Assembly: GCA_050015075.1 (NCBI GenBank)
Contig: JBEKCB010000001.1
Coordinates: 96,001-160,000 of the forward strand
DNA length: 64,000 bases
Origin: Candidatus Brocadiia bacterium
GTDB taxonomy: Bacteria; Planctomycetota; Brocadiia; CAIUPP01
Reading direction: 5' to 3'
Position 1 is the first letter of the stretch; every line of letters begins with the position of its first letter. Position numbers and translations under genes: made by a program. Below are positions 1-64,000 of this stretch, piece by piece. Below the pieces are notes generated by a model. The model searched no databases. It worked only from the letters and a program-made list of their open reading frames with translations, and had not been told where the DNA came from.

Positions 1-1231
1 GGATGCCGTTGGTGATGCTGCCGATCGGCACGTCGTCGGTGGGAAGTCCCGGCCACAGGTGATGCCAGAGCCCGCGCGAGACTCGGCCGTGCAGGGCGCT
101 GACGCCGTTGCAGTGAGCGGCCAGGCGCAGCGCGAGCACGGTCAGGCAGAATTCCTCGTTCGGGTTCTTCGGGTCCTCGCGGCCGAGCGCGACGAATTCT
201 TCCCAGCTTATGCCGATGTTCTTGATGTAGGCGCCCAGGCGCCGGTTGAGCAGGTCCACGTCGAACCGCTCGTTCCCGGCGGGCACCGGCGTGTGCGTGG
301 TGAAGACGTTCGTCGCCCAGACCACCTCGCGCGCCTCGGCGCGGGTGAGATGGTAGCGCTCCATGATCTGCCGCAGCCGCTCGACGGCCAGGAACGCGCT
401 GTGTCCCTCGTTCATGTGGCAGACGCTCGGCTCGATGCCCATGACCGTCAGCGCGCGCAAGCCGCCGATGCCCAGGAGAATCTCCTGGCGCAGGCGCATG
501 TCGCGGTCGCCCACATACAGGCGCGTGGTGATCGCGCGCTGCCCCGGCTCGTTCTCCGGCAGGTCCGTATCCAGCAGGAACAGCGGCACGCGGCCGACCT
601 GCACGCGCCAGAGGTGGAAGTGCACCGTCTCGCTGTCGAGCTCGATCTGCCCGCGCACCGGCTTGCCCGCCGCGTCCGAGACCAGCGTCACCGGCATGTT
701 GTACCAGTCGTTCCGGGGATACGCCTCCTGCTGCCAGCCGTCGGCGGAGAGGTATTGCTTCAGGTACCCTTCGCGGTAGAGCAGCCCCACCGCGACGAGC
801 GGCAGGCCCAGGTCGCTGGCGGATTTCAGGTGGTCGCCGGCGAGGACGCCCAGGCCGCCGGAGTAGATCGGCAGGCCGACGTCAATCCCGAACTCGGTGG
901 AGAAGTAGGCGATCGTCCGGCCGGTGGCGTTCGGATAGGTCTTGCTGAACCAGGTCGGCGCGTTCATGTAGGCGCGGAACTGCGCGTGGACGCGGTTCAT
1001 CGTCGCCAGGAACCCCTCGTCGCGCGCGAGTTCCTCGAACCGCTCCTGCGGCACCACGCCGAGCATCAGCGCCGGGTTCTGATACGTTTTGTCCCAGTAC
1101 TCCACGTCCATGCGGATGAAGAGCTGGACCGCTTCCCAGTTCCAACTGAACCAGATGTTGTACGCGATGTCGCGCAGCGGGTCGAGCGCTTTCGGCAGCT
1201 TGGGCAGGACATTGAAGGCGCGGACTTTCAT
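1..1231 (-). CDS. glgP: Alpha-glucan (glycogen/maltodextrin) phosphorylase, 3' part outside window
   Basis: Manual minus-strand translation from ATG at 1231: MKVRAFNVLPKLPKALDPLRDIAYNIWFSW..., AYFSTEFG, YSGGLGVLAGDHLKSASDLG, HMNEGHSAF, FTTHTPVPAG. Missing from the ORF track because it runs off the edge. Confidence 0.93.
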   Translation of the reverse strand, partial: MKVRAFNVLPKLPKALDPLRDIAYNIWFSWNWEAVQLFIRMDVEYWDKTYQNPALMLGVVPQERFEELARDEGFLATMNRVHAQFRAYMNAPTWFSKTYPNATGRTIAYFSTEFGIDVGLPIYSGGLGVLAGDHLKSASDLGLPLVAVGLLYREGYLKQYLSADGWQQEAYPRNDWYNMPVTLVSDAAGKPVRGQIELDSETVHFHLWRVQVGRVPLFLLDTDLPENEPGQRAITTRLYVGDRDMRLRQEILLGIGGLRALTVMGIEPSVCHMNEGHSAFLAVERLRQIMERYHLTRAEAREVVWATNVFTTHTPVPAGNERFDVDLLNRRLGAYIKNIGISWEEFVALGREDPKNPNEEFCLTVLALRLAAHCNGVSALHGRVSRGLWHHLWPGLPTDDVPIGSITNGI

Positions 1232-1401
1232 GGATTTCCCCTCACTGGATCAGGAGTTCCTTCTCGCAACCGCACTGGCTCCTAATCATTATCGTCGCTT
1301 TCGCGGTAAACAGAAGGCCGGCGATTACGATTTTGAGCAAGATGGCGATTGCGAAGGCCGCCGTGCAACGCGGCGCATTGTGCCATCGGCCCGGAGCACT
1401 G

Positions 1402-2289
1402 TCAAGACAGCAGTTTCGCCAGCCGGATGAACTGCGCCACGGTGAACTGCTCGCAGCGTTCCGCTTCCGTCGCGCCGATTTCCGCGAGGAGAAGCACGGC
1501 GGCCTCGCGATCTTTCACGCGCCTGGCCATCAGCAGGCTGCGCGCCGCCTGCTTGCGGCGGTGGCGGAAGAGGTCGCTCGCAACCTGCCGGAGTTTCTCC
1601 AGGTCGCCGGCCGCCGCACGGAGTTCCGCGTCGGGGCGGACGCGCAAGATGCTGCTGTCCACTTCCGGCTGCGGCCAGAACGCGCCCGGGCTGACGCGCC
1701 GCAGCACTTGCGTCCGCGCCGTGGCCTGGACAATGACGGAGAGATATCCGTACGCCTCCGTGCCGGGCGCCGCGCAGATGCGATCGGCGACTTCGCGTTG
1801 AACGGTCACAACCATCTCGCACGGGACCGGGCCTTGCAGCAGCAGCGCGGAGATGACCGCCGTGCTGACCGCGTACGGCAGGTTCGCCACGAGTTTGAGG
1901 CGCGCGCCCGGGATGGAATCCATCGCGGCGGCGACCGCGTCGCGCACTTCCGGCGCGAGCGCCGCTCCCGGGCCCATGGCGTCGGCGTGGATGAGCCGCA
2001 CGTTCGGCAGGCCCGCCAGCCGCTCCTCCGCCAGCGCGTGCAGCTTGCGGTCCACCTCGACGGCGACCACCACGCCGGCGGCTTCCGCCAGGCAGCCGGT
2101 CAGCCCGCCGGTCCCGGCGCCGATCTCGAGCGCCACGTCGCGCCGGTCGAGCTCAGCCTCCTCGACGACCCGCCGCATCAGCGCCGCGTCCACCAGGAAG
2201 TTCTGCCCGCGTACCCGGCTCGGCCGGATCCCGCGCGCCGTGAACAGCGCCTTCAGCTCGGCGGCCGTCGGGATGGAGCTTGTCGTCAT
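1402..2289 (-). CDS. rsmA: 16S rRNA dimethyladenosine transferase RsmA/KsgA
   Basis: GQNFLVD, LEIGAGTG, VANLPY and FWPQPEVDS motifs; lies downstream of pdxA. Confidence 0.93.
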   Translation of the reverse strand: MTTSSIPTAAELKALFTARGIRPSRVRGQNFLVDAALMRRVVEEAELDRRDVALEIGAGTGGLTGCLAEAAGVVVAVEVDRKLHALAEERLAGLPNVRLIHADAMGPGAALAPEVRDAVAAAMDSIPGARLKLVANLPYAVSTAVISALLLQGPVPCEMVVTVQREVADRICAAPGTEAYGYLSVIVQATARTQVLRRVSPGAFWPQPEVDSSILRVRPDAELRAAAGDLEKLRQVASDLFRHRRKQAARSLLMARRVKDREAAVLLLAEIGATEAERCEQFTVAQFIRLAKLLS

Positions 2290-3209
2290 GCGTTGACCTG
2301 CGGAATATTCTGCGCGGGCCGGCGCCGGAAAACCAATGCCAGCCCAATTAGACCGATTGCCGTAAGCTCCGCGCCCAACGTGTCGAGCCAGAGCGGTTGA
2401 ACCAAGCCTGGAGGGAGTCGAGCCGAATAGCCGGGAATCATCCAGGGGAAAGCGCCCATCGTGACGAGCGTCGGCTTGAGGTTAATCAACGCGTGGAATA
2501 TTACGCACGGCCAGAGCGATCGGGTCCGCACGTAAATCCATCCAGCGAGGAGGCCGGCGAAGAAGGCCCCGACTAATTGAAACGGATTACGGTGGAAAAG
2601 CGCGAACAGCACGGCCGATACCAGGATTGCCGTCGGCGCTGAGTATCGCCGCAGCAATCCGCCGAGTATGAGTCCGCGGAAAACGGCCTCCTCGATGAGA
2701 GGCGTAACCCCCACCACGGAGAGGAGTTCGATCGGAGGCGCCCGGCGGTGCACCGAGAACAGTTTGACAAGCCGGTCGGGTAGCGCGAAGAACCAATACG
2801 GCACGCGACCAGCTTCGGGATTCAGAATGCCAAACCCCGCCGCCGCAACGATCATCGGAAGCAGGAGCCACCCGCTGAAACGCTTCAGGCTCAGCGCCTC
2901 ACTCCAGGAACTGGAGGTCTTGCGGAAGCCGAAGTTCAGCAGAACGACGGCAGCGGCACATCTGACCCCGAGGTACATAAGGTCACTGAACATGTGCGAT
3001 AGCTTTATCAGTATCGCAAATACTGCTACGATCCGCGACATGCCATAGAGCAAACCCATAAAAATCGCCGTATAAGCAATGGCACAGAAGATCCCCATGG
3101 CAGGAGGCTTTTCCGAGAGCGGCTGAGACTTGGGATGTTCGGCCGATACCGATGGCGGCACCTGAGCCGTGCCGCCGCCAGCCGCTTTTGTCGGAAGATC
3201 GCTATCCAT
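2286..3209 (-). CDS. CPBP (CAAX/Abi) family intramembrane metalloprotease
   Basis: EEAVFRG, FALFH and HALIN motifs with multiple TM segments. Start chosen at the ATG overlapping the pdxA stop. Confidence 0.85.
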   Translation of the reverse strand: MDSDLPTKAAGGGTAQVPPSVSAEHPKSQPLSEKPPAMGIFCAIAYTAIFMGLLYGMSRIVAVFAILIKLSHMFSDLMYLGVRCAAAVVLLNFGFRKTSSSWSEALSLKRFSGWLLLPMIVAAAGFGILNPEAGRVPYWFFALPDRLVKLFSVHRRAPPIELLSVVGVTPLIEEAVFRGLILGGLLRRYSAPTAILVSAVLFALFHRNPFQLVGAFFAGLLAGWIYVRTRSLWPCVIFHALINLKPTLVTMGAFPWMIPGYSARLPPGLVQPLWLDTLGAELTAIGLIGLALVFRRRPAQNIPQVNA

Positions 3210-4200
3210 GCCTTCGCGCCATGTCCGCGGCGAGCAGTATTGCGGCAATCATGCTGCCGGGATCGGCTGTTCCCTGGCGCACGATGTCGTACGCCGTGCC
3301 GTGGTCGGGCGAAGTGCGGATGATCGGCAGCCCGAGCGTGACGTTCACGCCGCTGTCGAACGCCAGCATCTTGACCGGGATGCACGCCTGGTCGTGGAAC
3401 ATGGCGACGAAAGCGTCGTGGCGCGCGCGGAGCTTCGGCGTGAAGGCCGCGTCGGCCGGGATCGGGCCGTCGCAGGCGATGCCTTCGCGCCGCGCCTGCC
3501 GGATCGCCGGCGCGATGGACTTCGCTTCCTCGCGGCCGAACAGCCCCGCCTCGCCCGCGTGCGGATTCAGCCCGCAGACGGCGATGCGCGGCTTCCGCAG
3601 CCCGAACCATCGGCGCAGGTCTCGATGGACGATGCGGATCGTATCGAGCACGTTCTTCCGTGTGATGAGCCCGGGCAGATCCTTGATCGCCGCGTGCGTC
3701 GTCACCAGCGCCACGCGCAGCCCGCCGCCGGCCATCATCATCACCGGCTTGCGGACGCCGGCGCTCTCGGCGATCATCTCGGTGTGGCCGGGCCAGTCAT
3801 AGCCTGCTTTGTGGAGCGCCTCTTTGCTGATCGGCGCGGTCACGACCGCGTCAATCCGGCGGTCGAGCGCCATCTGGACGGCGCACTCGATCCACGCCGC
3901 CGAGGCGGCGCCGCCCGCGGCGGTGGGACGGCCGAGCAGCGCCAGCCGGCCCGGACATTCTCCGCACTCCATCAGGAATGGGCCCGCATCGCGTCCGATC
4001 GGCTCGTCGGTGACGCCGCGGAGCCTCACCGCATGAAGATCAAGTTCACGCGCGACGCGATGCAGAACCGCCGCGCTTCCAAAGACCATGAACCGCGCTG
4101 CCGCCCGCACCCGCCGGTCGGCCAGCGCGCGAAGGACCACCTCCGGCCCGATGCCGCTGGGGTCGCCGATCGTGATGCCGATGAGCGGCTTGCGCGACAT
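3202..4200 (-). CDS. pdxA: 4-hydroxythreonine-4-phosphate dehydrogenase
   Basis: ITIGDPSGIGPE, PGHTE, GLNPHAGE, MFHDQ and RTSPDHGTAYDI motifs; GGAGG upstream of ATG 4200. Confidence 0.95.
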   Translation of the reverse strand: MSRKPLIGITIGDPSGIGPEVVLRALADRRVRAAARFMVFGSAAVLHRVARELDLHAVRLRGVTDEPIGRDAGPFLMECGECPGRLALLGRPTAAGGAASAAWIECAVQMALDRRIDAVVTAPISKEALHKAGYDWPGHTEMIAESAGVRKPVMMMAGGGLRVALVTTHAAIKDLPGLITRKNVLDTIRIVHRDLRRWFGLRKPRIAVCGLNPHAGEAGLFGREEAKSIAPAIRQARREGIACDGPIPADAAFTPKLRARHDAFVAMFHDQACIPVKMLAFDSGVNVTLGLPIIRTSPDHGTAYDIVRQGTADPGSMIAAILLAADMARRHG

Positions 4201-4227
4201 GGTTGCGCATTCCTCCACTTCGTCCGC

Positions 4228-4302
4228 GTGCTGGACCTCGTCCTCGTCCTCGTCGTCGTCCTCGAACTCGAACGAACGGGACGACCGAGGACGCGGACGA
4301 TA
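4228..4302. repeat. GTCCTC/GAGGAC periodic palindrome (family A)
   Basis: CTCGTCCTCGTCCTCGTCGTCGTCCTCGAAC...CGAGGACGCGGACGA; related copies near 40305, 41062 and 63864. Confidence 0.8.
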
Positions 4303-4309
4303 GAGACCC

Positions 4310-4969
4310 CTATTTGAATCCGTGCTCTTCCAAAAACCCTTCCGTCAGCCGCCCGGACGGCATGACGCCGCGCCCGCCGCGCGAGGCGGAGAGGAACCGG
4401 GCCACGTACTTTCCGATCACGTCGAGTTCCAGGTTCACCCGGTCGCCGGCGGACTTCCTGCGGAGCGTGGTGTGGTCGAGCGTGTGCGGGATGACCGCGA
4501 CGGAGAACCGGTCCGGCGCGACCTCGGCCAACGTCAGGCTGATGCCGTCCACCGCGATGGAGCCTTTGAGGATCAAGCACGAGAGTATCTCCGGCGCGGC
4601 GGAGACCGCCAGCGTGACCTGGCCGGGCGAGGCTTCCAGCCGTTCGATCCGGCCGACGCCGTCCACGTGGCCGAGCACGAAATGGCCGCCCAGACGGTCG
4701 CCGACGCGGAGCGACCGTTCGAGGTTGACCTCGCCGCCGGCCGCGAGGCCGCCGAGCGTGCTGACGCGCAGCGTCTCGGCGCTCACGTCGAATTCCGCCG
4801 CGCTGCCGCCGATGCGCGCCACCGTCAGGCACGCGCCGTCCACCGAGACGCTATCGCCGATCCGAACGTCCTCGGCGAGCGCGCCCAGTTCCACCCGCAA
4901 CCGCCCGCTCGCGTCGCCGGCCGTCAGCCCGAGGACTTTGCCGGTGCCTTCGATGATCCCCGTGAACAT
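4310..4969 (-). CDS. ribE: Riboflavin synthase (alpha chain)
   Basis: MFTGII start, GDSVSVDGACLTV, VNLERSL, GGHFVLGHVDG, GSIAVDGISLT. Confidence 0.96.
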   Translation of the reverse strand: MFTGIIEGTGKVLGLTAGDASGRLRVELGALAEDVRIGDSVSVDGACLTVARIGGSAAEFDVSAETLRVSTLGGLAAGGEVNLERSLRVGDRLGGHFVLGHVDGVGRIERLEASPGQVTLAVSAAPEILSCLILKGSIAVDGISLTLAEVAPDRFSVAVIPHTLDHTTLRRKSAGDRVNLELDVIGKYVARFLSASRGGRGVMPSGRLTEGFLEEHGFK

Positions 4970-4983
4970 GCCGCGCTCCAGGC

Positions 4984-5013
4984 TTGGATATTGGAAATTG
5001 GAATTTGGATATT
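4984..5013. repeat. Heptamer tandem array (TTGGAWW)x4, single arm
   Basis: TTGGATA TTGGAAA TTGGAAT TTGGATA. Confidence 0.7.
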
Positions 5014-5015
5014 CC

Positions 5016-5774
5016 TCACTTCAACTTCCCATACGCCGCGTCGGCGTTGACGAAGACTTTCTGGATCTCCGCCACGATCGGCGGAAGGCCTTCCGCATTC
5101 GGAGGATAGTAACTGATGCTCATGATCGAGTAGAAGTTGTCCCTGTTGTCCAGGGTCTTGACGCTGCCGTCGTGGAACAGGATGTTGACGGAGTCGCCTG
5201 AATGCGCGGGTTCCGGATAGGGCGGACAACTGACGTCCAGCGCAAGCGCGCGCATGACTTTCCCCAGCGGGTTCTGCCCGAGCGAGTCCACGTGGAACGG
5301 GCCCGTTCCGATGCATTCCTGGCGATAGAGGTACGAGCAGTACGCGTCGCCGCCGGCTTTGCCGGCCGGCATTCCGATTCGCGCTCCGTCCACCTGATCC
5401 GAGTTGCACGTATCCAGCGCGCAAAACAGCGTGCGCGGCGCGTCCAGGTAGCGCTGCGTTACCAGCACGCCGAGGCTGTCCGGAGCGCCCGCGGCGTTGT
5501 TCCAGACCTGGTTCGTCGGGGAATCAGTCACTGCAGGGATGCAGCCGTTATAATGCTGGCAGTAGCTGAAAATCGCCATCCCGATCTGCCGGAGATTGCT
5601 TTGGCATTGCCCGATGCGCGAAATATTCCGCGCCGCCGTGATCCCCGGCACCAGCAGCGCCGCCAGCATGGCCATGATGCCGAACACGATGAGCAGTTCG
5701 ATCAGCGTAACGCCGCCTTTGCAGGACCTTCTCAAAGTCGCTCCGCCTTTATGAAAGCCGCCGTCAGAGTTCAT
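5016..5774 (-). CDS. Prepilin-type N-terminal cleavage / H-X9-DG (DUF1559-like) protein
   Basis: G|VTLIELLIV N-methylation motif, CQSNLRQIG, C-terminal HSGDSVNILFHDGSV. Start uncertain (alternative TTG 5735). Confidence 0.85.
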   Translation of the reverse strand: MNSDGGFHKGGATLRRSCKGGVTLIELLIVFGIMAMLAALLVPGITAARNISRIGQCQSNLRQIGMAIFSYCQHYNGCIPAVTDSPTNQVWNNAAGAPDSLGVLVTQRYLDAPRTLFCALDTCNSDQVDGARIGMPAGKAGGDAYCSYLYRQECIGTGPFHVDSLGQNPLGKVMRALALDVSCPPYPEPAHSGDSVNILFHDGSVKTLDNRDNFYSIMSISYYPPNAEGLPPIVAEIQKVFVNADAAYGKLK

Positions 5775-6681
5775 GCACCCAGCCTTTCGCCGGCAGGCGC
5801 TTGCGCGCGGCGCCGCGGCCGAGCCACAAGCCGGAGCCGGCGGTCACCTGGCCGATGCACGTCGCGCGGACGGGCAGGTCCGTCCGCCGCAGCAGCGCCT
5901 CCGCCTCGGCCGCGCCCACCGTGAAGAACAGCTCATAGTCCTCGCCGTCGGTCAGCGCGTGCTCCAGAGGCGTTTTCCCCGAAGACCGCGACAGCTCGCC
6001 GGCGGCGCGGCTGATCGGGATGGCCTCGTCCCAAAGCTCGATCGCGACGCGGCTCTCCTCGGCCACGTGCCCCGCGTCGGCGGCCAGGCCGTCGCTCAAA
6101 TCCACCATGGCATGAATCGCGATCCGGCCGCGCAGCCACTTCGCCTCGTTCAGCCGCGGCAGGAAGGAAAGATGCCGGCCCAGGATCGAGCCGCCGAGTT
6201 CGCCGGTGACGAGCGCCCAGTCGCCCGGCCGCGCCCCGGACCGGAGCGCCAGCGCGGTTTCATCCCCCGCGCCCAGCGCGGTGACCGTGAGCGTGAGCGG
6301 CAGGTCGCCCGAGGCAATGTCGCCGCCGACGATCTGCACGCCGAACGCGTCGGCGACGGACTTCATGCCGAGGAAGAGTTCCTGGAAGTACTTCGAATCC
6401 ATCCCGCGCGGCGCCGCCAGCGCGACGACCACCGCGAGCGCATCGCCGGCCATCGCCGCGATGTCCGAAAGGCCGCGCGCCATCGCCTTGTGCCCGACCT
6501 GCGCGGCGGAGGCCGTCCGCGGATCGAAGTGCACTCCGGCGATGACCATGTCCGTGGTCACGAGAAGGACTTTGCCCGCCGGCATCCGCAGCGCGGCGCA
6601 ATCGTCCCCGATCCCGACCGCCACCGCCGGCGATGCGCCGACCTGCTGCCGAATCCAGCGGATGAGGTCCAGTTCGTTCAT
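5764..6681 (-). CDS. thiL: Thiamine-monophosphate kinase
   Basis: GIGDDCA, GVHF, GLSDIAAM, VGGD, DLSDGL, GEDYELFFT. Confidence 0.94.
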   Translation of the reverse strand: MNELDLIRWIRQQVGASPAVAVGIGDDCAALRMPAGKVLLVTTDMVIAGVHFDPRTASAAQVGHKAMARGLSDIAAMAGDALAVVVALAAPRGMDSKYFQELFLGMKSVADAFGVQIVGGDIASGDLPLTLTVTALGAGDETALALRSGARPGDWALVTGELGGSILGRHLSFLPRLNEAKWLRGRIAIHAMVDLSDGLAADAGHVAEESRVAIELWDEAIPISRAAGELSRSSGKTPLEHALTDGEDYELFFTVGAAEAEALLRRTDLPVRATCIGQVTAGSGLWLGRGAARKRLPAKGWVHEL

Positions 6682-6697
6682 CTCTTCAACTTACAAA

Positions 6698-6754
6698 GGG
6701 GAGATTGGGAAATTGAACGCCTCAATCTCCCAATCACCCAATCCCCTAATCACC
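6698..6754. repeat. Short periodic palindrome GGGAGATTG...CAATCTCCC
   Basis: GGGAGATTGGGAAATTGA ... TCAATCTCCCAATCACCCAATCCCCTAATC. Confidence 0.65.
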
Positions 6755-8122
6755 CACCGTCACTCTCGTGAAGGCGCGGAAATCCTGCCGCACGACCACC
6801 ACGATCACGCGCTCGCCGGCGATGGTGGTGCGCAGGGCCGCCGAGGCGTCGCGGAGGTTCCGCACCGGGTTAGACCCGATCTGGATGATCACGTCGCCGC
6901 GCTCGAGCCCCGCACGCTGCGCGGGCCCGTCGGGCGCGATCTCAGCCGCATACACGCCGAAATCCACGGCCTTGCCGGCCTGCCGGGCGAACTCGGGCGT
7001 CAGGTCGCTGCCGGTGAGGCCGAACTTCTCCTGCAGGAGTTCCTTGGGCGAAGGCTGCGGGTGCTGGCCGAGCGTGAGCTTCACGTCCAGCGCCTGGCCG
7101 CCGCGCTCCACGCGCAGCGCGATGGCGTCGCCGGGCTTATGCTCCACGATCTGCATGAAGAAATCGAACAGGTCGCCCACCGGCCAGCCGTCCACGGACG
7201 CGATGACGTCGTTGACTTGCAGGACTTTTTCCGCCGGGCTTCGGGCTTCGAGCTGCGTCACGCGCGCGCCTTTCCGGCCCGGGACCGTGGCGCCGCGCAG
7301 ACCCGCCCAGGCCTCGCAGGCCTGCGGCGTCGCCAGCAGCGGAGCGAGGACGTCGCGCGCCCGGTCAATCGGAATCGCGAAGCCGATCCCCTGCGCGCCG
7401 TCCACGATCGCGCTGTTGATGCCGATCAGCTCGCCCAGGATGTTGACCAGCGGGCCGCCGCTGTTGCCCGGGTTGATCAGCGCGCTGGTCTGGATGAGGC
7501 CGGTGTAATGGACCGCGTCGTCGCCGTCGCCGATGGTGATCTGGCGGTTCAGCGCCGAGACGATCCCGGAGGTCACGGAGCTTTCGAAGCCGAACGGATT
7601 GCCGACGGCGATGACCGGCTCGCCGAGCATGAGGTCGGACGAGACGCCCATCGGGATCGCCGTGAGCGGCGTGGCCGTCTGCGCGCGCAGGAGCGCCAGG
7701 TCCTCGGCCGGGTCGGCGGCCAGCACGACGGCGTCGAACGTCTCGCCGGTGTTCAGCGAAAGCTTGACGTTCGAGGCGCGGCGCACGACGTGCTCATTGG
7801 TGATCACCAGCCCGCTCGCGGTGATGACGCAGCCCGAGCCGAGCGGTGCGTTGACTTTGCGCTGCTCCGTCGCGGGGCCGCGGAAGAAATCCCGGAAGAA
7901 CCGGTCAAAGGCGTCATCGCCCGTGCCGAAAGGGACCAGTCCGCCGCCGCGCGTGACCAGCATGCGCTCGGTGCTGATGTTGACGACGCAGTCCTGCACT
8001 TTCTCGACGGCCGCGACAGTCGGCGTGCGCCGCAGCGCCAGGCGCGCCTCGGCGTCATCGTCGGCGGCGGCGCAGAGCGGAAAGGCCGCCAGCAGCGCGA
8101 GGACCATGAACAGGCGATTCAA
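6746..8122 (-). CDS. DegP/DegQ-like trypsin serine protease with two PDZ domains
   Basis: Signal peptide, GSGCVI, TNEHVV, EDLALL, INPGNSGGPL and two PDZ-like segments. TTG start overlaps the upstream TGA; the 678-aa ORF-track extension is spurious. Confidence 0.9.
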   Translation of the reverse strand: MNRLFMVLALLAAFPLCAAADDDAEARLALRRTPTVAAVEKVQDCVVNISTERMLVTRGGGLVPFGTGDDAFDRFFRDFFRGPATEQRKVNAPLGSGCVITASGLVITNEHVVRRASNVKLSLNTGETFDAVVLAADPAEDLALLRAQTATPLTAIPMGVSSDLMLGEPVIAVGNPFGFESSVTSGIVSALNRQITIGDGDDAVHYTGLIQTSALINPGNSGGPLVNILGELIGINSAIVDGAQGIGFAIPIDRARDVLAPLLATPQACEAWAGLRGATVPGRKGARVTQLEARSPAEKVLQVNDVIASVDGWPVGDLFDFFMQIVEHKPGDAIALRVERGGQALDVKLTLGQHPQPSPKELLQEKFGLTGSDLTPEFARQAGKAVDFGVYAAEIAPDGPAQRAGLERGDVIIQIGSNPVRNLRDASAALRTTIAGERVIVVVVRQDFRAFTRVTVGD

Positions 8123-10044
8123 CGGCTCTCCTTGGGCGGTTCGGGCTTCTTCGGCATCACGAAATCCACCAGGAAAAGGTTGACGGTCGGTCCCTTGAGC
8201 ACAAAGATGCGCTCGCCGCCGGCGATCATGGCGTAGGAGTCGCCTTCGGAAAGTTCCTTTCCGATCAGCACCGTCTTCAGCGCCGGCGGCGCGGCCGGCT
8301 GGCCGGGCTTCGGCGTCTCGGCGGGCTTGAGCGAAACGGTCACCTGGATGCGCGGCGCGTCGAGCCCGTACGCGGCGAGGCTCTGCGTCTTCTCGGCCTC
8401 GACCCGCTTGGCGTCGAGAAAGGCGAGGCCGTAGAGAAGGTTCTCGACCCGGGCGCGGTTCGCCTCGCCCGGCGCAGGCTCGACGACCATCCAGCGGTTG
8501 TCGCGCTGCTCGAGCGCCACGGCGCCGTCCGGCCGGACGATCCGCACGGCCACGGCCTCGTCCTTGTTGAACTCGAGCATCGTCCGCGAGACGAACAGCA
8601 GCGGCCCGACGGCCAGGCTCGCGAGCAGTTCGGCCGGGACGATGAGGATCGGCCCCTGGTCGCCGCGGCGGGCGTAGCAGGTCTCCGGCTTGTCGGCGGG
8701 CTTGCCGAACCGGAGCGTGTCCGGCGCGGCGTCCGGCTGGGTTTGCAGCGTGATCGTCATTTGCGGCGCCGCCAGGCCGCACTCGGCCAGGCGCTCGGGC
8801 GGCGGATTATCCACCCAGTCGGTCACTTCGAGGTTGTGCAGATCGTTGAGGAAAAGCACGGCCCGTTCCGGGTCCACCGTCACGCCGGCGGGTTCTTCCA
8901 TCGTCCACGGGTCCTTCGAGTGAACGAGGCGGATCGTCTGCGCGGGCTTGCCCGGATCGGCGGCAGGGGCGATGGTGATCGCGGTCACCTGGTCGGCGTT
9001 GAAATCCAGCGCGACCCGCGAGCGCAGGTCCGCGGCTGATTTCATGAGTCCGTCGGCGGCCTGTTTATCGAGCGCGAAGACGGAGACACCGCCTTCGCGC
9101 CGGGCGTAACACTTGTCCGGATGGTCCTTTACGTCCGCTCCGAGCAAAAGAGCGAGGCTGGTCTGTCCTTCGAGGACGGACAGTTTGAAGCGGGGCTTGT
9201 CGAGGCCGAACTCCGCGGCGCGGCTGTCGTCGCCGTCGGCGATGAAGTCGTCAGCGCCCACGCGCAGCGCGGCGAGCGCGTCGAGCAGGCGCGCGACAGC
9301 CGCTGCGTCGGCGTCGTCCTCGACAGCGCCGGCCAGGCGCCAGCCGGTCGCTTCCCTGCTGAGCGCGAGCGCCGTCCCGCCTGCGGTGAGCGCGGTCGAA
9401 CCGCCGGCGCGGACGAGGTCCACGCGCGTGACGGCTGTTTTGTCGAAGCGGAGCGCGGCCTTGTCGCGCAGGTCATTGACGCGTTCGGAGGCCTTCTCCA
9501 GGAGGCTGACCGGCGCCACGCTGACCAAGGGCGTCTTCGCGTCTGCGCGCGCGACGTACACGCTCTGCCGGTCCGGCGTCTGCGCGCCGACGTTCAGCGT
9601 CCACGATTTATCGCCGATGCCGAAAGTGATCGAGCGTTCGGGCGGTTCGAGGCCGTAGGACTTCAGGTCGAGCGGCTGGCCTGCTTCGGGCGTGAGCCTG
9701 CGCGTGGCTTTCAGGAATTCGATCTCGCCGAGGAGGGCAATGACGGCGCCGGAATCGGCCGACACGCTCAGGGGCTTGACGATGCGCCACTCGCGGTTCA
9801 GACCTTCGGCCGGCCGTTCGAGCTCGATCGTGGCGTCGCCGTGGCGCAGTTCGAGCTTCGTCGCGAGGTCCGAAAGTCCCGACAGGCTCGGCGCGCCCGG
9901 CTCATGGAACTCGCTCCCGGCGAAGAGGCGCGACTGCTCCTCCTTGAACGTGCTCGTGCTCGGCTGCCGCGCCGTGTACATCAGAAGGAACGCGCCGAGG
10001 CCGATGACCAAGACCAGGAGGATGATCGTCATCCGGAGTTTCAT
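8119..10044 (-). CDS. DUF4340 repeat protein (Gld-type ABC accessory)
   Basis: N-terminal TM and three repeats containing YGL/FGL..P motifs; follows a GldG-like gene. Confidence 0.8.
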   Translation of the reverse strand: MKLRMTIILLVLVIGLGAFLLMYTARQPSTSTFKEEQSRLFAGSEFHEPGAPSLSGLSDLATKLELRHGDATIELERPAEGLNREWRIVKPLSVSADSGAVIALLGEIEFLKATRRLTPEAGQPLDLKSYGLEPPERSITFGIGDKSWTLNVGAQTPDRQSVYVARADAKTPLVSVAPVSLLEKASERVNDLRDKAALRFDKTAVTRVDLVRAGGSTALTAGGTALALSREATGWRLAGAVEDDADAAAVARLLDALAALRVGADDFIADGDDSRAAEFGLDKPRFKLSVLEGQTSLALLLGADVKDHPDKCYARREGGVSVFALDKQAADGLMKSAADLRSRVALDFNADQVTAITIAPAADPGKPAQTIRLVHSKDPWTMEEPAGVTVDPERAVLFLNDLHNLEVTDWVDNPPPERLAECGLAAPQMTITLQTQPDAAPDTLRFGKPADKPETCYARRGDQGPILIVPAELLASLAVGPLLFVSRTMLEFNKDEAVAVRIVRPDGAVALEQRDNRWMVVEPAPGEANRARVENLLYGLAFLDAKRVEAEKTQSLAAYGLDAPRIQVTVSLKPAETPKPGQPAAPPALKTVLIGKELSEGDSYAMIAGGERIFVLKGPTVNLFLVDFVMPKKPEPPKESR

Positions 10045-10059
10045 TTACGCTTTCCTCTC

Positions 10060-11826
10060 CTACTTCCGCCTCACCCACCACACCATGCCGCCGAGCAGGG
10101 CGACCGCCAGCGGCATGCCGATGACCGCGATGAAGAAAATCGCCTTGAACGTGGCGGGGCCGCTGGCCAGCTCTCGGCGATCCGTTTTCTGCGGCGGGAT
10201 GCCGAGCTTGGTTTCCTTGTTGGTCAGCCAGTTCACGCAGTTCATCACCAGCGTGCGGTTGGCCTCGTAGCCGGCCTCCGGATGGCTGAACGCCATGTCC
10301 GAAGCCGTGTCGGTGGAGCCGATTACGACAAGCCGCGCGCCTTTTTCTGGAGGTTCGCCCGGCGGCGCGGCCTGCGATTCGCTCTTCGCGCGCCGCTGGA
10401 CGGCCACACCCACGCAGAGCGGGCCTTTCTCGCCGTGCTCGGGGTCGAACTTGAGCGGGCTCTTGGTCGGGTTCGGCTCCGCCCAACTGTTCGAGCCGGA
10501 GTAAATCAGCCCCGTCACGGCGTAGTCGGACTGCGGTCCCATCGGCCGGCCGAATTGCGCGGGCGCATCCGGCGTCGCGGCCCTCACCGGCGCGACGCGG
10601 TCCATCACGCAGTTCATCCGCGTGACGTCGTCGGTGATCGGGTGACGGCCGTAGGCGTCCACGATCAGCATCGAAGAAAGCACGTTCCGGCCCATCAGGT
10701 CGCGGGCCGGCTCGATGATGATCTCGTCGTCGCGCACGTCCACATTGTAATCAGCCAGCAGCGAATCGAGTCCGCCGAGCTTGCCGGGCGGGACGCGCGG
10801 GTGAACGAGCACGAACAGCCGACCGTCCTTCTCCAGGTATTGCCGCAGGATCTCCACCTCGCTGTCGGTGAAGGGCTTCTCGGGGCCCGCGATCACCAGC
10901 AGGTCGCAATCGGCGGGCATCTGCGGCGTCTTCAGCAGGTTGAGCGCGGCGACGCGGCAGTTCTCGCGCTTCAGGTCGAGCACGAACTGGTTGAGGTCTT
11001 TCTCCTCGTCGCCCTCGATCCCCATCTCGCCGTGGCCGGTGAGGAAGTACACGGCGGTCTGCCGGTCCTCGGTGACGTTCAGGATGGCGCTGGAGAGCTT
11101 GTCCTCGCCCTTGAACGACGGCGGCTCGGACGGCGCCGCGAACGGATTGCCCGGCAGTGACTCCACCAGGTCGGTGAAAGGAATGTGAACGCTCTTCCTG
11201 CCGCATTCGACGATGATGCTGTCGGCGGCGGTTTTCTCTTCGATGCGGGCGAAGGCTTCGTCGGCGAGAGACTTGTCACGGTAAACGTCGAGGACGTCCA
11301 CCTGGACCTTGCGCGTTTGCGCCCGGTACTGCGCCGCGAGGTCCTTCAACAGCGTGCCGACCTCGACGGTGCCGCCATAGCCGGCCTGCACCTGGCCGGA
11401 GCCGATGGCCACGGTGATCCGCACCTCTTTCTGCAGGCCTTTGCGGATGTTGCGCGTCTGCGTGGAAAGCGTGTGCACCCGCGCCTGCGTCAGGTCGAGG
11501 AACCAGGCGTCCGTCTGCGGCGTGCCGGCCACGATGGCGTTGGCGATCGCCAGCAACAGCACCGCCAGGCCCGCCATGAGCCAGGCGTTGAGCCCGGCCA
11601 GGAAGCTCCGCCGCCGGATGCCGCTCCAGAGCCACTCGACGTTGATCAGAATGCCGCCGAGCGCAAGCGCGACGCCGGCGACGAACGGAATCAGGAACGC
11701 GGCGCTCGTTGCGCCGACCCGGTCGAAGATAGCGTAGATCGCCCACGCGATGAACAGGCTCAGCACGCCCACCGGGATGCCGGCGCGCGTGAGGGTCTGC
11801 CACAGAGGAGGCTTGGCGTCAGTCAA
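10060..11826 (-). CDS. GldG-like ABC auxiliary component
   Basis: DLTQARVHTLS, VYFLTGHGE, LLVIAGP, NCVNWL and C-terminal TM. Start placed at TTG 11826 because the upstream extension merely translates a repeat. Confidence 0.85.
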   Translation of the reverse strand: MTDAKPPLWQTLTRAGIPVGVLSLFIAWAIYAIFDRVGATSAAFLIPFVAGVALALGGILINVEWLWSGIRRRSFLAGLNAWLMAGLAVLLLAIANAIVAGTPQTDAWFLDLTQARVHTLSTQTRNIRKGLQKEVRITVAIGSGQVQAGYGGTVEVGTLLKDLAAQYRAQTRKVQVDVLDVYRDKSLADEAFARIEEKTAADSIIVECGRKSVHIPFTDLVESLPGNPFAAPSEPPSFKGEDKLSSAILNVTEDRQTAVYFLTGHGEMGIEGDEEKDLNQFVLDLKRENCRVAALNLLKTPQMPADCDLLVIAGPEKPFTDSEVEILRQYLEKDGRLFVLVHPRVPPGKLGGLDSLLADYNVDVRDDEIIIEPARDLMGRNVLSSMLIVDAYGRHPITDDVTRMNCVMDRVAPVRAATPDAPAQFGRPMGPQSDYAVTGLIYSGSNSWAEPNPTKSPLKFDPEHGEKGPLCVGVAVQRRAKSESQAAPPGEPPEKGARLVVIGSTDTASDMAFSHPEAGYEANRTLVMNCVNWLTNKETKLGIPPQKTDRRELASGPATFKAIFFIAVIGMPLAVALLGGMVWWVRRK

Positions 11827-11841
11827 TGGTTGAATCCCCAA

Positions 11842-11938
11842 AATGGGAGGAATGGGAAGGATGGGAAGAATGGGAGACACGATTGTCCGCGGGCTTTCCC
11901 ATAATTCCCATTTCTCCCATGCCTTCCATTTCTCCCAT
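11842..11938. repeat. 9-nt periodic palindrome (AATGGGAAG)n...(CCCAT)n
   Basis: AATGGGAGG AATGGGAAG GATGGGAAG AATGGGAG ... TCCCATAAT TCCCATTTC TCCCATGCC TTCCATTTC TCCCAT. Confidence 0.8.
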
Positions 11939-11943
11939 CGTTT

Positions 11944-12654
11944 TCACCGCCAACGCTTGCTTTCGAGCACGCGTACGGACAAGAACAGCCAGAAGCCGGT
12001 CATGCTGCCGAAGTAAAACAGGTCCCGGAACGCGATGCGGCCGCTCGAGAAGGCGCTGAGGTGCTGCATCGTGCCGAGGTACTCGACCGAGGTCCGGAGC
12101 GGCGCGGGCAAGTAATCGCCGACCGCGCCGATGACCCACAGGACCAGCAGCGCCACGAGCGCGAAGACGGCGGCGACGATCTGGTTGCGGGTGAGCGTGC
12201 TGCAGAAAAGGCCCAGCGCGATGAATTCGCAGCCCATCGCGACCAAGCCCAGGTACGAGGAGAACATCACGCCGACATCCGGCTTGCCCAGGACCCGCAG
12301 GATGACCGCGTAGGCGAGCGTCGGGGCGAGCATGAAGCCGTAAAACGCCAGCGCGCCGATGAATTTGCCGAGGATGACCTGGAACTCCGTCACCGGCGCG
12401 GTCATCAGCGTTTCGATCGTCCCGCTGCGGTACTCCTCGCTCAACAGCCGCATCGTCAGCAGCGGCATGGCCACCAGGAAGAAGAACGAGATGATCCCGA
12501 CCGTGCCCTCCAGGCTGGCCTCGTGCGTGCGGCTGGCGAAGAGCCAGAAGAAGAAGCCGCTGAAGATGAGGAAGACGGTGAGCACCGTCCAGGCCAGCAT
12601 CGAGAGGAACGCGGCGTTGATCTCGCGCCGGGCGACCGCCAGGGCGTTGCGCAT
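11944..12654 (-). CDS. ABC-2 type permease (GldF-like)
   Basis: MRLLSEEYRSGTIETLMTAPV, LGKF and about six TM segments. Confidence 0.9.
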   Translation of the reverse strand: MRNALAVARREINAAFLSMLAWTVLTVFLIFSGFFFWLFASRTHEASLEGTVGIISFFFLVAMPLLTMRLLSEEYRSGTIETLMTAPVTEFQVILGKFIGALAFYGFMLAPTLAYAVILRVLGKPDVGVMFSSYLGLVAMGCEFIALGLFCSTLTRNQIVAAVFALVALLVLWVIGAVGDYLPAPLRTSVEYLGTMQHLSAFSSGRIAFRDLFYFGSMTGFWLFLSVRVLESKRWR

Positions 12655-12670
12655 CAACCGAGCTCCTCTC

Positions 12671-12760
12671 TCACCACGACGACACTACGGGCACAACGAA
12701 CAGCGACACAACATCCTGCTGTAACATTAGTTACGTCGTGATCGTCGTGTCGTCGTGATG
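12671..12760. repeat. 9-nt periodic palindrome CACCACGACGACAC...GTGTCGTCGTG (family C)
   Basis: Arms match the element at 51046-51152; half copy at 16066-16084. Confidence 0.8.
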
Positions 12761-12774
12761 TAGGCATACATTCC

Positions 12775-13737
12775 TTAGCGGTTATCGCTCGTCGTCAGCC
12801 GCACGAAGATGTCCTCCAGCGAAGGCTGCTCCTTGCGGAGTTCGCGGAGCGCCCAGCCGTGGCGGACCATGCGCCGGGCGACTTCCTCGCGCACGTCGGC
12901 GCCGGGCGTCACGTCAATCTCGAAGACGCTCCAGGGCGCGCCGCTCTCGGCGGGCGAAGCCGGACGGAGGACGCGGAGCACGCCGGGCGTCTCTTTCAGA
13001 ACGGCGGCCGCTTTCTCCGCCTCGGCCGGACCCACGCGCGCCTCGACGATCACCTTCCCGCCGCCGGACGACTGCCGCGCGATATTCGCCAGCGTGTCCT
13101 GAAAGACCAGCTTGCCGCTCTGGATGATGATCACGCGGCCGCAGACCATCTCGACCTCGGGCAGGATGTGCGTGCTCAGGAGCACGGTATGCTTCTGGCC
13201 GAGGTCGCGGATGAGGTCGCGGACCAGGCGGACCTGGTTCGGGTCGAGGCCGATGGTCGGCTCGTCGAGGATCAGCACCGGCGGATCGCTCACGAGCGCA
13301 TCGGCCAGCCCGACGCGCTGGCGATAGCCCTTCGAGAGGCTGCCGATCAGCTTCCGCTCGGCATCGGCCACGCCGCAGCGGTCCATCACGTACTCCACCC
13401 GCATCCGGCGCTCGCGCTCGGGCACTTCCTTGATCCGCGCGCGGTACGCCAGGTATTCGCGCACGCGCATCTCCGGGTACAGCGGCACGCCTTCGGGCAG
13501 GTAACCGATATTCCGCCGCACTTCGAGCGAGTCGCCGAAGACCTCGTGTCCCGCGATGGTCACTCGGCCGGACGTGGCCGGCAGGTAACAGGTGAGGATG
13601 CGCATCGTCGTGGTTTTGCCCGCGCCGTTCGGCCCCAGGAAGCCGACGATCTCGCCCTGCTCGACCTGGAACGTAATCCCGTCCACGGCCGTCGTCGAGC
13701 CGTAGCGCTTGGTCAACTGTTCCACCTGGATCATCAC
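12775..13737 (-). CDS. ABC transporter ATP-binding protein (GldA-like)
   Basis: GPNGAGKTT, LSKGYRQR, ILDEPT, STH. Confidence 0.93.
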   Translation of the reverse strand: MMIQVEQLTKRYGSTTAVDGITFQVEQGEIVGFLGPNGAGKTTTMRILTCYLPATSGRVTIAGHEVFGDSLEVRRNIGYLPEGVPLYPEMRVREYLAYRARIKEVPERERRMRVEYVMDRCGVADAERKLIGSLSKGYRQRVGLADALVSDPPVLILDEPTIGLDPNQVRLVRDLIRDLGQKHTVLLSTHILPEVEMVCGRVIIIQSGKLVFQDTLANIARQSSGGGKVIVEARVGPAEAEKAAAVLKETPGVLRVLRPASPAESGAPWSVFEIDVTPGADVREEVARRMVRHGWALRELRKEQPSLEDIFVRLTTSDNR

Positions 13738-13901
13738 GGCCGGAGGCCTTCAGAAAACGCGGGATTCGTTCCCTCAACAGGCGGTGGAACGGCGAATCCA
13801 CATTGTAATCCCGCCGCCTGCGTTATTTCAAGTTTGAAGCCGCGGCGCCCGGTGTGATAGAATCCGTGGCGTCCAAAGGTCATCTCGAGGGAGAACGTGG
13901 A

Positions 13902-14039
13902 ATGAAGCTCCATATTCGCAAGAGCACCATCAAGAAGATTCGCAAGAGCGGCTTCAGGGCGCGCATGAAGACGCGCGGCGGACGGAAGGTCCTCAGCCGC
14001 CGCCGGTTCCAGGGAAAGAAGCGGCTGACCAACGTCTAG
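13902..14039 (+). CDS. rpmH: 50S ribosomal protein bL34
   Basis: 45 aa, highly basic, [25 protein letters not shown]. Confidence 0.9.
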
Positions 14040-14050
14040 ACGGAAGACGC

Positions 14051-14115
14051 TGGACGATGGACGATAGATGATGGAAGGAATTCCGTGATCTATCGTCCAT
14101 CGTCTATTGTCCATC
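14051..14115. repeat. Heptamer palindrome (TGGACGA)n...(TCGTCCA)n
   Basis: TGGACGA TGGACGA TAGATGA TGGA ... TCTATCG TCCATCG TCTATTG TCCATC, between convergent genes. Confidence 0.8.
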
Positions 14116-15045
14116 CGCCATGCTCATCCGTCCCGCTTCCCACATGGCCCGGCACGTGGCGTGATGCGCGCGGACGGTGTCCTGCGTATTGCGCGCATAG
14201 CCGCCGCCGAGCACTCCGGCCACGGGAATCCTCCGGCGCAGGCAGTTCCCGATCACCCGATCGTCGCGCTTCCGAAGTCCCTCCAGCGTCAAGGCCAGTC
14301 CGCCCAGTTGATCGCCCGCCAGCGGGTCCGCGCCGGCCAGGTACACGACCAGCTCCGGGCGGAACGCGTCGAGCACCTCCGGCAGGTGCGCATCGAGCAG
14401 CCCGAGATAGTCCTCGTCGCCGAGGCCGTCCTCGAGCGCGACATCGAGCCTGCCCGGCTGCTTGGCCGGGTAATTGTTCTCCTGGTGCATGCTGAACGTG
14501 AACACGGACGGGTCCGACCGGAAGATGAAGGCCGTGCCGTTGCCCTGGTGCACGTCGAGGTCCACCACGGCGACGCGCGCGGCCCGGCCGTCGGCGCGGA
14601 TGCGCCGGACCGCGACGGCGATATCGTTGACGTAGCAGAATCCCTCCGCGTGGTCCGGGAAGGCGTGGTGGAAGCCGCCGGCGAGGTTCATCGAGAGCCC
14701 CTCGCTCAGCGCCCGGCGGCAGCAGAGGATCGTCCCGCCCGTGCCGAGCAGGTTCGCGCGGATGATCGGCTCGCTGATGGGCAACTCCGACGACCGCGTG
14801 CGCGCGGTGTGCCGGAACGCGAGCAGGTCGCGGACGTATTCCTCCGTGTGGACGAGCAGCAGGTCCTCGCGCGAGGCCGCCTCCGGCGCGAGAAACCGCT
14901 CCGCCGGGATATCGCCGTCCGCGAGCAGCGCCTGCCGGACCAGGCGGTACTTCTCCGTAGGAAACACATGCGCGCCGATGTCGCAGTAGTACTCCGGCGA
15001 GTAGACGAACGTGCAGCCGGCGGAAGGGAATCGGTCTTCAGTCAT
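14104..15045 (-). CDS. Histone deacetylase family (Zn-dependent) protein
   Basis: HVFPTEKY, GGFHHA, GFCYVND, DLDVHQGNGT, GADP..GDQLG, GGGY. Confidence 0.92.
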   Translation of the reverse strand: MTEDRFPSAGCTFVYSPEYYCDIGAHVFPTEKYRLVRQALLADGDIPAERFLAPEAASREDLLLVHTEEYVRDLLAFRHTARTRSSELPISEPIIRANLLGTGGTILCCRRALSEGLSMNLAGGFHHAFPDHAEGFCYVNDIAVAVRRIRADGRAARVAVVDLDVHQGNGTAFIFRSDPSVFTFSMHQENNYPAKQPGRLDVALEDGLGDEDYLGLLDAHLPEVLDAFRPELVVYLAGADPLAGDQLGGLALTLEGLRKRDDRVIGNCLRRRIPVAGVLGGGYARNTQDTVRAHHATCRAMWEAGRMSMADGQ

Positions 15046-15072
15046 GCGGATGGTACTCGAGCAAGAATACGA

Positions 15073-16017
15073 TTACGAGGCCATAGGCGGTTTCCTGCCC
15101 CGTTTGGACCGGTAGAACTCCACCGCTTTCGGGATGCCCTGTTCGATGGCGACGCGCGGGCGCCAGCCGAGTTCGTCGCGGATGCGGCTCGCGTCGAGCG
15201 CGATGCGCTGCACTTCGCCCTTGCGGAATTCGGAGTGGACTGCTTCGATTTTCACCCCGACGGCGTCGCGCACGGCCGCGAAAACCTGGTCGTCGCTCAC
15301 CTCGCGCCCGGTGCCGACGTTGAAGGCGCCGCCGTCGCCCGCGTCGAGCGCCAGGACGTTCGCCTGGACGATGTCGGAGACGAAGACGTAGTCGCGCGTC
15401 TTCGTGCCGTCGCCGAAGATGGTCGGCGTCTTGCCCTCGAGCAGCAGCTCGCTGAAGATCGCCACGACGCCGGCCTCGCCGTGCGAATCCTGCCGCGGGC
15501 CGTAAACGTTCGCGTAGCGCAGCACGGTGAAGCGCATCTCGTTGAGGAGGCCGAAGAGCTCAAGGTATTTCTCGGCGGCGTACTTGGAGACGCCGTACGG
15601 GCAGAGCGGGCGCACGCGCGTGTCTTCGCGCGCGGGCAGCTTCGGCGGGTCGCCGTAGCACGCGCCGCCGGATGAGGCGTAAATGACTTTGCCGCAGCCG
15701 TGCGCCGCGGCGGCCTGGAAAAGCCGCACCGACCCGACGACGTTGACGGTGGCGTCGAACTCCGGCGCGTCCACCGAGCGCCGGACGTTGACCTGCGCGG
15801 CGTGATGGCTGACCACCTCGGGACGGAATTCGTCGAAGGCGCCCGCGAGCCGCTCGTCGAGCAGGCTCATCCGGAAGAGCTTCGCCCGCGGGTTGACGTT
15901 CTCCGGCTTCCCGGACGAGAGGTCGTCGAGGACGGCAACCTGGTGCCCCAACTCGATGTATCGGTCGGCCACGTGGCTGCCGATGAAACCCGCGCCGCCG
16001 GTGACGAGAATTCGCAT
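15073..16017 (-). CDS. NAD-dependent epimerase/dehydratase (UDP-glucose 4-epimerase-like)
   Basis: MRILVTGGAGFIGSH, YGVSK, LRYANVYGPRQ, TRDYVFV. Confidence 0.9.
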   Translation of the reverse strand: MRILVTGGAGFIGSHVADRYIELGHQVAVLDDLSSGKPENVNPRAKLFRMSLLDERLAGAFDEFRPEVVSHHAAQVNVRRSVDAPEFDATVNVVGSVRLFQAAAAHGCGKVIYASSGGACYGDPPKLPAREDTRVRPLCPYGVSKYAAEKYLELFGLLNEMRFTVLRYANVYGPRQDSHGEAGVVAIFSELLLEGKTPTIFGDGTKTRDYVFVSDIVQANVLALDAGDGGAFNVGTGREVSDDQVFAAVRDAVGVKIEAVHSEFRKGEVQRIALDASRIRDELGWRPRVAIEQGIPKAVEFYRSKRGRKPPMAS

Positions 16018-16065
16018 GAAGTCCTTTCCTGCATGAAAAACCTTGCTTCGCACTCGCGGCGGGTC

Positions 16066-16107
16066 TCACCACGACGACACGACGTACGCAGTCCGCACTC
16101 CGCACTC
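16066..16107. repeat. Half of family C element abutting a heptamer array (TCCGCAC)n
   Basis: TCACCACGACGACACGACG followed by CGCAGTC CGCACTC CGCACTC. Confidence 0.6.
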
Positions 16108-16114
16108 GCCGTTC

Positions 16115-17209
16115 TCACGCCTCTTTTTGCGGAGGCTTTTTCGAGTTGTCTTTCTCTTCCGACGCCGGCTTCTTCGGAGCGTCCTTCTCTTCGGCCTGTT
16201 TCTCGCCGCCGTGATCGGCGCGGATGCGCGCGAAAACCATGCGCCCGGCGCTGGTCTGGAGCGTGCTGGTCACGACGACGATGACCGACTCGCTGATATG
16301 CGTCCGCCCACCCTCGACCACGACCATCGTTCCGTCCTGCAGATAGCCCACGCCCTGTCCGGGCTCGTCGCCGGGGCGGAGGACCTGCACCGTGCGCTCC
16401 TCGCCGGCCAGGACGGTCGGCCGCAGGGCGTTGGCGATCTCGTTGAGATTGATGGTCTCCACGTTCTGAAGCTCGGCGAACTTGGCCAGGTTGTAATCGC
16501 AGGTCAGAATCCGCGCCTGCAACTGGCCGGCCAGGCTGACGAGCTTGCTGTCCACCGTGTTCCCGCGCGCGGCGCGGCCGTCGTGGATCTGAATCGCCAG
16601 CCGCTCGTCGCGCTGGAGCCGCTGGAGCATTTCCAGCCCGCGCCGTCCGCGGTTGCGGCGGAGCCGGTCGGCGGAGTCGGCGACGTGCTGAAGTTCCTGG
16701 AGGACGAACTTCGGGATGATCAGCGTCGTGTCGAAGAGCCGCGTCTCGCACAGCTCGGCCAGCCGCCCGTCAATGACCGCGCTCGTGTCAATCATGACCG
16801 GCCGCGCGCCCTTTTCCTCTTTCTGGAACTCCACGTACGGGATGATGAAGCGGAACCGGTCGCGCGTCTTGTAGATCACCATCACGCAGACGTAACAACT
16901 GACGACCGCCAGCGCCAGGGTGATCAGCAGTTGCTGATCGCGGCTGCTCGACATGACCACCGGGACGTTGGCCAACTGCAGAATGTAGTTGAAAAGGATC
17001 GCGACGAGGCAGCCGGTGATGAGCCCGAACACGATCGCGCTGATGGATTGGATCGGCCGCTTGCTGAGCACGAACTCCAGCGAGATGATGACGACCGCGC
17101 ACGCCAGGCCGATCAGGATCCCCATTAACTGGTAGTCCTCGCCGGCGAACTTCAGGCCGATGCCCGCGCACGCGAGCAGAAATAAAACCCGCATCACCCA
17201 CGCCGTCAT
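16115..17209 (-). CDS. PIN/TRAM domain membrane protein (YacL-like)
   Basis: N-terminal TMs, IDTSAVIDGR, FVLQELQ, RGRRGLE, QGVGYLQDGTMVVVE, QTSAGRMVF. Confidence 0.9.
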   Translation of the reverse strand: MTAWVMRVLFLLACAGIGLKFAGEDYQLMGILIGLACAVVIISLEFVLSKRPIQSISAIVFGLITGCLVAILFNYILQLANVPVVMSSSRDQQLLITLALAVVSCYVCVMVIYKTRDRFRFIIPYVEFQKEEKGARPVMIDTSAVIDGRLAELCETRLFDTTLIIPKFVLQELQHVADSADRLRRNRGRRGLEMLQRLQRDERLAIQIHDGRAARGNTVDSKLVSLAGQLQARILTCDYNLAKFAELQNVETINLNEIANALRPTVLAGEERTVQVLRPGDEPGQGVGYLQDGTMVVVEGGRTHISESVIVVVTSTLQTSAGRMVFARIRADHGGEKQAEEKDAPKKPASEEKDNSKKPPQKEA

Positions 17210-18498
17210 GGCGCCTCAACTCCTTTCTGCGTCATCAACCGGATCTTCGAGGTCGGGACCCATTCGTACGTCCCGTCCGGAAGGTGAAAGACCCAGGCCG
17301 TCTCGTTCGCCGGCCCGGCCGCGAGGGTCACAAACTCGCCCTCGAACTGCTTCTGGTCGCGCGTCGTCACCACCCACATCGTGCCGCCCGACGGCATCGG
17401 CGTCGTCGCGCCGACCGGGCCCGTCACGCGTTCGGGCAACGCGGTCCCGGCGGGCTTCGGCCGGGCCGTCAAAAGCGCGATGAGCGCTACCGTCAGCGCC
17501 GTCACTGCCACCGCCGCGGTGATCAGCGCGATCCAGGTCCAGATGCGCTGGCCTCGCGTCGCCGAGGGAGATTCCCACCGCAGAGCGGCGCTGCGGCCCG
17601 CCGACGTCCGCGTCGGCCGCGAAACCGCCCGCTCGACCCGCGCGAGCAATTCCTGTACGACCCGGTCCGGCTGGAGTCCCTCCGGAGCCAGTTTCCCGAG
17701 GTCCGCCAGCAGTTCGGCGACTGAAGGATACCGCTCCGACGGCTTCTTTGCAAGGAGCCGCTCGATGATCCGCCCGAGTTCCGGCGGCGTTCCGGGCGCC
17801 GCGGCAAGCAACGGCGGCACGGGCGCCTGCACGTGCTGGCGCAGGATCTCGATCGTGTCCTTGCCGCCGAACGGCGGTCGCCCGGCGAGCATCTCGTAGA
17901 GCACCACGCCGATGGAATAGAGGTCGGAGCGCTCGTCGGCCTTCTCGCCGCGCGCCTGCTCCGGCGACATGTATTCGGGCGTGCCGAGCACCGCCCCGGC
18001 GGCGGTCAGGTCCTGCCGCTCCGCGCGGCGCGCCAGGCCGAAGTCCATCAGCACCACGCGCCCGGAGGAGTCGAGCATGATGTTGCCGGGCTTCACGTCG
18101 CGGTGGACGATCCCGGCCCGGTGCACGGCCTCCAGCGCGCGCAGCACCTGCCCGAGGACCGCGAACGCCTCGGCGAGCGTCAGCCGCCCGGCGGCGGCGA
18201 GCACCTCCTTGAGCGACAGGCCCGTGATCAGCTCCATGGAGTAGTAGCTGACCGGCCCTTCCTGGCCGACGGCGAAGATGCGGATGAGGCTCGGGTGCTC
18301 CACGCCGCCCAGGGCGCGCGCCTCTTCATGGAACCTCTCGCGCAGCACGGGATCGCGCGCGAGTTCGGCCGGCAGGATCTTGATCGCCACTTCGCGGTCG
18401 AGGACCGGGTCGTACGCGCGGTAAACGCAGGACATGCCGCCGCTGCCCAGCGGCTCGCGCAGGTGGTAACGGCTGAGTTTCTCTCCGGGTGCGATCAC
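17206..18498 (-). CDS. Hanks-type Ser/Thr protein kinase with C-terminal TM
   Basis: GSGGMS, VAIK, HRDVKPGN, DFG, GTPEYMSPE and DLYSIG all intact. Confidence 0.93.
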   Translation of the reverse strand: MIAPGEKLSRYHLREPLGSGGMSCVYRAYDPVLDREVAIKILPAELARDPVLRERFHEEARALGGVEHPSLIRIFAVGQEGPVSYYSMELITGLSLKEVLAAAGRLTLAEAFAVLGQVLRALEAVHRAGIVHRDVKPGNIMLDSSGRVVLMDFGLARRAERQDLTAAGAVLGTPEYMSPEQARGEKADERSDLYSIGVVLYEMLAGRPPFGGKDTIEILRQHVQAPVPPLLAAAPGTPPELGRIIERLLAKKPSERYPSVAELLADLGKLAPEGLQPDRVVQELLARVERAVSRPTRTSAGRSAALRWESPSATRGQRIWTWIALITAAVAVTALTVALIALLTARPKPAGTALPERVTGPVGATTPMPSGGTMWVVTTRDQKQFEGEFVTLAAGPANETAWVFHLPDGTYEWVPTSKIRLMTQKGVEAP

Positions 18499-18662
18499 GC
18501 GTCCACTCGCTGGTATGCCCGCCCGGAACCGTATTCACGGCCTCGGCCATCATGGTAATCATTCCCGCCCCGGCGCGCAATGCCGGCGGGCGCGCGGCGC
18601 CGCCGTCCGCCATTCCCAGCCAGGCGGGGCCGAAAGGCACCCATTTTCCTCGCGGAAAACGC

Positions 18663-18692
18663 TTGACAGGCCCTGCGGGGCTGCTTTATACT
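18663..18692 (+). promoter_or_regulatory. Sigma70-type promoter
   Basis: TTGACA-18 nt-TATACT upstream of 18743. Confidence 0.55.
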
Positions 18693-18742
18693 GACCGACT
18701 GTCGGCCGTGATTGTGTCTTTCTGTTTGGGCGAGGAAAATCC

Positions 18743-18937
18743 ATGCACAAGCTCATTATGACTGCGTTGCTGGCGGCGGCCTGCCTGTCCATCAGCGGCT
18801 GCATGACCTTCGACCAGGAGCACGACCGGCAGATTGTGCGCTACTGGAAGAACGATATCCGCAGCATTCACGAAGACATTGATTTCATCCTCTACTGCGA
18901 TATGGATTCCGGGCTCGGCGAGATTTACCTGCGCTGA
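18743..18937 (+). CDS. Small lipoprotein
   Basis: Signal peptide with lipobox ISG|C; GAGG RBS and promoter upstream. Confidence 0.75.
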   Translation: MHKLIMTALLAAACLSISGCMTFDQEHDRQIVRYWKNDIRSIHEDIDFILYCDMDSGLGEIYLR

Positions 18938-19099
18938 GCCGTCCGAAGCCGCCCGCCCGCTGCACTCCGGCAGCGGGTTGACCCGCGAAAAAACCCGCCT
19001 CTTTGCCGCGCGCCCATTTTATCGCCTGACCGCGCGCTTGTGCGGCCGATTGCCCTCGCGATATAATCCGCGCATTCAAGCCTGTGCGGAGGCCGCGCC

Positions 19100-19654
19100 T
19101 TGGGACGCCCTGTTCCACATGCTCCCGTTAGCCTTATCGTCGGAATGCTCAGCGCGTCGGCGGAAGTGCTCGACCGCGCCGAGGCGATGCTCGCCGAGCG
19201 TTTTGGCAAGCCGGCTTGCGCGACCGGGGCGATGAAGTTCGACTTCACCGGCTACTACGAGCCGGAGATGGGCGCGAACCTGCTGCGCAAGTTCATCGCC
19301 TTCGAGCGCCCGGTGAACCCGGCGGACCTCGCCGAGATCAAGCTCTGGACGAACGGAGTCGAGGCGCTGTTCAGCGAAGCGGCCGCGTCGCAGGGCCTGT
19401 CCGTCCGGCGGCCGATCAACCTGGATCCGGGTTACGTCGCGCCCTCGAAGCTCGTGCTGGCCACCACGAAGGACCACGCGCACCGCATTTACCTGGGGCG
19501 CGGCATTTACGCGGAGGTCACGCTGACTTTTCTCAAGGGCGCTTTCGAGCCGATGCCGTGGACGTATCCGGACTACCGCACCGAGGCGTATCGCCGCTTC
19601 TTCGAGCAGGTCCGCGCGGACCTCGTCGCCCGTCAAAGAACGGCGCAGTCTTGA
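19100..19654 (+). CDS. DUF4416 family protein
   Basis: YYEPEMG, RPINLDPGY, LVLATTKDHAHRIYLGRGIYAEVTL, WTYPDY. Confidence 0.85.
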   Translation: MGRPVPHAPVSLIVGMLSASAEVLDRAEAMLAERFGKPACATGAMKFDFTGYYEPEMGANLLRKFIAFERPVNPADLAEIKLWTNGVEALFSEAAASQGLSVRRPINLDPGYVAPSKLVLATTKDHAHRIYLGRGIYAEVTLTFLKGAFEPMPWTYPDYRTEAYRRFFEQVRADLVARQRTAQS

Positions 19655-19685
19655 CCATTCCGCCCAGTCCATGAAAGGAAACGAG

Positions 19686-20156
19686 ATGGAACGAACGCTG
19701 CTGATCGTGAAGCCGGACGCGCTCCAGCGCAAGCTCGCGGGAAAGATCCTCAGCCGGTTCGAGGAGAAGGGGTTTCAGATCATCGCCGTGAAGATGGCGC
19801 GGCTGCCGGAGAAGACGATCCGCGAGCACTACGCCGCGCACAAGGGGAAAGCGTTCTACGAGCCGCTGGTGCGCTACATGACCGCGCAGCCGGTGCTGCT
19901 GCTGGTGGTCCGCGCGAAAGGGGCTATCGCGATGGCGCGCAAGATGATGGGCGCGACGTTCGGCTGCAACGCGGAGCCCGGCACGATCCGCGGCGATTTC
20001 GCCGTCAGCAACCGCTTCAATCTTATCCACGGCTCCGATTCGCCCGAGGCGGCTGAGAAGGAGATTGGACTCTTTTTCTCGAACGCGGAGCTCTTCGATA
20101 CGCCGGATTCGCAGGAAGCGGTGCTTTATGATCTTTCGACGGGAGAGCGGGTTTAG
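19686..20156 (+). CDS. ndk: Nucleoside diphosphate kinase
   Basis: ERTLLIVKPD, PGTIRGDF, NLIHGSDS. Confidence 0.96.
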   Translation: MERTLLIVKPDALQRKLAGKILSRFEEKGFQIIAVKMARLPEKTIREHYAAHKGKAFYEPLVRYMTAQPVLLLVVRAKGAIAMARKMMGATFGCNAEPGTIRGDFAVSNRFNLIHGSDSPEAAEKEIGLFFSNAELFDTPDSQEAVLYDLSTGERV

Positions 20157-20180
20157 GCGACGATTTGTGGCATCCTGCGA

Positions 20181-21149
20181 TCAGGTGTCGCCGTTCGTAA
20201 GGTATTCCTCCACCGCGTCCATGAACTCCTTCTCCGACGAGGCATGGATGACGGCCATGTTGAACGCCTTCCCGCGCGCCAGGTGCTTGGCGTAGTGGCA
20301 CGACTGCTTGCGCATCGAGATCGTGCCGCGCCGTTCGCCCTGGTGCTCGATCAGGCCGCGATAGTGCTCGAGCAGCGCGTCGCGGATCTCCGCCTGGGAC
20401 GCCGGCGGCGTCTCGCGTCCGTCCTCGAGCAGCGCGGCGGCCTGGCGGAAAATCCAGGGGCGGCCGAGCGCGGCCTGGCCGACCGCGACGGCGTCGCAGC
20501 CGGTCTCGCGGAACATGCGCACCGCGTCGGCGGGCGTGTGGATGCCGCCGTTGCCGATGACCGGCATCGAGACGGCGCTCTTGACCTCGGCGATGATGCG
20601 CCAGTCGGGCGGGGCGCTTGAGCTGCCTTCGGCGGGGCGCGGATGGACGCAGATCGCGGCCGCGCCGGCGCCCTCGCAGCGGCGCGCCGTCTCCACCGCC
20701 GTCGGCCGGTCCTTGAAACGGCCGGCGCGGATCTTCACCGTCACCGGCGTCTTCGCGCGCCGGACCATCTGCGCGAGGATCTTCTCGACCTGCTCCGGCT
20801 GGCCCATCAGCGCGCCGCCCATGCCGTCGCTCAGCACCCGGCGCTTGGGGCAACCGCAGTTGAGGTCCACGAGGTCGAAGCCCATCTCGCCGAGCCGCGC
20901 GGCGCCTTCGCCCGCCTCGGCCGGGTCCGCGGCGAGGAGCTGCCCGGCGATCGGGTGCTCGTCCGGCTTGAAGTCCAGCACCTGGAGCGTCGCCGGGATG
21001 CCGCGCAGCAGGTCGCGCGCCTTGATGACCTCCGTGGTCGCCAGCGCCGCCCCGAACCGCCGGCAGATTCGCCGGAACGGCCAACTTGTGTAGGCCGCCA
21101 GCGGCGCGAGGAAGATGCGCCCCGGAATTTCCACCGATGCGATCCGCAT
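20181..21149 (-). CDS. dusB: tRNA-dihydrouridine synthase (DusB-like)
   Basis: LAPLA, DLNCGCP, PVTVKIRAG, VIGNGGI, ALGRPWIF. Confidence 0.85.
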   Translation of the reverse strand: MRIASVEIPGRIFLAPLAAYTSWPFRRICRRFGAALATTEVIKARDLLRGIPATLQVLDFKPDEHPIAGQLLAADPAEAGEGAARLGEMGFDLVDLNCGCPKRRVLSDGMGGALMGQPEQVEKILAQMVRRAKTPVTVKIRAGRFKDRPTAVETARRCEGAGAAAICVHPRPAEGSSSAPPDWRIIAEVKSAVSMPVIGNGGIHTPADAVRMFRETGCDAVAVGQAALGRPWIFRQAAALLEDGRETPPASQAEIRDALLEHYRGLIEHQGERRGTISMRKQSCHYAKHLARGKAFNMAVIHASSEKEFMDAVEEYLTNGDT

Positions 21150-21341
21150 GCCATTTTCCAGTATTCAGGGTCCCTGGACAACGAGGCCGCGGTGCCTAAT
21201 CTACCATAATCAGGCGCGGGCATTGAAGGCCGATCAGGCGGCCCGGTGGCCGATTCGCGTTGCCTTGCGGGCGCTCTTGTGGTAAAAAACGGGTTCAGCG
21301 CGCCGCGGCGGCGAAGGCGGGCTTCTTTCAAGGACGGCGAA

Positions 21342-22259
21342 ATGAACGGGCGGCCCCAGGATTTCATGAGCGTCGGAATCATTCACTTCATGGCCTTCCC
21401 GGAAGCGGGCCGGGGCGAAGGGCCGATCGTGGAGACGCTCAAGACGCTCTGCGACGACGAATACTTCCAGGTGATCGAGGTGACGGCCGTCCGCGACGCC
21501 GCGGTGCGGCAGCGGGCGATCCAGCTCGTGGCCGATTCCGGCAAGAAGGTCGCCTTCGGCGCGCAGCCGGTCCTGCTGGCCGGCCGGCATGACCTGAACT
21601 CGACCGATCCCCGCGTGCGGCAGGCGGCGCTGGACGCGGTCCGCGCCTTGATCCCGCAGGCGAAAGAGTGGGGCGCGTGCAGCTTTGCGGTGATGAGCGG
21701 GCCGGACCCGGGCGAGGCGAAGCGCCCGCTCGCAAAAACGATGCTCTGCGCCTCGCTCAAGGAACTGTGCGAGTTCTCCCGCCGGGCCGGCGGGCCGCCG
21801 GTGCTGCTGGAGACTTTCGACCGCGCCGGCTTCGGCAAGAACTGCCTCATCGGCCCGACCGACGAGGCCGCCTGGGTCGCCGACCGCGTTTATCCTTATT
21901 ACCGCAGTTTCGGGCTGGTGCTCGACCTGAGCCACCTGCCGCTCCTCGGCGAGACGCCCGACCACGCGCTGAAGACCGTCCAGCAGGACCTGCGCCACGT
22001 TCACATCGGGAACTGCGTGCTGCGCGACAAGTCCCATCCGGCGTACGGCGACCAGCACCCGATGTTCGGCATCCCCGAAGGTGAAAACGGCGTGGAGCAG
22101 TTGGCTGCGTTCCTCAAAGTGCTCCTCGAAATCCGCTACATCGGCGAGTCAAAGCGCAACATCGTGTCGTTCGAGGTGAAGCCGTTCGGCGATCAAACCT
22201 CCGCGCAAGTGCTTGAGAATGCGAAGGTTACGCTCGACGCGGCGTGGAAGGCGTTGTGA
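21342..22259 (+). CDS. Sugar-phosphate isomerase/epimerase (AP_endonuc_2 TIM barrel) family
   Basis: LLETFD, LDLSHLPL, HVHIGN, SFEVKP metal-ligand pattern. Confidence 0.75.
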   Translation: MNGRPQDFMSVGIIHFMAFPEAGRGEGPIVETLKTLCDDEYFQVIEVTAVRDAAVRQRAIQLVADSGKKVAFGAQPVLLAGRHDLNSTDPRVRQAALDAVRALIPQAKEWGACSFAVMSGPDPGEAKRPLAKTMLCASLKELCEFSRRAGGPPVLLETFDRAGFGKNCLIGPTDEAAWVADRVYPYYRSFGLVLDLSHLPLLGETPDHALKTVQQDLRHVHIGNCVLRDKSHPAYGDQHPMFGIPEGENGVEQLAAFLKVLLEIRYIGESKRNIVSFEVKPFGDQTSAQVLENAKVTLDAAWKAL

Positions 22260-22345
22260 CGGGGCGTCCGAGCAGCGACTGCGGGCGCTGCTGAACTCCC
22301 GCAGCCGGCGGTGGAACCAAAGCTCCGGCCCAGGCGTCTAATAAA

Positions 22346-22990
22346 ATGTCCGAAGCGAGCGCCGAATTACGGCTGAATGAAGCCGCCGTGAAGCGTACCG
22401 ACGCGGATCTGGCGACGGCCAGCAGCGCGGGCGACCCGGCGGCGTTCGGCGAGCTGGTCCTGCGCCACCAGGACCGCGCGTTCAACCTGGCGCTCCGGCT
22501 GACCGGCAGCCCGGAAGACGCGGCGGACGCGGTGCAGGAGGCGTTCCTCAAGGCGTACCGGGGAATGCCGTCGTTCCGGCGGCAGTCTTCGTTCTACACG
22601 TGGCTGTTTCGCATCCTGGTGAACGAGGTGCGCAGCCGCCGGCGGTCCGGGTCGGCGCGGGTTTTGAGTTTCAGCCTCGACGCGGCGGGCGGCCGGAGCG
22701 CGGAACGCGGCGACCCGGCGGAAGGGCCGGCGGGACTCCAGTCCAACGGGCCGGACCCTTCGGAGCAGGCCAGCCTGGCGGAGCGCAGACAGATCGTGGA
22801 AGAGGCGCTGCAGTCGCTCGAGTTCGACCAGCGCGCGATCATCGCGCTGCGAGACATCGAAGGCCGCGATTACGCGGAAATCGCCGAGGTGCTCGGCTGT
22901 CCGCAGGGAACGGTGAAGTCCAGGCTCCACCGGGCGCGGATGGCGCTCAAAGACGTACTCGCGCCGAAACTCGGCCCGGCGCCTCAATGA
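22346..22990 (+). CDS. ECF RNA polymerase sigma factor
   Basis: DAVQEAFLKAY, FYTWLFRI, YAEIAEVLGCPQGTVKSRLHRAR. Confidence 0.93.
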   Translation: MSEASAELRLNEAAVKRTDADLATASSAGDPAAFGELVLRHQDRAFNLALRLTGSPEDAADAVQEAFLKAYRGMPSFRRQSSFYTWLFRILVNEVRSRRRSGSARVLSFSLDAAGGRSAERGDPAEGPAGLQSNGPDPSEQASLAERRQIVEEALQSLEFDQRAIIALRDIEGRDYAEIAEVLGCPQGTVKSRLHRARMALKDVLAPKLGPAPQ

Positions 22991-23015
22991 GTGGCGCGCA
23001 GCAAGAGGTATCGCG

Positions 23016-24257
23016 ATGAATTGTGAAAAAGTGATCGGGCAATTCTCCGCTTACCTCGACGGCCAACTGACCGTCGCGGAGAGGGAAGCGGTGCGCTCGC
23101 ACATCGCCGACTGCGCGCGATGCCGCGAAGAGCTGGATGCCCTCGCTCGCACGGTGTACGCGGTTGCCGATCTGCCGCGCCTCCGCGCGCCTGCGGACCT
23201 GCGCGATCAAGTCATGTCGAACCTCGATCGTGCCGCGCCGGCGGAGGCGCACCAGCCGCGGTGGCGCATGTATTGGGGCGCCGCAGCGGCCGTCGGCTTC
23301 GCCGTCGTCATCATGCTCCTGACGAGGCAGGCGACGCCTCGCCGAGCCGGGCCCGAAGCGGTCGCGCTCGCCGGGAAAAATGCCGAAACCGGCGAAGTCG
23401 CCCTGGCCGAAAGAGGCGGTTCCGGCGGGGCGAAAGGCGCTGACGAGAAGCTCTTACGGAAGGCGGCGAACGTCGAGCCGATCGGCGGGACGGCGGATTC
23501 CCTGAAGGCTTCTCAATTGGAAGCCACACCGGTCGCGACGGTGTCGAGCGGGCAGATCGTCGCCATCGCGCCGGTGTCCAGCGAGCAGATCGTCCTCCCG
23601 TCCGCGAATCCTCGGGCCGCTTATTTCAACGCGGTCCGCGTCGCCGCCAAGGGCGGCTGGCTGCCGGCCGAGCTGCAGAAGCGCGCGGCGGACGGCGAGC
23701 TATTGAAGTCCGCCGATGCGGAGCAACGCGCGCACCAGGATCAAGTGCTGCAGCTTGCGTTCAGTCTTAAGCGCAGCCAGGTGCCGGCCCTGAGGAACGC
23801 GCTGGCCGTCGCCGGTTTGCAGGCCGCCGAGGAGAAAAACGACCGGGGCGAAGAGGCGCAACCGACCAACGAGGGCGTGCCGTCGCTCGCATTTGCGCCC
23901 GCACGCCGCGATTTGGACTCAGCGAGCAACGTCGCGCCGGCGGAGTCGCACTTCGGCTTTAAAGATCGCAGCGCGGCGGCGAATCCGGCGACCGCCGCCG
24001 CGAATGCTCCGGCCCGTGCGGCGATGAAGGCGCCCGAGGGTGCCGCCGGCGCAGAGGCCGCGGCGCCCCGGCAGTCCATGGCGCTGGCGCAGAAGAAAGC
24101 TGGACCGGCCGAAGCCGCGACGCCGCAGCAGGCGCAGAAAGCCGAAGCCGCTGAAGAGCCGCTCGTCCAAGTGACCTTGCTGTTCCCGCTCGCGGAAAGC
24201 CCCGTTCCGGCGGCGGCGCCGGCAGCCGGCGCCGCGAACTCGGGCACGCCTGAATGA
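23016..24257 (+). CDS. Zinc-finger (zf-HC2) transmembrane anti-sigma factor
   Basis: SAYLDG..HIADCARC (HxxxCxxC), TM segment, Ala-rich tail; directly after the ECF sigma. Confidence 0.85.
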   Translation: MNCEKVIGQFSAYLDGQLTVAEREAVRSHIADCARCREELDALARTVYAVADLPRLRAPADLRDQVMSNLDRAAPAEAHQPRWRMYWGAAAAVGFAVVIMLLTRQATPRRAGPEAVALAGKNAETGEVALAERGGSGGAKGADEKLLRKAANVEPIGGTADSLKASQLEATPVATVSSGQIVAIAPVSSEQIVLPSANPRAAYFNAVRVAAKGGWLPAELQKRAADGELLKSADAEQRAHQDQVLQLAFSLKRSQVPALRNALAVAGLQAAEEKNDRGEEAQPTNEGVPSLAFAPARRDLDSASNVAPAESHFGFKDRSAAANPATAAANAPARAAMKAPEGAAGAEAAAPRQSMALAQKKAGPAEAATPQQAQKAEAAEEPLVQVTLLFPLAESPVPAAAPAAGAANSGTPE

Positions 24258-24348
24258 GCCGCCGCGCGCTCGTCGCGCTTGATCGCGGCTCTGCCGTTCC
24301 GCATAATGTCCTCCGCGCAAGGCAAGCCCCGAGTCGGAGATAGGGCCG

Positions 24349-25143
24349 ATGAAAGCCGTCTTTCTTTCGGACGCGCACATCCTGGACCACGCGGACCCGA
24401 ACCTGCCGCCGCTGCTCGGCTTCCTCGAGCACCTGACGGGGCGCGCGGAGCGCCTCTACATCGTGGGCGATCTTTTCGACACCTGGTTCGCGTTCCCGCG
24501 GGCGGTGTTCGACGAGTATGTGCCGCTGCTCGGCGCGATCGAGAGACTCAAGCGGTCCGGGACGCGGATCGTCTACGTGACGGGCAATCACGATTTCGAG
24601 CTCGGGGATTTTTTCGAGCGGTTCCTCGAGGCGGAGATCCACGACACGCAGTTCGTGCTCGAGGAGGACGGCCGCCGGGCGTTCGTCGCCCACGGTGACA
24701 TGGTGAACCCCCATGATCGGAAGTACCGCCGGCTGCGGAGAATCCTCCGCGCCCGCCCTGTGCGATGGCTCGGCAGGAACCTGCCGCCTTCCTGGGTCTG
24801 GCGGGTCGCCGGCCGGCTCACCGTCCGCTGCACCGGCGACGAGGTCGCCGCGCGCGTTCCGATGAAGGAGATCTTCCGCGAATATGCCGAGGACCTGCAC
24901 CGCCGCGGCTTCGACACGGTGATCCTGGGGCATCTGCACCTGCCGCAGTTCGAGCAGCGGGCCGCCGCGGCGCGCCTCGACTTGCCGCCGGCCGCGGCGA
25001 ACCGCGAACCGCCCGCGCAGACCTACGCGAACCTCGGCGATTGGGTGCGCTGGCGCACTTTTCTGCGCTGGGAAGAGGGTCGGCTGGAGCTCCGGCAGTG
25101 GAGTTGGCCGGAAGCCGTCGAACGCCCGTTCCAGCCCGGATGA
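24349..25143 (+). CDS. lpxH: UDP-2,3-diacylglucosamine diphosphatase-like metallophosphoesterase
   Basis: FLSDAH, GDLFD, GNHD, AHGD, GHLH, NLGDW. Confidence 0.8.
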   Translation: MKAVFLSDAHILDHADPNLPPLLGFLEHLTGRAERLYIVGDLFDTWFAFPRAVFDEYVPLLGAIERLKRSGTRIVYVTGNHDFELGDFFERFLEAEIHDTQFVLEEDGRRAFVAHGDMVNPHDRKYRRLRRILRARPVRWLGRNLPPSWVWRVAGRLTVRCTGDEVAARVPMKEIFREYAEDLHRRGFDTVILGHLHLPQFEQRAAAARLDLPPAAANREPPAQTYANLGDWVRWRTFLRWEEGRLELRQWSWPEAVERPFQPG

Positions 25144-25194
25144 ACCTCCGCGGTCCGCGCGGCGTGTCCTTCGCCGGGCGCGGCTCCGCAGCGA

Positions 25195-25233
25195 ATTAAA
25201 AAAGCGAGGCAGGCCCTTGCAGGCCTGCCTCGC
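25195..25233 (-). terminator. Rho-independent terminator
   Basis: Perfect 12-bp stem GCGAGGCAGGCC/GGCCTGCCTCGC followed by T6 on the minus strand. Confidence 0.85.
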
Positions 25234-25256
25234 CGCTTACGCACGCGTACACGTCA

Positions 25257-26153
25257 CTATTGCTGCAACTGAGAATACTGGTTGTAGGATCCGTAGAGAA
25301 GCGTGTTGCAGTTGACCAGGTAAGCGTCGGTGTCGGCGTTCCAATAGACCTGACCGGCGCCAGAGGTACCGTACGCGATGTTGCTCACGCCGCCCTCGAC
25401 GAAGATGTTGTCAATGGGGTCGTTGGAGACGTAGTTCGCCGTCTTCCACTCGACGCTCCCATCCACATAAAGGACGTTCTGTCCACCATCATGGTTCTGG
25501 TCGGACGTGTCGTGATTACTCTGCCACGAACCATCCCAGTCAGACATGATCGCCATGTTGGACACGGCGGCCTGGTAGATGCGCGGGTCGTAGCCGTAGC
25601 TGCTCGCCCTGACTTGTGCATTGATGATGCTGACAGGCAGGTTGCTCGTCAGGGTCCAGTTGCGCTGCGACCACAAGAACAACGGCTGGTTCTGCTGGAA
25701 CGTTCCGCTCGTGACGACAGTCGTGATGCCGAAGGGCGTGTTCACCACGAACGAGGGCGCATCTTCAGTAGACGGGCACTTGAAGATCCTCGGCGTGCTG
25801 ATGTACTGCGGATAGAGGCATCCAAGGCTTGTGCCAGGATCACACATCGCTGCGGTATTCCCCTGACCGGGAACCGTGGTGTACGTCTGGAGGGCGCCCC
25901 ACTGGCCGATATACGGCTGCGGGCCACCCGGTCCACTGGCCGGACCCCAGGCGAACGGGAATGAATCCCCGTAGTTCTGGGTATAGGCAGCTATGCCTTT
26001 GCCGACCTGCGACAGGTTCTCCTTGCAGTTGGCCTTTCGTGCCTCTTCACGCGCCCTTGCTAATGCCGGCAGTAACATACCGGCGAGAATAGCAATGATA
26101 GCGATCACGACCAAGAGCTCGATCAGAGTAAATGCTGATAGCCACTTTCTCAT
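25257..26153 (-). CDS. Prepilin-type N-terminal / H-X9-DG (DUF1559-like) protein
   Basis: A|[54 protein letters not shown]; strong AGGAGGT RBS. Confidence 0.92.
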
Positions 26154-26225
26154 TTGATTTCACCTCCTCTCCATTTTTTTCCTTAACATCCCCTGCCATG
26201 CTTCTGAGACACCCCAAGCGGGTGT

Positions 26226-26253
26226 ATTATAGCTCGCCCCAATGCCATGTCAA
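26226..26253 (-). promoter_or_regulatory. Consensus sigma70 promoter of the pilin-like gene
   Basis: Minus strand TTGACA-16 nt-TATAAT. Confidence 0.7.
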
Positions 26254-26304
26254 CAGAAATTTCACAAAAATCTGGCCCGCGCGACGGTGCCGCCCAGGCC
26301 CGTC

Positions 26305-26333
26305 TTGAGAACGGATCGGAGGGGCCGTATAAT
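26305..26333 (+). promoter_or_regulatory. Sigma70 promoter of the TPR/GT-C operon
   Basis: TTGAGA-17 nt-TATAAT; in-frame ATG at 26340. Confidence 0.6.
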
Positions 26334-26339
26334 GCGCTC

Positions 26340-28229
26340 ATGCCGGCTGGCGAAACTGGACGTGCCAGTTCCGCAACGACCCTTCGGCCCGGTGCAGCGG
26401 CCTTGACCATGCCTTCAACCCCTGTCTGTCAAGCGATCACAGGCCGTGAACCTCCCGCGGAACCGCGCCGCCGCGCCTTGCTGGCGGTCGCCATCGTGGC
26501 GGTCACGCTGCTGGCTTACATTCCGGCAATGCGCGGCGGGTTCTTCTGGGACGACGAAATCTTTCTCACGCACAATAAGCTCATCGCGTCCGCGGATGGG
26601 CTCCGCCAATTCTGGTTGACGACGCAGGCGCCGGACTATTTCCCGCTCACCTCCAGCGTGCTCTGGGTCGAATGGCGGCTCTGGGGAAACCATGCCGCAG
26701 GCTACCACGTCGTCAACGTGCTGCTTCATGCGCTCGCCGCGGTGCTGCTCTGGCGAGTGCTGCTGCGGCTGCGCATTCCCGGCGCGTGGCTGGCCGGGCT
26801 TCTCCTGGGCGTCCATCCGGTGGCCGCGGCTTCCGCCGCATGGATCGCCGAGCTGAAGAACACCCTGGCCATGGTCCTTTATCTCCTGTCGCTTCTGGCC
26901 TGGCTGGCGTACGACGAGCGCGGCGGATGGCGATTGTACGTTCCGGCGCTTGCGCTGTTTCTGCTGGCGCTGCTGGCGAAGACCTCGGTGGTCATGCTGC
27001 CGCTGGTCCTGCTGCTGTGCGCCTGGTGGCGGCGTGGAGAAGTTTCCAGGAAGGACCTCGTGCGCAGCGCGCCGTTCTTCGCGCTGTCGCTGGCGTTGGG
27101 ACTGGCGACGATCTGGTTCCAGCGATATAGGTCCATCGGCTCCGGTGAAATCGTCCAGCCCGAGGACGTGGCCTCGCGCGTTGCCGCGGCCGGGTGGATC
27201 GTCTGGTTTTACCTTTTCAAGCTCCTGCTGCCGGCGGGCCTCTGCGTCATCTATCCGCGCTGGAGCGTTGACGGCTCGAGCGCGCTCGCATTTCTGCCGC
27301 TCGCCCTTCTGATCGCCGTTGCGGCATGGCTCTGGGCGAACCGGAAAAGCTGGGGCCGCGGGCCGCTCTTCGCGCTGGCGTACTTCACCATCACGCTGTT
27401 GCCGGTGCTCGGGTGGGTGGATATGGCGTTCCTGAGGTTCTCGCTGGTCGCCGACCATCTCCAATACACGGCGATGATCGGGGTCATTGCGTTGGTCTCC
27501 GGCGTCGCGGCCTCCGCCGGTTCGATAAGCCGGCCGAAGGGCTTGGCGAGCAAGCTTGCGGCCGCCGCGTGTGTGGCGGTCCTGGGAGTCCTGACCTGGG
27601 ATCGCGCCGCGCTCTATGCCGACGAGCCGAGCCTTTGGCAGGACAACCTGGCCCGGAACCCTTCGGCCTCAATCGCCTGGGACAACCTGGGGCTCGCGCG
27701 CAGCCGCGTGGGCCGATACGACGAAGCGGTACGGTGCTTCGACCGGGAGCTTGAATTGTCCTCCAGCCGCGCCAAAGTGTACAACAACCGCGCGCTCGCT
27801 TACGCCGGGATGGGCCGCTACGATCTGGCTGTCAGTGACTACGACAGGGCTCTCGCCTTGGACCCGCGCCTCGACAGGGCCTGGAACAACCTCGCGCTCG
27901 CCCGCATTGCCCTGCGCCAGTACGACCTGGCCGTCCGCGACTGCACGCAGGCGATACTATTGAACGCCGATTATATGGAGGCCTATTACACGCGCGCCAC
28001 CGCCTGGCAGGACGCCGGCCGCTCCGCCGAGGCCGTTCAGGACTACGACCAGGTCATCGCTCTGAAGCCGGACTTCGCCGAGGCGTACAATAATCGCGCC
28101 GTCGCCCATTATCGGTTGAAGGCTTACGACAAGGCCTGGGCGGATGTGAAAATGTTTGTGCAGTTGGGCGGACAGCCCAATCCCGAATTCATCAAGGCGC
28201 TGAACCAGGCCGCAGGGAACGTGAAGTAG
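26340..28229 (+). CDS. TMTC-like GT-C membrane protein with TPR repeats (putative O-mannosyltransferase)
   Basis: FFWDD loop motif, GYHVVNVLLH, HPV, AKTS, ADHLQY, multiple TMs then TPRs. Start uncertain (26340 or 26409). Confidence 0.8.
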   Translation: MPAGETGRASSATTLRPGAAALTMPSTPVCQAITGREPPAEPRRRALLAVAIVAVTLLAYIPAMRGGFFWDDEIFLTHNKLIASADGLRQFWLTTQAPDYFPLTSSVLWVEWRLWGNHAAGYHVVNVLLHALAAVLLWRVLLRLRIPGAWLAGLLLGVHPVAAASAAWIAELKNTLAMVLYLLSLLAWLAYDERGGWRLYVPALALFLLALLAKTSVVMLPLVLLLCAWWRRGEVSRKDLVRSAPFFALSLALGLATIWFQRYRSIGSGEIVQPEDVASRVAAAGWIVWFYLFKLLLPAGLCVIYPRWSVDGSSALAFLPLALLIAVAAWLWANRKSWGRGPLFALAYFTITLLPVLGWVDMAFLRFSLVADHLQYTAMIGVIALVSGVAASAGSISRPKGLASKLAAAACVAVLGVLTWDRAALYADEPSLWQDNLARNPSASIAWDNLGLARSRVGRYDEAVRCFDRELELSSSRAKVYNNRALAYAGMGRYDLAVSDYDRALALDPRLDRAWNNLALARIALRQYDLAVRDCTQAILLNADYMEAYYTRATAWQDAGRSAEAVQDYDQVIALKPDFAEAYNNRAVAHYRLKAYDKAWADVKMFVQLGGQPNPEFIKALNQAAGNVK

Positions 28230-28230
28230 C

Positions 28231-30414
28231 GTGGAACCCGATATCGGAACCGAGAATCTTTTCGCGCGACGGCGATTCCTTTGGGCTGCGCTGGCCATCG
28301 TCGTCGCGGCGGCGGCGGCGTATTTCAACAGTCTCCACGGTGTCTTCGTCTTTGACGACAAGACCAGTATCGTGGAGAACCCCGTCATCCGCCAACTCTG
28401 GCCGCTCGGGCCTGTCTTCCGCGGGCCCAGGCCGGTGGCGGATCTGACGTTCGCCGCCAACTACGCAATCGGCGATTTCCACGTGATCGGGTACCACCTC
28501 GTCAACCTCGCCGTGCACATCCTCGCTGCCTTGACGCTCTTCGGGATCGTCCGCCGGACGCTCTCTCTTCCGCCCCTGGCGGAACGGTTCGGCTCGGCCG
28601 CGTCCGCGCTGGCGCTGGCCGTGGCGCTCCTCTGGATGGTCCACCCGCTGCAGACCGAATCGGTGACTTATATCGTCCAGCGCGCCGAATCGCTGATGGG
28701 ACTGTTCTACCTGCTTGCGCTCTACTGCGCGATTCGCGGCTTCTCCTCGCCGAACCATCGAGGGCCGTGGCATGCGGCCGCCGTCGCGGCCTGCGCTCTC
28801 GGCATGGGCGTCAAACCTGTGATGGTCTCCGCGCCGCTCGTCATCCTCGCGTACGATCGCCTCTTCATGAGCCCCTCGTTGAAAGCGGCGCTGCGGCGTT
28901 CCGCACCGCTGTACCTGGGCCTCGCGGCCACATGGCTGATCCTGGCTCTTCTGGTCTCGCGATATCCGGCCCAGCAGCCCACCGCCGGGTTCGGGATGGA
29001 GCTGCTGACGCCATGGCAGTACGCGCGGACGCAATTTGGCGTCATTGTCCATTACCTCGCGCTGTCGTTCCGGCCGTGGCCGCTGTGCCTTGATTACGGC
29101 TGGCCGGTCGCCTGGGACGTGCGGGACATTCTGCCGCCGGCGTTGCTCGTGCTGGCGCTCGCCGGCGCGACGATCGCCTGTCTGTGGCGCGCTTCGCCGC
29201 TGGCGTTTCCGGGCGTCTGGTTCTTCCTCATTCTGGCGCCGACCTCGAGCATCATGCCGATCCACGACCTGTGCTTTGAGCATCGCATGTACCTGCCGCT
29301 GGCGGCGGTGGTCGCATTGGCGGTCACGGGCGCGTACGTCCTGGGCCGGCGCGCGCTCGAGCTCGCTGTCCCCGCCGAACGCCGCGAGTCCCGCCGGCGG
29401 CTCGGGACGGCGATCGCCGTGATTTCCTGCCTGGTGGTCGCCGGATTCCTGGGCGGCCTGACGTTCCTGCGCAATCAGCTTTATGAGAACGAGGCGACGA
29501 TCTGGAAGGACGTCACGATCCATCGCCCGCGGAACGCGCGGGCCTTCTACAACCTCGGCGCCGCCCTGGTCAATCAAAACCGGAACGAGGAGGCCATCCC
29601 GTATCTCCTCCATGCGCTCGAGATCAAACAGGGCTACCCCGCCACGCGCGAGAACCTGGGCTTGACGCTCACCGAGGCCGGACGCGCCGGCGCTCACAAC
29701 GCGTTGGGCATAGCGCTTTCGGAACTCGGGCGGTTCGATGAAGCGATGGGGCACTTCGCCGAGGGGTTGGCCTTGCAGCCGAATGACGCCTCCGCGCAGT
29801 GCCATTTCGGGAATACGCTCGTCGCGCTCGGGAAAGCGCCGGAGGCTGTCGCCCACTATCGCGAAGCGATCCAGTTGCGGCCGGAATTCGCCGACGCGCA
29901 CTACAACCTCGCGAGGGCGCTCGCCGACCAGGGACGACCGGACGAAGCGGTCATCGAGTACGAACAGACGCTCCAGTTGGCGCCCGCTAACGGCCAGGCG
30001 CACAATAACCTCGGACGGCTTCTGGCGCTCCAAGGCCGGCCGGCCGAGGCGATCGCGCACTACCGGGAAGCTCTCCGGCTCCTGCCGGCTGCGCCGGTCG
30101 TGCAGGCGAATCTGGCGTGGCTCCGGGCCACGTGCGCAGACCCAAAGTTTCGCGACGCCGGCGAGGCGCTGCGCCTCGCCCGCGAGCAGGCCGGCGCCGG
30201 GACCGCCCGCGCGCTCGACGTGCTGGCAGCGGCCTGCGCGGAAGCAGGATTCTTCGACGAGGCCGTCACCGCCGCGCGCCAGGCGATCCAGGCCGCCGAC
30301 CGGGGCGGAAAGAAGACCTCGTCGGCGGAAATTCAAGACCGCCTCAAGCTTTACGAATCCCACAGGCCATACCGGGAGCCGGTCGCCGCGCAAGCACCTC
30401 GGATCGAGTCGTGA
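28231..30414 (+). CDS. TMTC-like GT-C membrane protein with TPR repeats
   Basis: FVFDD, RPV, GYHLVNLAVH, HPLQTESVTYIVQR, EHRMYLP, many TPRs. Confidence 0.82.
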   Translation: MEPDIGTENLFARRRFLWAALAIVVAAAAAYFNSLHGVFVFDDKTSIVENPVIRQLWPLGPVFRGPRPVADLTFAANYAIGDFHVIGYHLVNLAVHILAALTLFGIVRRTLSLPPLAERFGSAASALALAVALLWMVHPLQTESVTYIVQRAESLMGLFYLLALYCAIRGFSSPNHRGPWHAAAVAACALGMGVKPVMVSAPLVILAYDRLFMSPSLKAALRRSAPLYLGLAATWLILALLVSRYPAQQPTAGFGMELLTPWQYARTQFGVIVHYLALSFRPWPLCLDYGWPVAWDVRDILPPALLVLALAGATIACLWRASPLAFPGVWFFLILAPTSSIMPIHDLCFEHRMYLPLAAVVALAVTGAYVLGRRALELAVPAERRESRRRLGTAIAVISCLVVAGFLGGLTFLRNQLYENEATIWKDVTIHRPRNARAFYNLGAALVNQNRNEEAIPYLLHALEIKQGYPATRENLGLTLTEAGRAGAHNALGIALSELGRFDEAMGHFAEGLALQPNDASAQCHFGNTLVALGKAPEAVAHYREAIQLRPEFADAHYNLARALADQGRPDEAVIEYEQTLQLAPANGQAHNNLGRLLALQGRPAEAIAHYREALRLLPAAPVVQANLAWLRATCADPKFRDAGEALRLAREQAGAGTARALDVLAAACAEAGFFDEAVTAARQAIQAADRGGKKTSSAEIQDRLKLYESHRPYREPVAAQAPRIES

Positions 30415-30675
30415 CCCGGCGCATGAGCGCCGTCTTGCTCCTCTGCGTTCTCGCCACCGCCGCCGGCAACGCTGCGCCGGCCGTGACATAACCGACTGCC
30501 GCCCTGCGCCTTACGACACGTCAAGCGCCTCACGGCCGTTCGACGAGCTCGCCTGTCACGCCACGAGTTCCCCTGCGCCCAAACTGGCGCAACAGCACCC
30601 GGCTAATCTCCGCGCGTTGCGCCAGCCACGCATCTCACGTGCTCCGGCGCCACATCGCCCCGCGGCTAAACTACG

Positions 30676-30839
30676 GTTCATAATCTGAACACCTGCCCGC
30701 GCGCCCGACGCTCGCGCCCTTTTCGGTCCGATGTTCATATTATGAACGCGCCTTCACCGGCCCCCGTCCCGGCCCCCGTCCCGGCCGCCTTCGAACGCAT
30801 GATGTTCATGGAATGAACGCGTTAGTTCACTATCTGAAC
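30676..30839. promoter_or_regulatory. Cluster of four GTTCA-N5-TGAAC palindromes (putative protein-binding sites)
   Basis: 30676 GTTCATAATCTGAAC; 30733 GTTCATATTATGAAC; 30804 GTTCATGGAATGAAC; 30825 GTTCACTATCTGAAC. Confidence 0.6.
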
Positions 30840-30880
30840 ACTCCGAATTGCAGGAACCATGCGCCTCCGCTCTTGATCGG

Positions 30881-31162
30881 CTACCGGGCTATGGTGAATT
30901 CGGAGAATTCGCCTGTGGCGGGGACGCCCCTCTTGTCCACGCTTCGGATATACGGCGCCATCGCGTTGTTCACAGCCGCGATGAACGCGCTCACCTGTTC
31001 CTCCGGACCTTCCGCTACGACCTCAACTCGACCGTCCGCCAGGTTGCGGACGAAACCGGCCATTTCGGGAAAGCGTTCAGCAATGGCAACGCTGGTATAG
31101 CGGAATCCGACGCCCTGCACACGGCCGGAGAAATATGCCTCGATCCTCACCTTCGCAGCCAT
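30881..31162 (-). CDS. acyP: Acylphosphatase
   Basis: SGRVQGVGFRY, GFVRNLADGRVE; 93 aa from ATG 31162. Confidence 0.92.
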   Translation of the reverse strand: MAAKVRIEAYFSGRVQGVGFRYTSVAIAERFPEMAGFVRNLADGRVEVVAEGPEEQVSAFIAAVNNAMAPYIRSVDKRGVPATGEFSEFTIAR

Positions 31163-31316
31163 CTTCGCCTCCCAAGAGCATGACTCTATCAACGCCGGGC
31201 TGTATTTGCAAGCTGGCGACGCGGAAAAATGGTTGCATCTGCCGGCGTCCGTATGTATAGTTAGTCCGGCGTTGCGTGCGTTGCCGGCCAGGTTCAATGG
31301 GTGAAAGGCAGATGTC

Positions 31317-32189
31317 ATGAGCGAGCGAAGACTTGGGCGAGGGCTGGAATCGCTGCTCGGGAATTTGAAAGAAGAGGCGCCTCGCGCTGCGCCTTCGTCC
31401 GGCGGGGTCCAGAGAGTTCCGATTGAGAAGATCCGGGCGAACCCGCAGCAGCCACGCACCGCTTTTGCCGAGCGCGAGTTGTCCGAATTGGCGGAATCCG
31501 TCAGAGCAGTCGGCATCCTTCAGCCGCTGATCGTTCGGCCCGAGGGCGACGGCTACCAGTTGATCGCGGGCGAGCGCCGGCTGCGGGCGGCGAAAATGGC
31601 TGGGCTCGAAACCGTGCCTATTATCGAACGAATCGCGAGCGATGACGAGCTGCTCACGCTGGCCCTTGTCGAGAACCTCCAGCGCGAGGACCTCAACCCC
31701 ATCGAGAAAGCCAAGGGCTTCAAGGAACTCATCGAAAGGCATAACTTGACCCAGGAGGCCGCCGCAAAGCGGCTCGGCAAGGAACGCTCTACGATGGCGA
31801 ATTTCATTCGACTGCTCGATCTCCCGGAGGCGGTCCAGCACATTGTTTCACGTGGAACAATTTCCATGGGACATGCCAGGGCGCTTCTCGGCCTTCCTCA
31901 TCCCTCGATGCAGCAGGCCCTGGCTCTCCGCATCGAGGCCGAAGGCCTGTCCGTCCGGGAAGTCGAGCGCATTGCCATATCCTACCGCACCGAAGAAAAG
32001 AGGCCGAAACGCAAGGAAACCGCCGCGCCCAAGGACGCTCATCTCCGCGACCTGGAGGACCGCGCCCGCCAGCGCCTGGGAACGAAGGTTGATGTCGAGT
32101 ACCAGGACGGCAAAGGCCGGATCACCGTCCACCTGTTTTCCGATGACGACTTCCAGCGCGTCCTGGATGTGCTTGGCATTTCCGGCTGA
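31317..32189 (+). CDS. parB: Chromosome partitioning protein ParB/Spo0J
   Basis: LGRGLESL, NPQQPR, GILQP, IAGERRLRA, ENLQREDLN, HTH, SMGHARALL. Confidence 0.95.
   Translation: MSERRLGRGLESLLGNLKEEAPRAAPSSGGVQRVPIEKIRANPQQPRTAFAERELSELAESVRAVGILQPLIVRPEGDGYQLIAGERRLRAAKMAGLETVPIIERIASDDELLTLALVENLQREDLNPIEKAKGFKELIERHNLTQEAAAKRLGKERSTMANFIRLLDLPEAVQHIVSRGTISMGHARALLGLPHPSMQQALALRIEAEGLSVREVERIAISYRTEEKRPKRKETAAPKDAHLRDLEDRARQRLGTKVDVEYQDGKGRITVHLFSDDDFQRVLDVLGISG
31844..31859. promoter_or_regulatory. parS centromere site inside parB
   Basis: TGTTTCACGTGGAACA matches the canonical chromosomal parS. Confidence 0.85.
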
Positions 32190-32613
32190 CCCAACCAGCG
32201 CAGTGGTTCGTTATATGTTAGTGTTATATGCGCGCCTTTTCGCATGCTATCCTGTCACCTTTGTGAAACCGACTGTGTCCGGGCTGAGACTGGAATCTGT
32301 ATATTTCGGTACCGGATGCACAACGCGATCGTTCGCGCGGTAAAACCGGCGCGGGACCTGGATCTTGGGCGGCGAGAATCGGCGGAACCCGGCGGCCGAG
32401 TTCGGCCGACTCGACTTTGATCCGCTCGGCGGCGAAAAAACTCCGTTCTGCGGCCGAGAGTGGATGCGAACGGAGGAAACTGGTCGCGCGTCCGCGGTCT
32501 TTCGGGGATCGGCTGGCGTATTACCTTGTATTACGCCCCGAATGCAATGCAGCATCCGGGCGGACCGGCCTCGACATGGCCGGTTGCCCATGAGGAGAAA
32601 TTCAACGAGGGTC

Positions 32614-32704
32614 TTTTGACGCGATTCGCCGGATTCACGGGATTCCTGCGCGCGGCAATGGCAGCCGCGGCGACTCGATCCCCTTGATACGGCGATCCTG
32701 TCAA
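32614..32704. repeat. 9-nt periodic palindrome TTGACGGGATT...ATCCTGTCAA (family L), copy 1
   Basis: TTTTGACGCGATTCGCCGGATTCACGGGATT ... ATCCCCTTGATACGGCGATCCTGTCAA. Confidence 0.7.
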
Positions 32705-32724
32705 TGACAGATCGGAGAAACGAG

Positions 32725-33273
32725 ATGACGAAGAAAGCTGAAGCCGTTGAAACCGCGTCCATCGCCGCGCTGAGGCCTCGTCGGCGCCTCGCGCGCCTGG
32801 CGGGATTGGCCTGCGTGCTGCTCGCGCTCCTCTCCTTCGGCGCCTGCTCGATCCTGCCGGCGGAACACGCGACGGACCCGGCCAGGGAGCGAAGCCTCCG
32901 CCTCATCGCGCGAGAGCCGAACCGCCTGACGTTCAAATTCGTCGCCCACTCCAGACCCGGCGCGGCGCCCGTCGGCCTGACGTTCTGGCTTGGCGACAAG
33001 GAGCATACCATTATCAGCTTGTCGGCCGAACGCGGCACCACGGTGCTGGAGTACACGCCCGAAGGGCTTTTCTGGACAACGGAATGGCCGCCGGAAGGGG
33101 TATTCGCAAAAACCGGCCACATGCGCGCCGGCCCGATGCCGCTCAGCGACTTCGCCTTCCGCCCCGATCCGCTGGTGCCGGACGCCGACGGCCGCCTGGC
33201 CATCGCCGACGGCGCCCGGCCGGGCGGACCGAAGGTCACGATTTACCTGAGCATCGCAGACTTTGAACTATGA
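32725..33273 (+). CDS. Hypothetical lipoprotein
   Basis: Hydrophobic segment ending LSFGA|C; GC-rich codon usage; start uncertain. Confidence 0.65.
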   Translation: MTKKAEAVETASIAALRPRRRLARLAGLACVLLALLSFGACSILPAEHATDPARERSLRLIAREPNRLTFKFVAHSRPGAAPVGLTFWLGDKEHTIISLSAERGTTVLEYTPEGLFWTTEWPPEGVFAKTGHMRAGPMPLSDFAFRPDPLVPDADGRLAIADGARPGGPKVTIYLSIADFEL

Positions 33274-33292
33274 TCGAAATTTGACGGGAGAG

Positions 33293-33385
33293 TTTTGACG
33301 GGATTTACCTGATGCACGGGATTTCTGCTAACGGCGACGGTGGCCGACGGGATTTGATCCACTTGATCCTGCGATCCTGTCAAAA
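33293..33385. repeat. Family L palindrome, copy 2
   Basis: TTTTGACGGGATTTACCTGATGCACGGGATT ... ATCCACTTGATCCTGCGATCCTGTCAAAA. Confidence 0.75.
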
Positions 33386-33538
33386 CTGTTATGCCGGACG
33401 AATTCGTGAGGGAAATCGAGGGACAGCAAGCTCGTGGAGCGGTGCTTGACAATGCCTCTGCTCAGGGATAGACTCCGGTTGGCCTAGGCGGGCGCAGCCC
33501 CAAAGGTCGCGCCGGCGGGTGAACTGACGGATACGATA

Positions 33539-33904
33539 ATGCTCGGCACAACATACAGAGTTGCGGATACCTTCGACCGGTCGGAACACGTCGTTCTGTA
33601 CCCCGGAGATTGTCTCGACCTTCTCAGGACGATACGCGATGGCACCATTCAACTGGTAGTCACTTCACCTCCTTACAACATCGGCAAAGAATACGAACAA
33701 CGTCTTGATCTGGAAAACTACCTGGAGCAGCAAGCGAAGGTCATTCGCGAATGCGCACGGACGGTCGCTCCGACCGGAAGCATCTGCTGGCAGGTGGGTA
33801 ATTACGTTGATAAAGGGGCAATTATACCCCTGGCTACGCTGCTTTACACCTTCTTCAGCAAACTCGGCCTAAGAATGAGAAACCGCAGTGCCGAATCCTG
33901 CTAA
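33539..33904 (+). pseudogene. Truncated site-specific DNA (N4-C/N6-A) methyltransferase, beta class
   Basis: GDCLDLL, LVVTSPPYNIGKEYE, GSICWQVGN. Stops after MRNR and lacks the FxGxG SAM-binding motif. Confidence 0.8.
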
Positions 33905-34808
33905 AGTCGCCTTTATAGACGAGTTGAAAAGACGGTTTGGGGCAATCCGTAAGCTGGAGAATAGCCAATCACTCTACGAAGCAGGCGGAGGCCGAGCGCG
34001 CTTATACTTTCGCTACTCCAAGAGACATCCGCGGAATCGCACCTTCTTCGGGCTAAGGAAAGTTGATCTTCAGGCTCTTGAAGGGCACGACGGCATTCTC
34101 TGCTTCTTTTGGGATGGACAGCGGGAACCGCTATTCGTACCCTACGGAGAATTCGAGGACATTTTTGCAGGACTGAGTCCTGCAAGTGATGGTCAGTACA
34201 AAGCGCAAGTGTATGAGGAAGCAGATGGAACGGAGCTCTACATTGCCAACGCTGGCAGATTCAATGTGGAAAGTTATCTCGGTTGGAGCTACCTCGAGTC
34301 GATCATGGGGCCTTCTCCCAATGTATATCCAGAACTGAACCATTTTCAGGTACAGACGCTACTTGGCGCGATAGGTGCCGCAAAAGGGTTCGATATATGG
34401 ATACCGTCGAACGACAGAGCCAATCTCGACTGGGGCCTCACAGGACCGTTTCGGGTATCGAACGCTCTTCCCTCACGTCTACAGCCCGTAAGAGAAGTCG
34501 CTGAAGAAATTGATGTGATTTGGATTGCTCGTGGCGGAGATCGTCCCGCTGCACTTTACGAAGTTGAACATTCGACGCCGATTTATTCTGGCTTATTGCG
34601 ATTCAACGACGTCTTCCTCGTACTTCCGACCGTGCCAATGCGTTACGGAATAGTGTCTAATGATAACCGAAGGTCCCTTTTCGTAAGGCAAATCTCGCGG
34701 CCGACATTCAAGGCAAGCGGGCTAAGGGAGAATTGCACATTTCTTGAATACCGTAACGTATTCGGATGGCACCAAAGGCTGAACACTGGGGGCAATCAAG
34801 GTGAATAA
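33888..34808 (+). CDS. Putative PD-(D/E)xK restriction-endonuclease-like protein
   Basis: C-terminal GFDIWIPSND, EIDVIW, YEVEHSTPIYSGLLRFND; visibly lower GC. Confidence 0.6.
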   Translation: MPNPAKVAFIDELKRRFGAIRKLENSQSLYEAGGGRARLYFRYSKRHPRNRTFFGLRKVDLQALEGHDGILCFFWDGQREPLFVPYGEFEDIFAGLSPASDGQYKAQVYEEADGTELYIANAGRFNVESYLGWSYLESIMGPSPNVYPELNHFQVQTLLGAIGAAKGFDIWIPSNDRANLDWGLTGPFRVSNALPSRLQPVREVAEEIDVIWIARGGDRPAALYEVEHSTPIYSGLLRFNDVFLVLPTVPMRYGIVSNDNRRSLFVRQISRPTFKASGLRENCTFLEYRNVFGWHQRLNTGGNQGE

Positions 34809-35112
34809 GCAAGCCGAAACAGTATATGTGGCGGTCTTCGTAGCGCGCGGATTTGTTTCAGAAATTCGGGCCTACAACGGACCGAGAGCCGCCAGGCGGC
34901 AGGAAAGAGCTTGGCGTCGCAAGATGAACCCTGATTACGATGAAACTGGCTGGGCTTGTGTCAACGTCAGGCAAATGTCCGACGCAAAGCGCCAAAGTGT
35001 GCAAAGAAGAAAGCAGCGTGACGCCGAGTTCCGGGGCGTCATTTGCAGTCAACTGAAAGATTTGAATATGCCGCCCCATAATACCGTCCGCGTAACACTT
35101 CCGCGCGTCTAG
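34801..35112 (+). CDS. Hypothetical protein
   Basis: ORF overlapping the upstream stop within the low-GC islet. Confidence 0.45.
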   Translation: MNKQAETVYVAVFVARGFVSEIRAYNGPRAARRQERAWRRKMNPDYDETGWACVNVRQMSDAKRQSVQRRKQRDAEFRGVICSQLKDLNMPPHNTVRVTLPRV

Positions 35113-35415
35113 TAACAGTGCGCGGTAAGAGAGTACTCTCGATGCTTAACCGGTTCCTCAAGGAAACCTACCAAGTTACGTTTTCGGCTAACGCGTTTAT
35201 AGAATGTCACCGTAAAGAGGAAGCCCTGAGAGAAGTTCTTGAACTGATAGATGAATTGGACAAGTTCCGGTAGAGGTACTTCGCGGGACACAACACATCA
35301 ATTATCCTTGGCGAATTCGCTGAAATGTCGGGGCGGCGCTCGTAAGAAAGGATGAAGGCTGAAGTCGGAAGGATGAAGTTATATCTGAGTAGCACCTGTC
35401 TGCAAGCCACAGCTG

Positions 35416-35613
35416 TCAACCAGCTACCTGGAACTCCATGCTGCGCGCTTCGGCTACGCGGTGAGAGGCATCGAGCACCTCGATTGAAATGAGGTTGCCT
35501 TCGGCATCGTAGTCCAGAATGACGCCGGGCTTGTCCTCGTCGCTTTCCGCCACCGGGCCGGGCTTGAACACCACCGTCAACGTGTCGGTTCGCGCATCGT
35601 AGGTCGCCTTCAT
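35416..35613 (-). CDS. DUF2283 family protein (putative antitoxin)
   Basis: MKATYDARTDTL...GVILDYDAEGNLISIEVLDAS. Confidence 0.85.
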   Translation of the reverse strand: MKATYDARTDTLTVVFKPGPVAESDEDKPGVILDYDAEGNLISIEVLDASHRVAEARSMEFQVAG

Positions 35614-35870
35614 GGCTGGCTCCTGTACTTTTCGATTTTGCGGGTTCGGTAGACCGTGACGACCTCCGGCGGGTGCCGGTCCACGTCCACAAAGACACGG
35701 ACAAGGAAACCGTCGGCGATGGCCTGCGCGACGACGCGGCCGGCGCGCACGGGGAGAATCTGCTCCGGCTTGCTCAGAACCGCGCGAACGGATGCTTCGT
35801 TCAACTGGCGTCTCCGCATCTGTTTGCGCGCGTGATCCGTCAAGACGGCTTCGCGAAGGTCGTTCTCCAC
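35610..35870 (-). CDS. DUF4258 family protein (putative RelE-like toxin)
   Basis: TDHARKQMRRR, RVFVD, VVTVYRT; ATGA overlap with DUF2283. GTG start is inferred. Confidence 0.8.
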   Translation of the reverse strand: MENDLREAVLTDHARKQMRRRQLNEASVRAVLSKPEQILPVRAGRVVAQAIADGFLVRVFVDVDRHPPEVVTVYRTRKIEKYRSQP

Positions 35871-36110
35871 GGCTTGATTATAACACCTTTTCTTCATATG
35901 GCAACTGCTTGAACGGTACTTCGCTGGATAGTTTTGAAGCCGGAAGGCGGAAGGATGAAGCTGAACCTGAGCGGCGGCAGCACAGGCGAGGCGCCTTTGC
36001 CACGCCTCTTGACAATGCCTCTGCGCGCCGATACAGTCGGCTAAGTCGTGCGGGAAATCCCGGTCATCGCCTGACGCCCGCTGCGACCTGCGGAACGGAG
36101 GTCTTCACCG

Positions 36111-36851
36111 ATGATCATTGATTCTCACGCGCATTTGAAGCACGGGGACGCGGGGCATACGGAGTATTTGCCGGGACAGATTATCGCTACGATGGATGCG
36201 GCGGGGATTGATCGGGCGGTGGTGTTCGGGATCTGCACTACGCCGGAGCGCGCGATCGAGATGGCGCGGGCGGCGGCGGAGAGGTTCCCGAAGCGGCTGA
36301 TCCCTTACGCTTACGGGCTGCCCAGCTATTCGGGCGACGTGCTGCGGATGGTCGAGAGGGCTGTGCGCGATTACGGGTTCAAGGGAATTAAGATTCACGC
36401 GGGCGAGTGCACTCTGTCGGATTACGTGAGCGACCCGATTTTCGCGCTGGCCGGCGACCTGGGCGTGCCCTGCTTGGTGGATTGCTGCGGGAACTGCGCG
36501 GCGATGGAGCGGCCGGCGGCCAAGTTCCCTAAGACGCGGTTTATCGTGGCGCACCTGGGCTTGTACCTGGCGACGGACGTGCGGGTGATTGATAGTTTCA
36601 TCGCGATGGCGGAACGGCACGCGAATGTGCTGCTGGACGTGAGCGGGGTGGTGCAGTCGTGGAAGGTTCGCGAGGCGGTGCAGCGGATCGGCTCGTCGCG
36701 GATTGTCTGGGGCACGGACGGGCCGCATCCATGTCCGGATACCGCGACTTTCGCGCGCGACGAACTGGCGAGGGTCCGCGCGCTGGGGCTGGCGCCTGCG
36801 GATGAGGAGGCGGTGCTCGGCGGCTCGATCGCGCGCTTGCTCGGACTATAA
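36111..36851 (+). CDS. Amidohydrolase (Amidohydro_2) family protein
   Basis: IIDSHAH, GFKGIKIH, VAHLG, WGTDGP. Confidence 0.85.
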   Translation: MIIDSHAHLKHGDAGHTEYLPGQIIATMDAAGIDRAVVFGICTTPERAIEMARAAAERFPKRLIPYAYGLPSYSGDVLRMVERAVRDYGFKGIKIHAGECTLSDYVSDPIFALAGDLGVPCLVDCCGNCAAMERPAAKFPKTRFIVAHLGLYLATDVRVIDSFIAMAERHANVLLDVSGVVQSWKVREAVQRIGSSRIVWGTDGPHPCPDTATFARDELARVRALGLAPADEEAVLGGSIARLLGL

Positions 36852-36853
36852 TA

Positions 36854-36886
36854 GAGTGCGGACCGCGGAGTGCGGACTGCGGAGTG
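36854..36886. repeat. Heptamer array (GAGTGCG/GACTGCG)n
   Basis: Reverse complement of the array at 16087-16107. Confidence 0.65.
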
Positions 36887-36907
36887 TAAAATCGGGAGAG
36901 ATAATTG

Positions 36908-38674
36908 ATGCATTGCGCCTTACGAATGCGGGGGATTGTTTTCATGACTCTTGCGTTGTCTGCGGCCGGCCGCGGGTATGCCGATAATCTGGTGAAAGTC
37001 TCGGGGTGGGAGTTGTACCAGAGCGGCGGCGGCGTGGCGGAGATGAAGACGGACGCCGCCGGCGACGCGCTGACCGTGACGATTACGAAGGCGACGTCGC
37101 CGTTCTACCTGATTCAACTGAGCCAGGCGCTGGGCGCGCCGGCGGCGGAAGGGGACCGACTCCGGTTTTCGTTTCGCGCGCGCTCGGCGAGCGGGAATCC
37201 GCTGCGGGCCGTGATCGAGCTGAGCGGTCCGCCGTTTGACGCGGTGACGGATGTCAACGTGACGGCCACGCCCGAATGGCGCGAGTACTCGACGGAGTCC
37301 GAGACGAACCGGGCGTACGAATCCGGCGGCCTGAGCGCGCGCTTGCAGTGCGGCGGGCAGCCCGGCGTCATCGAGTTCGCGGCGCTGCGCGTCGAAAATC
37401 TCGGTCCCGATCCGAAGGCGGCCGCGGCGCGCGCGGCGATCGAACCGGCGGCGGTCGAGGAGCGTATCCGCAAGATCCGGAGCGGAGATATGCGCCTGGT
37501 GGTCCGCGGCGCGGACGGGAAGGCGGTCCCCGGCGCGGACGTCCGCGTGGAGATGACGCGCAGCGAGTTTCTTTTCGGCTGCAATATTTTCATGCTGAAT
37601 CCGTCCAACACGGAGCCGTGGCAGATCGCGTACCAGAAGGAATTCACGGACCTGCTCAACTACGCGACGCTTCCGTTCTACTGGGGAGCGTTTGAGCCGG
37701 AGCGCGGCAAGCCGCAGTACGAACGGCTCGAAGCGATGGCGCGCTGGTGCCGCGATCACGGGATCGAACGGAAAGGGCATCCGCTGGTCTGGCACGAGGT
37801 GTGGCCGAAGTGGGCGCCGACGGGGGCGGATGAGGCGATTCCACTTCTGCGCGAGCGCGTGCTGGCGATCATCCGGCACTATCGCGGACTGATCAGCTAC
37901 TGGGACGTGCTGAACGAGGCGAACAACGCGGTGAACTACGCCGACCGCGCCGGCGAGGGCGCATGGATCAAGCGCGATGGCGCGGCGGCGGTGGTCGCCA
38001 CGGCGCTCGGGTGGGCGCGCGAGGCTGCCGGCTCGGACCACGACACGCTGCTGTACAACGATTTCAATACGGGCGACGCCAACATGCAGCTGCTCGGGCA
38101 GCTCCGGGAACGCAACGCGCTGCCGGACGCGATCGGAATCCAGTCGCACATGCACGACGGCGTCTGGCCGCTGCGCAGCGTGTGGGAGACCTGCGAGCGC
38201 TTCGCGGCTTTCAACCGGCCGATTCATTTCACGGAAACGACGGTGCTGAGTTCGATGAAGAAGCCGAAATCTTACGATGACGTCCCGCGCGGCGACTGGC
38301 CGACGACGCCGGAAGGCGAAGCGGCGCAGGCGGAATATGTCGAGAAGTTTTATGCGCTGCTGTTCAGCCATCCGGCGGTGCAGGCGATCACGTGGTGGGA
38401 TTTCAGCGACCGCGGCGCGTGGCGCAATGCGCCGTCGGGGCTGGTCCGCGAGGACATGTCGCCGAAGCCGGCGTACGAAAAGCTGCACGCGCTGATCCGC
38501 GGAAAGTGGTGGACGAACGCGGGCGGAAAGAGCGATGCGGCCGGGATATTCTCAACGCGCGCGTTCTACGGCGATTATCGGATCGTCGTGACCTCCGCCG
38601 ACGGCCGCCGCGCCGAAACGGCCGCGCATTTTTCGTCCGGTACGCGGGGACCGATCGAGGTGAAGCTGCCGTAA
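36908..38674 (+). CDS. GH10 glycoside hydrolase (xylanase-like) with N-terminal CBM4/9-like domain
   Basis: KGHPLVW, WDVLNE (acid/base), AIGIQSH, IHFTE (nucleophile), ITWWDF, PKPAY. Confidence 0.85.
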   Translation: MHCALRMRGIVFMTLALSAAGRGYADNLVKVSGWELYQSGGGVAEMKTDAAGDALTVTITKATSPFYLIQLSQALGAPAAEGDRLRFSFRARSASGNPLRAVIELSGPPFDAVTDVNVTATPEWREYSTESETNRAYESGGLSARLQCGGQPGVIEFAALRVENLGPDPKAAAARAAIEPAAVEERIRKIRSGDMRLVVRGADGKAVPGADVRVEMTRSEFLFGCNIFMLNPSNTEPWQIAYQKEFTDLLNYATLPFYWGAFEPERGKPQYERLEAMARWCRDHGIERKGHPLVWHEVWPKWAPTGADEAIPLLRERVLAIIRHYRGLISYWDVLNEANNAVNYADRAGEGAWIKRDGAAAVVATALGWAREAAGSDHDTLLYNDFNTGDANMQLLGQLRERNALPDAIGIQSHMHDGVWPLRSVWETCERFAAFNRPIHFTETTVLSSMKKPKSYDDVPRGDWPTTPEGEAAQAEYVEKFYALLFSHPAVQAITWWDFSDRGAWRNAPSGLVREDMSPKPAYEKLHALIRGKWWTNAGGKSDAAGIFSTRAFYGDYRIVVTSADGRRAETAAHFSSGTRGPIEVKLP

Positions 38675-38677
38675 CAG

Positions 38678-38939
38678 TTTTGCCACGGATTACGCGGATT
38701 TACACGGATTACCGGCGGGGAGATTGGAAAAAAGAAACGGCTTTCTGCCACGGATTTCACGGATGGCCACGGATTACCGGCGGCGGACTTGAAAAACGAA
38801 ACGACTTTTGCCGCGGATTTCACGGATGGCCACGGATTACCGGAAAATCAAGGCAACGGCCGGTTCTAGTTTTGCAGTTCGTTGCCGGTAATCCGTGGAA
38901 ATCCGTGTAATCCGTGGCTAAGTTTGCGTTATCCGTGGC
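38678..38939. repeat. 9-nt periodic CCACGGATT palindrome family, three tandem left arms plus inverted arm
   Basis: GCCACGGATTTCACGGATGGCCACGGATTACCGG-like x3 at about 64-bp spacing, then CCGGTAATCCGTGGAAATCCGTGTAATCCGTGGC. Confidence 0.85.
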
Positions 38940-38954
38940 GAGAAAAAACGGAGA

Positions 38955-40259
38955 ATGAACGCTATGTCTGCGAAAGGGCTTGGCTTCAAGGAACGCGCGC
39001 TGACGGAAGATGAGGTGCGGCAGATTTTCACCCGCGCGATTGACGCGGCGGCGCTGCGCGGGAAGCGGGTGGTCTGCCTGCTCCCGGACAGCACGCGCAC
39101 CTGCCCGCTGCCGATGCTGTTCCGGCTAATGTGCGAGACGGCCGGCGCGGTCGCGTCGAAACTCGACTTTATCATCGCGCTCGGCACCCATCCGCCGATG
39201 AGCGACGAGGCGATCAACCTGATGCTGAGAATCCCCGCCGGCGAGCGCAAGACCAAGTTCGGCAAGTTCGGCATCTTCAACCATCGCTGGGACGAGCCGA
39301 AGGAGCTCAAGGTCATCGGCACGATCCCGGCCGACGAGGTGGAGCGCATCTCGCACTGCCTGCTGAAAGAGGACGTGCGCGTGGAGGTCAACCGGCGGCT
39401 GGACGAGTACGACCAGGTCGTCATCATCGGGCCGACGTTCCCGCACGAGGTGATCGGGTTCTCCGGCGGCAACAAGTATTTCTTCCCGGGCATTTCGGGG
39501 CCGGAAGTGCTGAACTTCTTCCACTGGCTCGGGGCGATGATGACGATCCCGGTGATCATCGGCGCGAAGCGCACGCCGGTGCGGCAGGTGGTGGACAAGG
39601 CGGCCGAGTTCATCACGATGCCGAAGCTCTGCTTCAGCCTGGTGATCCACCACGCGGAGATTTACGGCCTGTACGCCGGGACGCCCGAAGAGGCGTACGA
39701 CCGCGCCGCCGATCTCTCGCGGGAGCTGCACATCACGTACGTGCAGAAGCCGTTCCGCCGCGTGCTCTCGTGCGCGCCGGAGATGTACGACGACATCTGG
39801 ACGGCCGGCAAGTGCATGTACAAGCTCGAGCCGGCGCTCGCCGACGGCGCGGAGCTTGTGATCTACGCGCCGCACATCACCGAGGTCTCGTACACGCACG
39901 GCAAAGTGCTCGACCGGATCGGGTATCACGTGCGCGACTATTTCCGGACGCGGATGGGCCTGTTCAAAGAGTATCCGCGCGGCGTGATAGCGCATTCGAC
40001 GCATGTCAAGGGAATCGGCACGTTCAAGGACGGCGTCGAGAAGCCGCGCGTGAACGTGGTCCTGGCGACGCAGATCCCGAAGGAGCGCTGCGAGCGGATC
40101 AACCTGGGCTACCTGGACCCGCGCTCGATCAAGCCGGCCGAGTGGGACGGCCGCGAGTCCGAAGGCGTGGTGCGCATCCCGAAGGCCGGCGAGGTGCTCT
40201 ACCGCCTGGCCGACGGCACCGTCCCGCGGATTCCCGGGGATGACGGGTACGAGCTGTAG
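38955..40259 (+). CDS. Lactate racemase LarA (DUF2088) domain protein
   Basis: PDSTRT, IALGTH, PHEVIGFSGGNK. Confidence 0.8.
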   Translation: MNAMSAKGLGFKERALTEDEVRQIFTRAIDAAALRGKRVVCLLPDSTRTCPLPMLFRLMCETAGAVASKLDFIIALGTHPPMSDEAINLMLRIPAGERKTKFGKFGIFNHRWDEPKELKVIGTIPADEVERISHCLLKEDVRVEVNRRLDEYDQVVIIGPTFPHEVIGFSGGNKYFFPGISGPEVLNFFHWLGAMMTIPVIIGAKRTPVRQVVDKAAEFITMPKLCFSLVIHHAEIYGLYAGTPEEAYDRAADLSRELHITYVQKPFRRVLSCAPEMYDDIWTAGKCMYKLEPALADGAELVIYAPHITEVSYTHGKVLDRIGYHVRDYFRTRMGLFKEYPRGVIAHSTHVKGIGTFKDGVEKPRVNVVLATQIPKERCERINLGYLDPRSIKPAEWDGRESEGVVRIPKAGEVLYRLADGTVPRIPGDDGYEL

Positions 40260-40390
40260 GACTTCCGCGGCGCGGGAGGATGATTCGGCCGAGCGCGCGG
40301 TGTGCTCGTCCTCGTCGTCGTCCTCGTCCTCGAACGGCTGTAACGAACGGCCGAGGACGAGGACGACGACGAGGACGAGAACGATTGGGC
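40230..40390 (+). repeat. Direct repeat 1: larA 3' end plus family A palindrome
   Basis: 44 bp identical (40323-40366 = 41068-41111) with flanking similarity to 41000-41135. Confidence 0.85.
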
Positions 40391-40501
40391 GGTGTTGACC
40401 GACGGACAGGAATTCGGGCGTATGCTATAATACGTTTAGCCCGAGCATAAAGACCCGGAGAACCGGAACCGGCGGACGGGATGATTGCGGGGAGCGCGCG
40501 A

Positions 40502-40741
40502 ATGAAATTCTATTCGTTTCAGATTGTGATCGAGAAAGAAACCGAGGACGAGGGCTATTACGCCTACAGTCCGACGCTGCCGGGCTGTTTCAGCAACGGG
40601 AAAACCATCGAGGAAGCCCGCCGCAACATGCGGGAAGCGGTTGAACAACACGTCCAGTCGCTTCTCAAGCGCTCCCAGAAGATCCCGCAGGACGACAAAC
40701 TGGTGCACGTTGAAGAGCTGACCGTGGGCGTGCCCGGATGA
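40502..40741 (+). CDS. hicB: HicB-like antitoxin (short)
   Basis: YYAYSPTLPGCFSNGKTIEEARRNMREAV. Confidence 0.88.
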   Translation: MKFYSFQIVIEKETEDEGYYAYSPTLPGCFSNGKTIEEARRNMREAVEQHVQSLLKRSQKIPQDDKLVHVEELTVGVPG

Positions 40742-40965
40742 GCCGCATGCCGCAGGTCAAGGCCGGCGAGCTTGTGCGATTTCTTAAAGCGCGAGGCTTT
40801 GTCGAAGACCGGCAAAGCGGCAGCCACTTGACGCTCTGGCACGAAGGGCGCAAAGTCTCCATCACCGTTCCCATCCACAAAGGTTGCGATATCGGTCGCG
40901 GCCTGGCGCTTCGTATCCTCCGGGATTCCGGGTTCAGTGTGGACGAGTTCCTGGAAGGCCGATGA
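40738..40965 (+). CDS. hicA: HicA-like mRNA interferase toxin
   Basis: GFVEDRQSGSH, ITVPIH, ILRDSG. Confidence 0.88.
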   Translation: MSRMPQVKAGELVRFLKARGFVEDRQSGSHLTLWHEGRKVSITVPIHKGCDIGRGLALRILRDSGFSVDEFLEGR

Positions 40966-40999
40966 ACTCAAGGCCGAAGCGGCAGCCGGGGCACACTTA

Positions 41000-41135
41000 A
41001 ATCCCGACGACGAGGGATGCACGCTCTGAGGCTGCGGCGGCGCGGGGGATGATTCGGACGGCTCGTGCTCGTCCTCGAACGGCTGTAACGAACGGCCGAG
41101 GACGAGGACGAGTTCGAGGACGAGGACGATTGGGC
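41000..41135 (+). repeat. Direct repeat 2: degenerate larA 3' end plus family A palindrome
   Basis: Reads NPDDEGCTL* versus larA IPGDDGYEL*, then GCGGCGCGGGGGATGATTCGG and the shared 44-mer. Confidence 0.8.
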
Positions 41136-41151
41136 TGCGCGGCGAATCTCG

Positions 41152-41180
41152 TTGACACCCACCGCCTTCGGCGCTATCAT
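41152..41180 (+). promoter_or_regulatory. Sigma70-type promoter
   Basis: TTGACA-17 nt-TATCAT. Confidence 0.55.
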
Positions 41181-41236
41181 CGGCTGGCCGTTTCGGTGTG
41201 CCAAACCGCCTGTCCGCCGCTTCTTGAGGTGCCCTC

Positions 41237-44200
41237 ATGGGAGAGCAGCGTTCGAAAGAGATTCTCGAGGGGCTGCTCTATCCGGTCGTCATCCTCGACC
41301 GGAAGCGGGACATTTGCTTCATGAACGGCGCGGCGCGGCGCCTGCTCCTCGAAGGGCTCGATCTGCGGCTGGCGGCGCACGTCCGCAGCACCCCGGACAT
41401 GGGGCCGCTCACCCAGGTGCACTTCAAACTCCAGAACGGGTGCGACCTCATCCTCAAGATCCGGATCGGCGAGATCGAATGGCTCGGCGAAAAGGCGCTG
41501 CAGGTCTTGATCTCGAACGTGACGCCGTACCTGGCCATGATCCAGGAGTTGCAGAAAGAGCTGGCGGCGCTGAAGCAGGCGCCGGCCGAACTTGCGGCCC
41601 GGCGGCCCGAGGCGCAGCAGCCGCTCGCCGCGCCCGGCGACGCGGCGGCCAAGCTGCAGGCGGAACTCGCGGACGAGTCCGCCGCCCGCGCCAAGGCAGA
41701 GGAGAACGCCCGCGCCTTGCAGGAGAACCTGGACCTCGTCACGCAGGAAAACGCCCGCCTCCAATCGGACCTGGCCCGGGCCGCGCGCGAGCGCGAGGAG
41801 TCGAAAGAGTCTCCGGCGGCGGACCTGGAGCAGGCCCGCTCGGAACTTAAGCTGCAAGCGGACAAGTCGGCCGAGGCGCAACGGGCATGGGAAACCGAGC
41901 GCGCCGCGCTGGCCGCGTCGCTCGAGCAGGCCCGGCAGCAGACCGAGGCGGAAGCCTCGCAGCGCAGGCAGGCCCAGGCCGATCTCAAGGCGGCCGAAGC
42001 CGCCTCATCCGCGTCCGAGCAACTCCATTCCAACTTGCGCCAGGAATTCGAGGCGCTCCTCCAGGACAACAAGCGCCTGACGCAGGACCTGGCCGAGCGC
42101 GCTCCGCGCGAAAGCGAATTGGCCGCGGCGCGCGATGCGCTCGCCGCGCAGGTCAAGCGGCTCCAGTCCGAACTTTCCGCCGCCGCGGCCGAGCGCGACG
42201 GGCTCGTGTCGCGCGCCGCCGCGATAGAGGCGTCGCTCGAACAGGCCCGGCGGCAGACCGAGGCGGAAGCCTCGCAGTGCGCGCAGGCGCAGGCCGATCT
42301 CGAGAAGGCCCACGCCGCCGCGTCCGCGGCCGAGCAGGCCCAGTCCAAGTCGCGGCAGGAAGTAGAGGCGCTCCGGCGCGAGCTGGAGCAGCTCACCGCC
42401 CGCGCAGAGGAGAAATCCTCGCAGGTCGCCGCGCTCCGCGAAGAGAATAAGCGCCTGGCCCTGGACCTGGCCGAGCGCGCTCTGCGCGAAAGCGAATTGG
42501 CCGCGGCGCGCGACGCGCTCGCCCGCGAACTCGCGGCCGCCCGGCAGGAAGCCGAGCGCGCCGCCGGCGAGGCTCGCGCGCATGAGTTGGAGTCCGGCCG
42601 AGCCGCCGAGAAACTCGCCGCGCAAATCGCCGCGCTCCAGCAGGACCTGGCCGCCGCAGAGCAGGCCCGGTCGGAGTCGGCCGAGACGTCCGAGAAGCTG
42701 AAAAACGAAGCCCGGGAGCATGCCGATGCGCTCGCCCAAGCGCGCGAGGAAGCGGCCGATGCCGCCCAGAGGGCGGAGGCGGAACGGGCCAAAGCCGCAG
42801 AGGCGGAGGAGCAGGCGGCTTCGGCGGCGCGGGAACTGGAACGGATGCGCGGCGAATTGGGCCGCAGCATGGACGAAGCGCAGGTCTCGGAGAAAGCCTG
42901 GGCGCAGGAGCGCGCCGAGCTTCAACGCGGCGCGGGTGAAGGTCCGGAACAGGAGGCGGCCATGGGAGAGCAACGTTCGGAGGAGACCCTCGGGCCCTAT
43001 CGGCTGACGGAATGCCGCGCCGAGGGGCACATCGCGCGCATCTGCAAAGGGCTCGACCGCGCGACCGGGCAGAAGGTCCTCGTCCGCATCGTGGACCCGA
43101 TGGCCTGCCGCAACGAGCGCATCCGCGCGGTGCTCGAGGAGCTGCGCGATCCGGCCTGCTCGCGGCGCGTGCAGGACCCGCACATCCTGAAAGTCCTCGA
43201 CGTCGGCGTCCGTCGCGACTCCTATTTCATCGTCCACGAGGACTTCGGCGGCATCCCGCTGGACGAATACGTCAAGGAAACGCGTCCGTCGTTGAAGGAG
43301 TCGCTCGGCCTCGCGCGCGCCATTGCGGAATGCGTCCGCGCCGTCCACGGATTCCGGCTCGTCCACGGCGACCTGAAGCCGCAGAACGTCCTGGTCAGCC
43401 GCGACGCGGGCGGCAATTGGGTCGTCAAGGTCGCCCTCGCGGACCTCGCGCACGACGCCGCCGACGCGATGCTCTCCGTCTACGGCGAGCTGGTCGGCAC
43501 GCCGAAGTACCTCTCGCCCGAGCAGATCCAGGGCAAGACCGCCACGGGCAGCTCGGACCTGTTCTCCCTCGGCGTGATCCTCTACGAACTCTTCAGCGGC
43601 CGCGAGCCGTTCCCGGCGGAGAGCCCGATCGGTTACCTGCACGCGAACGTCGCGACGGACCTGCGGCCGCTGGCGGCCGTGGACACGGCGATCCCTTCGG
43701 ACCTGAGCGCCGTGGTCGGCCGCCTGCTGGCGCGCCAGCCGCGCAACCGATATCGCACCGTACAGGCGCTGCTCGACGACCTCGACCGTGTCGAGGCCAG
43801 GCTGGGCGGCGCCGCGCCGGAGCCGGTCGCGCCCGGCGCGGATTCCGCCTTCGCGCCGGTCGCCCCGGAGGCGGCGATGCCGCCGGCGCGCGGGCCGCGC
43901 GTCATAACGGTCACCGCGGCGATCACCGCCGCGGCGCTTCTGCTCGCGACCATCGCCGTTTGGGGCATCGTTTTCCAGTTCGTGCACCGGGCCGCCCGGC
44001 CGCCGGCGGCTGCGCCCACGGAGATCGAGGCGCCTCATCCGGCGCCGCCGAAGGTCCCCGTCGCGACGGTTTCTGCGGCGGAGAAGGCCCTCAACGACAC
44101 GATGACCCGGGTGAAGGCGCTGGCGGACGATGGGAAATTCAACGAGGCGATCCGTCTCCTGAAAGAGCTGCGCGAGCGGTACCGCGACGACCCGATCGCC

Positions 44201-45919
44201 CAGCGGATTGACGTGGAAATCGCCGGCGCGATGCTCGCCCAGGGCGCCAGCCTCGCCGCGCTCTCCAAGCCCGACGAGGCGCTCGCGGTCTACCGTTCCA
44301 TCCTCCGAGACTATCCGGCCACCGAGTCGGCCATGCGGGCCGGCCGCCGCGTGCCCGACATGATCCTGGCCATGGCCAAAACGCTGGAGAACCAGGCGGA
44401 CCTCGAGCAGGCGATGGGCGTGTACGAGTCGCTGATGAAGGAGTACCCCGGTTCGCCGGCCGCCGCCGACGCGGCGGAGATTCTGCCGGGCCTGCGCCTG
44501 CGGTTCGCGGAGGCGCTCGAAAACAGCCAGCCCGACCGGGCGATCGCGCTCCTGCGGGAAATCCTGTCGTCGAACGTGTCCGATGCGGACGCCGCGAAGG
44601 GGCGCGGCCTGCTCGCGCGCGCGCTGTTCGCCCGCGCCGAGAGCCGCGCGAAGGCCAGCCATTTCCGCGACTCGCTCGCCGACTGCCAGGAGGCGGAGCG
44701 GCTCGACCCGTCGTTGAAGCGGGCCATTGATTTGAATGAGCCGGAGGTCCTCGCGCGCGCCGCCATCGAGGCGAAGGACCAGATGGCGCTCGCCGAGGCC
44801 GTCGCGCTCTGGAAACAGCTCGGGGAGAAGTATCCGGGCGCGCACGTGATGCAGGAATACGGCGACTCGATGGCCGCGCTGCTCGAGGCCGCGAACCCGC
44901 CGGCCGGCGGCCCGGCCGACGAACCGGCCCTCCTCTGGGCGCTGGCCGAGAAGGAACTGAACGCCAACAACGCGGCGGGCGCGCAGGCGTATCTCGACAG
45001 GCTCCTCACGAAGTACCCGGACACGGCGCCGGCCGCGACGGCGCGCGGGCTGATGGCCAAGCAGGCTTACGATGTCGCGATCCAGCAAGGCCGGTCGGGG
45101 GACGTGAAGGCGGAGCAGGCGACGCTCGAGAAGATCGCCGCCGCGTATCCGGACGCCGCCAAGGAACTGGCGCGCATCAAGGCCGCGCCGGCGGAGATGG
45201 TGTACGTTCCGGGCGGCGAGTTCACCATGGGGCTCTCGAAGGAGCGCGTCGCGCAGATCGTCGGGCAGTTCAAACTGCCGCCGGTGATGACGGACACCTG
45301 GTTCGGGATGTCGGAGCCGGAAGAGCGCGTCCTCCTCAACCCGTTCTACATGGACGTTCACCCGGTCACGAACGCGCAATACAAGAAGTTCGTGGACGCC
45401 ACGCACCACGCGCCGCCGCCGAGTCCGGACTGGACGGCGAGCGAAGTCAAGCCCGGCTGCCAGGCCAAGCCGGTGACGGACGTGGACTGGAGCGACGCGA
45501 CCGCCTACGCGAAATGGGCCGGCAAGCGCCTGCCCCGCGAGGCGGAGTGGGAGAAGGCCGCCCGCGGAACTGACGGAAGGCTTTTCCCGTGGGGAAACGA
45601 CTGGGACCCGAACCTCTGCAGCGCTTCCGAAACCGACGCGGCCGATACGGCCGCGGTGAACCTGTACGCCGGCGGCCTGAGCCCGTACGGCGCCTCCGAC
45701 ATGGCCGGCAACGTGCAGGAGTGGACGGCCGACCCGCTCAAGCCCTATCCGGCCGCCGACGCGGTCGGGCTGCTTTTCAAGGAAGGCCAGCAGGCGATCC
45801 GCGGAGCGATTCGCCAGGAGCCGATCTTCATCCTCCGCATGGTGACGCGGCGCGCCGGCCTGCTGCCGACTGAGCGAGCGTCCACCCTCGGCTTCCGCTG
45901 CGCGCAGGACGCGCCGTAG
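41237..45919 (+). CDS. 1560-aa PAS-like / coiled-coil / degenerate Ser-Thr kinase / TM / TPR / FGE-sulfatase (SUMF1-like) protein
   Basis: [22 protein letters not shown] (PAS-like), about 480 aa of heptad-rich coil, [22 protein letters not shown]-like helices, [40 protein letters not shown]. Confidence 0.88.
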
Positions 45920-45932
45920 AAACGAGCGCGAA

Positions 45933-46034
45933 GAACTTGGAACATTCAACGTTGAACGTCCAACGCGGAAAGGAGCGCGACACGCGCAGTCGGTCCTTCG
46001 ACGTTCGAAGTTCGACGTTGGATGTTCGACGTTC
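45933..46034. repeat. Heptamer palindrome (GAACGTT)n...(GTTCGAC)n
   Basis: GAACATTCAACGTTGAACGTCCAACG ... CGACGTTCGAAGTTCGACGTTGGATGTTCGACGTTC. Confidence 0.8.
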
Positions 46035-46109
46035 GCCGTTCTGAAGACAACCGTTCAATGGCAAGAAGTTGAAAGCTCTCTCCCAGTCAGATTGGAAAGG
46101 ACCCGATTC

Positions 46110-47897
46110 ATGGCCAGCCGCCCCGCCCGCAAGAAAAACGCGCCGCGCGCTCTGCCGAGCGACTTCCTGGCGCACGGACTCGAGACCATGCCGCACCGCG
46201 CGCTGATGTTCGCCACCGGCGTCACGCGCTCGCAGATCGGCAAGCCGCTCATCGGCATCGCATCGTCCTTCACCGACCTGATCCCCGGCCACGCCGACAT
46301 GCGCTCGCTCGAGCGCTTCATCGAGCGCGGCGTCGCCGCCGCCGGCGGAGTGCCCTTCGTCTTCGGCATCCCCGGCATCTGCGACGGCATCGCCATGGGC
46401 CACTTCGGCATGCGCTACAGCCTGCCCTCGCGCGAACTCATCGCCGACATGGTCGAATCCATCGTCCGCGCGCACTCGCTCGACGGCGTGCTGCTGCTGA
46501 CCAACTGCGACAAGATTACGCCCGGAATGCTCATGTCCGCGGTGCGGATGGACGTGCCCGCCGTCGTGCTCACCGCCGGGCCGATGATCACCGGCCGGCT
46601 CTCCTGCCCCGGCCCGGGCGAGGGCAAACGGCTCGACCTGGTGAAGGACACGTTCGAGGCCTGGATCCAGTACGACCGCGGCCAGATGAGCCGCGAGGAG
46701 ATGCTCGACCTGGAGATCAACGCCTGCCCCGGCGCCGGCTCGTGCCAGGGGCTTTACACGGCCAACACCATGGCCTGCCTGACCGAGGCGATGGGCATGT
46801 CGCTCGTCGGCTGCGGCACCGGCCTGGCGATGTCCGGCAAAAAGAAACGCCTCGCCTACGAATCCGGGCGGCGCGTGGTCGAGCTGGTCCGCGCGGGCGT
46901 CACGCCGCGCCAGATCGTGACGCGGACGGCGCTGATGAACGCCGCGCGGGTGGACATGGCGATGGGCGGCTCGTCCAACAGCGTGCTGCACCTGACGGCC
47001 ATCGCGCGCGAGGCCGGGATCGGCCTCGACCTGGAGCTGTTCGACCGCGTCAGCCGCGGCACGCCGCAGATCGTCAGCCTGCGGCCCGGCGGGGAGAACT
47101 TCATGGAGGACGTTGAATACGCCGGCGGCGTGCCGGCGATCCTAAACGTGCTGCGCCCGCTCCTCCAGGACAACCCGACCGTCAGCGGGCCCGGCCTGCT
47201 GGAGATCGCCGACCGGCATCCGCCGATCCGCATCGAGTACCTCGTCGAGCGCGACCCGGCCACCGGCGAGTTCGTCTCGCGCAAGCGGACGATCATCCAC
47301 CCCCTGCAGACGCCGGTGCGGCCCGAGGGCGGCATCGCGATCCTGCGCGGCAACCTGGCGCCCGGCGGCGCGGTCATCAAGGCCTCGGCGCTCGACCCGA
47401 CGATGCTGCGTTTCACCGGCCGCGCGCTCTGCTTCAACAGCGAGACCGAAGGCATGGCGGCCATCCGCGACCTGCCGAAGCGGCTGCCGAAGACAGGCAA
47501 CCTGGTCCTGGTGATCCGGTATGAAGGCCCGCGCGGCGGACCGGGCATGCCGGAGATGCTCTCGCCGACGGCGGCGCTGGCGGGCTATCCGGTGGAGATC
47601 AAGAACCGGGTGGCGCTGATCACCGACGGGCGTTTCAGCGGCGGCACACGCGGCCCGTGCGTCGGGCACATCTCGCCCGAGGCCGCCGGCGGCGGTCCGA
47701 TCGCGCTGGTCCGCGACGGCGACGAGATCGAGCTCGACGTCCCCGCGCGCAAGCTGACCGTGCACCTGTCCGCGGCGGAACTGGCGCAGCGCCGGAAGCG
47801 CTGGAAGCCGGCCGCGGCGAGGAAGCTCACCGGCTGGCTGGCGCGCTACGCCAAGCTGGTCGGCGACGCGGCGTCCGGCGCGACGTTGAACGCGTAA
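46110..47897 (+). CDS. ilvD: Dihydroxy-acid dehydratase
   Basis: [54 protein letters not shown]. Confidence 0.95.
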
Positions 47898-47933
47898 AGC
47901 GGGGAATTTGAACGCCGGCAGGGACATTGTTCC

Positions 47934-48185
47934 ATGAACCGGAAGAAACTGCTGAGACGATTGGCGCAGGGGTCGTTGCACAATGTTGCCTTTTCGGATA
48001 TGGTGAACCTGGCGCGGGGATTTGGTTTCACCCTTGGCCGGGTTGCTGGAAGCCACCACATACTTATGCACCGGGATATCTCCGAACTGGTGAATCTGCA
48101 GGAAGTTCATGGCGAGGCGAAGCCATATCAGATTCGGCAATTCCTGAGGCTGGTGGAGCGGCACAATTTGAAGCTCGAGGAGTGA
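47934..48185 (+). CDS. hicA: HicA-like toxin
   Basis: GFTLGRVAGSHHI, VNLQ, AKPYQIRQ. Confidence 0.85.
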   Translation: MNRKKLLRRLAQGSLHNVAFSDMVNLARGFGFTLGRVAGSHHILMHRDISELVNLQEVHGEAKPYQIRQFLRLVERHNLKLEE

Positions 48186-48188
48186 GCT

Positions 48189-48410
48189 ATGGCAGACTAT
48201 CACATCAACATTTTCTACAGTGAAGAGGATGCGGGATACATCGCCGACATCCCGGATCTGGAGAGCTGTTCTGCTTTTGGTCAAACTCCGGAAGCGGCGC
48301 TCGCGGCGGTCGAGGAGGCAAAACGGGCCTGGCTTAAAGCCGCGCGCGCGGCGCACAAGCCGATTCCACCTCCGCAGTATCGGCCGGTCATTTACCAAAT
48401 GGCAAAGTGA
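48189..48410 (+). CDS. hicB: HicB-like antitoxin
   Basis: YIADIPDLESCSAFGQTPEAAL...WL...PIPPP. Confidence 0.88.
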   Translation: MADYHINIFYSEEDAGYIADIPDLESCSAFGQTPEAALAAVEEAKRAWLKAARAAHKPIPPPQYRPVIYQMAK

Positions 48411-48448
48411 GCTTCTTCGCGCCCCCGACGCGATCTCCAGTCCGCCGT

Positions 48449-48467
48449 GGCGAGGAAGCTCACCGGC
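48449..48467 (+). repeat. 19-bp direct repeat of the ilvD 3' region
   Basis: GGCGAGGAAGCTCACCGGC at both 47816-47834 and 48449-48467. Confidence 0.8.
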
Positions 48468-48483
48468 AAGCGGAAGCTGAACC

Positions 48484-48699
48484 ATGGCGAAGCACACGAT
48501 GAGCGAAATCGTCTTTCAGGTCGAGGAAGATCCCGTGGACGGCGGCTACGTCGCCCGTGCGTTGGGGCATGGGATCACCACGCAGGCTGAGTCCATCGCC
48601 GAGTTGAAGAAAATGATCCGCGACGCGGTCTGCTGCCACTTCGACAAGCCCGCGGGGCCGGTTGTGCTGCAGGCTGGATTCCCGCCTTCGCGGGAATGA
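48484..48699 (+). CDS. Orphan HicB-like protein, C-terminus probably replaced by a repeat
   Basis: EIVFQVEEDPVDGGYVARALGHGITTQAES..ELKKMIRDAV.CHF; ends inside GGATTCCCGCCTTCGCGGGAATGAC. Confidence 0.65.
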   Translation: MAKHTMSEIVFQVEEDPVDGGYVARALGHGITTQAESIAELKKMIRDAVCCHFDKPAGPVVLQAGFPPSRE

Positions 48700-48700
48700 C
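48675..48700. repeat. ATTCCC-N8-GGGAAT palindrome (single copy)
   Basis: Identical to 58057-58082. Confidence 0.8.
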
Positions 48701-48756
48701 GATAAAAGCTTCGAAACGATATTGACCTTGCGCCCCGAACCTGCGCCTCGTCGCGG

Positions 48757-49113
48757 CTAGATCGCCGGCGGAGGCGTGGGCGACTGGGGTTGAGGTTGAG
48801 CCGCGGGGGCCGTTCCGGCGGCGCCGGGCGTGCGGGCCACTTTTTCCTTCATGACCTTGCCCATCTTGAACGTCACCACTGTCTTCGGCGGGACGACCAC
48901 CTTCTGGCCGGTGCGCGGGTTGCGGCCGGTCCGCGGCTTGCGGACGACGACTTCAAATACCCCGAAATCCCTGAATTCCAGCCGGTTCCCTGCGCAGACT
49001 TCCTTGACGATCTCGTCGAAGAGCATCTGGATGACCTGCTTCACTTCAACCTGCGCCAGCCCGCTCTGCTGCGCCACGCGTTCGGCGATTTCACGCTTCG
49101 TAGTCGTTGCCAT
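48757..49113 (-). CDS. HU/IHF family DNA-binding protein
   Basis: TKREIAE, LEFRDFGVF, RTGRNPRTG, VTFKMGK. Confidence 0.92.
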   Translation of the reverse strand: MATTTKREIAERVAQQSGLAQVEVKQVIQMLFDEIVKEVCAGNRLEFRDFGVFEVVVRKPRTGRNPRTGQKVVVPPKTVVTFKMGKVMKEKVARTPGAAGTAPAAQPQPQSPTPPPAI

Positions 49114-49278
49114 CCGCCCGCCTCCTTCGGCTTGCCTGTCCGGTGATCGCCCCTCACCCTTCCGATTCTAACTTATTCTCTTGCTTCCTACAAGGACAAG
49201 TTATATGCTTGAAAACCGTCTCCGTCAAGTCAAAAACAGCGCGGGCCGCCGAGCGGACCTGCGAAAGGAGATCGGGCG

Positions 49279-49974
49279 ATGGTTCCGGCTTCGGTGATTC
49301 GCGCCAATCTGGAGTCCGTCCGGCGCCGAGTCGCCGCCGCCGCGGAGCGCGCCGGGCGGGCGCCGGAGAGCGTTCGGCTGGTCGCGGTCACAAAAACGGT
49401 GGGCCTTGAGGAAATCCGCGCGCTGCACGACCTGGGGGTGCGCGACTTCGGCGAGAGCCGCGTGCTCGAGGCGCTGCGCCGCATCGAGGCGCTCAAGGGT
49501 CTCGACGCCCGCTGGCACATGATCGGCCACATCCAGACAAAGAAAGCAAATAAAGCGATCGGCGCTTTCGATTTACTTCATTCGCTGGACAGCGTGCGGC
49601 TCGCCCAGGCGCTGGAGGCCCACGCCGCGCGCAACCGGGCGGTCGTCCCGGCGCTGGTCGAGGTCAACGTCAGCGGCGAGGCGACCAAGGACGGCTTCGC
49701 GCCCGGCGACCTGGGCCCGGCGCTGGAGAAAATCAGCCGGATGAAGTCGCTCCGCGTGGACGGCCTGATGGCCATGGCGCCGATCGCCGCCGATCCGGAG
49801 CAGACGCGCCCGGTCTTCGCGCAACTCAGGGTCCTGCGCGACCGCTTCGCGCACGCCGCGCCGGGGATCGAGCTGCGATGGCTCTCGATGGGAATGTCGC
49901 AGGATTTCGAGGTGGCCGTGGAGGAAGGCGCCGACCTCATCCGCGTCGGCAGCGCGCTGTTCCGGGAACCGTGA
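49279..49974 (+). CDS. yggS: PLP homeostasis protein YggS
   Basis: LVAVTK, WHMIGHIQTKK, LSMGMSQD, IRVGSALF; adjacent to proC. Confidence 0.93.
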   Translation: MVPASVIRANLESVRRRVAAAAERAGRAPESVRLVAVTKTVGLEEIRALHDLGVRDFGESRVLEALRRIEALKGLDARWHMIGHIQTKKANKAIGAFDLLHSLDSVRLAQALEAHAARNRAVVPALVEVNVSGEATKDGFAPGDLGPALEKISRMKSLRVDGLMAMAPIAADPEQTRPVFAQLRVLRDRFAHAAPGIELRWLSMGMSQDFEVAVEEGADLIRVGSALFREP

Positions 49975-49991
49975 ACGGTCATGCGACTTTT

Positions 49992-50147
49992 CACCACCAA
50001 GGCACCAAGAACGGCAACTCATATTGCAACCACGGAACACACGGATGACACTGAAACTTTTTTAGAAAAGTCATTCAGTGTGTTCCGTGTATTCAGTGGT
50101 GGAAGGCGTTGTGTCTTTTTCTCTTGGTGTCTTCGTGCCTTGGTGGT
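49992..50147. repeat. Nested 9-nt periodic palindromes
   Basis: Outer CACCACCAAGGCACCAAGA...TCTTGGTGTCTTCGTGCCTTGGTGGT; inner ACCACGGAACACACGGATGACACTGAA...TTCAGTGTGTTCCGTGTATTCAGTGGT (50029-50100). Confidence 0.8.
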
Positions 50148-50189
50148 TAACTTGGTGGTGATTCTGGACTCTGGCAGAGGATGATAACT

Positions 50190-50999
50190 ATGCGCAACGA
50201 ACGAATCGGATTCATCGGCGCGGGGCAGATGGCGGAGGCGATCGCGCGCGGCGTGCTGACGGCGGAACTTTTCCCGCCGGCGGCGCTGGCGGCTTCCGAC
50301 GTGTCCGAGCCGCGGCGGCGGCTCTTCAGCGAACTTGGCATCCGCGCGACGGAGCGGAACCTGGAGATCGTCCCCGAGTGCGACGTGCTGCTCATCGCCG
50401 TCAAGCCGCAGAACCTGGATGAAGTGCTCCGCCAGATCGGGCCGAGCCTGCGGAAAGACCAGCTCGTGATCACGATCTGTGCCGGGTGCGCGACGACGCT
50501 CTTCGAAGCCGCCGCGAACGAGCGGGTGCGCGTTGTCCGCGCCATGCCGAACCTGCCCGTGCGAGTCCGCATGGGCGCCACCGCGCTTTGCACCGGGCGC
50601 TACGCGACGCAGTCCGACCTCGAACTCGCGCACGCGATTTTCAGCGCGGTCGGCCACGTCGTTGTGGTCGCCGAGGGACTCATGGACGCCGTCACCGCGC
50701 TCAGCGGCAGCGGGCCGGCGTACTTCGACTTCCTCATCGAGGCCATGGTCGAGGCCGGGCGCCGCGAAGGGATTCCCGAGCAGGTCGCGCGCGCCCTGGT
50801 CGTCCAGACCGCGCACGGCGCCGCCGAGATGATCATCGCCGACGACCTTCCGCCCGGCGAACTCCGCCGCCGCGTCACCTCCAAGGCCGGCACCACCGAG
50901 GCCGCCTTCCGCCACTTCGTGGAACACGACGCGCGCGAGGGCATCGTGGACGCCATCCACGCCGCCGCGGAACGGGCGAAGGAACTCGGAAAAAGATAG
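50190..50999 (+). CDS. proC: Pyrroline-5-carboxylate reductase
   Basis: IGFIGAGQMA, AVKPQ, RAMPN, ALSGSGPAY, VTSKAGTT. Confidence 0.95.
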   Translation: MRNERIGFIGAGQMAEAIARGVLTAELFPPAALAASDVSEPRRRLFSELGIRATERNLEIVPECDVLLIAVKPQNLDEVLRQIGPSLRKDQLVITICAGCATTLFEAAANERVRVVRAMPNLPVRVRMGATALCTGRYATQSDLELAHAIFSAVGHVVVVAEGLMDAVTALSGSGPAYFDFLIEAMVEAGRREGIPEQVARALVVQTAHGAAEMIIADDLPPGELRRRVTSKAGTTEAAFRHFVEHDAREGIVDAIHAAAERAKELGKR

Positions 51000-51022
51000 A
51001 TCTTCCACCAGGGCGACACGGA

Positions 51023-51175
51023 CTTTCACCACCATGGCGCGAGCTTTCACCACGACGACACAACGGACACGACGAAGGCGACACTGCGAATATCGGCACA
51101 ACGGCTTACCGTAACAGCAGTTCCGTCGTGATCGTCGTGTCGTCGTGGTGAAAGCTCGTGTCGCGGTGGTGAAGT
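51023..51175. repeat. Family C palindrome nested in an outer TTCACCACC...GGTGGTGAA palindrome
   Basis: GAGCTTTCACCACGACGACAC...GTGTCGTCGTGGTGAAAGCTC. Confidence 0.82.
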
Positions 51176-51211
51176 TGCCGCAGCGAGCGCAAGTTTCCAG
51201 CCGGATTCCGC

Positions 51212-51248
51212 TTGACACGCGTCACCCAGTGTACTATAATACCAGCAC
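51212..51248 (+). promoter_or_regulatory. Consensus sigma70 promoter with probable overlapping GntR/YtrA operator
   Basis: TTGACA-17 nt-TATAAT; imperfect palindrome GTGTACTATAATACCAGCAC; ATG at 51250. Confidence 0.7.
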
Positions 51249-51249
51249 A

Positions 51250-51651
51250 ATGGTTAACTTCAAGCTCGACAAGAAAAGCCCGGTGCCGTTCTACCGGCAG
51301 ATCGTGGACATGGTCCTGGCGGGAATTTCCAGCGGGGCCATCGAGCCGGGAGACCGCCTGCCGACGATCCGCGACCTGGCGGTGAAGCTGGAGGTGAACC
51401 CGAACACGGTGGTCAAGGCCTATTCGCAACTCCAGATGATGGGCGTGCTGGACATGCAGCAGGGCACCGGGGCGTTCGCGCGGGCGCGCGCGGGCGGCGC
51501 GGCGGTTCCGGCCGCCGAGAAAAAGCGCACCCTCGCCGCGCTTTGCCGCGATTTCGTCGGCCGCGCCCAACTGCTGAACATCGACACCAAGGAACTGATC
51601 GAATACCTGGCGCGAATGGAGGTGGAGTCGAAATCCCCGTCGAAGGAATGA
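51250..51651 (+). CDS. GntR family (YtrA-like) regulator
   Basis: PFYRQI, GDRLPTIRDLA, VNPNTVVKAY, GTGAF; short C-terminal domain. Confidence 0.9.
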   Translation: MVNFKLDKKSPVPFYRQIVDMVLAGISSGAIEPGDRLPTIRDLAVKLEVNPNTVVKAYSQLQMMGVLDMQQGTGAFARARAGGAAVPAAEKKRTLAALCRDFVGRAQLLNIDTKELIEYLARMEVESKSPSKE

Positions 51652-51666
51652 AAAGGAGGGGCAGTC

Positions 51667-52710
51667 ATGGCCGCATTCGACGCGATGACGCAGATGAACC
51701 GCGATCACACGGCGCGTGAGATGCAGCGGATGAAAGTGCGCGCGCCGGTCATCCTTTTGACCACCATCGTCGGGATCGCGGCAGTCCTCGCCGGGCTGCT
51801 GCTGGCCCGCACGCAGCGCTTGCCCCTCGGAATCGCCGTCGGCGTCGCCGGCGTGCTCTGCGCGATCCTGCTGAAGATGTCGCTGCAACTCCTCGCCGAG
51901 TGGGACCGCGCGATGGTCCTGCGTTTCGGCCAGTTCCGCTCCGTCAAAGGCCCGGGGTTCTTCATGCTCGTCCCGGTCGTGGACAGCGTCGTGCGCGTCA
52001 TAGACATGCGCGTCCGCACCGCCACGTTCTACAGCGAGGCGATGCTCACCCGCGACACCGTGCCGGTCAACATTGACGCCATTGCCTTCTGGCACGTCTG
52101 GGACACGAAGAAAGCGGTGCTCGAGGTCGAGAGCTACTACCAGGCCATCGTCCTCGCGGTGCAGACCGGGCTGCGCGATATCGTGGGGATTCACTCGCTC
52201 GCGGAGATCCTCTCCGAGCGCGAGAAGATCGCCGAGACGCTCAAGAAGGTGCTCGACGAGAAGACCGAGGCGTGGGGCATCAACGTGAACTCCATCGAGA
52301 TCCGCGACATCAGCGTGCCGGACAGCCTGCGCGACGCGCTCTCGAAGCAGGCGCAGGCGGAGCGCGAGCGGCAGTCGCGGACGATCCTGGGGCAGGCCGA
52401 GCTGGAGATCGCGCAGAAGTTCGCCGAGGCGGCGAAGGCCTACGCCGACAGCCCGATCGCGCTGCAACTGCGGGCGATGAACATCGTCTACGAGGGCATC
52501 CGCGCCGGCGGCTCGATGATGATCGTCCCGAGTTCCGTGCTCGACACGATGAACCTCGGCGGTTTGGTCGCTCTCGGCGCCGCGAAGGGCCCGAAAGCGC
52601 CCGCCGCAGCGCCGGCCGACGCAACGGCCGACCGGTACCCCGGCACCGGGAAACTCCCGTCCGCAACGCCGGTGGCCCCGGCCGGTCCGCTGCCGAACGT
52701 GGGAACGTAG
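51667..52710 (+). CDS. SPFH/stomatin-like (band 7) protein
   Basis: VLRFG, GPG, IDMR, LTRDTVPV, LRDIVG, QAQAERER, ALQLR. Confidence 0.9.
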   Translation: MAAFDAMTQMNRDHTAREMQRMKVRAPVILLTTIVGIAAVLAGLLLARTQRLPLGIAVGVAGVLCAILLKMSLQLLAEWDRAMVLRFGQFRSVKGPGFFMLVPVVDSVVRVIDMRVRTATFYSEAMLTRDTVPVNIDAIAFWHVWDTKKAVLEVESYYQAIVLAVQTGLRDIVGIHSLAEILSEREKIAETLKKVLDEKTEAWGINVNSIEIRDISVPDSLRDALSKQAQAERERQSRTILGQAELEIAQKFAEAAKAYADSPIALQLRAMNIVYEGIRAGGSMMIVPSSVLDTMNLGGLVALGAAKGPKAPAAAPADATADRYPGTGKLPSATPVAPAGPLPNVGT

Positions 52711-52741
52711 GACGGACGAGCATGCGGACCCGCCCAAAGCA

Positions 52742-52800
52742 CTGCTTGCAGTGTTCCCGTCCGGGCATACGAGGCAGCGCCCGACGGCGCCACTACAAGC
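52742..52800. repeat. GTAG-type REP pair (degenerate copy)
   Basis: Matches 59984-60043 and 63311-63370. Confidence 0.8.
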
Positions 52801-52810
52801 TGGAAAATTC

Positions 52811-52908
52811 CTTGACGCGGGCCACGTCGGTCGCCAGAATATGCCCGATATCACGTTTGATCGAGGTCGAGCGGAAGACCGGACAGATGCTGAGGGAATT
52901 GACGGGGC
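52811..52908 (+). pseudogene. Collapsed remnant of the 53602-54243 unit
   Basis: 52811-52877 resembles 53602-53665 and joins directly to GCGGAAGACC..CAGATGCTGAG.GAA.TGA, resembling 54205-54240. Confidence 0.65.
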
Positions 52909-53027
52909 ATGATCAACCGCGTCTTGTCCCTTGCTCGCAGCGCGCGCCTGGGCTAAGATGACTCGTAGCAGAGGCGCTGGGGCGTCTTTGCGGATGAGCG
53001 GATTTCATCAATTCCGGAGAGCGAGCC

Positions 53028-53216
53028 ATGGGGCGCAAACTCATTGCGATCGTCGTCGCGGCGGCGTTGGCGCTCGGCATCGGGGCGTGCGGAGAGAAGC
53101 AGCCGCCGCCGGACAAGCGGTCGGATGCCGAGAAATCGGCGGACAACGCCGGCAAGGCGCTCGAAGGCGCCGCCAAGCGCGCGAAGAACGCCGTTGACGG
53201 CGATTCGAGTAAGTAG
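53028..53216 (+). CDS. Small lipoprotein
   Basis: Signal peptide ending GIGA|C; GGAG RBS. Confidence 0.75.
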   Translation: MGRKLIAIVVAAALALGIGACGEKQPPPDKRSDAEKSADNAGKALEGAAKRAKNAVDGDSSK

Positions 53217-53262
53217 CTGTTTGACGTGGGCAAAACGGCGTTTGCGGAGGCGGCCGGACGGA

Positions 53263-53602
53263 TCAACTCGTTATCCCCGGCGGTTCGTTTTCGTCGCGCC
53301 AATGTGTCTCGTCTCCAAGAAGGCGGATCAGGTTCTTCAGGTTCTTGACCAGTTCCGGAAGGTGCTCCTTCACTACCGCGTACACTTTTTCCAGGTTCAC
53401 GGCCCCGTAGTTGTGCGCGAGGACGGGGCGCATGCCGACAATGAGCGGCCAGGAGATCTCGATCGCGCGCTGACGAATCTCGTCGCTGACCATCCGCGCC
53501 GCCTCGCCGATCACTTCCACGCAACGAATGACTGCGGATTGAACCAAGCCGTCAGCGGGGAAATCCTCGAGGGAACGCCTGCTCAAATATTGAACCGCGC
53601 GC
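53263..53602 (-). pseudogene. HepT/DUF86 HEPN ribonuclease, 5'-truncated, no MNT partner
   Basis: SAVIRCVEVIGEAA, WPLIVGMRPVLAHNY (Rx4H). The N-terminus is overwritten by the 53602 promoter-like sequence. Confidence 0.72.
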
Positions 53603-53677
53603 TTGACATGGCCACGGTCACTAGAATATGACAAATCGGGCATTTGATCGAGGCCGAGGCGAAGGAGGGGAAATAGC

Positions 53678-54265
53678 ATGGACATGATGCCCGAGATACC
53701 GAAGGACCTTCAAGACGACGTCGAGCGCCAACTCGACCAGGGCGAGCGCATCCGATGGATGGAACAGCCGGTTCCCCGCTTCTTTACGGCGGGGTCAACA
53801 AGCGCGTTTATCTTCGGCATCCCGTGGACGGCTTTTGCCGTTTTCTGGATTTGCGGCGCCTCGGGCTTCAAGCGCCCGGATTTCAGCAAGGGCGGCTCCA
53901 GCTTCTTCCCGCTGTTTGGCGTGCCCTTCGTCCTGATCGGGATCGCCATGCTGCTCTCTCCGCTGTGGGCGCGCCGGAAAGGGCTCAAGACCGTGTATGT
54001 GATCACCGATCGAAGGGCGATCACCTTCGACGGCGGCTGGACGACAACGATTCGGAACTACACGCCGGAGCAGCTCAAGAACATGTACCGGAAGGAGAAG
54101 AAGGATGGTTCCGGGGACGTGGTTCTTGGCCAGGTCGTCGGCATGGTGACGAAAGGCGGACAAGCGCAAATGATGGACGTCGGCTTCCTTCGGGTGCGGG
54201 ACGTGCGGAAGACCGAGCAGATGCTGAGAGAACTGATGGGCCAGTCCGCCCCGGCCGCGCAGTAG
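53678..54265 (+). CDS. Hypothetical two-TM membrane protein (bPH-like C-terminus)
   Basis: LDQGERIRW..QP, two TMs, TVYVITDRRAI; GGAGG RBS. Confidence 0.75.
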   Translation: MDMMPEIPKDLQDDVERQLDQGERIRWMEQPVPRFFTAGSTSAFIFGIPWTAFAVFWICGASGFKRPDFSKGGSSFFPLFGVPFVLIGIAMLLSPLWARRKGLKTVYVITDRRAITFDGGWTTTIRNYTPEQLKNMYRKEKKDGSGDVVLGQVVGMVTKGGQAQMMDVGFLRVRDVRKTEQMLRELMGQSAPAAQ

Positions 54266-54488
54266 CCGCCCGGCGGCCGGCCTCCGTACGCGACTAAGGA
54301 ACTCGGCAAATGATGGCGATGAAGTTCTCGTGTTACGTGCGGCTCAACTTCAGTGTGCAGGCAGGATAGGGCTTTCCGTCCTCCCTCGCAATGGAATATA
54401 AAACCCTGTCCCGGCAAAAAATCCGCATGTGGCGGCGTCTAATAAAAGAGGAGAGAAGGAAACACCGTCTCCCATAATCGGGAGGAGC

Positions 54489-55388
54489 ATGGTTATGAGA
54501 CTGTCTGGAACGGCTCATCGGCGAGCGAGGCAGTTGGCAGTGATGCTGGGCGTGGCGCTGCCGGTAGTGTTCGGAGGATTGATCGTGGGCATCGCGCGGT
54601 CCGCTTGCGCGCAGCCGGCTGCTCCGACAGTCGAGGTGCGCGGCATCTGCGTAACGGGCGCACCTTACGGAATCGGTACGGAAAAGCTAGCGTCCCTCTT
54701 TGCGAAAGGCACTACGCTGACCCTCCTGGTGACGGTACCACAGGGAGGATTGTTTGCCGTCGACGACGAAAAGACGCACCTTGTCAAATTTGCCGACGAC
54801 AAAGGAACAGACTTGAGAGGGTCAACAGTTGAATTGATCGGCGAAACGTTCGATACGCCGCAAATCAGCACTGACGGCACGGCCTGCCTCGTGGAACTCA
54901 ATGGTCCAGGATTGCCCGCCAAGGACGCGACGGCCATCATGGCCTCCGGCTGTATAAGCCTCAAGTGCGGGAGCAGGAAAGAGACCGCCCGGAACGAGAA
55001 CGCGGCGCTCAAGCCCGGCACCAAGGTCGCCGCCAATCGTATCACCTTCGAGATATCCGAGGTCAGCAAGCCGCAGTTTTCATATGGTTTCTCGCAGGCG
55101 AGTGGCGCCCCGTCCGCCACGCCGCCTACGGAGCAACTCGAAGTCACCCTCAGTACCGACCAAGATTGTTCGAGCATCGCGAGCATCACCTTCTTTGACG
55201 CGGCCGGCAAGGACCTGGGCGCCAGGCTCGTTTCGTCCAGTTGGGTGCGCATGGCAGGAATGAAAAGCGGCGCGGAGTCCTTCGTCCTTTCAAAGAAGGT
55301 TGACACGGCCACGATCTCGATCACATATTGGGCAGACGTCAAGGAAGTCCTGGTGCCGTTCGACGTCAAGGCAACGCTCGGCCTGTGA
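54489..55388 (+). CDS. Hypothetical exported beta-rich protein
   Basis: GGAGG RBS, N-terminal hydrophobic segment, two similar beta-rich halves; start uncertain. Confidence 0.65.
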   Translation: MVMRLSGTAHRRARQLAVMLGVALPVVFGGLIVGIARSACAQPAAPTVEVRGICVTGAPYGIGTEKLASLFAKGTTLTLLVTVPQGGLFAVDDEKTHLVKFADDKGTDLRGSTVELIGETFDTPQISTDGTACLVELNGPGLPAKDATAIMASGCISLKCGSRKETARNENAALKPGTKVAANRITFEISEVSKPQFSYGFSQASGAPSATPPTEQLEVTLSTDQDCSSIASITFFDAAGKDLGARLVSSSWVRMAGMKSGAESFVLSKKVDTATISITYWADVKEVLVPFDVKATLGL

Positions 55389-55485
55389 CGGCATAGCGCG
55401 TTCTCTGTTCTTCTCGGGCGGACACGAGACGCTCGCAAGACTGCCGGAATCGGCGCGGGCGCTCCCGGTGGAGAAGGAGACTTCT

Positions 55486-55974
55486 GTGAGCAATGCGACG
55501 CGGATCACGAGAATCTTGGCGCGGGTGTTCGGGGTGATCATGCTGGTTTCCGCCTTCGGATTACTCGCGCTCTGCGGGTCCTGCTGCAATCGAACCGCCA
55601 AATTCAAGAAAACCGCCGTCGAGGTACAGGGCACCGTCATCGAGATGAAAGAAGGCATCAGCGCCGTTTACGGGCACACGGTGTACTATCCGATCATTCG
55701 GTACGCCGACACGGGTGGGCAGGAGCACACACTCTATTCCAACGCCGGAAGCTATCCGCCCCGGTACGCAGTCGGCGACCGCATTTCCGTCCTCTACGAC
55801 CCGGCGCGCCCGAATGCGGCGCAGGTCAATATCTTCACCCACTTGTGGCTGATGCCGATCATCCTGGGGATCATCGGCGGACCCGACCTTCTCATCGGCC
55901 TGTTCGTGTTCTTTGCCGTGCCTCACATGCTTGCCCGGGCCGAAAAGCGAGCCGCAGAAGCGAGTTCGCAGTAG
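55486..55974 (+). CDS. DUF3592 family membrane protein, copy 1
   Basis: TM, VQGTVIE, YYPIIRY, YAVGDRISVLYDP, TM; AGGAG upstream of GTG start. Confidence 0.82.
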   Translation: MSNATRITRILARVFGVIMLVSAFGLLALCGSCCNRTAKFKKTAVEVQGTVIEMKEGISAVYGHTVYYPIIRYADTGGQEHTLYSNAGSYPPRYAVGDRISVLYDPARPNAAQVNIFTHLWLMPIILGIIGGPDLLIGLFVFFAVPHMLARAEKRAAEASSQ

Positions 55975-56064
55975 CGTAGTGCTCCGGAAATACGATGCAT
56001 AAGTCCGGCGCGCGGAAGGTTGCCGGAATCTGCGATGGCGCTTCTGGTAGAGAAGGAAACTCCC

Positions 56065-56553
56065 GTGAGCGACGCGACGCGGATCACGAGAATCGTGGCG
56101 CGGGTGTTCGGGGCGATCATGCTGGCTTCTGCCTCCGGCTTACTCGCGCTCGGCGGCTCCTGCTGCAATCGAACCGTCCAATTCAAGAAGACCGCCGTCG
56201 AGGTGCAGGGCGCCGTCATCGAGCTGAAAGAAGGCAGCAGCAGCGATCACAGCCACCCGGTGTACTATCCGATCATCCGGTACGCCGACACGGCCGGCCA
56301 GGAGCGCACATTATACTCCGGTACGGGAAGCTTTCCGCCCGAGTACGCAGTCGGCGACCGCGTCTCCGTCCTCTACAACCCGGCGAATCCAAAGGATGCG
56401 AAGGTCAATTCCTTCTCCGACCTGTGGCTGCTTCCGCTCATCCTGGGGATCCTCGGCGGATTCGACCTTCTCGTGGGCCTGTTCCTGTTCTTCGGCGTGC
56501 CCTTCATCGTTGGCTGGGCCGAAAAGCGAGCTGCGCAGGCGAGTTCGCAGTAG
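56065..56553 (+). CDS. DUF3592 family membrane protein, copy 2
   Basis: Same length (162 aa) as copy 1 and highly similar to it. Confidence 0.82.
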   Translation: MSDATRITRIVARVFGAIMLASASGLLALGGSCCNRTVQFKKTAVEVQGAVIELKEGSSSDHSHPVYYPIIRYADTAGQERTLYSGTGSFPPEYAVGDRVSVLYNPANPKDAKVNSFSDLWLLPLILGILGGFDLLVGLFLFFGVPFIVGWAEKRAAQASSQ

Positions 56554-56607
56554 CAGGCCAGCAGTATCGCGTTCCTGAAGTAACACGCATAAGTCCAGAC
56601 CGCGTTA

Positions 56608-56661
56608 CCCTGAGCGCGGCCCTTCGGCCGTGAGCTCAGGGGGACCGGAGGTCTTCTTTTT
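56608..56661 (+). terminator. Possible terminator hairpin between convergent genes
   Basis: CCCTGAGCGCGGCC-CTTC-GGCCGTGAGCTCAGGG with a T-rich tract shortly downstream. Confidence 0.45.
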
Positions 56662-56743
56662 GTCCGGCGTCGCATGGACAACTCCGCAACCGGGGGTCCA
56701 TTATGTGCGCACTGGACCCTCTCCGACGGCGATATCCATCATC

Positions 56744-57748
56744 CTATTTCAGTTCAGTGCCGCCCCATTCCACGACCGTGAAGCCGCATCGCGTAACTGG
56801 CGGAAGGACCTGCGGCTCGATCTCGGCCCGACTGTCGCAGGCCCTGAAGACCATCAAGACCCTGATCACGGTGTCCGGCGCCGGAGTCACATCCAGAGGG
56901 ACATGCTTGCTGTACTCTGCGGTCGCGAAATGAATCACGTTGAAACGATTTCTCTCCATGCGAGGCAACCAGTAGATGATGAACTCGTCAGCTTCCCGGT
57001 CCGACAGCCCCAGCGTCGCAAGCGACTCTTCCAGGAATTGCGCGGTATTTTGGCCTTCAACGACAAAGCCGGTGCTCAGGTCATACCGCTGCGCCTCTTG
57101 GCCCTCCCAGAACAGGCAGTAGTACTTCCTGCCGGTCTTCAGGTCAACCATCTCGCCGCTCGGTCTCGCGATCACATTCCACCCGTCCGAAGAATACTCC
57201 GGGTACGTGTGCAGCAGCGTTCCGGGATACCTCAGTTTGACGATCACCCTCTGCTCGGTTTGCGGATAGAGATAGATGACCGGCTTTTCCACCGCACGGC
57301 TTGGCCAAAAAAGATAACATGCCAACCAAAACACCGATACCAACCAGAACGCCCAAACGAGACGCACGAAAAAGGTCACACGCGCGCCAAGGCGGGCGGC
57401 ATATTCCGGGTCTCGTGCAGCGATCTTCCCCCACGAGCAGGCTTTGCGGCGGAGCACAAGCATCGCGATGCTCAGGCAGGGAGAAACAATCAGTACGCTT
57501 GGAAGGAAACAGTATAGGAACGCCACATCTTTAAGGTTATTCACCCATAAGTCCGTGCCCCTGCCGCCAAACAGCATCGCCAGCCACAGCGGCGCATGAT
57601 CATCAGCCCAATCGTAAAAATCCTCCGATCTAGCAACCACAAAGATGTTAAAGGGAACGACCGTGAAAACGATCAGGGCCAGCCCAAGGGCGAATAATAC
57701 CCCTTCAACATGCCTTTTGAGCCAGTGCTCGGACTGCGTGTTCCCCAT
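56744..57748 (-). CDS. Hypothetical membrane protein with conserved KPVIYLYP domain
   Basis: Three N-terminal TMs, EKPVIYLYP, TYPEY...GW, YCLFWEG, EFIIYWLPRM, FTVVEWGG. Confidence 0.75.
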   Translation of the reverse strand: MGNTQSEHWLKRHVEGVLFALGLALIVFTVVPFNIFVVARSEDFYDWADDHAPLWLAMLFGGRGTDLWVNNLKDVAFLYCFLPSVLIVSPCLSIAMLVLRRKACSWGKIAARDPEYAARLGARVTFFVRLVWAFWLVSVFWLACYLFWPSRAVEKPVIYLYPQTEQRVIVKLRYPGTLLHTYPEYSSDGWNVIARPSGEMVDLKTGRKYYCLFWEGQEAQRYDLSTGFVVEGQNTAQFLEESLATLGLSDREADEFIIYWLPRMERNRFNVIHFATAEYSKHVPLDVTPAPDTVIRVLMVFRACDSRAEIEPQVLPPVTRCGFTVVEWGGTELK

Positions 57749-58012
57749 CGCGGTGCCTCCACCCCGCAAACGATGCGCGATCCCGGATCGCGGCGAAGAA
57801 TACGTCCAGTCACGCGCATTTTTCGCTTCCGAAGCGCCTTTGCAAGCTGAAATCCTGCCAGCAAAGCCGTCCGCCGCATAAGGGTATAATCCAATAGTTC
57901 CCGTCTGCCCGTCCTCGGTGTGAGAGTCCGCATGCAAGCATGAGATTCGAACGAATCATATGGCCAGCCGTAGTGCAATCTATTTCGAGGGCAGAACATA
58001 AGCACCCCGCCT

Positions 58013-58082
58013 GTCATTCCCGCGAAGGCGGGAATCCACTGAGCAGCGCAACCGAATGGATTCCCGCCTTCGCGGGAATGAC
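58013..58082. repeat. Inverted pair of GTCATTCCCGCGAAGGCGGGAATCCA palindromes
   Basis: 58013-58038 and its perfect inverse at 58057-58082. Confidence 0.88.
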
Positions 58083-58174
58083 GGGGCGTTGAGGGGGCAG
58101 TTTTCTGCAAAGTGCTCGCACAAGAGGATGCGGAACGTACGAGATCGAATGCGATCGGCGGATCGCGCGGATTC

Positions 58175-59935
58175 TTACGCGGTCGCCTCGTCTTCGTCGA
58201 GGAGTTCGGGAATGACCTGGCGGGTCTCCTTGGCGAGGAGCGTCTCGATCTCACCGGCGCTCGTGAGGGCGAGCGCCTGCTCGGCGACGCGTTGCGCGTC
58301 TTCGTAGGAGATCGAGCGGACGAGCTTCTTGATGTCCGGGATCGCGTTCGGCGTCATGCTCAGTTTGCGGAACCCCATGCCGACGAGCAGGATGGTGTTG
58401 AGGATGTCGCCGGCCATTTCGCCGCAGATGGAGCAGTCAATGCCCGCCTTGTCGGCGGCTTCGAGCGTCAGGCGCATCATGCGCAGCACGGCCGGGTCCA
58501 CGGCCGAGTAGAGGTGCGAGACGTGCTCGTTGCCGCGGTCCACCGCGAGCGAGTACTGCACCAGGTCGTTGGTGCCGATGCTGAAGAAGTCCACCTCGCC
58601 GGCGAACGCGTCGGCCATCATGGCGGCGGAAGGGACCTCGATCATCATGCCGATCTGGATGGTTTTGTCGTACGCGAGGGAGATGCGGTCGAGTTCCTCG
58701 CGGACTTCCTGGACGACGCGCCGGGCGTCGCGCAGCTCGGAGAGGGTGGCGATGAGCGGGAACATGAAGCGGATTTTGCCCATGGCCGAGGCGCGCAGGA
58801 TGGCGCGGATCTGGTGCCGGAAGATTTCCGGGTAGAGGCGCAGCATGCGCATGGAGCGGCAGCCGAGGAACGGGTTGCGCTCGGCGAAGCCGGCGGGGAA
58901 TTTGTCGGCGCCCAGGTCGAGGATGCGGATGGTCATCGGGCGGCCCTCGAGCGCCTGGACCGCCTCCATGTACGCCTGGAAGTGCGCCTCTTCGTCGGGC
59001 GGTTTCGAGGCGGTGTGGTAGAGGAACTCCGTGCGGTAGAGGCCCACGCCTTCCGCGCCGTGCGGGAAGATGCCGGGGACTTCCTGCGGGAATTCGATGT
59101 TGGCCTCGATGCCGATGCGGCGTCCGTCGCGCGTCACGGCGGGCAGGTTGCAGTATTCGGCGGCGATGCGCTCCTCGATCGCCACGCGGCTGTGGCCGAG
59201 CGCCTCGTAGCGGCGGCGGGTGAGCGCGTCGGGGTTGAGGATCACCACTCCGTGCGCGCCGTCCACGACGATCATGTCGCCGCCGGCGACCTGGCCGCTG
59301 AGCCCCTCGACGCCGACGACGGCCGGGATGCCGAGCGCGCGCGCCAGGATCGCGGTGTGGCTGGTGCGTCCGCCCGCCTCGGTGGCGATGGCCAGCACCT
59401 TGTCGCGGTCGAGCCCGGCGGTCTGCGAGGGCGCCAGGTCGCGCGCGACGATGACGACGGGGGTCGCCAGCCGGCCGAGGTCCTCGCGGCGGCGGCCGAG
59501 CAGGTTGCGCAGCAGGCGCTGCTCGATGTCCTCGAAGTCGCGCGCCCGCTGGAGCAGGTAGGAATCTCCGGCCTCCTCGAGCGGCTTGCCGTAGCGCCGC
59601 AGGATCTGGTTGACGGCGTACTCGGGCGTGAACAGCCGGTTGGTGATGAGCGCGACGACCTGCTCGCGCAGCTTGGGATCCTCGAGCATTTCGCGGTGGA
59701 TCTGGAGGATGTCGGAGGCTTTCGGCCCGTTGCCGAGCTTCTGGCGCAGCTTGTCGCCGAGTTCGCCGATCTCGCGGCGCGACGCGGCCAGGGCCTTGTC
59801 GAAGCGCTCGATCTCGCGATGGACCTCGTCGGGCATGAGGTACTTGCGCGAGATTCGGGCGCCTTCGCTCTCGAAGAGGTAGGCCGGACCGACCGCCACT
59901 CCGGGGCTGGCGGCGATGCCTCGTTTCGTATCCAC
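58175..59935 (-). CDS. ptsI: PEP-protein phosphotransferase (PTS enzyme I)
   Basis: GIAASPG, GGRTSHTAI, GVGLYRTEF, ERNPFLG, MIEVPSA, SIGTNDL, ICGEMA. Confidence 0.95.
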   Translation of the reverse strand: MDTKRGIAASPGVAVGPAYLFESEGARISRKYLMPDEVHREIERFDKALAASRREIGELGDKLRQKLGNGPKASDILQIHREMLEDPKLREQVVALITNRLFTPEYAVNQILRRYGKPLEEAGDSYLLQRARDFEDIEQRLLRNLLGRRREDLGRLATPVVIVARDLAPSQTAGLDRDKVLAIATEAGGRTSHTAILARALGIPAVVGVEGLSGQVAGGDMIVVDGAHGVVILNPDALTRRRYEALGHSRVAIEERIAAEYCNLPAVTRDGRRIGIEANIEFPQEVPGIFPHGAEGVGLYRTEFLYHTASKPPDEEAHFQAYMEAVQALEGRPMTIRILDLGADKFPAGFAERNPFLGCRSMRMLRLYPEIFRHQIRAILRASAMGKIRFMFPLIATLSELRDARRVVQEVREELDRISLAYDKTIQIGMMIEVPSAAMMADAFAGEVDFFSIGTNDLVQYSLAVDRGNEHVSHLYSAVDPAVLRMMRLTLEAADKAGIDCSICGEMAGDILNTILLVGMGFRKLSMTPNAIPDIKKLVRSISYEDAQRVAEQALALTSAGEIETLLAKETRQVIPELLDEDEATA

Positions 59936-59983
59936 CTAGTATCGTGCCCCGCAAATAACGTGCATACGTTCAACCCAGGTCGT

Positions 59984-60043
59984 GCTGCTCGTAGTGTGCC
60001 CGTCAGGGCATACGACGTAGCGCCTTACGGCGCCACTACAAGC
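59984..60043. repeat. Inverted GTAG-type REP pair (BIME/REPIN-like)
   Basis: GTAGTGTGCCCGTCAGGGCA ... GCGCCTTACGGCGCCACTAC. Confidence 0.82.
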
Positions 60044-60068
60044 GGCGTATGAGATTCTTCGCTTCGCT

Positions 60069-60144
60069 CCTAAGAAAATGCGCGCTCAGCGCGCATTTTC
60101 TACTGATGCACCTGCCGCGCAGCCGTTGGCGCGGCTAATGTGCT
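60069..60144. mobile_element. 76-bp two-hairpin mini-element, copy 1
   Basis: Near-identical to 61621-61695; interrupts GAGATTCTTCGCTTCGCT|CAGAATGAC. Confidence 0.7.
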
Positions 60145-60188
60145 CAGAATGACCGCGCATTAAGCAACTTGTGACTGGGACGTCCCAC

Positions 60189-60515
60189 CTAAACATCCTC
60201 CTCGAGATTGATCCGCGTGCGGATCAGGGTCTCGATCGCGTCGAGCGCCTCCTGGGCGTCGCTGCCCTCGGCTTCGAGGACCAATTCGCAGCCGGGCGGC
60301 GCGGCGAGGGAGAGCATCTCGAGGATGCTCTTGGCGTTCGCGCTCCGGTCCGCGCAGCCGAGGCGGATGTTCGATTTATACCGGTTCGCCAGTTCCATGA
60401 TCCGGCCGGCGGGCCGCATGTGCAGGCCGGTCTTGTGCAGGAGCGGCACCTTGCGGGTGCCGCGGCCGGCGTTGGCTGGTGCGCGCTCCGGCGCCGGGGA
60501 AGTCGGTTGACCCAT
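60189..60515 (-). CDS. ptsH: HPr phosphocarrier
   Basis: GLHMRPA (His15) and NAKSILE (Ser46). Confidence 0.92.
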   Translation of the reverse strand: MGQPTSPAPERAPANAGRGTRKVPLLHKTGLHMRPAGRIMELANRYKSNIRLGCADRSANAKSILEMLSLAAPPGCELVLEAEGSDAQEALDAIETLIRTRINLEEDV

Positions 60516-60518
60516 GGA

Positions 60519-60992
60519 TCACTTGCTCAGGATCTCGTCCGCTTCGCGCAGGAGAGCGACCATCTCGTTGCGGTCCTTGGCGCGGCGAAGGAACGAGCAG
60601 ATATCCTCGTTTTTGAGGAGCGCGGTGATTTTGCGCAACGCTTCGAGGTGGGGTTCGACCGTGTCCGGCGCGCTGGCGAGCATGAAGATGAGGAAGACCG
60701 GCTGGCCGTCGAGCGAGTTGAACTCGACGCCGGTCTTCGAGCGGGCGAAGGCGCCGAGGACGCCTTTGATGCCGGCGACCTTGGCGTGCGGGACGGCGAC
60801 GCCTTTGCCGATGCCGGTGCTGCCGAGTTCCTCGCGGCGCAGCATCGCCTTCTCGACGCCGGCGGCCTGGGCTTTCGGCAGTGTGCCGCTCGCGACGAGC
60901 TGGGCCACCATCTCGGGAATCGCGTCCTCTTTCCGCGTGGCCGCCAGGTCGGGTATGATGTTCTCCGGCGCGAAAAAGTCCGAGAGTTTCAT
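60519..60992 (-). CDS. ptsN: PTS EIIA (Ntr/fructose type)
   Basis: REELGSTGIGKGVAVPH, FNSLDGQPV, HLEAL. Confidence 0.88.
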   Translation of the reverse strand: MKLSDFFAPENIIPDLAATRKEDAIPEMVAQLVASGTLPKAQAAGVEKAMLRREELGSTGIGKGVAVPHAKVAGIKGVLGAFARSKTGVEFNSLDGQPVFLIFMLASAPDTVEPHLEALRKITALLKNEDICSFLRRAKDRNEMVALLREADEILSK

Positions 60993-61357
60993 TCCTCTTC
61001 CTCCGCGTTGTCGCTGGCTGGGGGCTCCGGCTCGCCTTTGGATGTCCGTTTCTGGCGCGCGGCGTCGCGCTTCGTGCGGTACCGGTCTTCGATCTTGTGG
61101 AGCTGTTTCTCGATCTTCGCGACCGCCTCGTCAATCGCCGCGTACATGTCGTGCGATTCGCTCTTGGCGACCATCTCGCCGTGCTTGCGGACCGAGGCGA
61201 TGATCTCGGCGATCTGGCGGCCCGGCTCGATGCTCAGGGTGATCTTCACGTGCATCAGGTGCTGGCTCAGCGCCTCGAGCTTCTCCGCGCGCTGCCGCGC
61301 GTGATCGCGCATGGCGTCCGTCACCGCGACGTGGCGACCGGAAATTGTCACATCCAC
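60989..61357 (-). CDS. raiA: Ribosome hibernation factor HPF/RaiA
   Basis: VTISGRH, TDAMR, DMYAAIDEAVAKIEKQL; GGAGG upstream of GTG start. Confidence 0.88.
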   Translation of the reverse strand: MDVTISGRHVAVTDAMRDHARQRAEKLEALSQHLMHVKITLSIEPGRQIAEIIASVRKHGEMVAKSESHDMYAAIDEAVAKIEKQLHKIEDRYRTKRDAARQKRTSKGEPEPPASDNAEEEE

Positions 61358-61435
61358 CGGCGTCCCTCCCGAAACCGGACCGCGGCCCCTGCGCAATTGG
61401 AACAGTCCTCTTGCGTCCTGCCAGATGGGCTTTTC

Positions 61436-61465
61436 ATTATAGGCCAGCGCGCGGGAAGGTGTCAA
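61436..61465 (-). promoter_or_regulatory. Sigma70 promoter of raiA-ptsN-ptsH-ptsI
   Basis: Minus strand TTGACA-18 nt-TATAAT. Confidence 0.6.
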
Positions 61466-61467
61466 AC

Positions 61468-61502
61468 AATGCCGAATGCAGATTGCCGAATGCCGAATGC
61501 TG
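61468..61502. repeat. Heptamer array (AATGCCG)n
   Basis: AATGCCG AATGCAG ATTGCCG AATGCCG AATGCTG. Confidence 0.7.
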
Positions 61503-61620
61503 ATGAACGATTGAAGGAGGAATGACGGCGTGAACTTGCGTCGGCGCCAAGTTGACCGCGCGGGGCGCGCCTGATAGTATGCGGGCCGCGCGTGAATCGG
61601 GCTTGCGGACGCGGTTCGCT

Positions 61621-61695
61621 CCTAAGAAAATGCGCGCCGGCGCGCATTTTCTATTGATGCACCAGCCGCGCAGCCGTTGGCGCGGCTAATGTGCT
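61621..61695. mobile_element. 75-bp two-hairpin mini-element, copy 2 (in the glyQ leader)
   Basis: Preceded by TTCGCT and ends in GTGCT, as in copy 1. Confidence 0.7.
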
Positions 61696-61706
61696 GGGGT
61701 AAAGGC

Positions 61707-62630
61707 ATGAACTTCCAGGACCTGATCTTGTCGCTCACTCGGCACTGGGCCGACTACGGCTGCGTGGCGCTGCAGCCGTACGACATGGAGAAAGGCGCCG
61801 GCACGTTCAACCCGGCCACGTTCCTGCGCGCGCTCGGGCCGGAGCCGTGGCGGGCGGTGTATGTCGAGCCCTCGCGCCGGCCGGCGGACGGGCGCTACGG
61901 CGAGAACCCGTTCCGCGTCCAGATGCATCACCAGCTCCAGGTGCTCCTGAAGCCCGCCCCGCGCGACGCGCAGAAGATCTACCTCGACAGCCTCCGCGCG
62001 ATCGGCGTGGACATCGTCGCGCACGACGTGCGGTTCATCGAGGACGACTGGGAATCGCCCACGCTGGGGGCCACCGGGCTCGGCTGGCAGGTGTGGCTCG
62101 ACGGGCTGGAGATCACGCAGTACACCTACTTCCAGCAGGTCGCCGGCTTCGCGTGCGACCCGGCGTGCGTCGAGTACACCTACGGCCTCGAGCGCATCGC
62201 CATGGCCGTCCAGGGCAAGGCCAGCCTCTTCGACCTCGACTGGGGCAACGGCCTGACCTATGGCGACTTGCGCAAGCGCGAGGAGTACGAGTGCTCGAAG
62301 TACAACTTCGAGGAGGCCGACGTGGAGACGCTGCGGCGGCTGTTCGAGGTGTACGAGAAGGAATGCGTGCGGCTGGCGGAGCTGGGGCTGGTCATGCCCG
62401 CGTACGACTTCGTCATGAAGTGCTCGCACACGTTCAATCTGCTGGACGCGCGCCGGGCGATCAGCGTCAGCGAGCGCACCGCGGTCATCACGCGGGTCCG
62501 CCGCCTGGCCCGCAAAGTCGCCGAGGCGTTCCTCAAGCAGCGCGAGGAGATGGGGTTTCCGCTGTTGAAACAGGCCGGTCTGCGCCCAGCCGCCGCCGCG
62601 CCGACAGGTCAAGAAACACCGTCCGCCTGA
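61707..62630 (+). CDS. glyQ: Glycine-tRNA ligase alpha subunit
   Basis: [58 protein letters not shown]. Confidence 0.96.
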
Positions 62631-62652
62631 CCCGATTCCGCGAAAGGCACTC

Positions 62653-63321
62653 ATGCCGACCTATCGCTGCCGAAAGACCAAAAGAGCGCCGGCTGTGGAT
62701 GGCGCGATTGACCCGAAGGTCTGGCGCCTGGCGCAACCGGTGCCGCTCGTCTTGGCCGATTCGGGCAAGCCGCCGCTGCAGCCGACCGAGGCGCGGATGC
62801 TCTACGACGACGATTTTCTCTACGCGGCGTTCCATTGCGTGGATTCCGACGCCTGGGCCGCGCTGCCGAACCGCAATGACCCGCTCTGGCTCGAAGAGGT
62901 GGTCGAGGTCTTCCTGGACCCAACGCGCCGGCGGCGATGCTACGTCGAGATCGAGGTCTCGCCGCTGAACGTGATCTTCGAGGCGTACATCCTCAACGAC
63001 CCGCGCTGCCCGCCGCTCCAGGGGCTGACGCAATGGACCTGCCGCGGGCTGCGGACCGCCGTCCACGTCGAGCGCGAGATGACGCCGAGCGGGCGCGTGA
63101 CCAAATTCTGGAACTGCGAGATGGCGATCCCGTTCAACCAGTTGCCCGACGCGCCCCACGTGCCGCCGAAGCCCGGCGACCGCTGGCGCGCGAACCTCTA
63201 CCGGATTGACCGGTTGCCGCGGCTGGACGAGTATTCCGCCTGGTCGCCGCCCGGCATCCCCAAGTTTCACACGCCGGAGAAGTTCGGCGAGCTGCTCTTC
63301 CTGGCGGCCGGCTGCTCGTAG
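62653..63321 (+). CDS. Carbohydrate-binding family 9-like (DOMON-like) protein
   Basis: PAVDG..D..W, YDDDFLY, VEVFLDP, EMAIPF, WRANLYR, WSP, FH.PEKFG. The stop codon is supplied by the REP GTAG. Confidence 0.8.
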   Translation: MPTYRCRKTKRAPAVDGAIDPKVWRLAQPVPLVLADSGKPPLQPTEARMLYDDDFLYAAFHCVDSDAWAALPNRNDPLWLEEVVEVFLDPTRRRRCYVEIEVSPLNVIFEAYILNDPRCPPLQGLTQWTCRGLRTAVHVEREMTPSGRVTKFWNCEMAIPFNQLPDAPHVPPKPGDRWRANLYRIDRLPRLDEYSAWSPPGIPKFHTPEKFGELLFLAAGCS

Positions 63322-63370
63322 TGTGCCCGTCAGAGCATACGAAGCAGCGCCTGACGGCGCCACTACAAGC
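63311..63370. repeat. Inverted GTAG-type REP pair
   Basis: GTAGTGTGCCCGTCAGAGCA ... GCGCCTGACGGCGCCACTAC. Confidence 0.82.
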
Positions 63371-63372
63371 TG

Positions 63373-63825
63373 CTACCCCACGAGCACCTTCACGACCACT
63401 TTCTTCACCGGCCGTGGCTCCTTGATGGCCACGTCGGGCATGTGGCCGTCGTGCGGCCAGAAGATGGCGAACGTTCCGGCCGGGACGGTGAAGAAGTCGC
63501 CCTTGCCCTTCAGCTTATGGAGGTCCTTTTCCACGTCGTATTCCGCGGTCGGCTTGAGCGCCCGCAGGTCCGCGCGGCCCATCCGCTCCGCGCCCTCGAG
63601 GATGTACTGCACGTCAATGTACCGCCGGTGCGCCTCCCAGAACGCCAGCTTCTTCGGCTTGGTCTCCAGGTTCAGGACGAGCGCGTACACGCTGTCGCCG
63701 TCCACCGGATGCCGGCCCGGCGCGAGGCCGGCGAAGTCGGTTTTCTGAAGGAAGTCGAGCGCCAGCGCCAACCGCGGGCTGATCGAACGATAAAGCGGCG
63801 CGCTGCGGAGTTCGTCGAGGATCAT
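63373..63825 (-). CDS. YhcH/YjgK/YiaL family protein
   Basis: MILD, WEAHRRYIDVQY, YDVEKD, FAIFWPHDGH.P, KKVVVKV. Confidence 0.9.
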   Translation of the reverse strand: MILDELRSAPLYRSISPRLALALDFLQKTDFAGLAPGRHPVDGDSVYALVLNLETKPKKLAFWEAHRRYIDVQYILEGAERMGRADLRALKPTAEYDVEKDLHKLKGKGDFFTVPAGTFAIFWPHDGHMPDVAIKEPRPVKKVVVKVLVG

Positions 63826-63863
63826 GGTACATCTCCTATAGAAAATGTTGAGCGCGTCAGCTT

Positions 63864-63950
63864 ATCGTCCTCGTCCTCGGCCTCGTCGTCGTCCTCGAAC
63901 TCCCGTTACGTACGGCCGAGGACGAGGACGACGACGAGGACGAGCACGAT
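63864..63950. repeat. Family A GTCCTC/GAGGAC palindrome
   Basis: ATCGTCCTCGTCCTCGGCCTCGTCGTCGTCCTCGAAC...CGAGGACGAGGACGACGACGAGGACGAGCACGAT. Confidence 0.82.
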
Positions 63951-64000
63951 TAGCTCGCGCCGATCTGGCTTCTGCCTTGGCTCTGAAACCTTACCACGAG

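Follow-up and report, generated by a model that had tools for sequence, protein, structure and literature searches.

Six bracketed modules and their repeats

The window analyzed here, a stretch of 64,000 nucleotides from a Candidatus Brocadiia genome, contains six small accessory modules, (a) to (f), each lying between two direct repeats. A first-pass annotation had reported these modules and we located all of the pairs (6/6); they do not form one class of site. The features are listed below, where L001 designates a syntenic Ca. Brocadiia MAG.

32597..32704: (a) copy 1, palindromic but degenerate repeat (81/108 identities with copy 2; fold z -1.7)
32725..33273, + strand: (a) lipoprotein-like gene without Pfam or NCBIfam match; L001 ortholog in the same place, 73% at the amino-acid level
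33276..33383: (a) copy 2, pairing with copy 1 and conserved in L001
33445..33488, + strand: (b) copy 1, duplicated sigma70-type promoter match TTGACA-17-TAGACT; L001 homology stops at 33487
33539..33904, + strand: N6/N4 DNA methyltransferase, truncated, N-terminal part only (PF01555 positions 1-60 of 221)
33888..34808, + strand: NmeDI-like type II restriction endonuclease (Atlas feature score 0.98, PF27126 clusters)
35353..35389: (c) copy 1, non-palindromic 37-nt repeat (30/37), 26 nt from the DUF2283 stop
35416..35897, - strand: (c) DUF4258 and DUF2283 pair (Pfam) that has a promoter match of its own at 35904-35877
35935..35971: (c) copy 2 (30/37 to copy 1), 30 nt beyond the -35 box
36008..36051, + strand: (b) copy 2, sigma70-type promoter match TTGACA-17-TACAGT 5' of an amidohydrolase gene; L001 homology restarts at 36003
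40230..40403, + strand: (d) copy 1, last 10 codons of a larA-family gene, spacer and hairpin (repeat search, fold, L001 alignment)
40502..40965, + strand: (d) hicB-hicA pair (PF15919, PF07927)
41000..41157, + strand: (d) copy 2, decayed larA end, spacer and hairpin, then the -35 box of the next gene
47811..47834, + strand: (e) copy 1, within ilvD, 63 nt 5' of its stop
47934..48410, + strand: (e) hicA-hicB pair (Pfam)
48444..48467, + strand: (e) copy 2, 33 nt past the hicB stop
48484..48701, + strand: second, presumably HicB-like ORF without Pfam match, ending in half a dispersed palindrome
52811..52909, + strand: (f) copy 1, promoter with 5' UTR, joined to a 3' end paralogous to that of gene 53678-54265
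53028..53216, + strand: (f) small lipoprotein-like gene (weak NCBIfam matches, all below cut-off)
53263..53607, - strand: (f) HepT-like RNase (PF01934; NF047751 at 35.9 bits, cut-off 60)
53602..54265, + strand: (f) copy 2, promoter/5' UTR and intact 195-aa gene
60060..61695: seventh pair, double-hairpin copies 60060-60144 and 61612-61695 around HPr-ptsN-hpf

The direct repeats exceed 30 bp at (a) (108 nt), (b) (~44 nt), (c) (37 nt), (d) (~150 nt) and (f) (67 nt) and measure 24 nt at (e), with copies that are 68-96% alike within pairs. Each pair exceeds 200/200 local shuffles, in regions that were picked post hoc. Against the whole window, the blastn E-values are 3e-13 (a), 0.99 (b), 0.08 (c), 4e-24 (d), 0.007 (e) and 0.99 (f), and simulations indicate that 4.2 exact 13-nt repeats within 700 nt are expected per window. 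Taken by themselves, pairs (b), (c) and (f) are weak; (b) is rescued because of the relative L001 and (f) because of its paralogous gene tail. Within the 64-kb window, the sequences of (a), (b), (c), (e), (f) and the flanks of (d) each occur as a single pair.

The brackets had been described as hairpins or local host sequence. Their host origin was confirmed, but a strong hairpin relative to shuffled sequences was found only at (d) (z -10.2 and -5.1). The repeats of (b), (c), (e) and (f) fold no better than shuffled sequence, and the supposed palindromes around the lipoprotein gene of (a) form a genuine pair whose folding is marginal (z -0.8 for copy 2).

We identified 345 ORFs of at least 60 aa in the window, mostly shadow frames; the 105 scanned with Pfam include no recombinase or transposase, as previously claimed, and no RAYT was found in the window. 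The tRNA and Rfam scans of the window yielded no match, hence no tRNA target there. All five TA or R-M modules (b-f) are bracketed, which makes this window unusually rich. The 31 accessory gene sets contain 6 distinct pairs and the 61 core sets contain 1, with labels that are partly post hoc. The core case is the HPr-ptsN-hpf pair (85 nt, 80/85 or 94% identical, fold z -5.4), a counter-example whose detection depends on flank width: it is absent at 250 nt (0/61) and detected at 400 nt.

The pairs differ in what they duplicate and enclose. At (b), an exact match of 17 nt (33445/36008) extends to 30/44. The R-M/TA islet described there does vary in the relative, but its methyltransferase covers only 60 of 221 profile positions; the endonuclease ORF has no match in the Pfam scan. 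Homogenization of the (b) promoter copies within the genome was considered but is not shown, their pairwise identities being 28-34 of 44 with no clear grouping. The (c) copies (35353/35935) share 13 exact nt inside their alignment and enclose what we take to be a putative TA pair. The annotation of (d) as hicBA between two copies of a larA end with hairpin is borne out by an exact match of 44 nt (40323/41068) and 115 matches over 159 columns; the copies share unique flanks, larA end included, and the second begins 34 nt past the hicA stop. The ilvD duplication at (e) is likewise genuine (exact 19 nt, 23/24 at 47811/48444, with copy 1 inside ilvD); no recognizable ilvD tail follows copy 2. The palindrome halved at the end of the neighboring ORF has its full copy at 58010-58085.

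Site (f) had been described as lying between promoter-like copies. The promoter pair is present (48/67 between copy 1 and 53602-53664), but copy 1 is fused to a gene tail (37/45 to 54199-54243, E 4.5e-5) and is a collapsed copy of the next gene. Homology of HepT begins at the edge of copy 2, and the gene is probably 5'-truncated; no partner antitoxin gene was found at (f). This site may represent a plain tandem paralog remnant.

The relative L001 and homologous hicBA loci

The L001 alignment covers (a)-(d), whereas (e) and (f) fall outside it. Sites (a) and (d) are filled in both genomes. At (b), a different R-M system lies between the same two promoter copies and homology breaks at the repeats; the DUF4258/DUF2283 pair of (c) is missing along with all (b) cargo. 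Empty single-copy sites, the check proposed by the first-pass annotation, were found at 0/4 testable sites in this single relative. Only a ~10-nt stub of (a) copy 1 remains in L001. In the window, this copy starts with an RYYYAAC-type match that is absent from copy 2.

At (d), HicA is 97% identical to that of L001 and 62-78% identical to those of 79 other loci from many phyla. The last 10 larA codons of the window differ synonymously from L001 in 6/9 codons, versus 27/410 elsewhere (a post hoc test), and no 10-codon window of the larA body has more than 3 synonymous changes. The larA allele thus turns synonymously foreign precisely where the remnant starts, and the remnant matches the L001 allele (48/57 nt; 5 non-synonymous and 1 synonymous changes). 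L001 possesses the cassette yet retains the 'old' larA end, and therefore a second event or a different crossover is needed. A reciprocal crossover between the window and L001 is not claimed, as only one or two bases would speak for it. The LarA proteins nearest to that of the window (89%, 85%) come only from non-NCBI sources.

We extended the analysis to homologous hicBA in other genomes: 80 loci were fetched, and leaving out 9 without 400-nt flanks gave 71. Direct repeats bracket hicBA at 9/70 loci versus 10/574 control ORFs (p=4.9e-5), and at ~6.9/55 when the census is reduced to independent sites (p=0.0014). Together with the window counts, this agrees with the expectation that repeats are commoner around accessory than core genes. 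Direct repeats outnumber inverted ones (10 versus 3 of 71 loci). No repeat over threshold was found at the remaining 61/70 loci. A palindrome pair at L040 (score 63, 600 nt) was not counted as positive, its hicB position being misassigned. Besides the L001 lipoprotein, other window cargo had only 4 distant matches in the fetched loci, not enough for a census.

In 6/9 outside cases, the repeats are unique, non-hairpin host gene termini. Two targets are 5' ends (the start of uvrB with its upstream region, and an esterase start) and the others are 3' ends, of DAHP synthase (aroF), MoCF-biosynthesis (moaB-like), chorismate synthase (aroC) and a methyltransferase gene. Seven of the nine repeats are single-copy within their own locus and measure 39-264 nt, whereas those at L016 and L042 are dispersed. 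The downstream copy starts at most 62 nt past the hicA stop in 8/9 loci; the corresponding distances in the window are 26, 34 and 33 nt. The 2926 downstream pairs compared have no terminal motif in common, orthologous sites excepted. The 84 ORFs near 10 repeat-positive loci include no tyrosine, serine or IS110 recombinase and one DDE transposase, at L016. Three loci resemble donors: hicBA adjoins uvrB without a uvrB duplicate at L042 and L043, and moaB without a moaB duplicate at L054.

The divergence between intact and remnant copies is mainly synonymous (pooled pN/pS 0.25 over 190 codons), which is at odds with in-place decay at omega 0.5 (P=6e-4). This signal is driven by L055 (13 synonymous and 1 non-synonymous changes; P=5e-5). 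Without L055, the pooled P is 0.036, and no other locus falls under 0.05 over its full repeat; including the non-homologous tail of L077, which may be a plain tandem paralog remnant, gives a pooled P of 0.11. The L057 copies are 60/60 identical, which is uninformative between donor and in-place models, and those of L030 are 107/113 identical. These divergence patterns suggest that one copy derived from a related donor.

Origin of the repeat pairs

On balance, we lean towards reading the pairs as scars of insertion-duplication through general host recombination and not as att sites. An incoming short fragment, of ~0.55-1.1 kb for TA and at most 2.6 kb for R-M, would comprise a complete unit and a piece of adjoining host DNA, and would come from a relative where the unit already adjoined that gene. 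A single crossover within the shared piece would integrate it while the other fragment end is joined illegitimately, the formal equivalent of Campbell-style integration of a small circle; this would presumably depend on RecA and on some route of DNA entry. One copy would maintain a functional gene end or promoter, the displaced one would decay, and addiction would help retain the cargo. The bracketed slot could later exchange cargo, as at (b), and hairpins would lie in the repeat only where the target contains them. Insertion-duplication fits (b)-(e) and possibly (f), whereas (a) may or may not have arisen by it.

The closest alternative, to which we give a small but real chance, is that the target was duplicated in place at first insertion, by repair of a break or of staggered nicks, and that identical copies diverged later by decay or allele replacement. 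This is consistent with L057 and L030, with the (d) remnant that resembles the working L001 allele and carries decay-type changes, and with the double-strand breakage invoked for R-M cases in PMC2853133. The changes at L055 are nevertheless incompatible with in-place decay. Moreover, HicA is an RNase and HicAB encodes no DNase, and relatives carry the cassette at the same site without a duplicate, which loss could also explain. Remnants of integrative elements that lost everything except the addictive module, leaving attL/attR and a replacement gene end, are unlikely. Elements integrating in gene ends, such as e14 at icd, do produce a like topology and synonymous divergence, but each target here is different, two are 5' ends, and the repeats lie within tens of bases of the TA unit. 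The 84 nearby ORFs include no integrase remnant, DNA of module (d) has no match in plasmid or phage collections, where HicA of (e) has a single 35% match, and neither a shared terminal motif nor, in the window, a tRNA target was found.

It is quite unlikely that REP-like palindromes simply spread into most intergenic gaps and formed pairs around any gene, the modules being unrelated events. The window has further members of the (d) hairpin family at 4236 and 63867 and REP-like sequences at 52741, 59984 and 63311, the core PTS genes lie within a 94% pair, and the L016 and L042 brackets are dispersed repeats; (a) may also be explained in this way. Against such a spread, the (d) copies extend into unique flanks, (b), (e), (f) and 6/9 outside cases are unique host sequence, and direct repeats predominate over inverted ones. 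As a general account it is refuted by the gene-end duplicates. We consider very unlikely a dedicated, undescribed system that moves cassettes by recombination at hairpins, with an HUH (RAYT), tyrosine or IS110 enzyme acting in trans. Hairpins are involved at (d), L026, L016 and L042, an ORF beside the L016 repeats is one we take to be RAYT-like from its sequence (without a Pfam match), and 5/5 TA or R-M modules of the window are bracketed. But 4/6 window pairs and 6/9 outside pairs are non-hairpin, the only motif sharing is between orthologous sites, the attC signature is absent, and several cargoes are gene fragments. The earlier proposal of a single hairpin-using capture process is thus not supported, and its fallback, homology-facilitated recombination, comes nearer to the evidence. 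Finally, assembly artefacts have a negligible probability: the assemblies are of metagenome type and the exact 60-nt repeat of L057 comes from a contig of 1.7 kb, but the window copies have diverged and (b) and (d) also occur in the independent assembly L001.

A broader proposal has, in our view, a modest chance of being correct: sub-kilobase circles, with part of a host promoter or gene end serving as 'attP', might spread TA and R-M modules devoid of mobility genes among related bacteria. Host recombination would integrate them and the repeats would permit re-excision, a self-renewing integrase-free cycle that would occur across phyla and be particularly active in this lineage of Planctomycetota. 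The possible formation of circles at direct repeats is mentioned in PMC8116780.

Relation to known systems

Integron cassettes are also small modules that lie next to promoters, carry many TA and defence genes and in some cases adjoin hairpins. Here, by contrast, cargoes include fragments, repeats belong to different, unrelated families, and the window has no IntI or same-family array; the motif scan yielded no attC ends (48 RYYYAAC-type matches versus 58 expected), as initially reported. REP/RAYT systems resemble the window in its dispersed palindrome families, and REP-like repeats surround hicBA at L016, but most brackets are unique host sequence and the window lacks a RAYT. Insertion-duplication in natural transformation and homology-facilitated illegitimate recombination (HFIR) involve the same homologous anchor with an illegitimate joint, short fragments and host enzymes only. 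In its classical form HFIR usually removes DNA from the recipient, whereas the anchor is duplicated in the present pairs. Two chromosomal TA islets of E. coli, mazEF and yafNO, are free of MGEs, and PMC7167474 calls their integration mechanism unelucidated. They are likewise variable TA pairs between core genes (E. coli strains without mazEF exist), but their flanking repeats are under threshold (scores 20 and 26).

The closest precedent is the insertion of R-M genes with long target duplication, on which Nobusato in 2000 reportedly did earlier work. It was described by Furuta, Abe and Kobayashi (2010; PMC2853133) and shares several features with the present pairs: addictive genes are flanked by direct copies of host DNA that are long and variable and often span a start or stop codon; no mobility gene is present; repeats, over 30 bp, are enriched relative to controls; and other R-M types substitute allelically. 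In that work the cargo is R-M, the duplication is linked to cutting of DNA by the restriction endonuclease, and empty sites are required; here, the cargo is mostly TA pairs without DNase, the copies have often diverged in the manner of alleles, which points to a donor, and the one relative compared yielded no empty site.

A search of the open-access literature, at the level of titles and abstracts, returned no description of long target duplication for TA modules, which leaves its absence unproven. The scar accounts for a minority of cases (~13% of one hicBA family) and is no new enzyme system. It can be counted in public genomes and offers a testable route for the chromosomal entry of TA and restriction genes that lack an integrase of their own; the two copies are predicted to be two alleles, with the phylogeny switching where the repeat starts. 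That the duplication also surrounds TA pairs of the RNase type suggests that host recombination is a general route for small genes with addictive or defence functions. We conclude that the pattern is real and that it extends the R-M 'insertion with long target duplication' to TA modules.

Repeat pairs and their variation in the closest relative

All six pairs of direct repeats that the first-pass annotation had placed around small modules are present in the window, and they are different kinds of repeat. Across the whole window, blastn E-values were 4e-24 for (d), the hicBA module after a larA-family gene, 3e-13 for (a), a lipoprotein, 0.007 for (e), hicAB at ilvD, 0.08 for (c), DUF4258/DUF2283, and 0.99 for both (b), the restriction-modification (R-M) islet, and (f), a lipoprotein and HepT before gene 53678-54265. 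In order-4 Markov simulations, the number of exact repeats was 4.2 for at least 13 nt (copies up to 700 nt apart), 0.15 for 17 nt (up to 2.7 kb apart) and 0 for 19 nt (up to 700 nt apart). Using 400-nt flanks, we found six distinct pairs among 31 accessory gene sets of the window, one among 61 core sets and one among 60 other sets (the tandem DUF3592 duplicate); toxin-antitoxin (TA) and R-M genes were labelled accessory by family matches and the two lipoproteins following the earlier annotation. With 250-nt flanks, the same score was attained by 8 of 1471 distant flank pairs.

A strong hairpin is present at (d) alone; pairs (b), (c), (e) and (f) consist of promoter, non-palindromic, ilvD and gene-copy sequence, respectively. 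Both copies at (b) match a sigma70 promoter, the repeat of (c) is 37 nt long and non-palindromic, and that of (e) is 24 nt from the interior of ilvD (no ilvD tail was found after its second copy). In copy 1 of (f), a paralogous 3' end of gene 53678-54265 is joined to that gene's own promoter and 5' UTR, so that copy 1 represents a collapsed gene copy. The cargo is partly broken: the methyltransferase of (b) spans 60 of 221 profile positions, and the HepT of (f) has no partner gene and probably lacks its start.

The window has a G+C content of 65% and mostly housekeeping genes. The closest relative found, locus L001 (JBKQWE010000016.1, Candidatus Brocadiia bacterium, Planctomycetota), shares synteny with window 30660-42422, the nucleotide identity being 79-90%. 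At (b), L001 keeps both promoter copies (2630, 5002), and the cargo lying between them is an endonuclease of the Eco29kI family with an HTH-fused methyltransferase. The window has an unrelated set in this place: the NmeDI-like enzyme, the truncated methyltransferase and DUF4258/DUF2283. Homology stops where copy 1 ends, at 33487, and restarts at 36003, 5 nt ahead of copy 2. These different cargoes between the same promoter copies, with homology breaking at the repeats, indicate a genuine slot of variable content whose repeats belong with the chromosome. Cargo G+C is 53-55% in both genomes. Synonymous divergence from L001 is 0.45-0.46 left of the slot (parB and lipoprotein; 31317-33273) and 0.11-0.22 right of it (36111-42400), and the slot may therefore be a recombination boundary. 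Nearby, 375 nt without recognisable gene (32222-32597) are missing in L001, and a palindrome inside parB (31845-31860) is presumably like a parS site.

Module (d) is present in both genomes. In the window, its second copy opens with a decayed larA end. Aligned with the functional larA end in L001, this end is identical at 48 of 57 positions, so that the sequence proves a local duplication of ~150 nt and rules out two independent hairpins. Among the last 10 codons of the window's larA, 9 encode the same residue as in L001 and 6 of these differ; for the body of the gene the count is 27 of 410 (P = 1e-5, post hoc). The onset of this change coincides with the start of the remnant. The lipoprotein of (a) is also common to both, copy 1 being reduced to a stub in L001. 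The empty alleles with a single repeat copy expected under cassette capture were seen at none of the four sites comparable with L001, (a)-(d): (a) and (d) are filled, (b) is substituted and (c) is missing along with it.

Palindromes and repeats not tied to modules

Intergenic gaps of the window are filled by many unrelated palindromes of short tandem units (11 intervals), and no cognate enzyme was found in the window.

Dispersed and tandem repeats of the window
4220-4300, tandem-unit palindrome
12668-12760, tandem-unit palindrome
14046-14111, tandem-unit palindrome
16064-16103, tandem-unit palindrome
36861-36890, tandem-unit palindrome
38664-38921, tandem-unit palindrome
45945-46040, tandem-unit palindrome
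49990-50161, tandem-unit palindrome
51025-51173, tandem-unit palindrome
58010-58085, tandem-unit palindrome
63852-63960, tandem-unit palindrome
52741-52803, 59984-60046 and 63311-63373, three copies of a REP-like 63-nt element that folds into a branched structure (z -3.1)
55430-55975 and 56009-56554, DUF3592 gene and leader, tandem duplicate, 83% identical

Such palindromes are dynamic, since copy number differs in L001 at two sites (5847-5990, expanded; 7818-8195, two tandem palindromes, cargo-free). An 85-nt double-hairpin direct repeat, 94% identical (60060-60144 and 61612-61695, the latter in the glyQ leader), flanks the core genes HPr-ptsN-hpf. Given this pair and the dispersed palindrome families, a hairpin pair by itself is no proof of capture.

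Repeats around hicBA in other genomes

Querying with the HicA of (d), we retained the best 80 of 124 relatives, all with hicB directly upstream of hicA; 71 of these loci had 400-nt flanks. At a repeat score of at least 36, direct repeats flank hicBA in 10/71 loci and inverted repeats in 3/71; controls gave 10/574 neighbouring ORFs and 12/1257 sliding intervals. This census against controls bore out the association: excluding L001, 9/70 hicBA loci were positive relative to the neighbouring ORFs (P = 4.9e-5), the other 61/70 showing no scar (a host-DNA duplication flanking the inserted unit) at this threshold and flank length. Collapsing to 55 independent sites left ~6.9 positives (P = 0.0014; test used 6). 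ORF calling followed a simple greedy procedure. Several control positives are, we assume, themselves accessory-looking genes, so the control set is likely conservative. Neither E. coli mazEF nor yafNO has a flanking repeat above threshold.

The repeat sequence differs at each site. Host gene termini that form no hairpin account for six of the nine (L009, L030, L045, L055, L057, L077), a unique hairpin pair for one (L026) and dispersed repeats for two (L016, L042). For the seven that are unique, the insert and one copy together measure 567-1091 nt. At the DNA level, the fetched hicBA loci are homologous to the window only across hicB, hicA and the ribosome-binding region of these ORFs, and downstream ends are common at orthologous sites only. 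The 84 ORFs near the 10 repeat-positive loci include no tyrosine, serine or IS110 enzyme, one DDE transposase and one Cas9-Cas1-Cas2 set.

Several loci presented peculiarities. At L016 (~5580-12630), hicBA lies within a type I R-M locus with ~15 REP-like palindromes, the DDE transposase and an ORF we take to be RAYT-like; its upstream gene is common to L007, L012, L035 and L060. The flanks of L002 (titled Phycisphaerae) and L011 (Anaerolineales) are 82-83% identical over ~2.8 kb, reflecting either cross-phylum transfer or mis-binning. At L077 (10284-15293), Cas9-Cas1-Cas2 adjoins hicBA; the contig bears the title Bathyarchaeia and may be mis-binned. A presumably GxxExxY-like gene lies between long tandem direct repeats at L029 (16081-17629).

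Origin of the duplicates and known systems

The duplicate could be a target copied on insertion and then decaying in place, or it could have arrived in DNA from a relative. For decay in place, the expected pN/pS between intact and remnant copies is at least ~0.5. The observed value, pooled over five loci, was 0.25 (190 codons, P = 6e-4; P = 0.11 with the L077 alignment untrimmed); L055 contributes 13 synonymous changes and 1 non-synonymous change, and without it the value was 0.32 (P = 0.036). L057 was excluded, its copies being identical. Falling below the in-place expectation, these values suggest that at least some pairs were two working alleles until shortly before meeting. The cassette adjoins uvrB without a uvrB duplicate in L042 and L043 (294 nt of downstream sequence in L050 match L043) and moaB without a duplicate in L054, whose 224 upstream bases span the L055 remnant position. 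L042, L043 and L054 look like the arrangement expected of a donor; secondary loss of the duplicate is possible. Under arrival from a relative, a short fragment carrying a TA or R-M unit and a piece of flanking host gene would integrate by a single crossover in that piece, its other joint being illegitimate. This proposal begins with a module already beside a host gene.

The pattern is real, with stronger support than from the window alone, and it is a variant of a known process. The suggestion of an undescribed cassette-capture system is not upheld: the repeats are of different kinds, the ORFs near the repeat-positive loci include no tyrosine, serine or IS110 recombinase, and the brackets in other genomes are mostly host gene termini. 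The repeat sites were rightly held not to be attC sites, since the attC signature and integrase typical of integron cassettes are both absent in the window.

Our literature search, in the texts available, found no published account of this scar around TA modules. PMC7167474 describes the integration mechanism of TA modules as unelucidated, and PMC8116780 states that DNA taken up might circularise at direct repeats. PMC2654758 cites the target-duplication paper, by title the only match for the phrase. That paper (PMC2853133) reports that R-M genes have inserted without any mobility gene, that the target duplications they leave are long and variable, and that these are enriched above control genes; the duplications frequently span start or stop codons, and R-M types replace one another by allelic substitution. 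The scar described here works similarly and shows three of five features of this class; with empty sites compared in L001 and repeat uniqueness within the window and the fetched loci, its membership in the long-target-duplication class is likely, short of closed.
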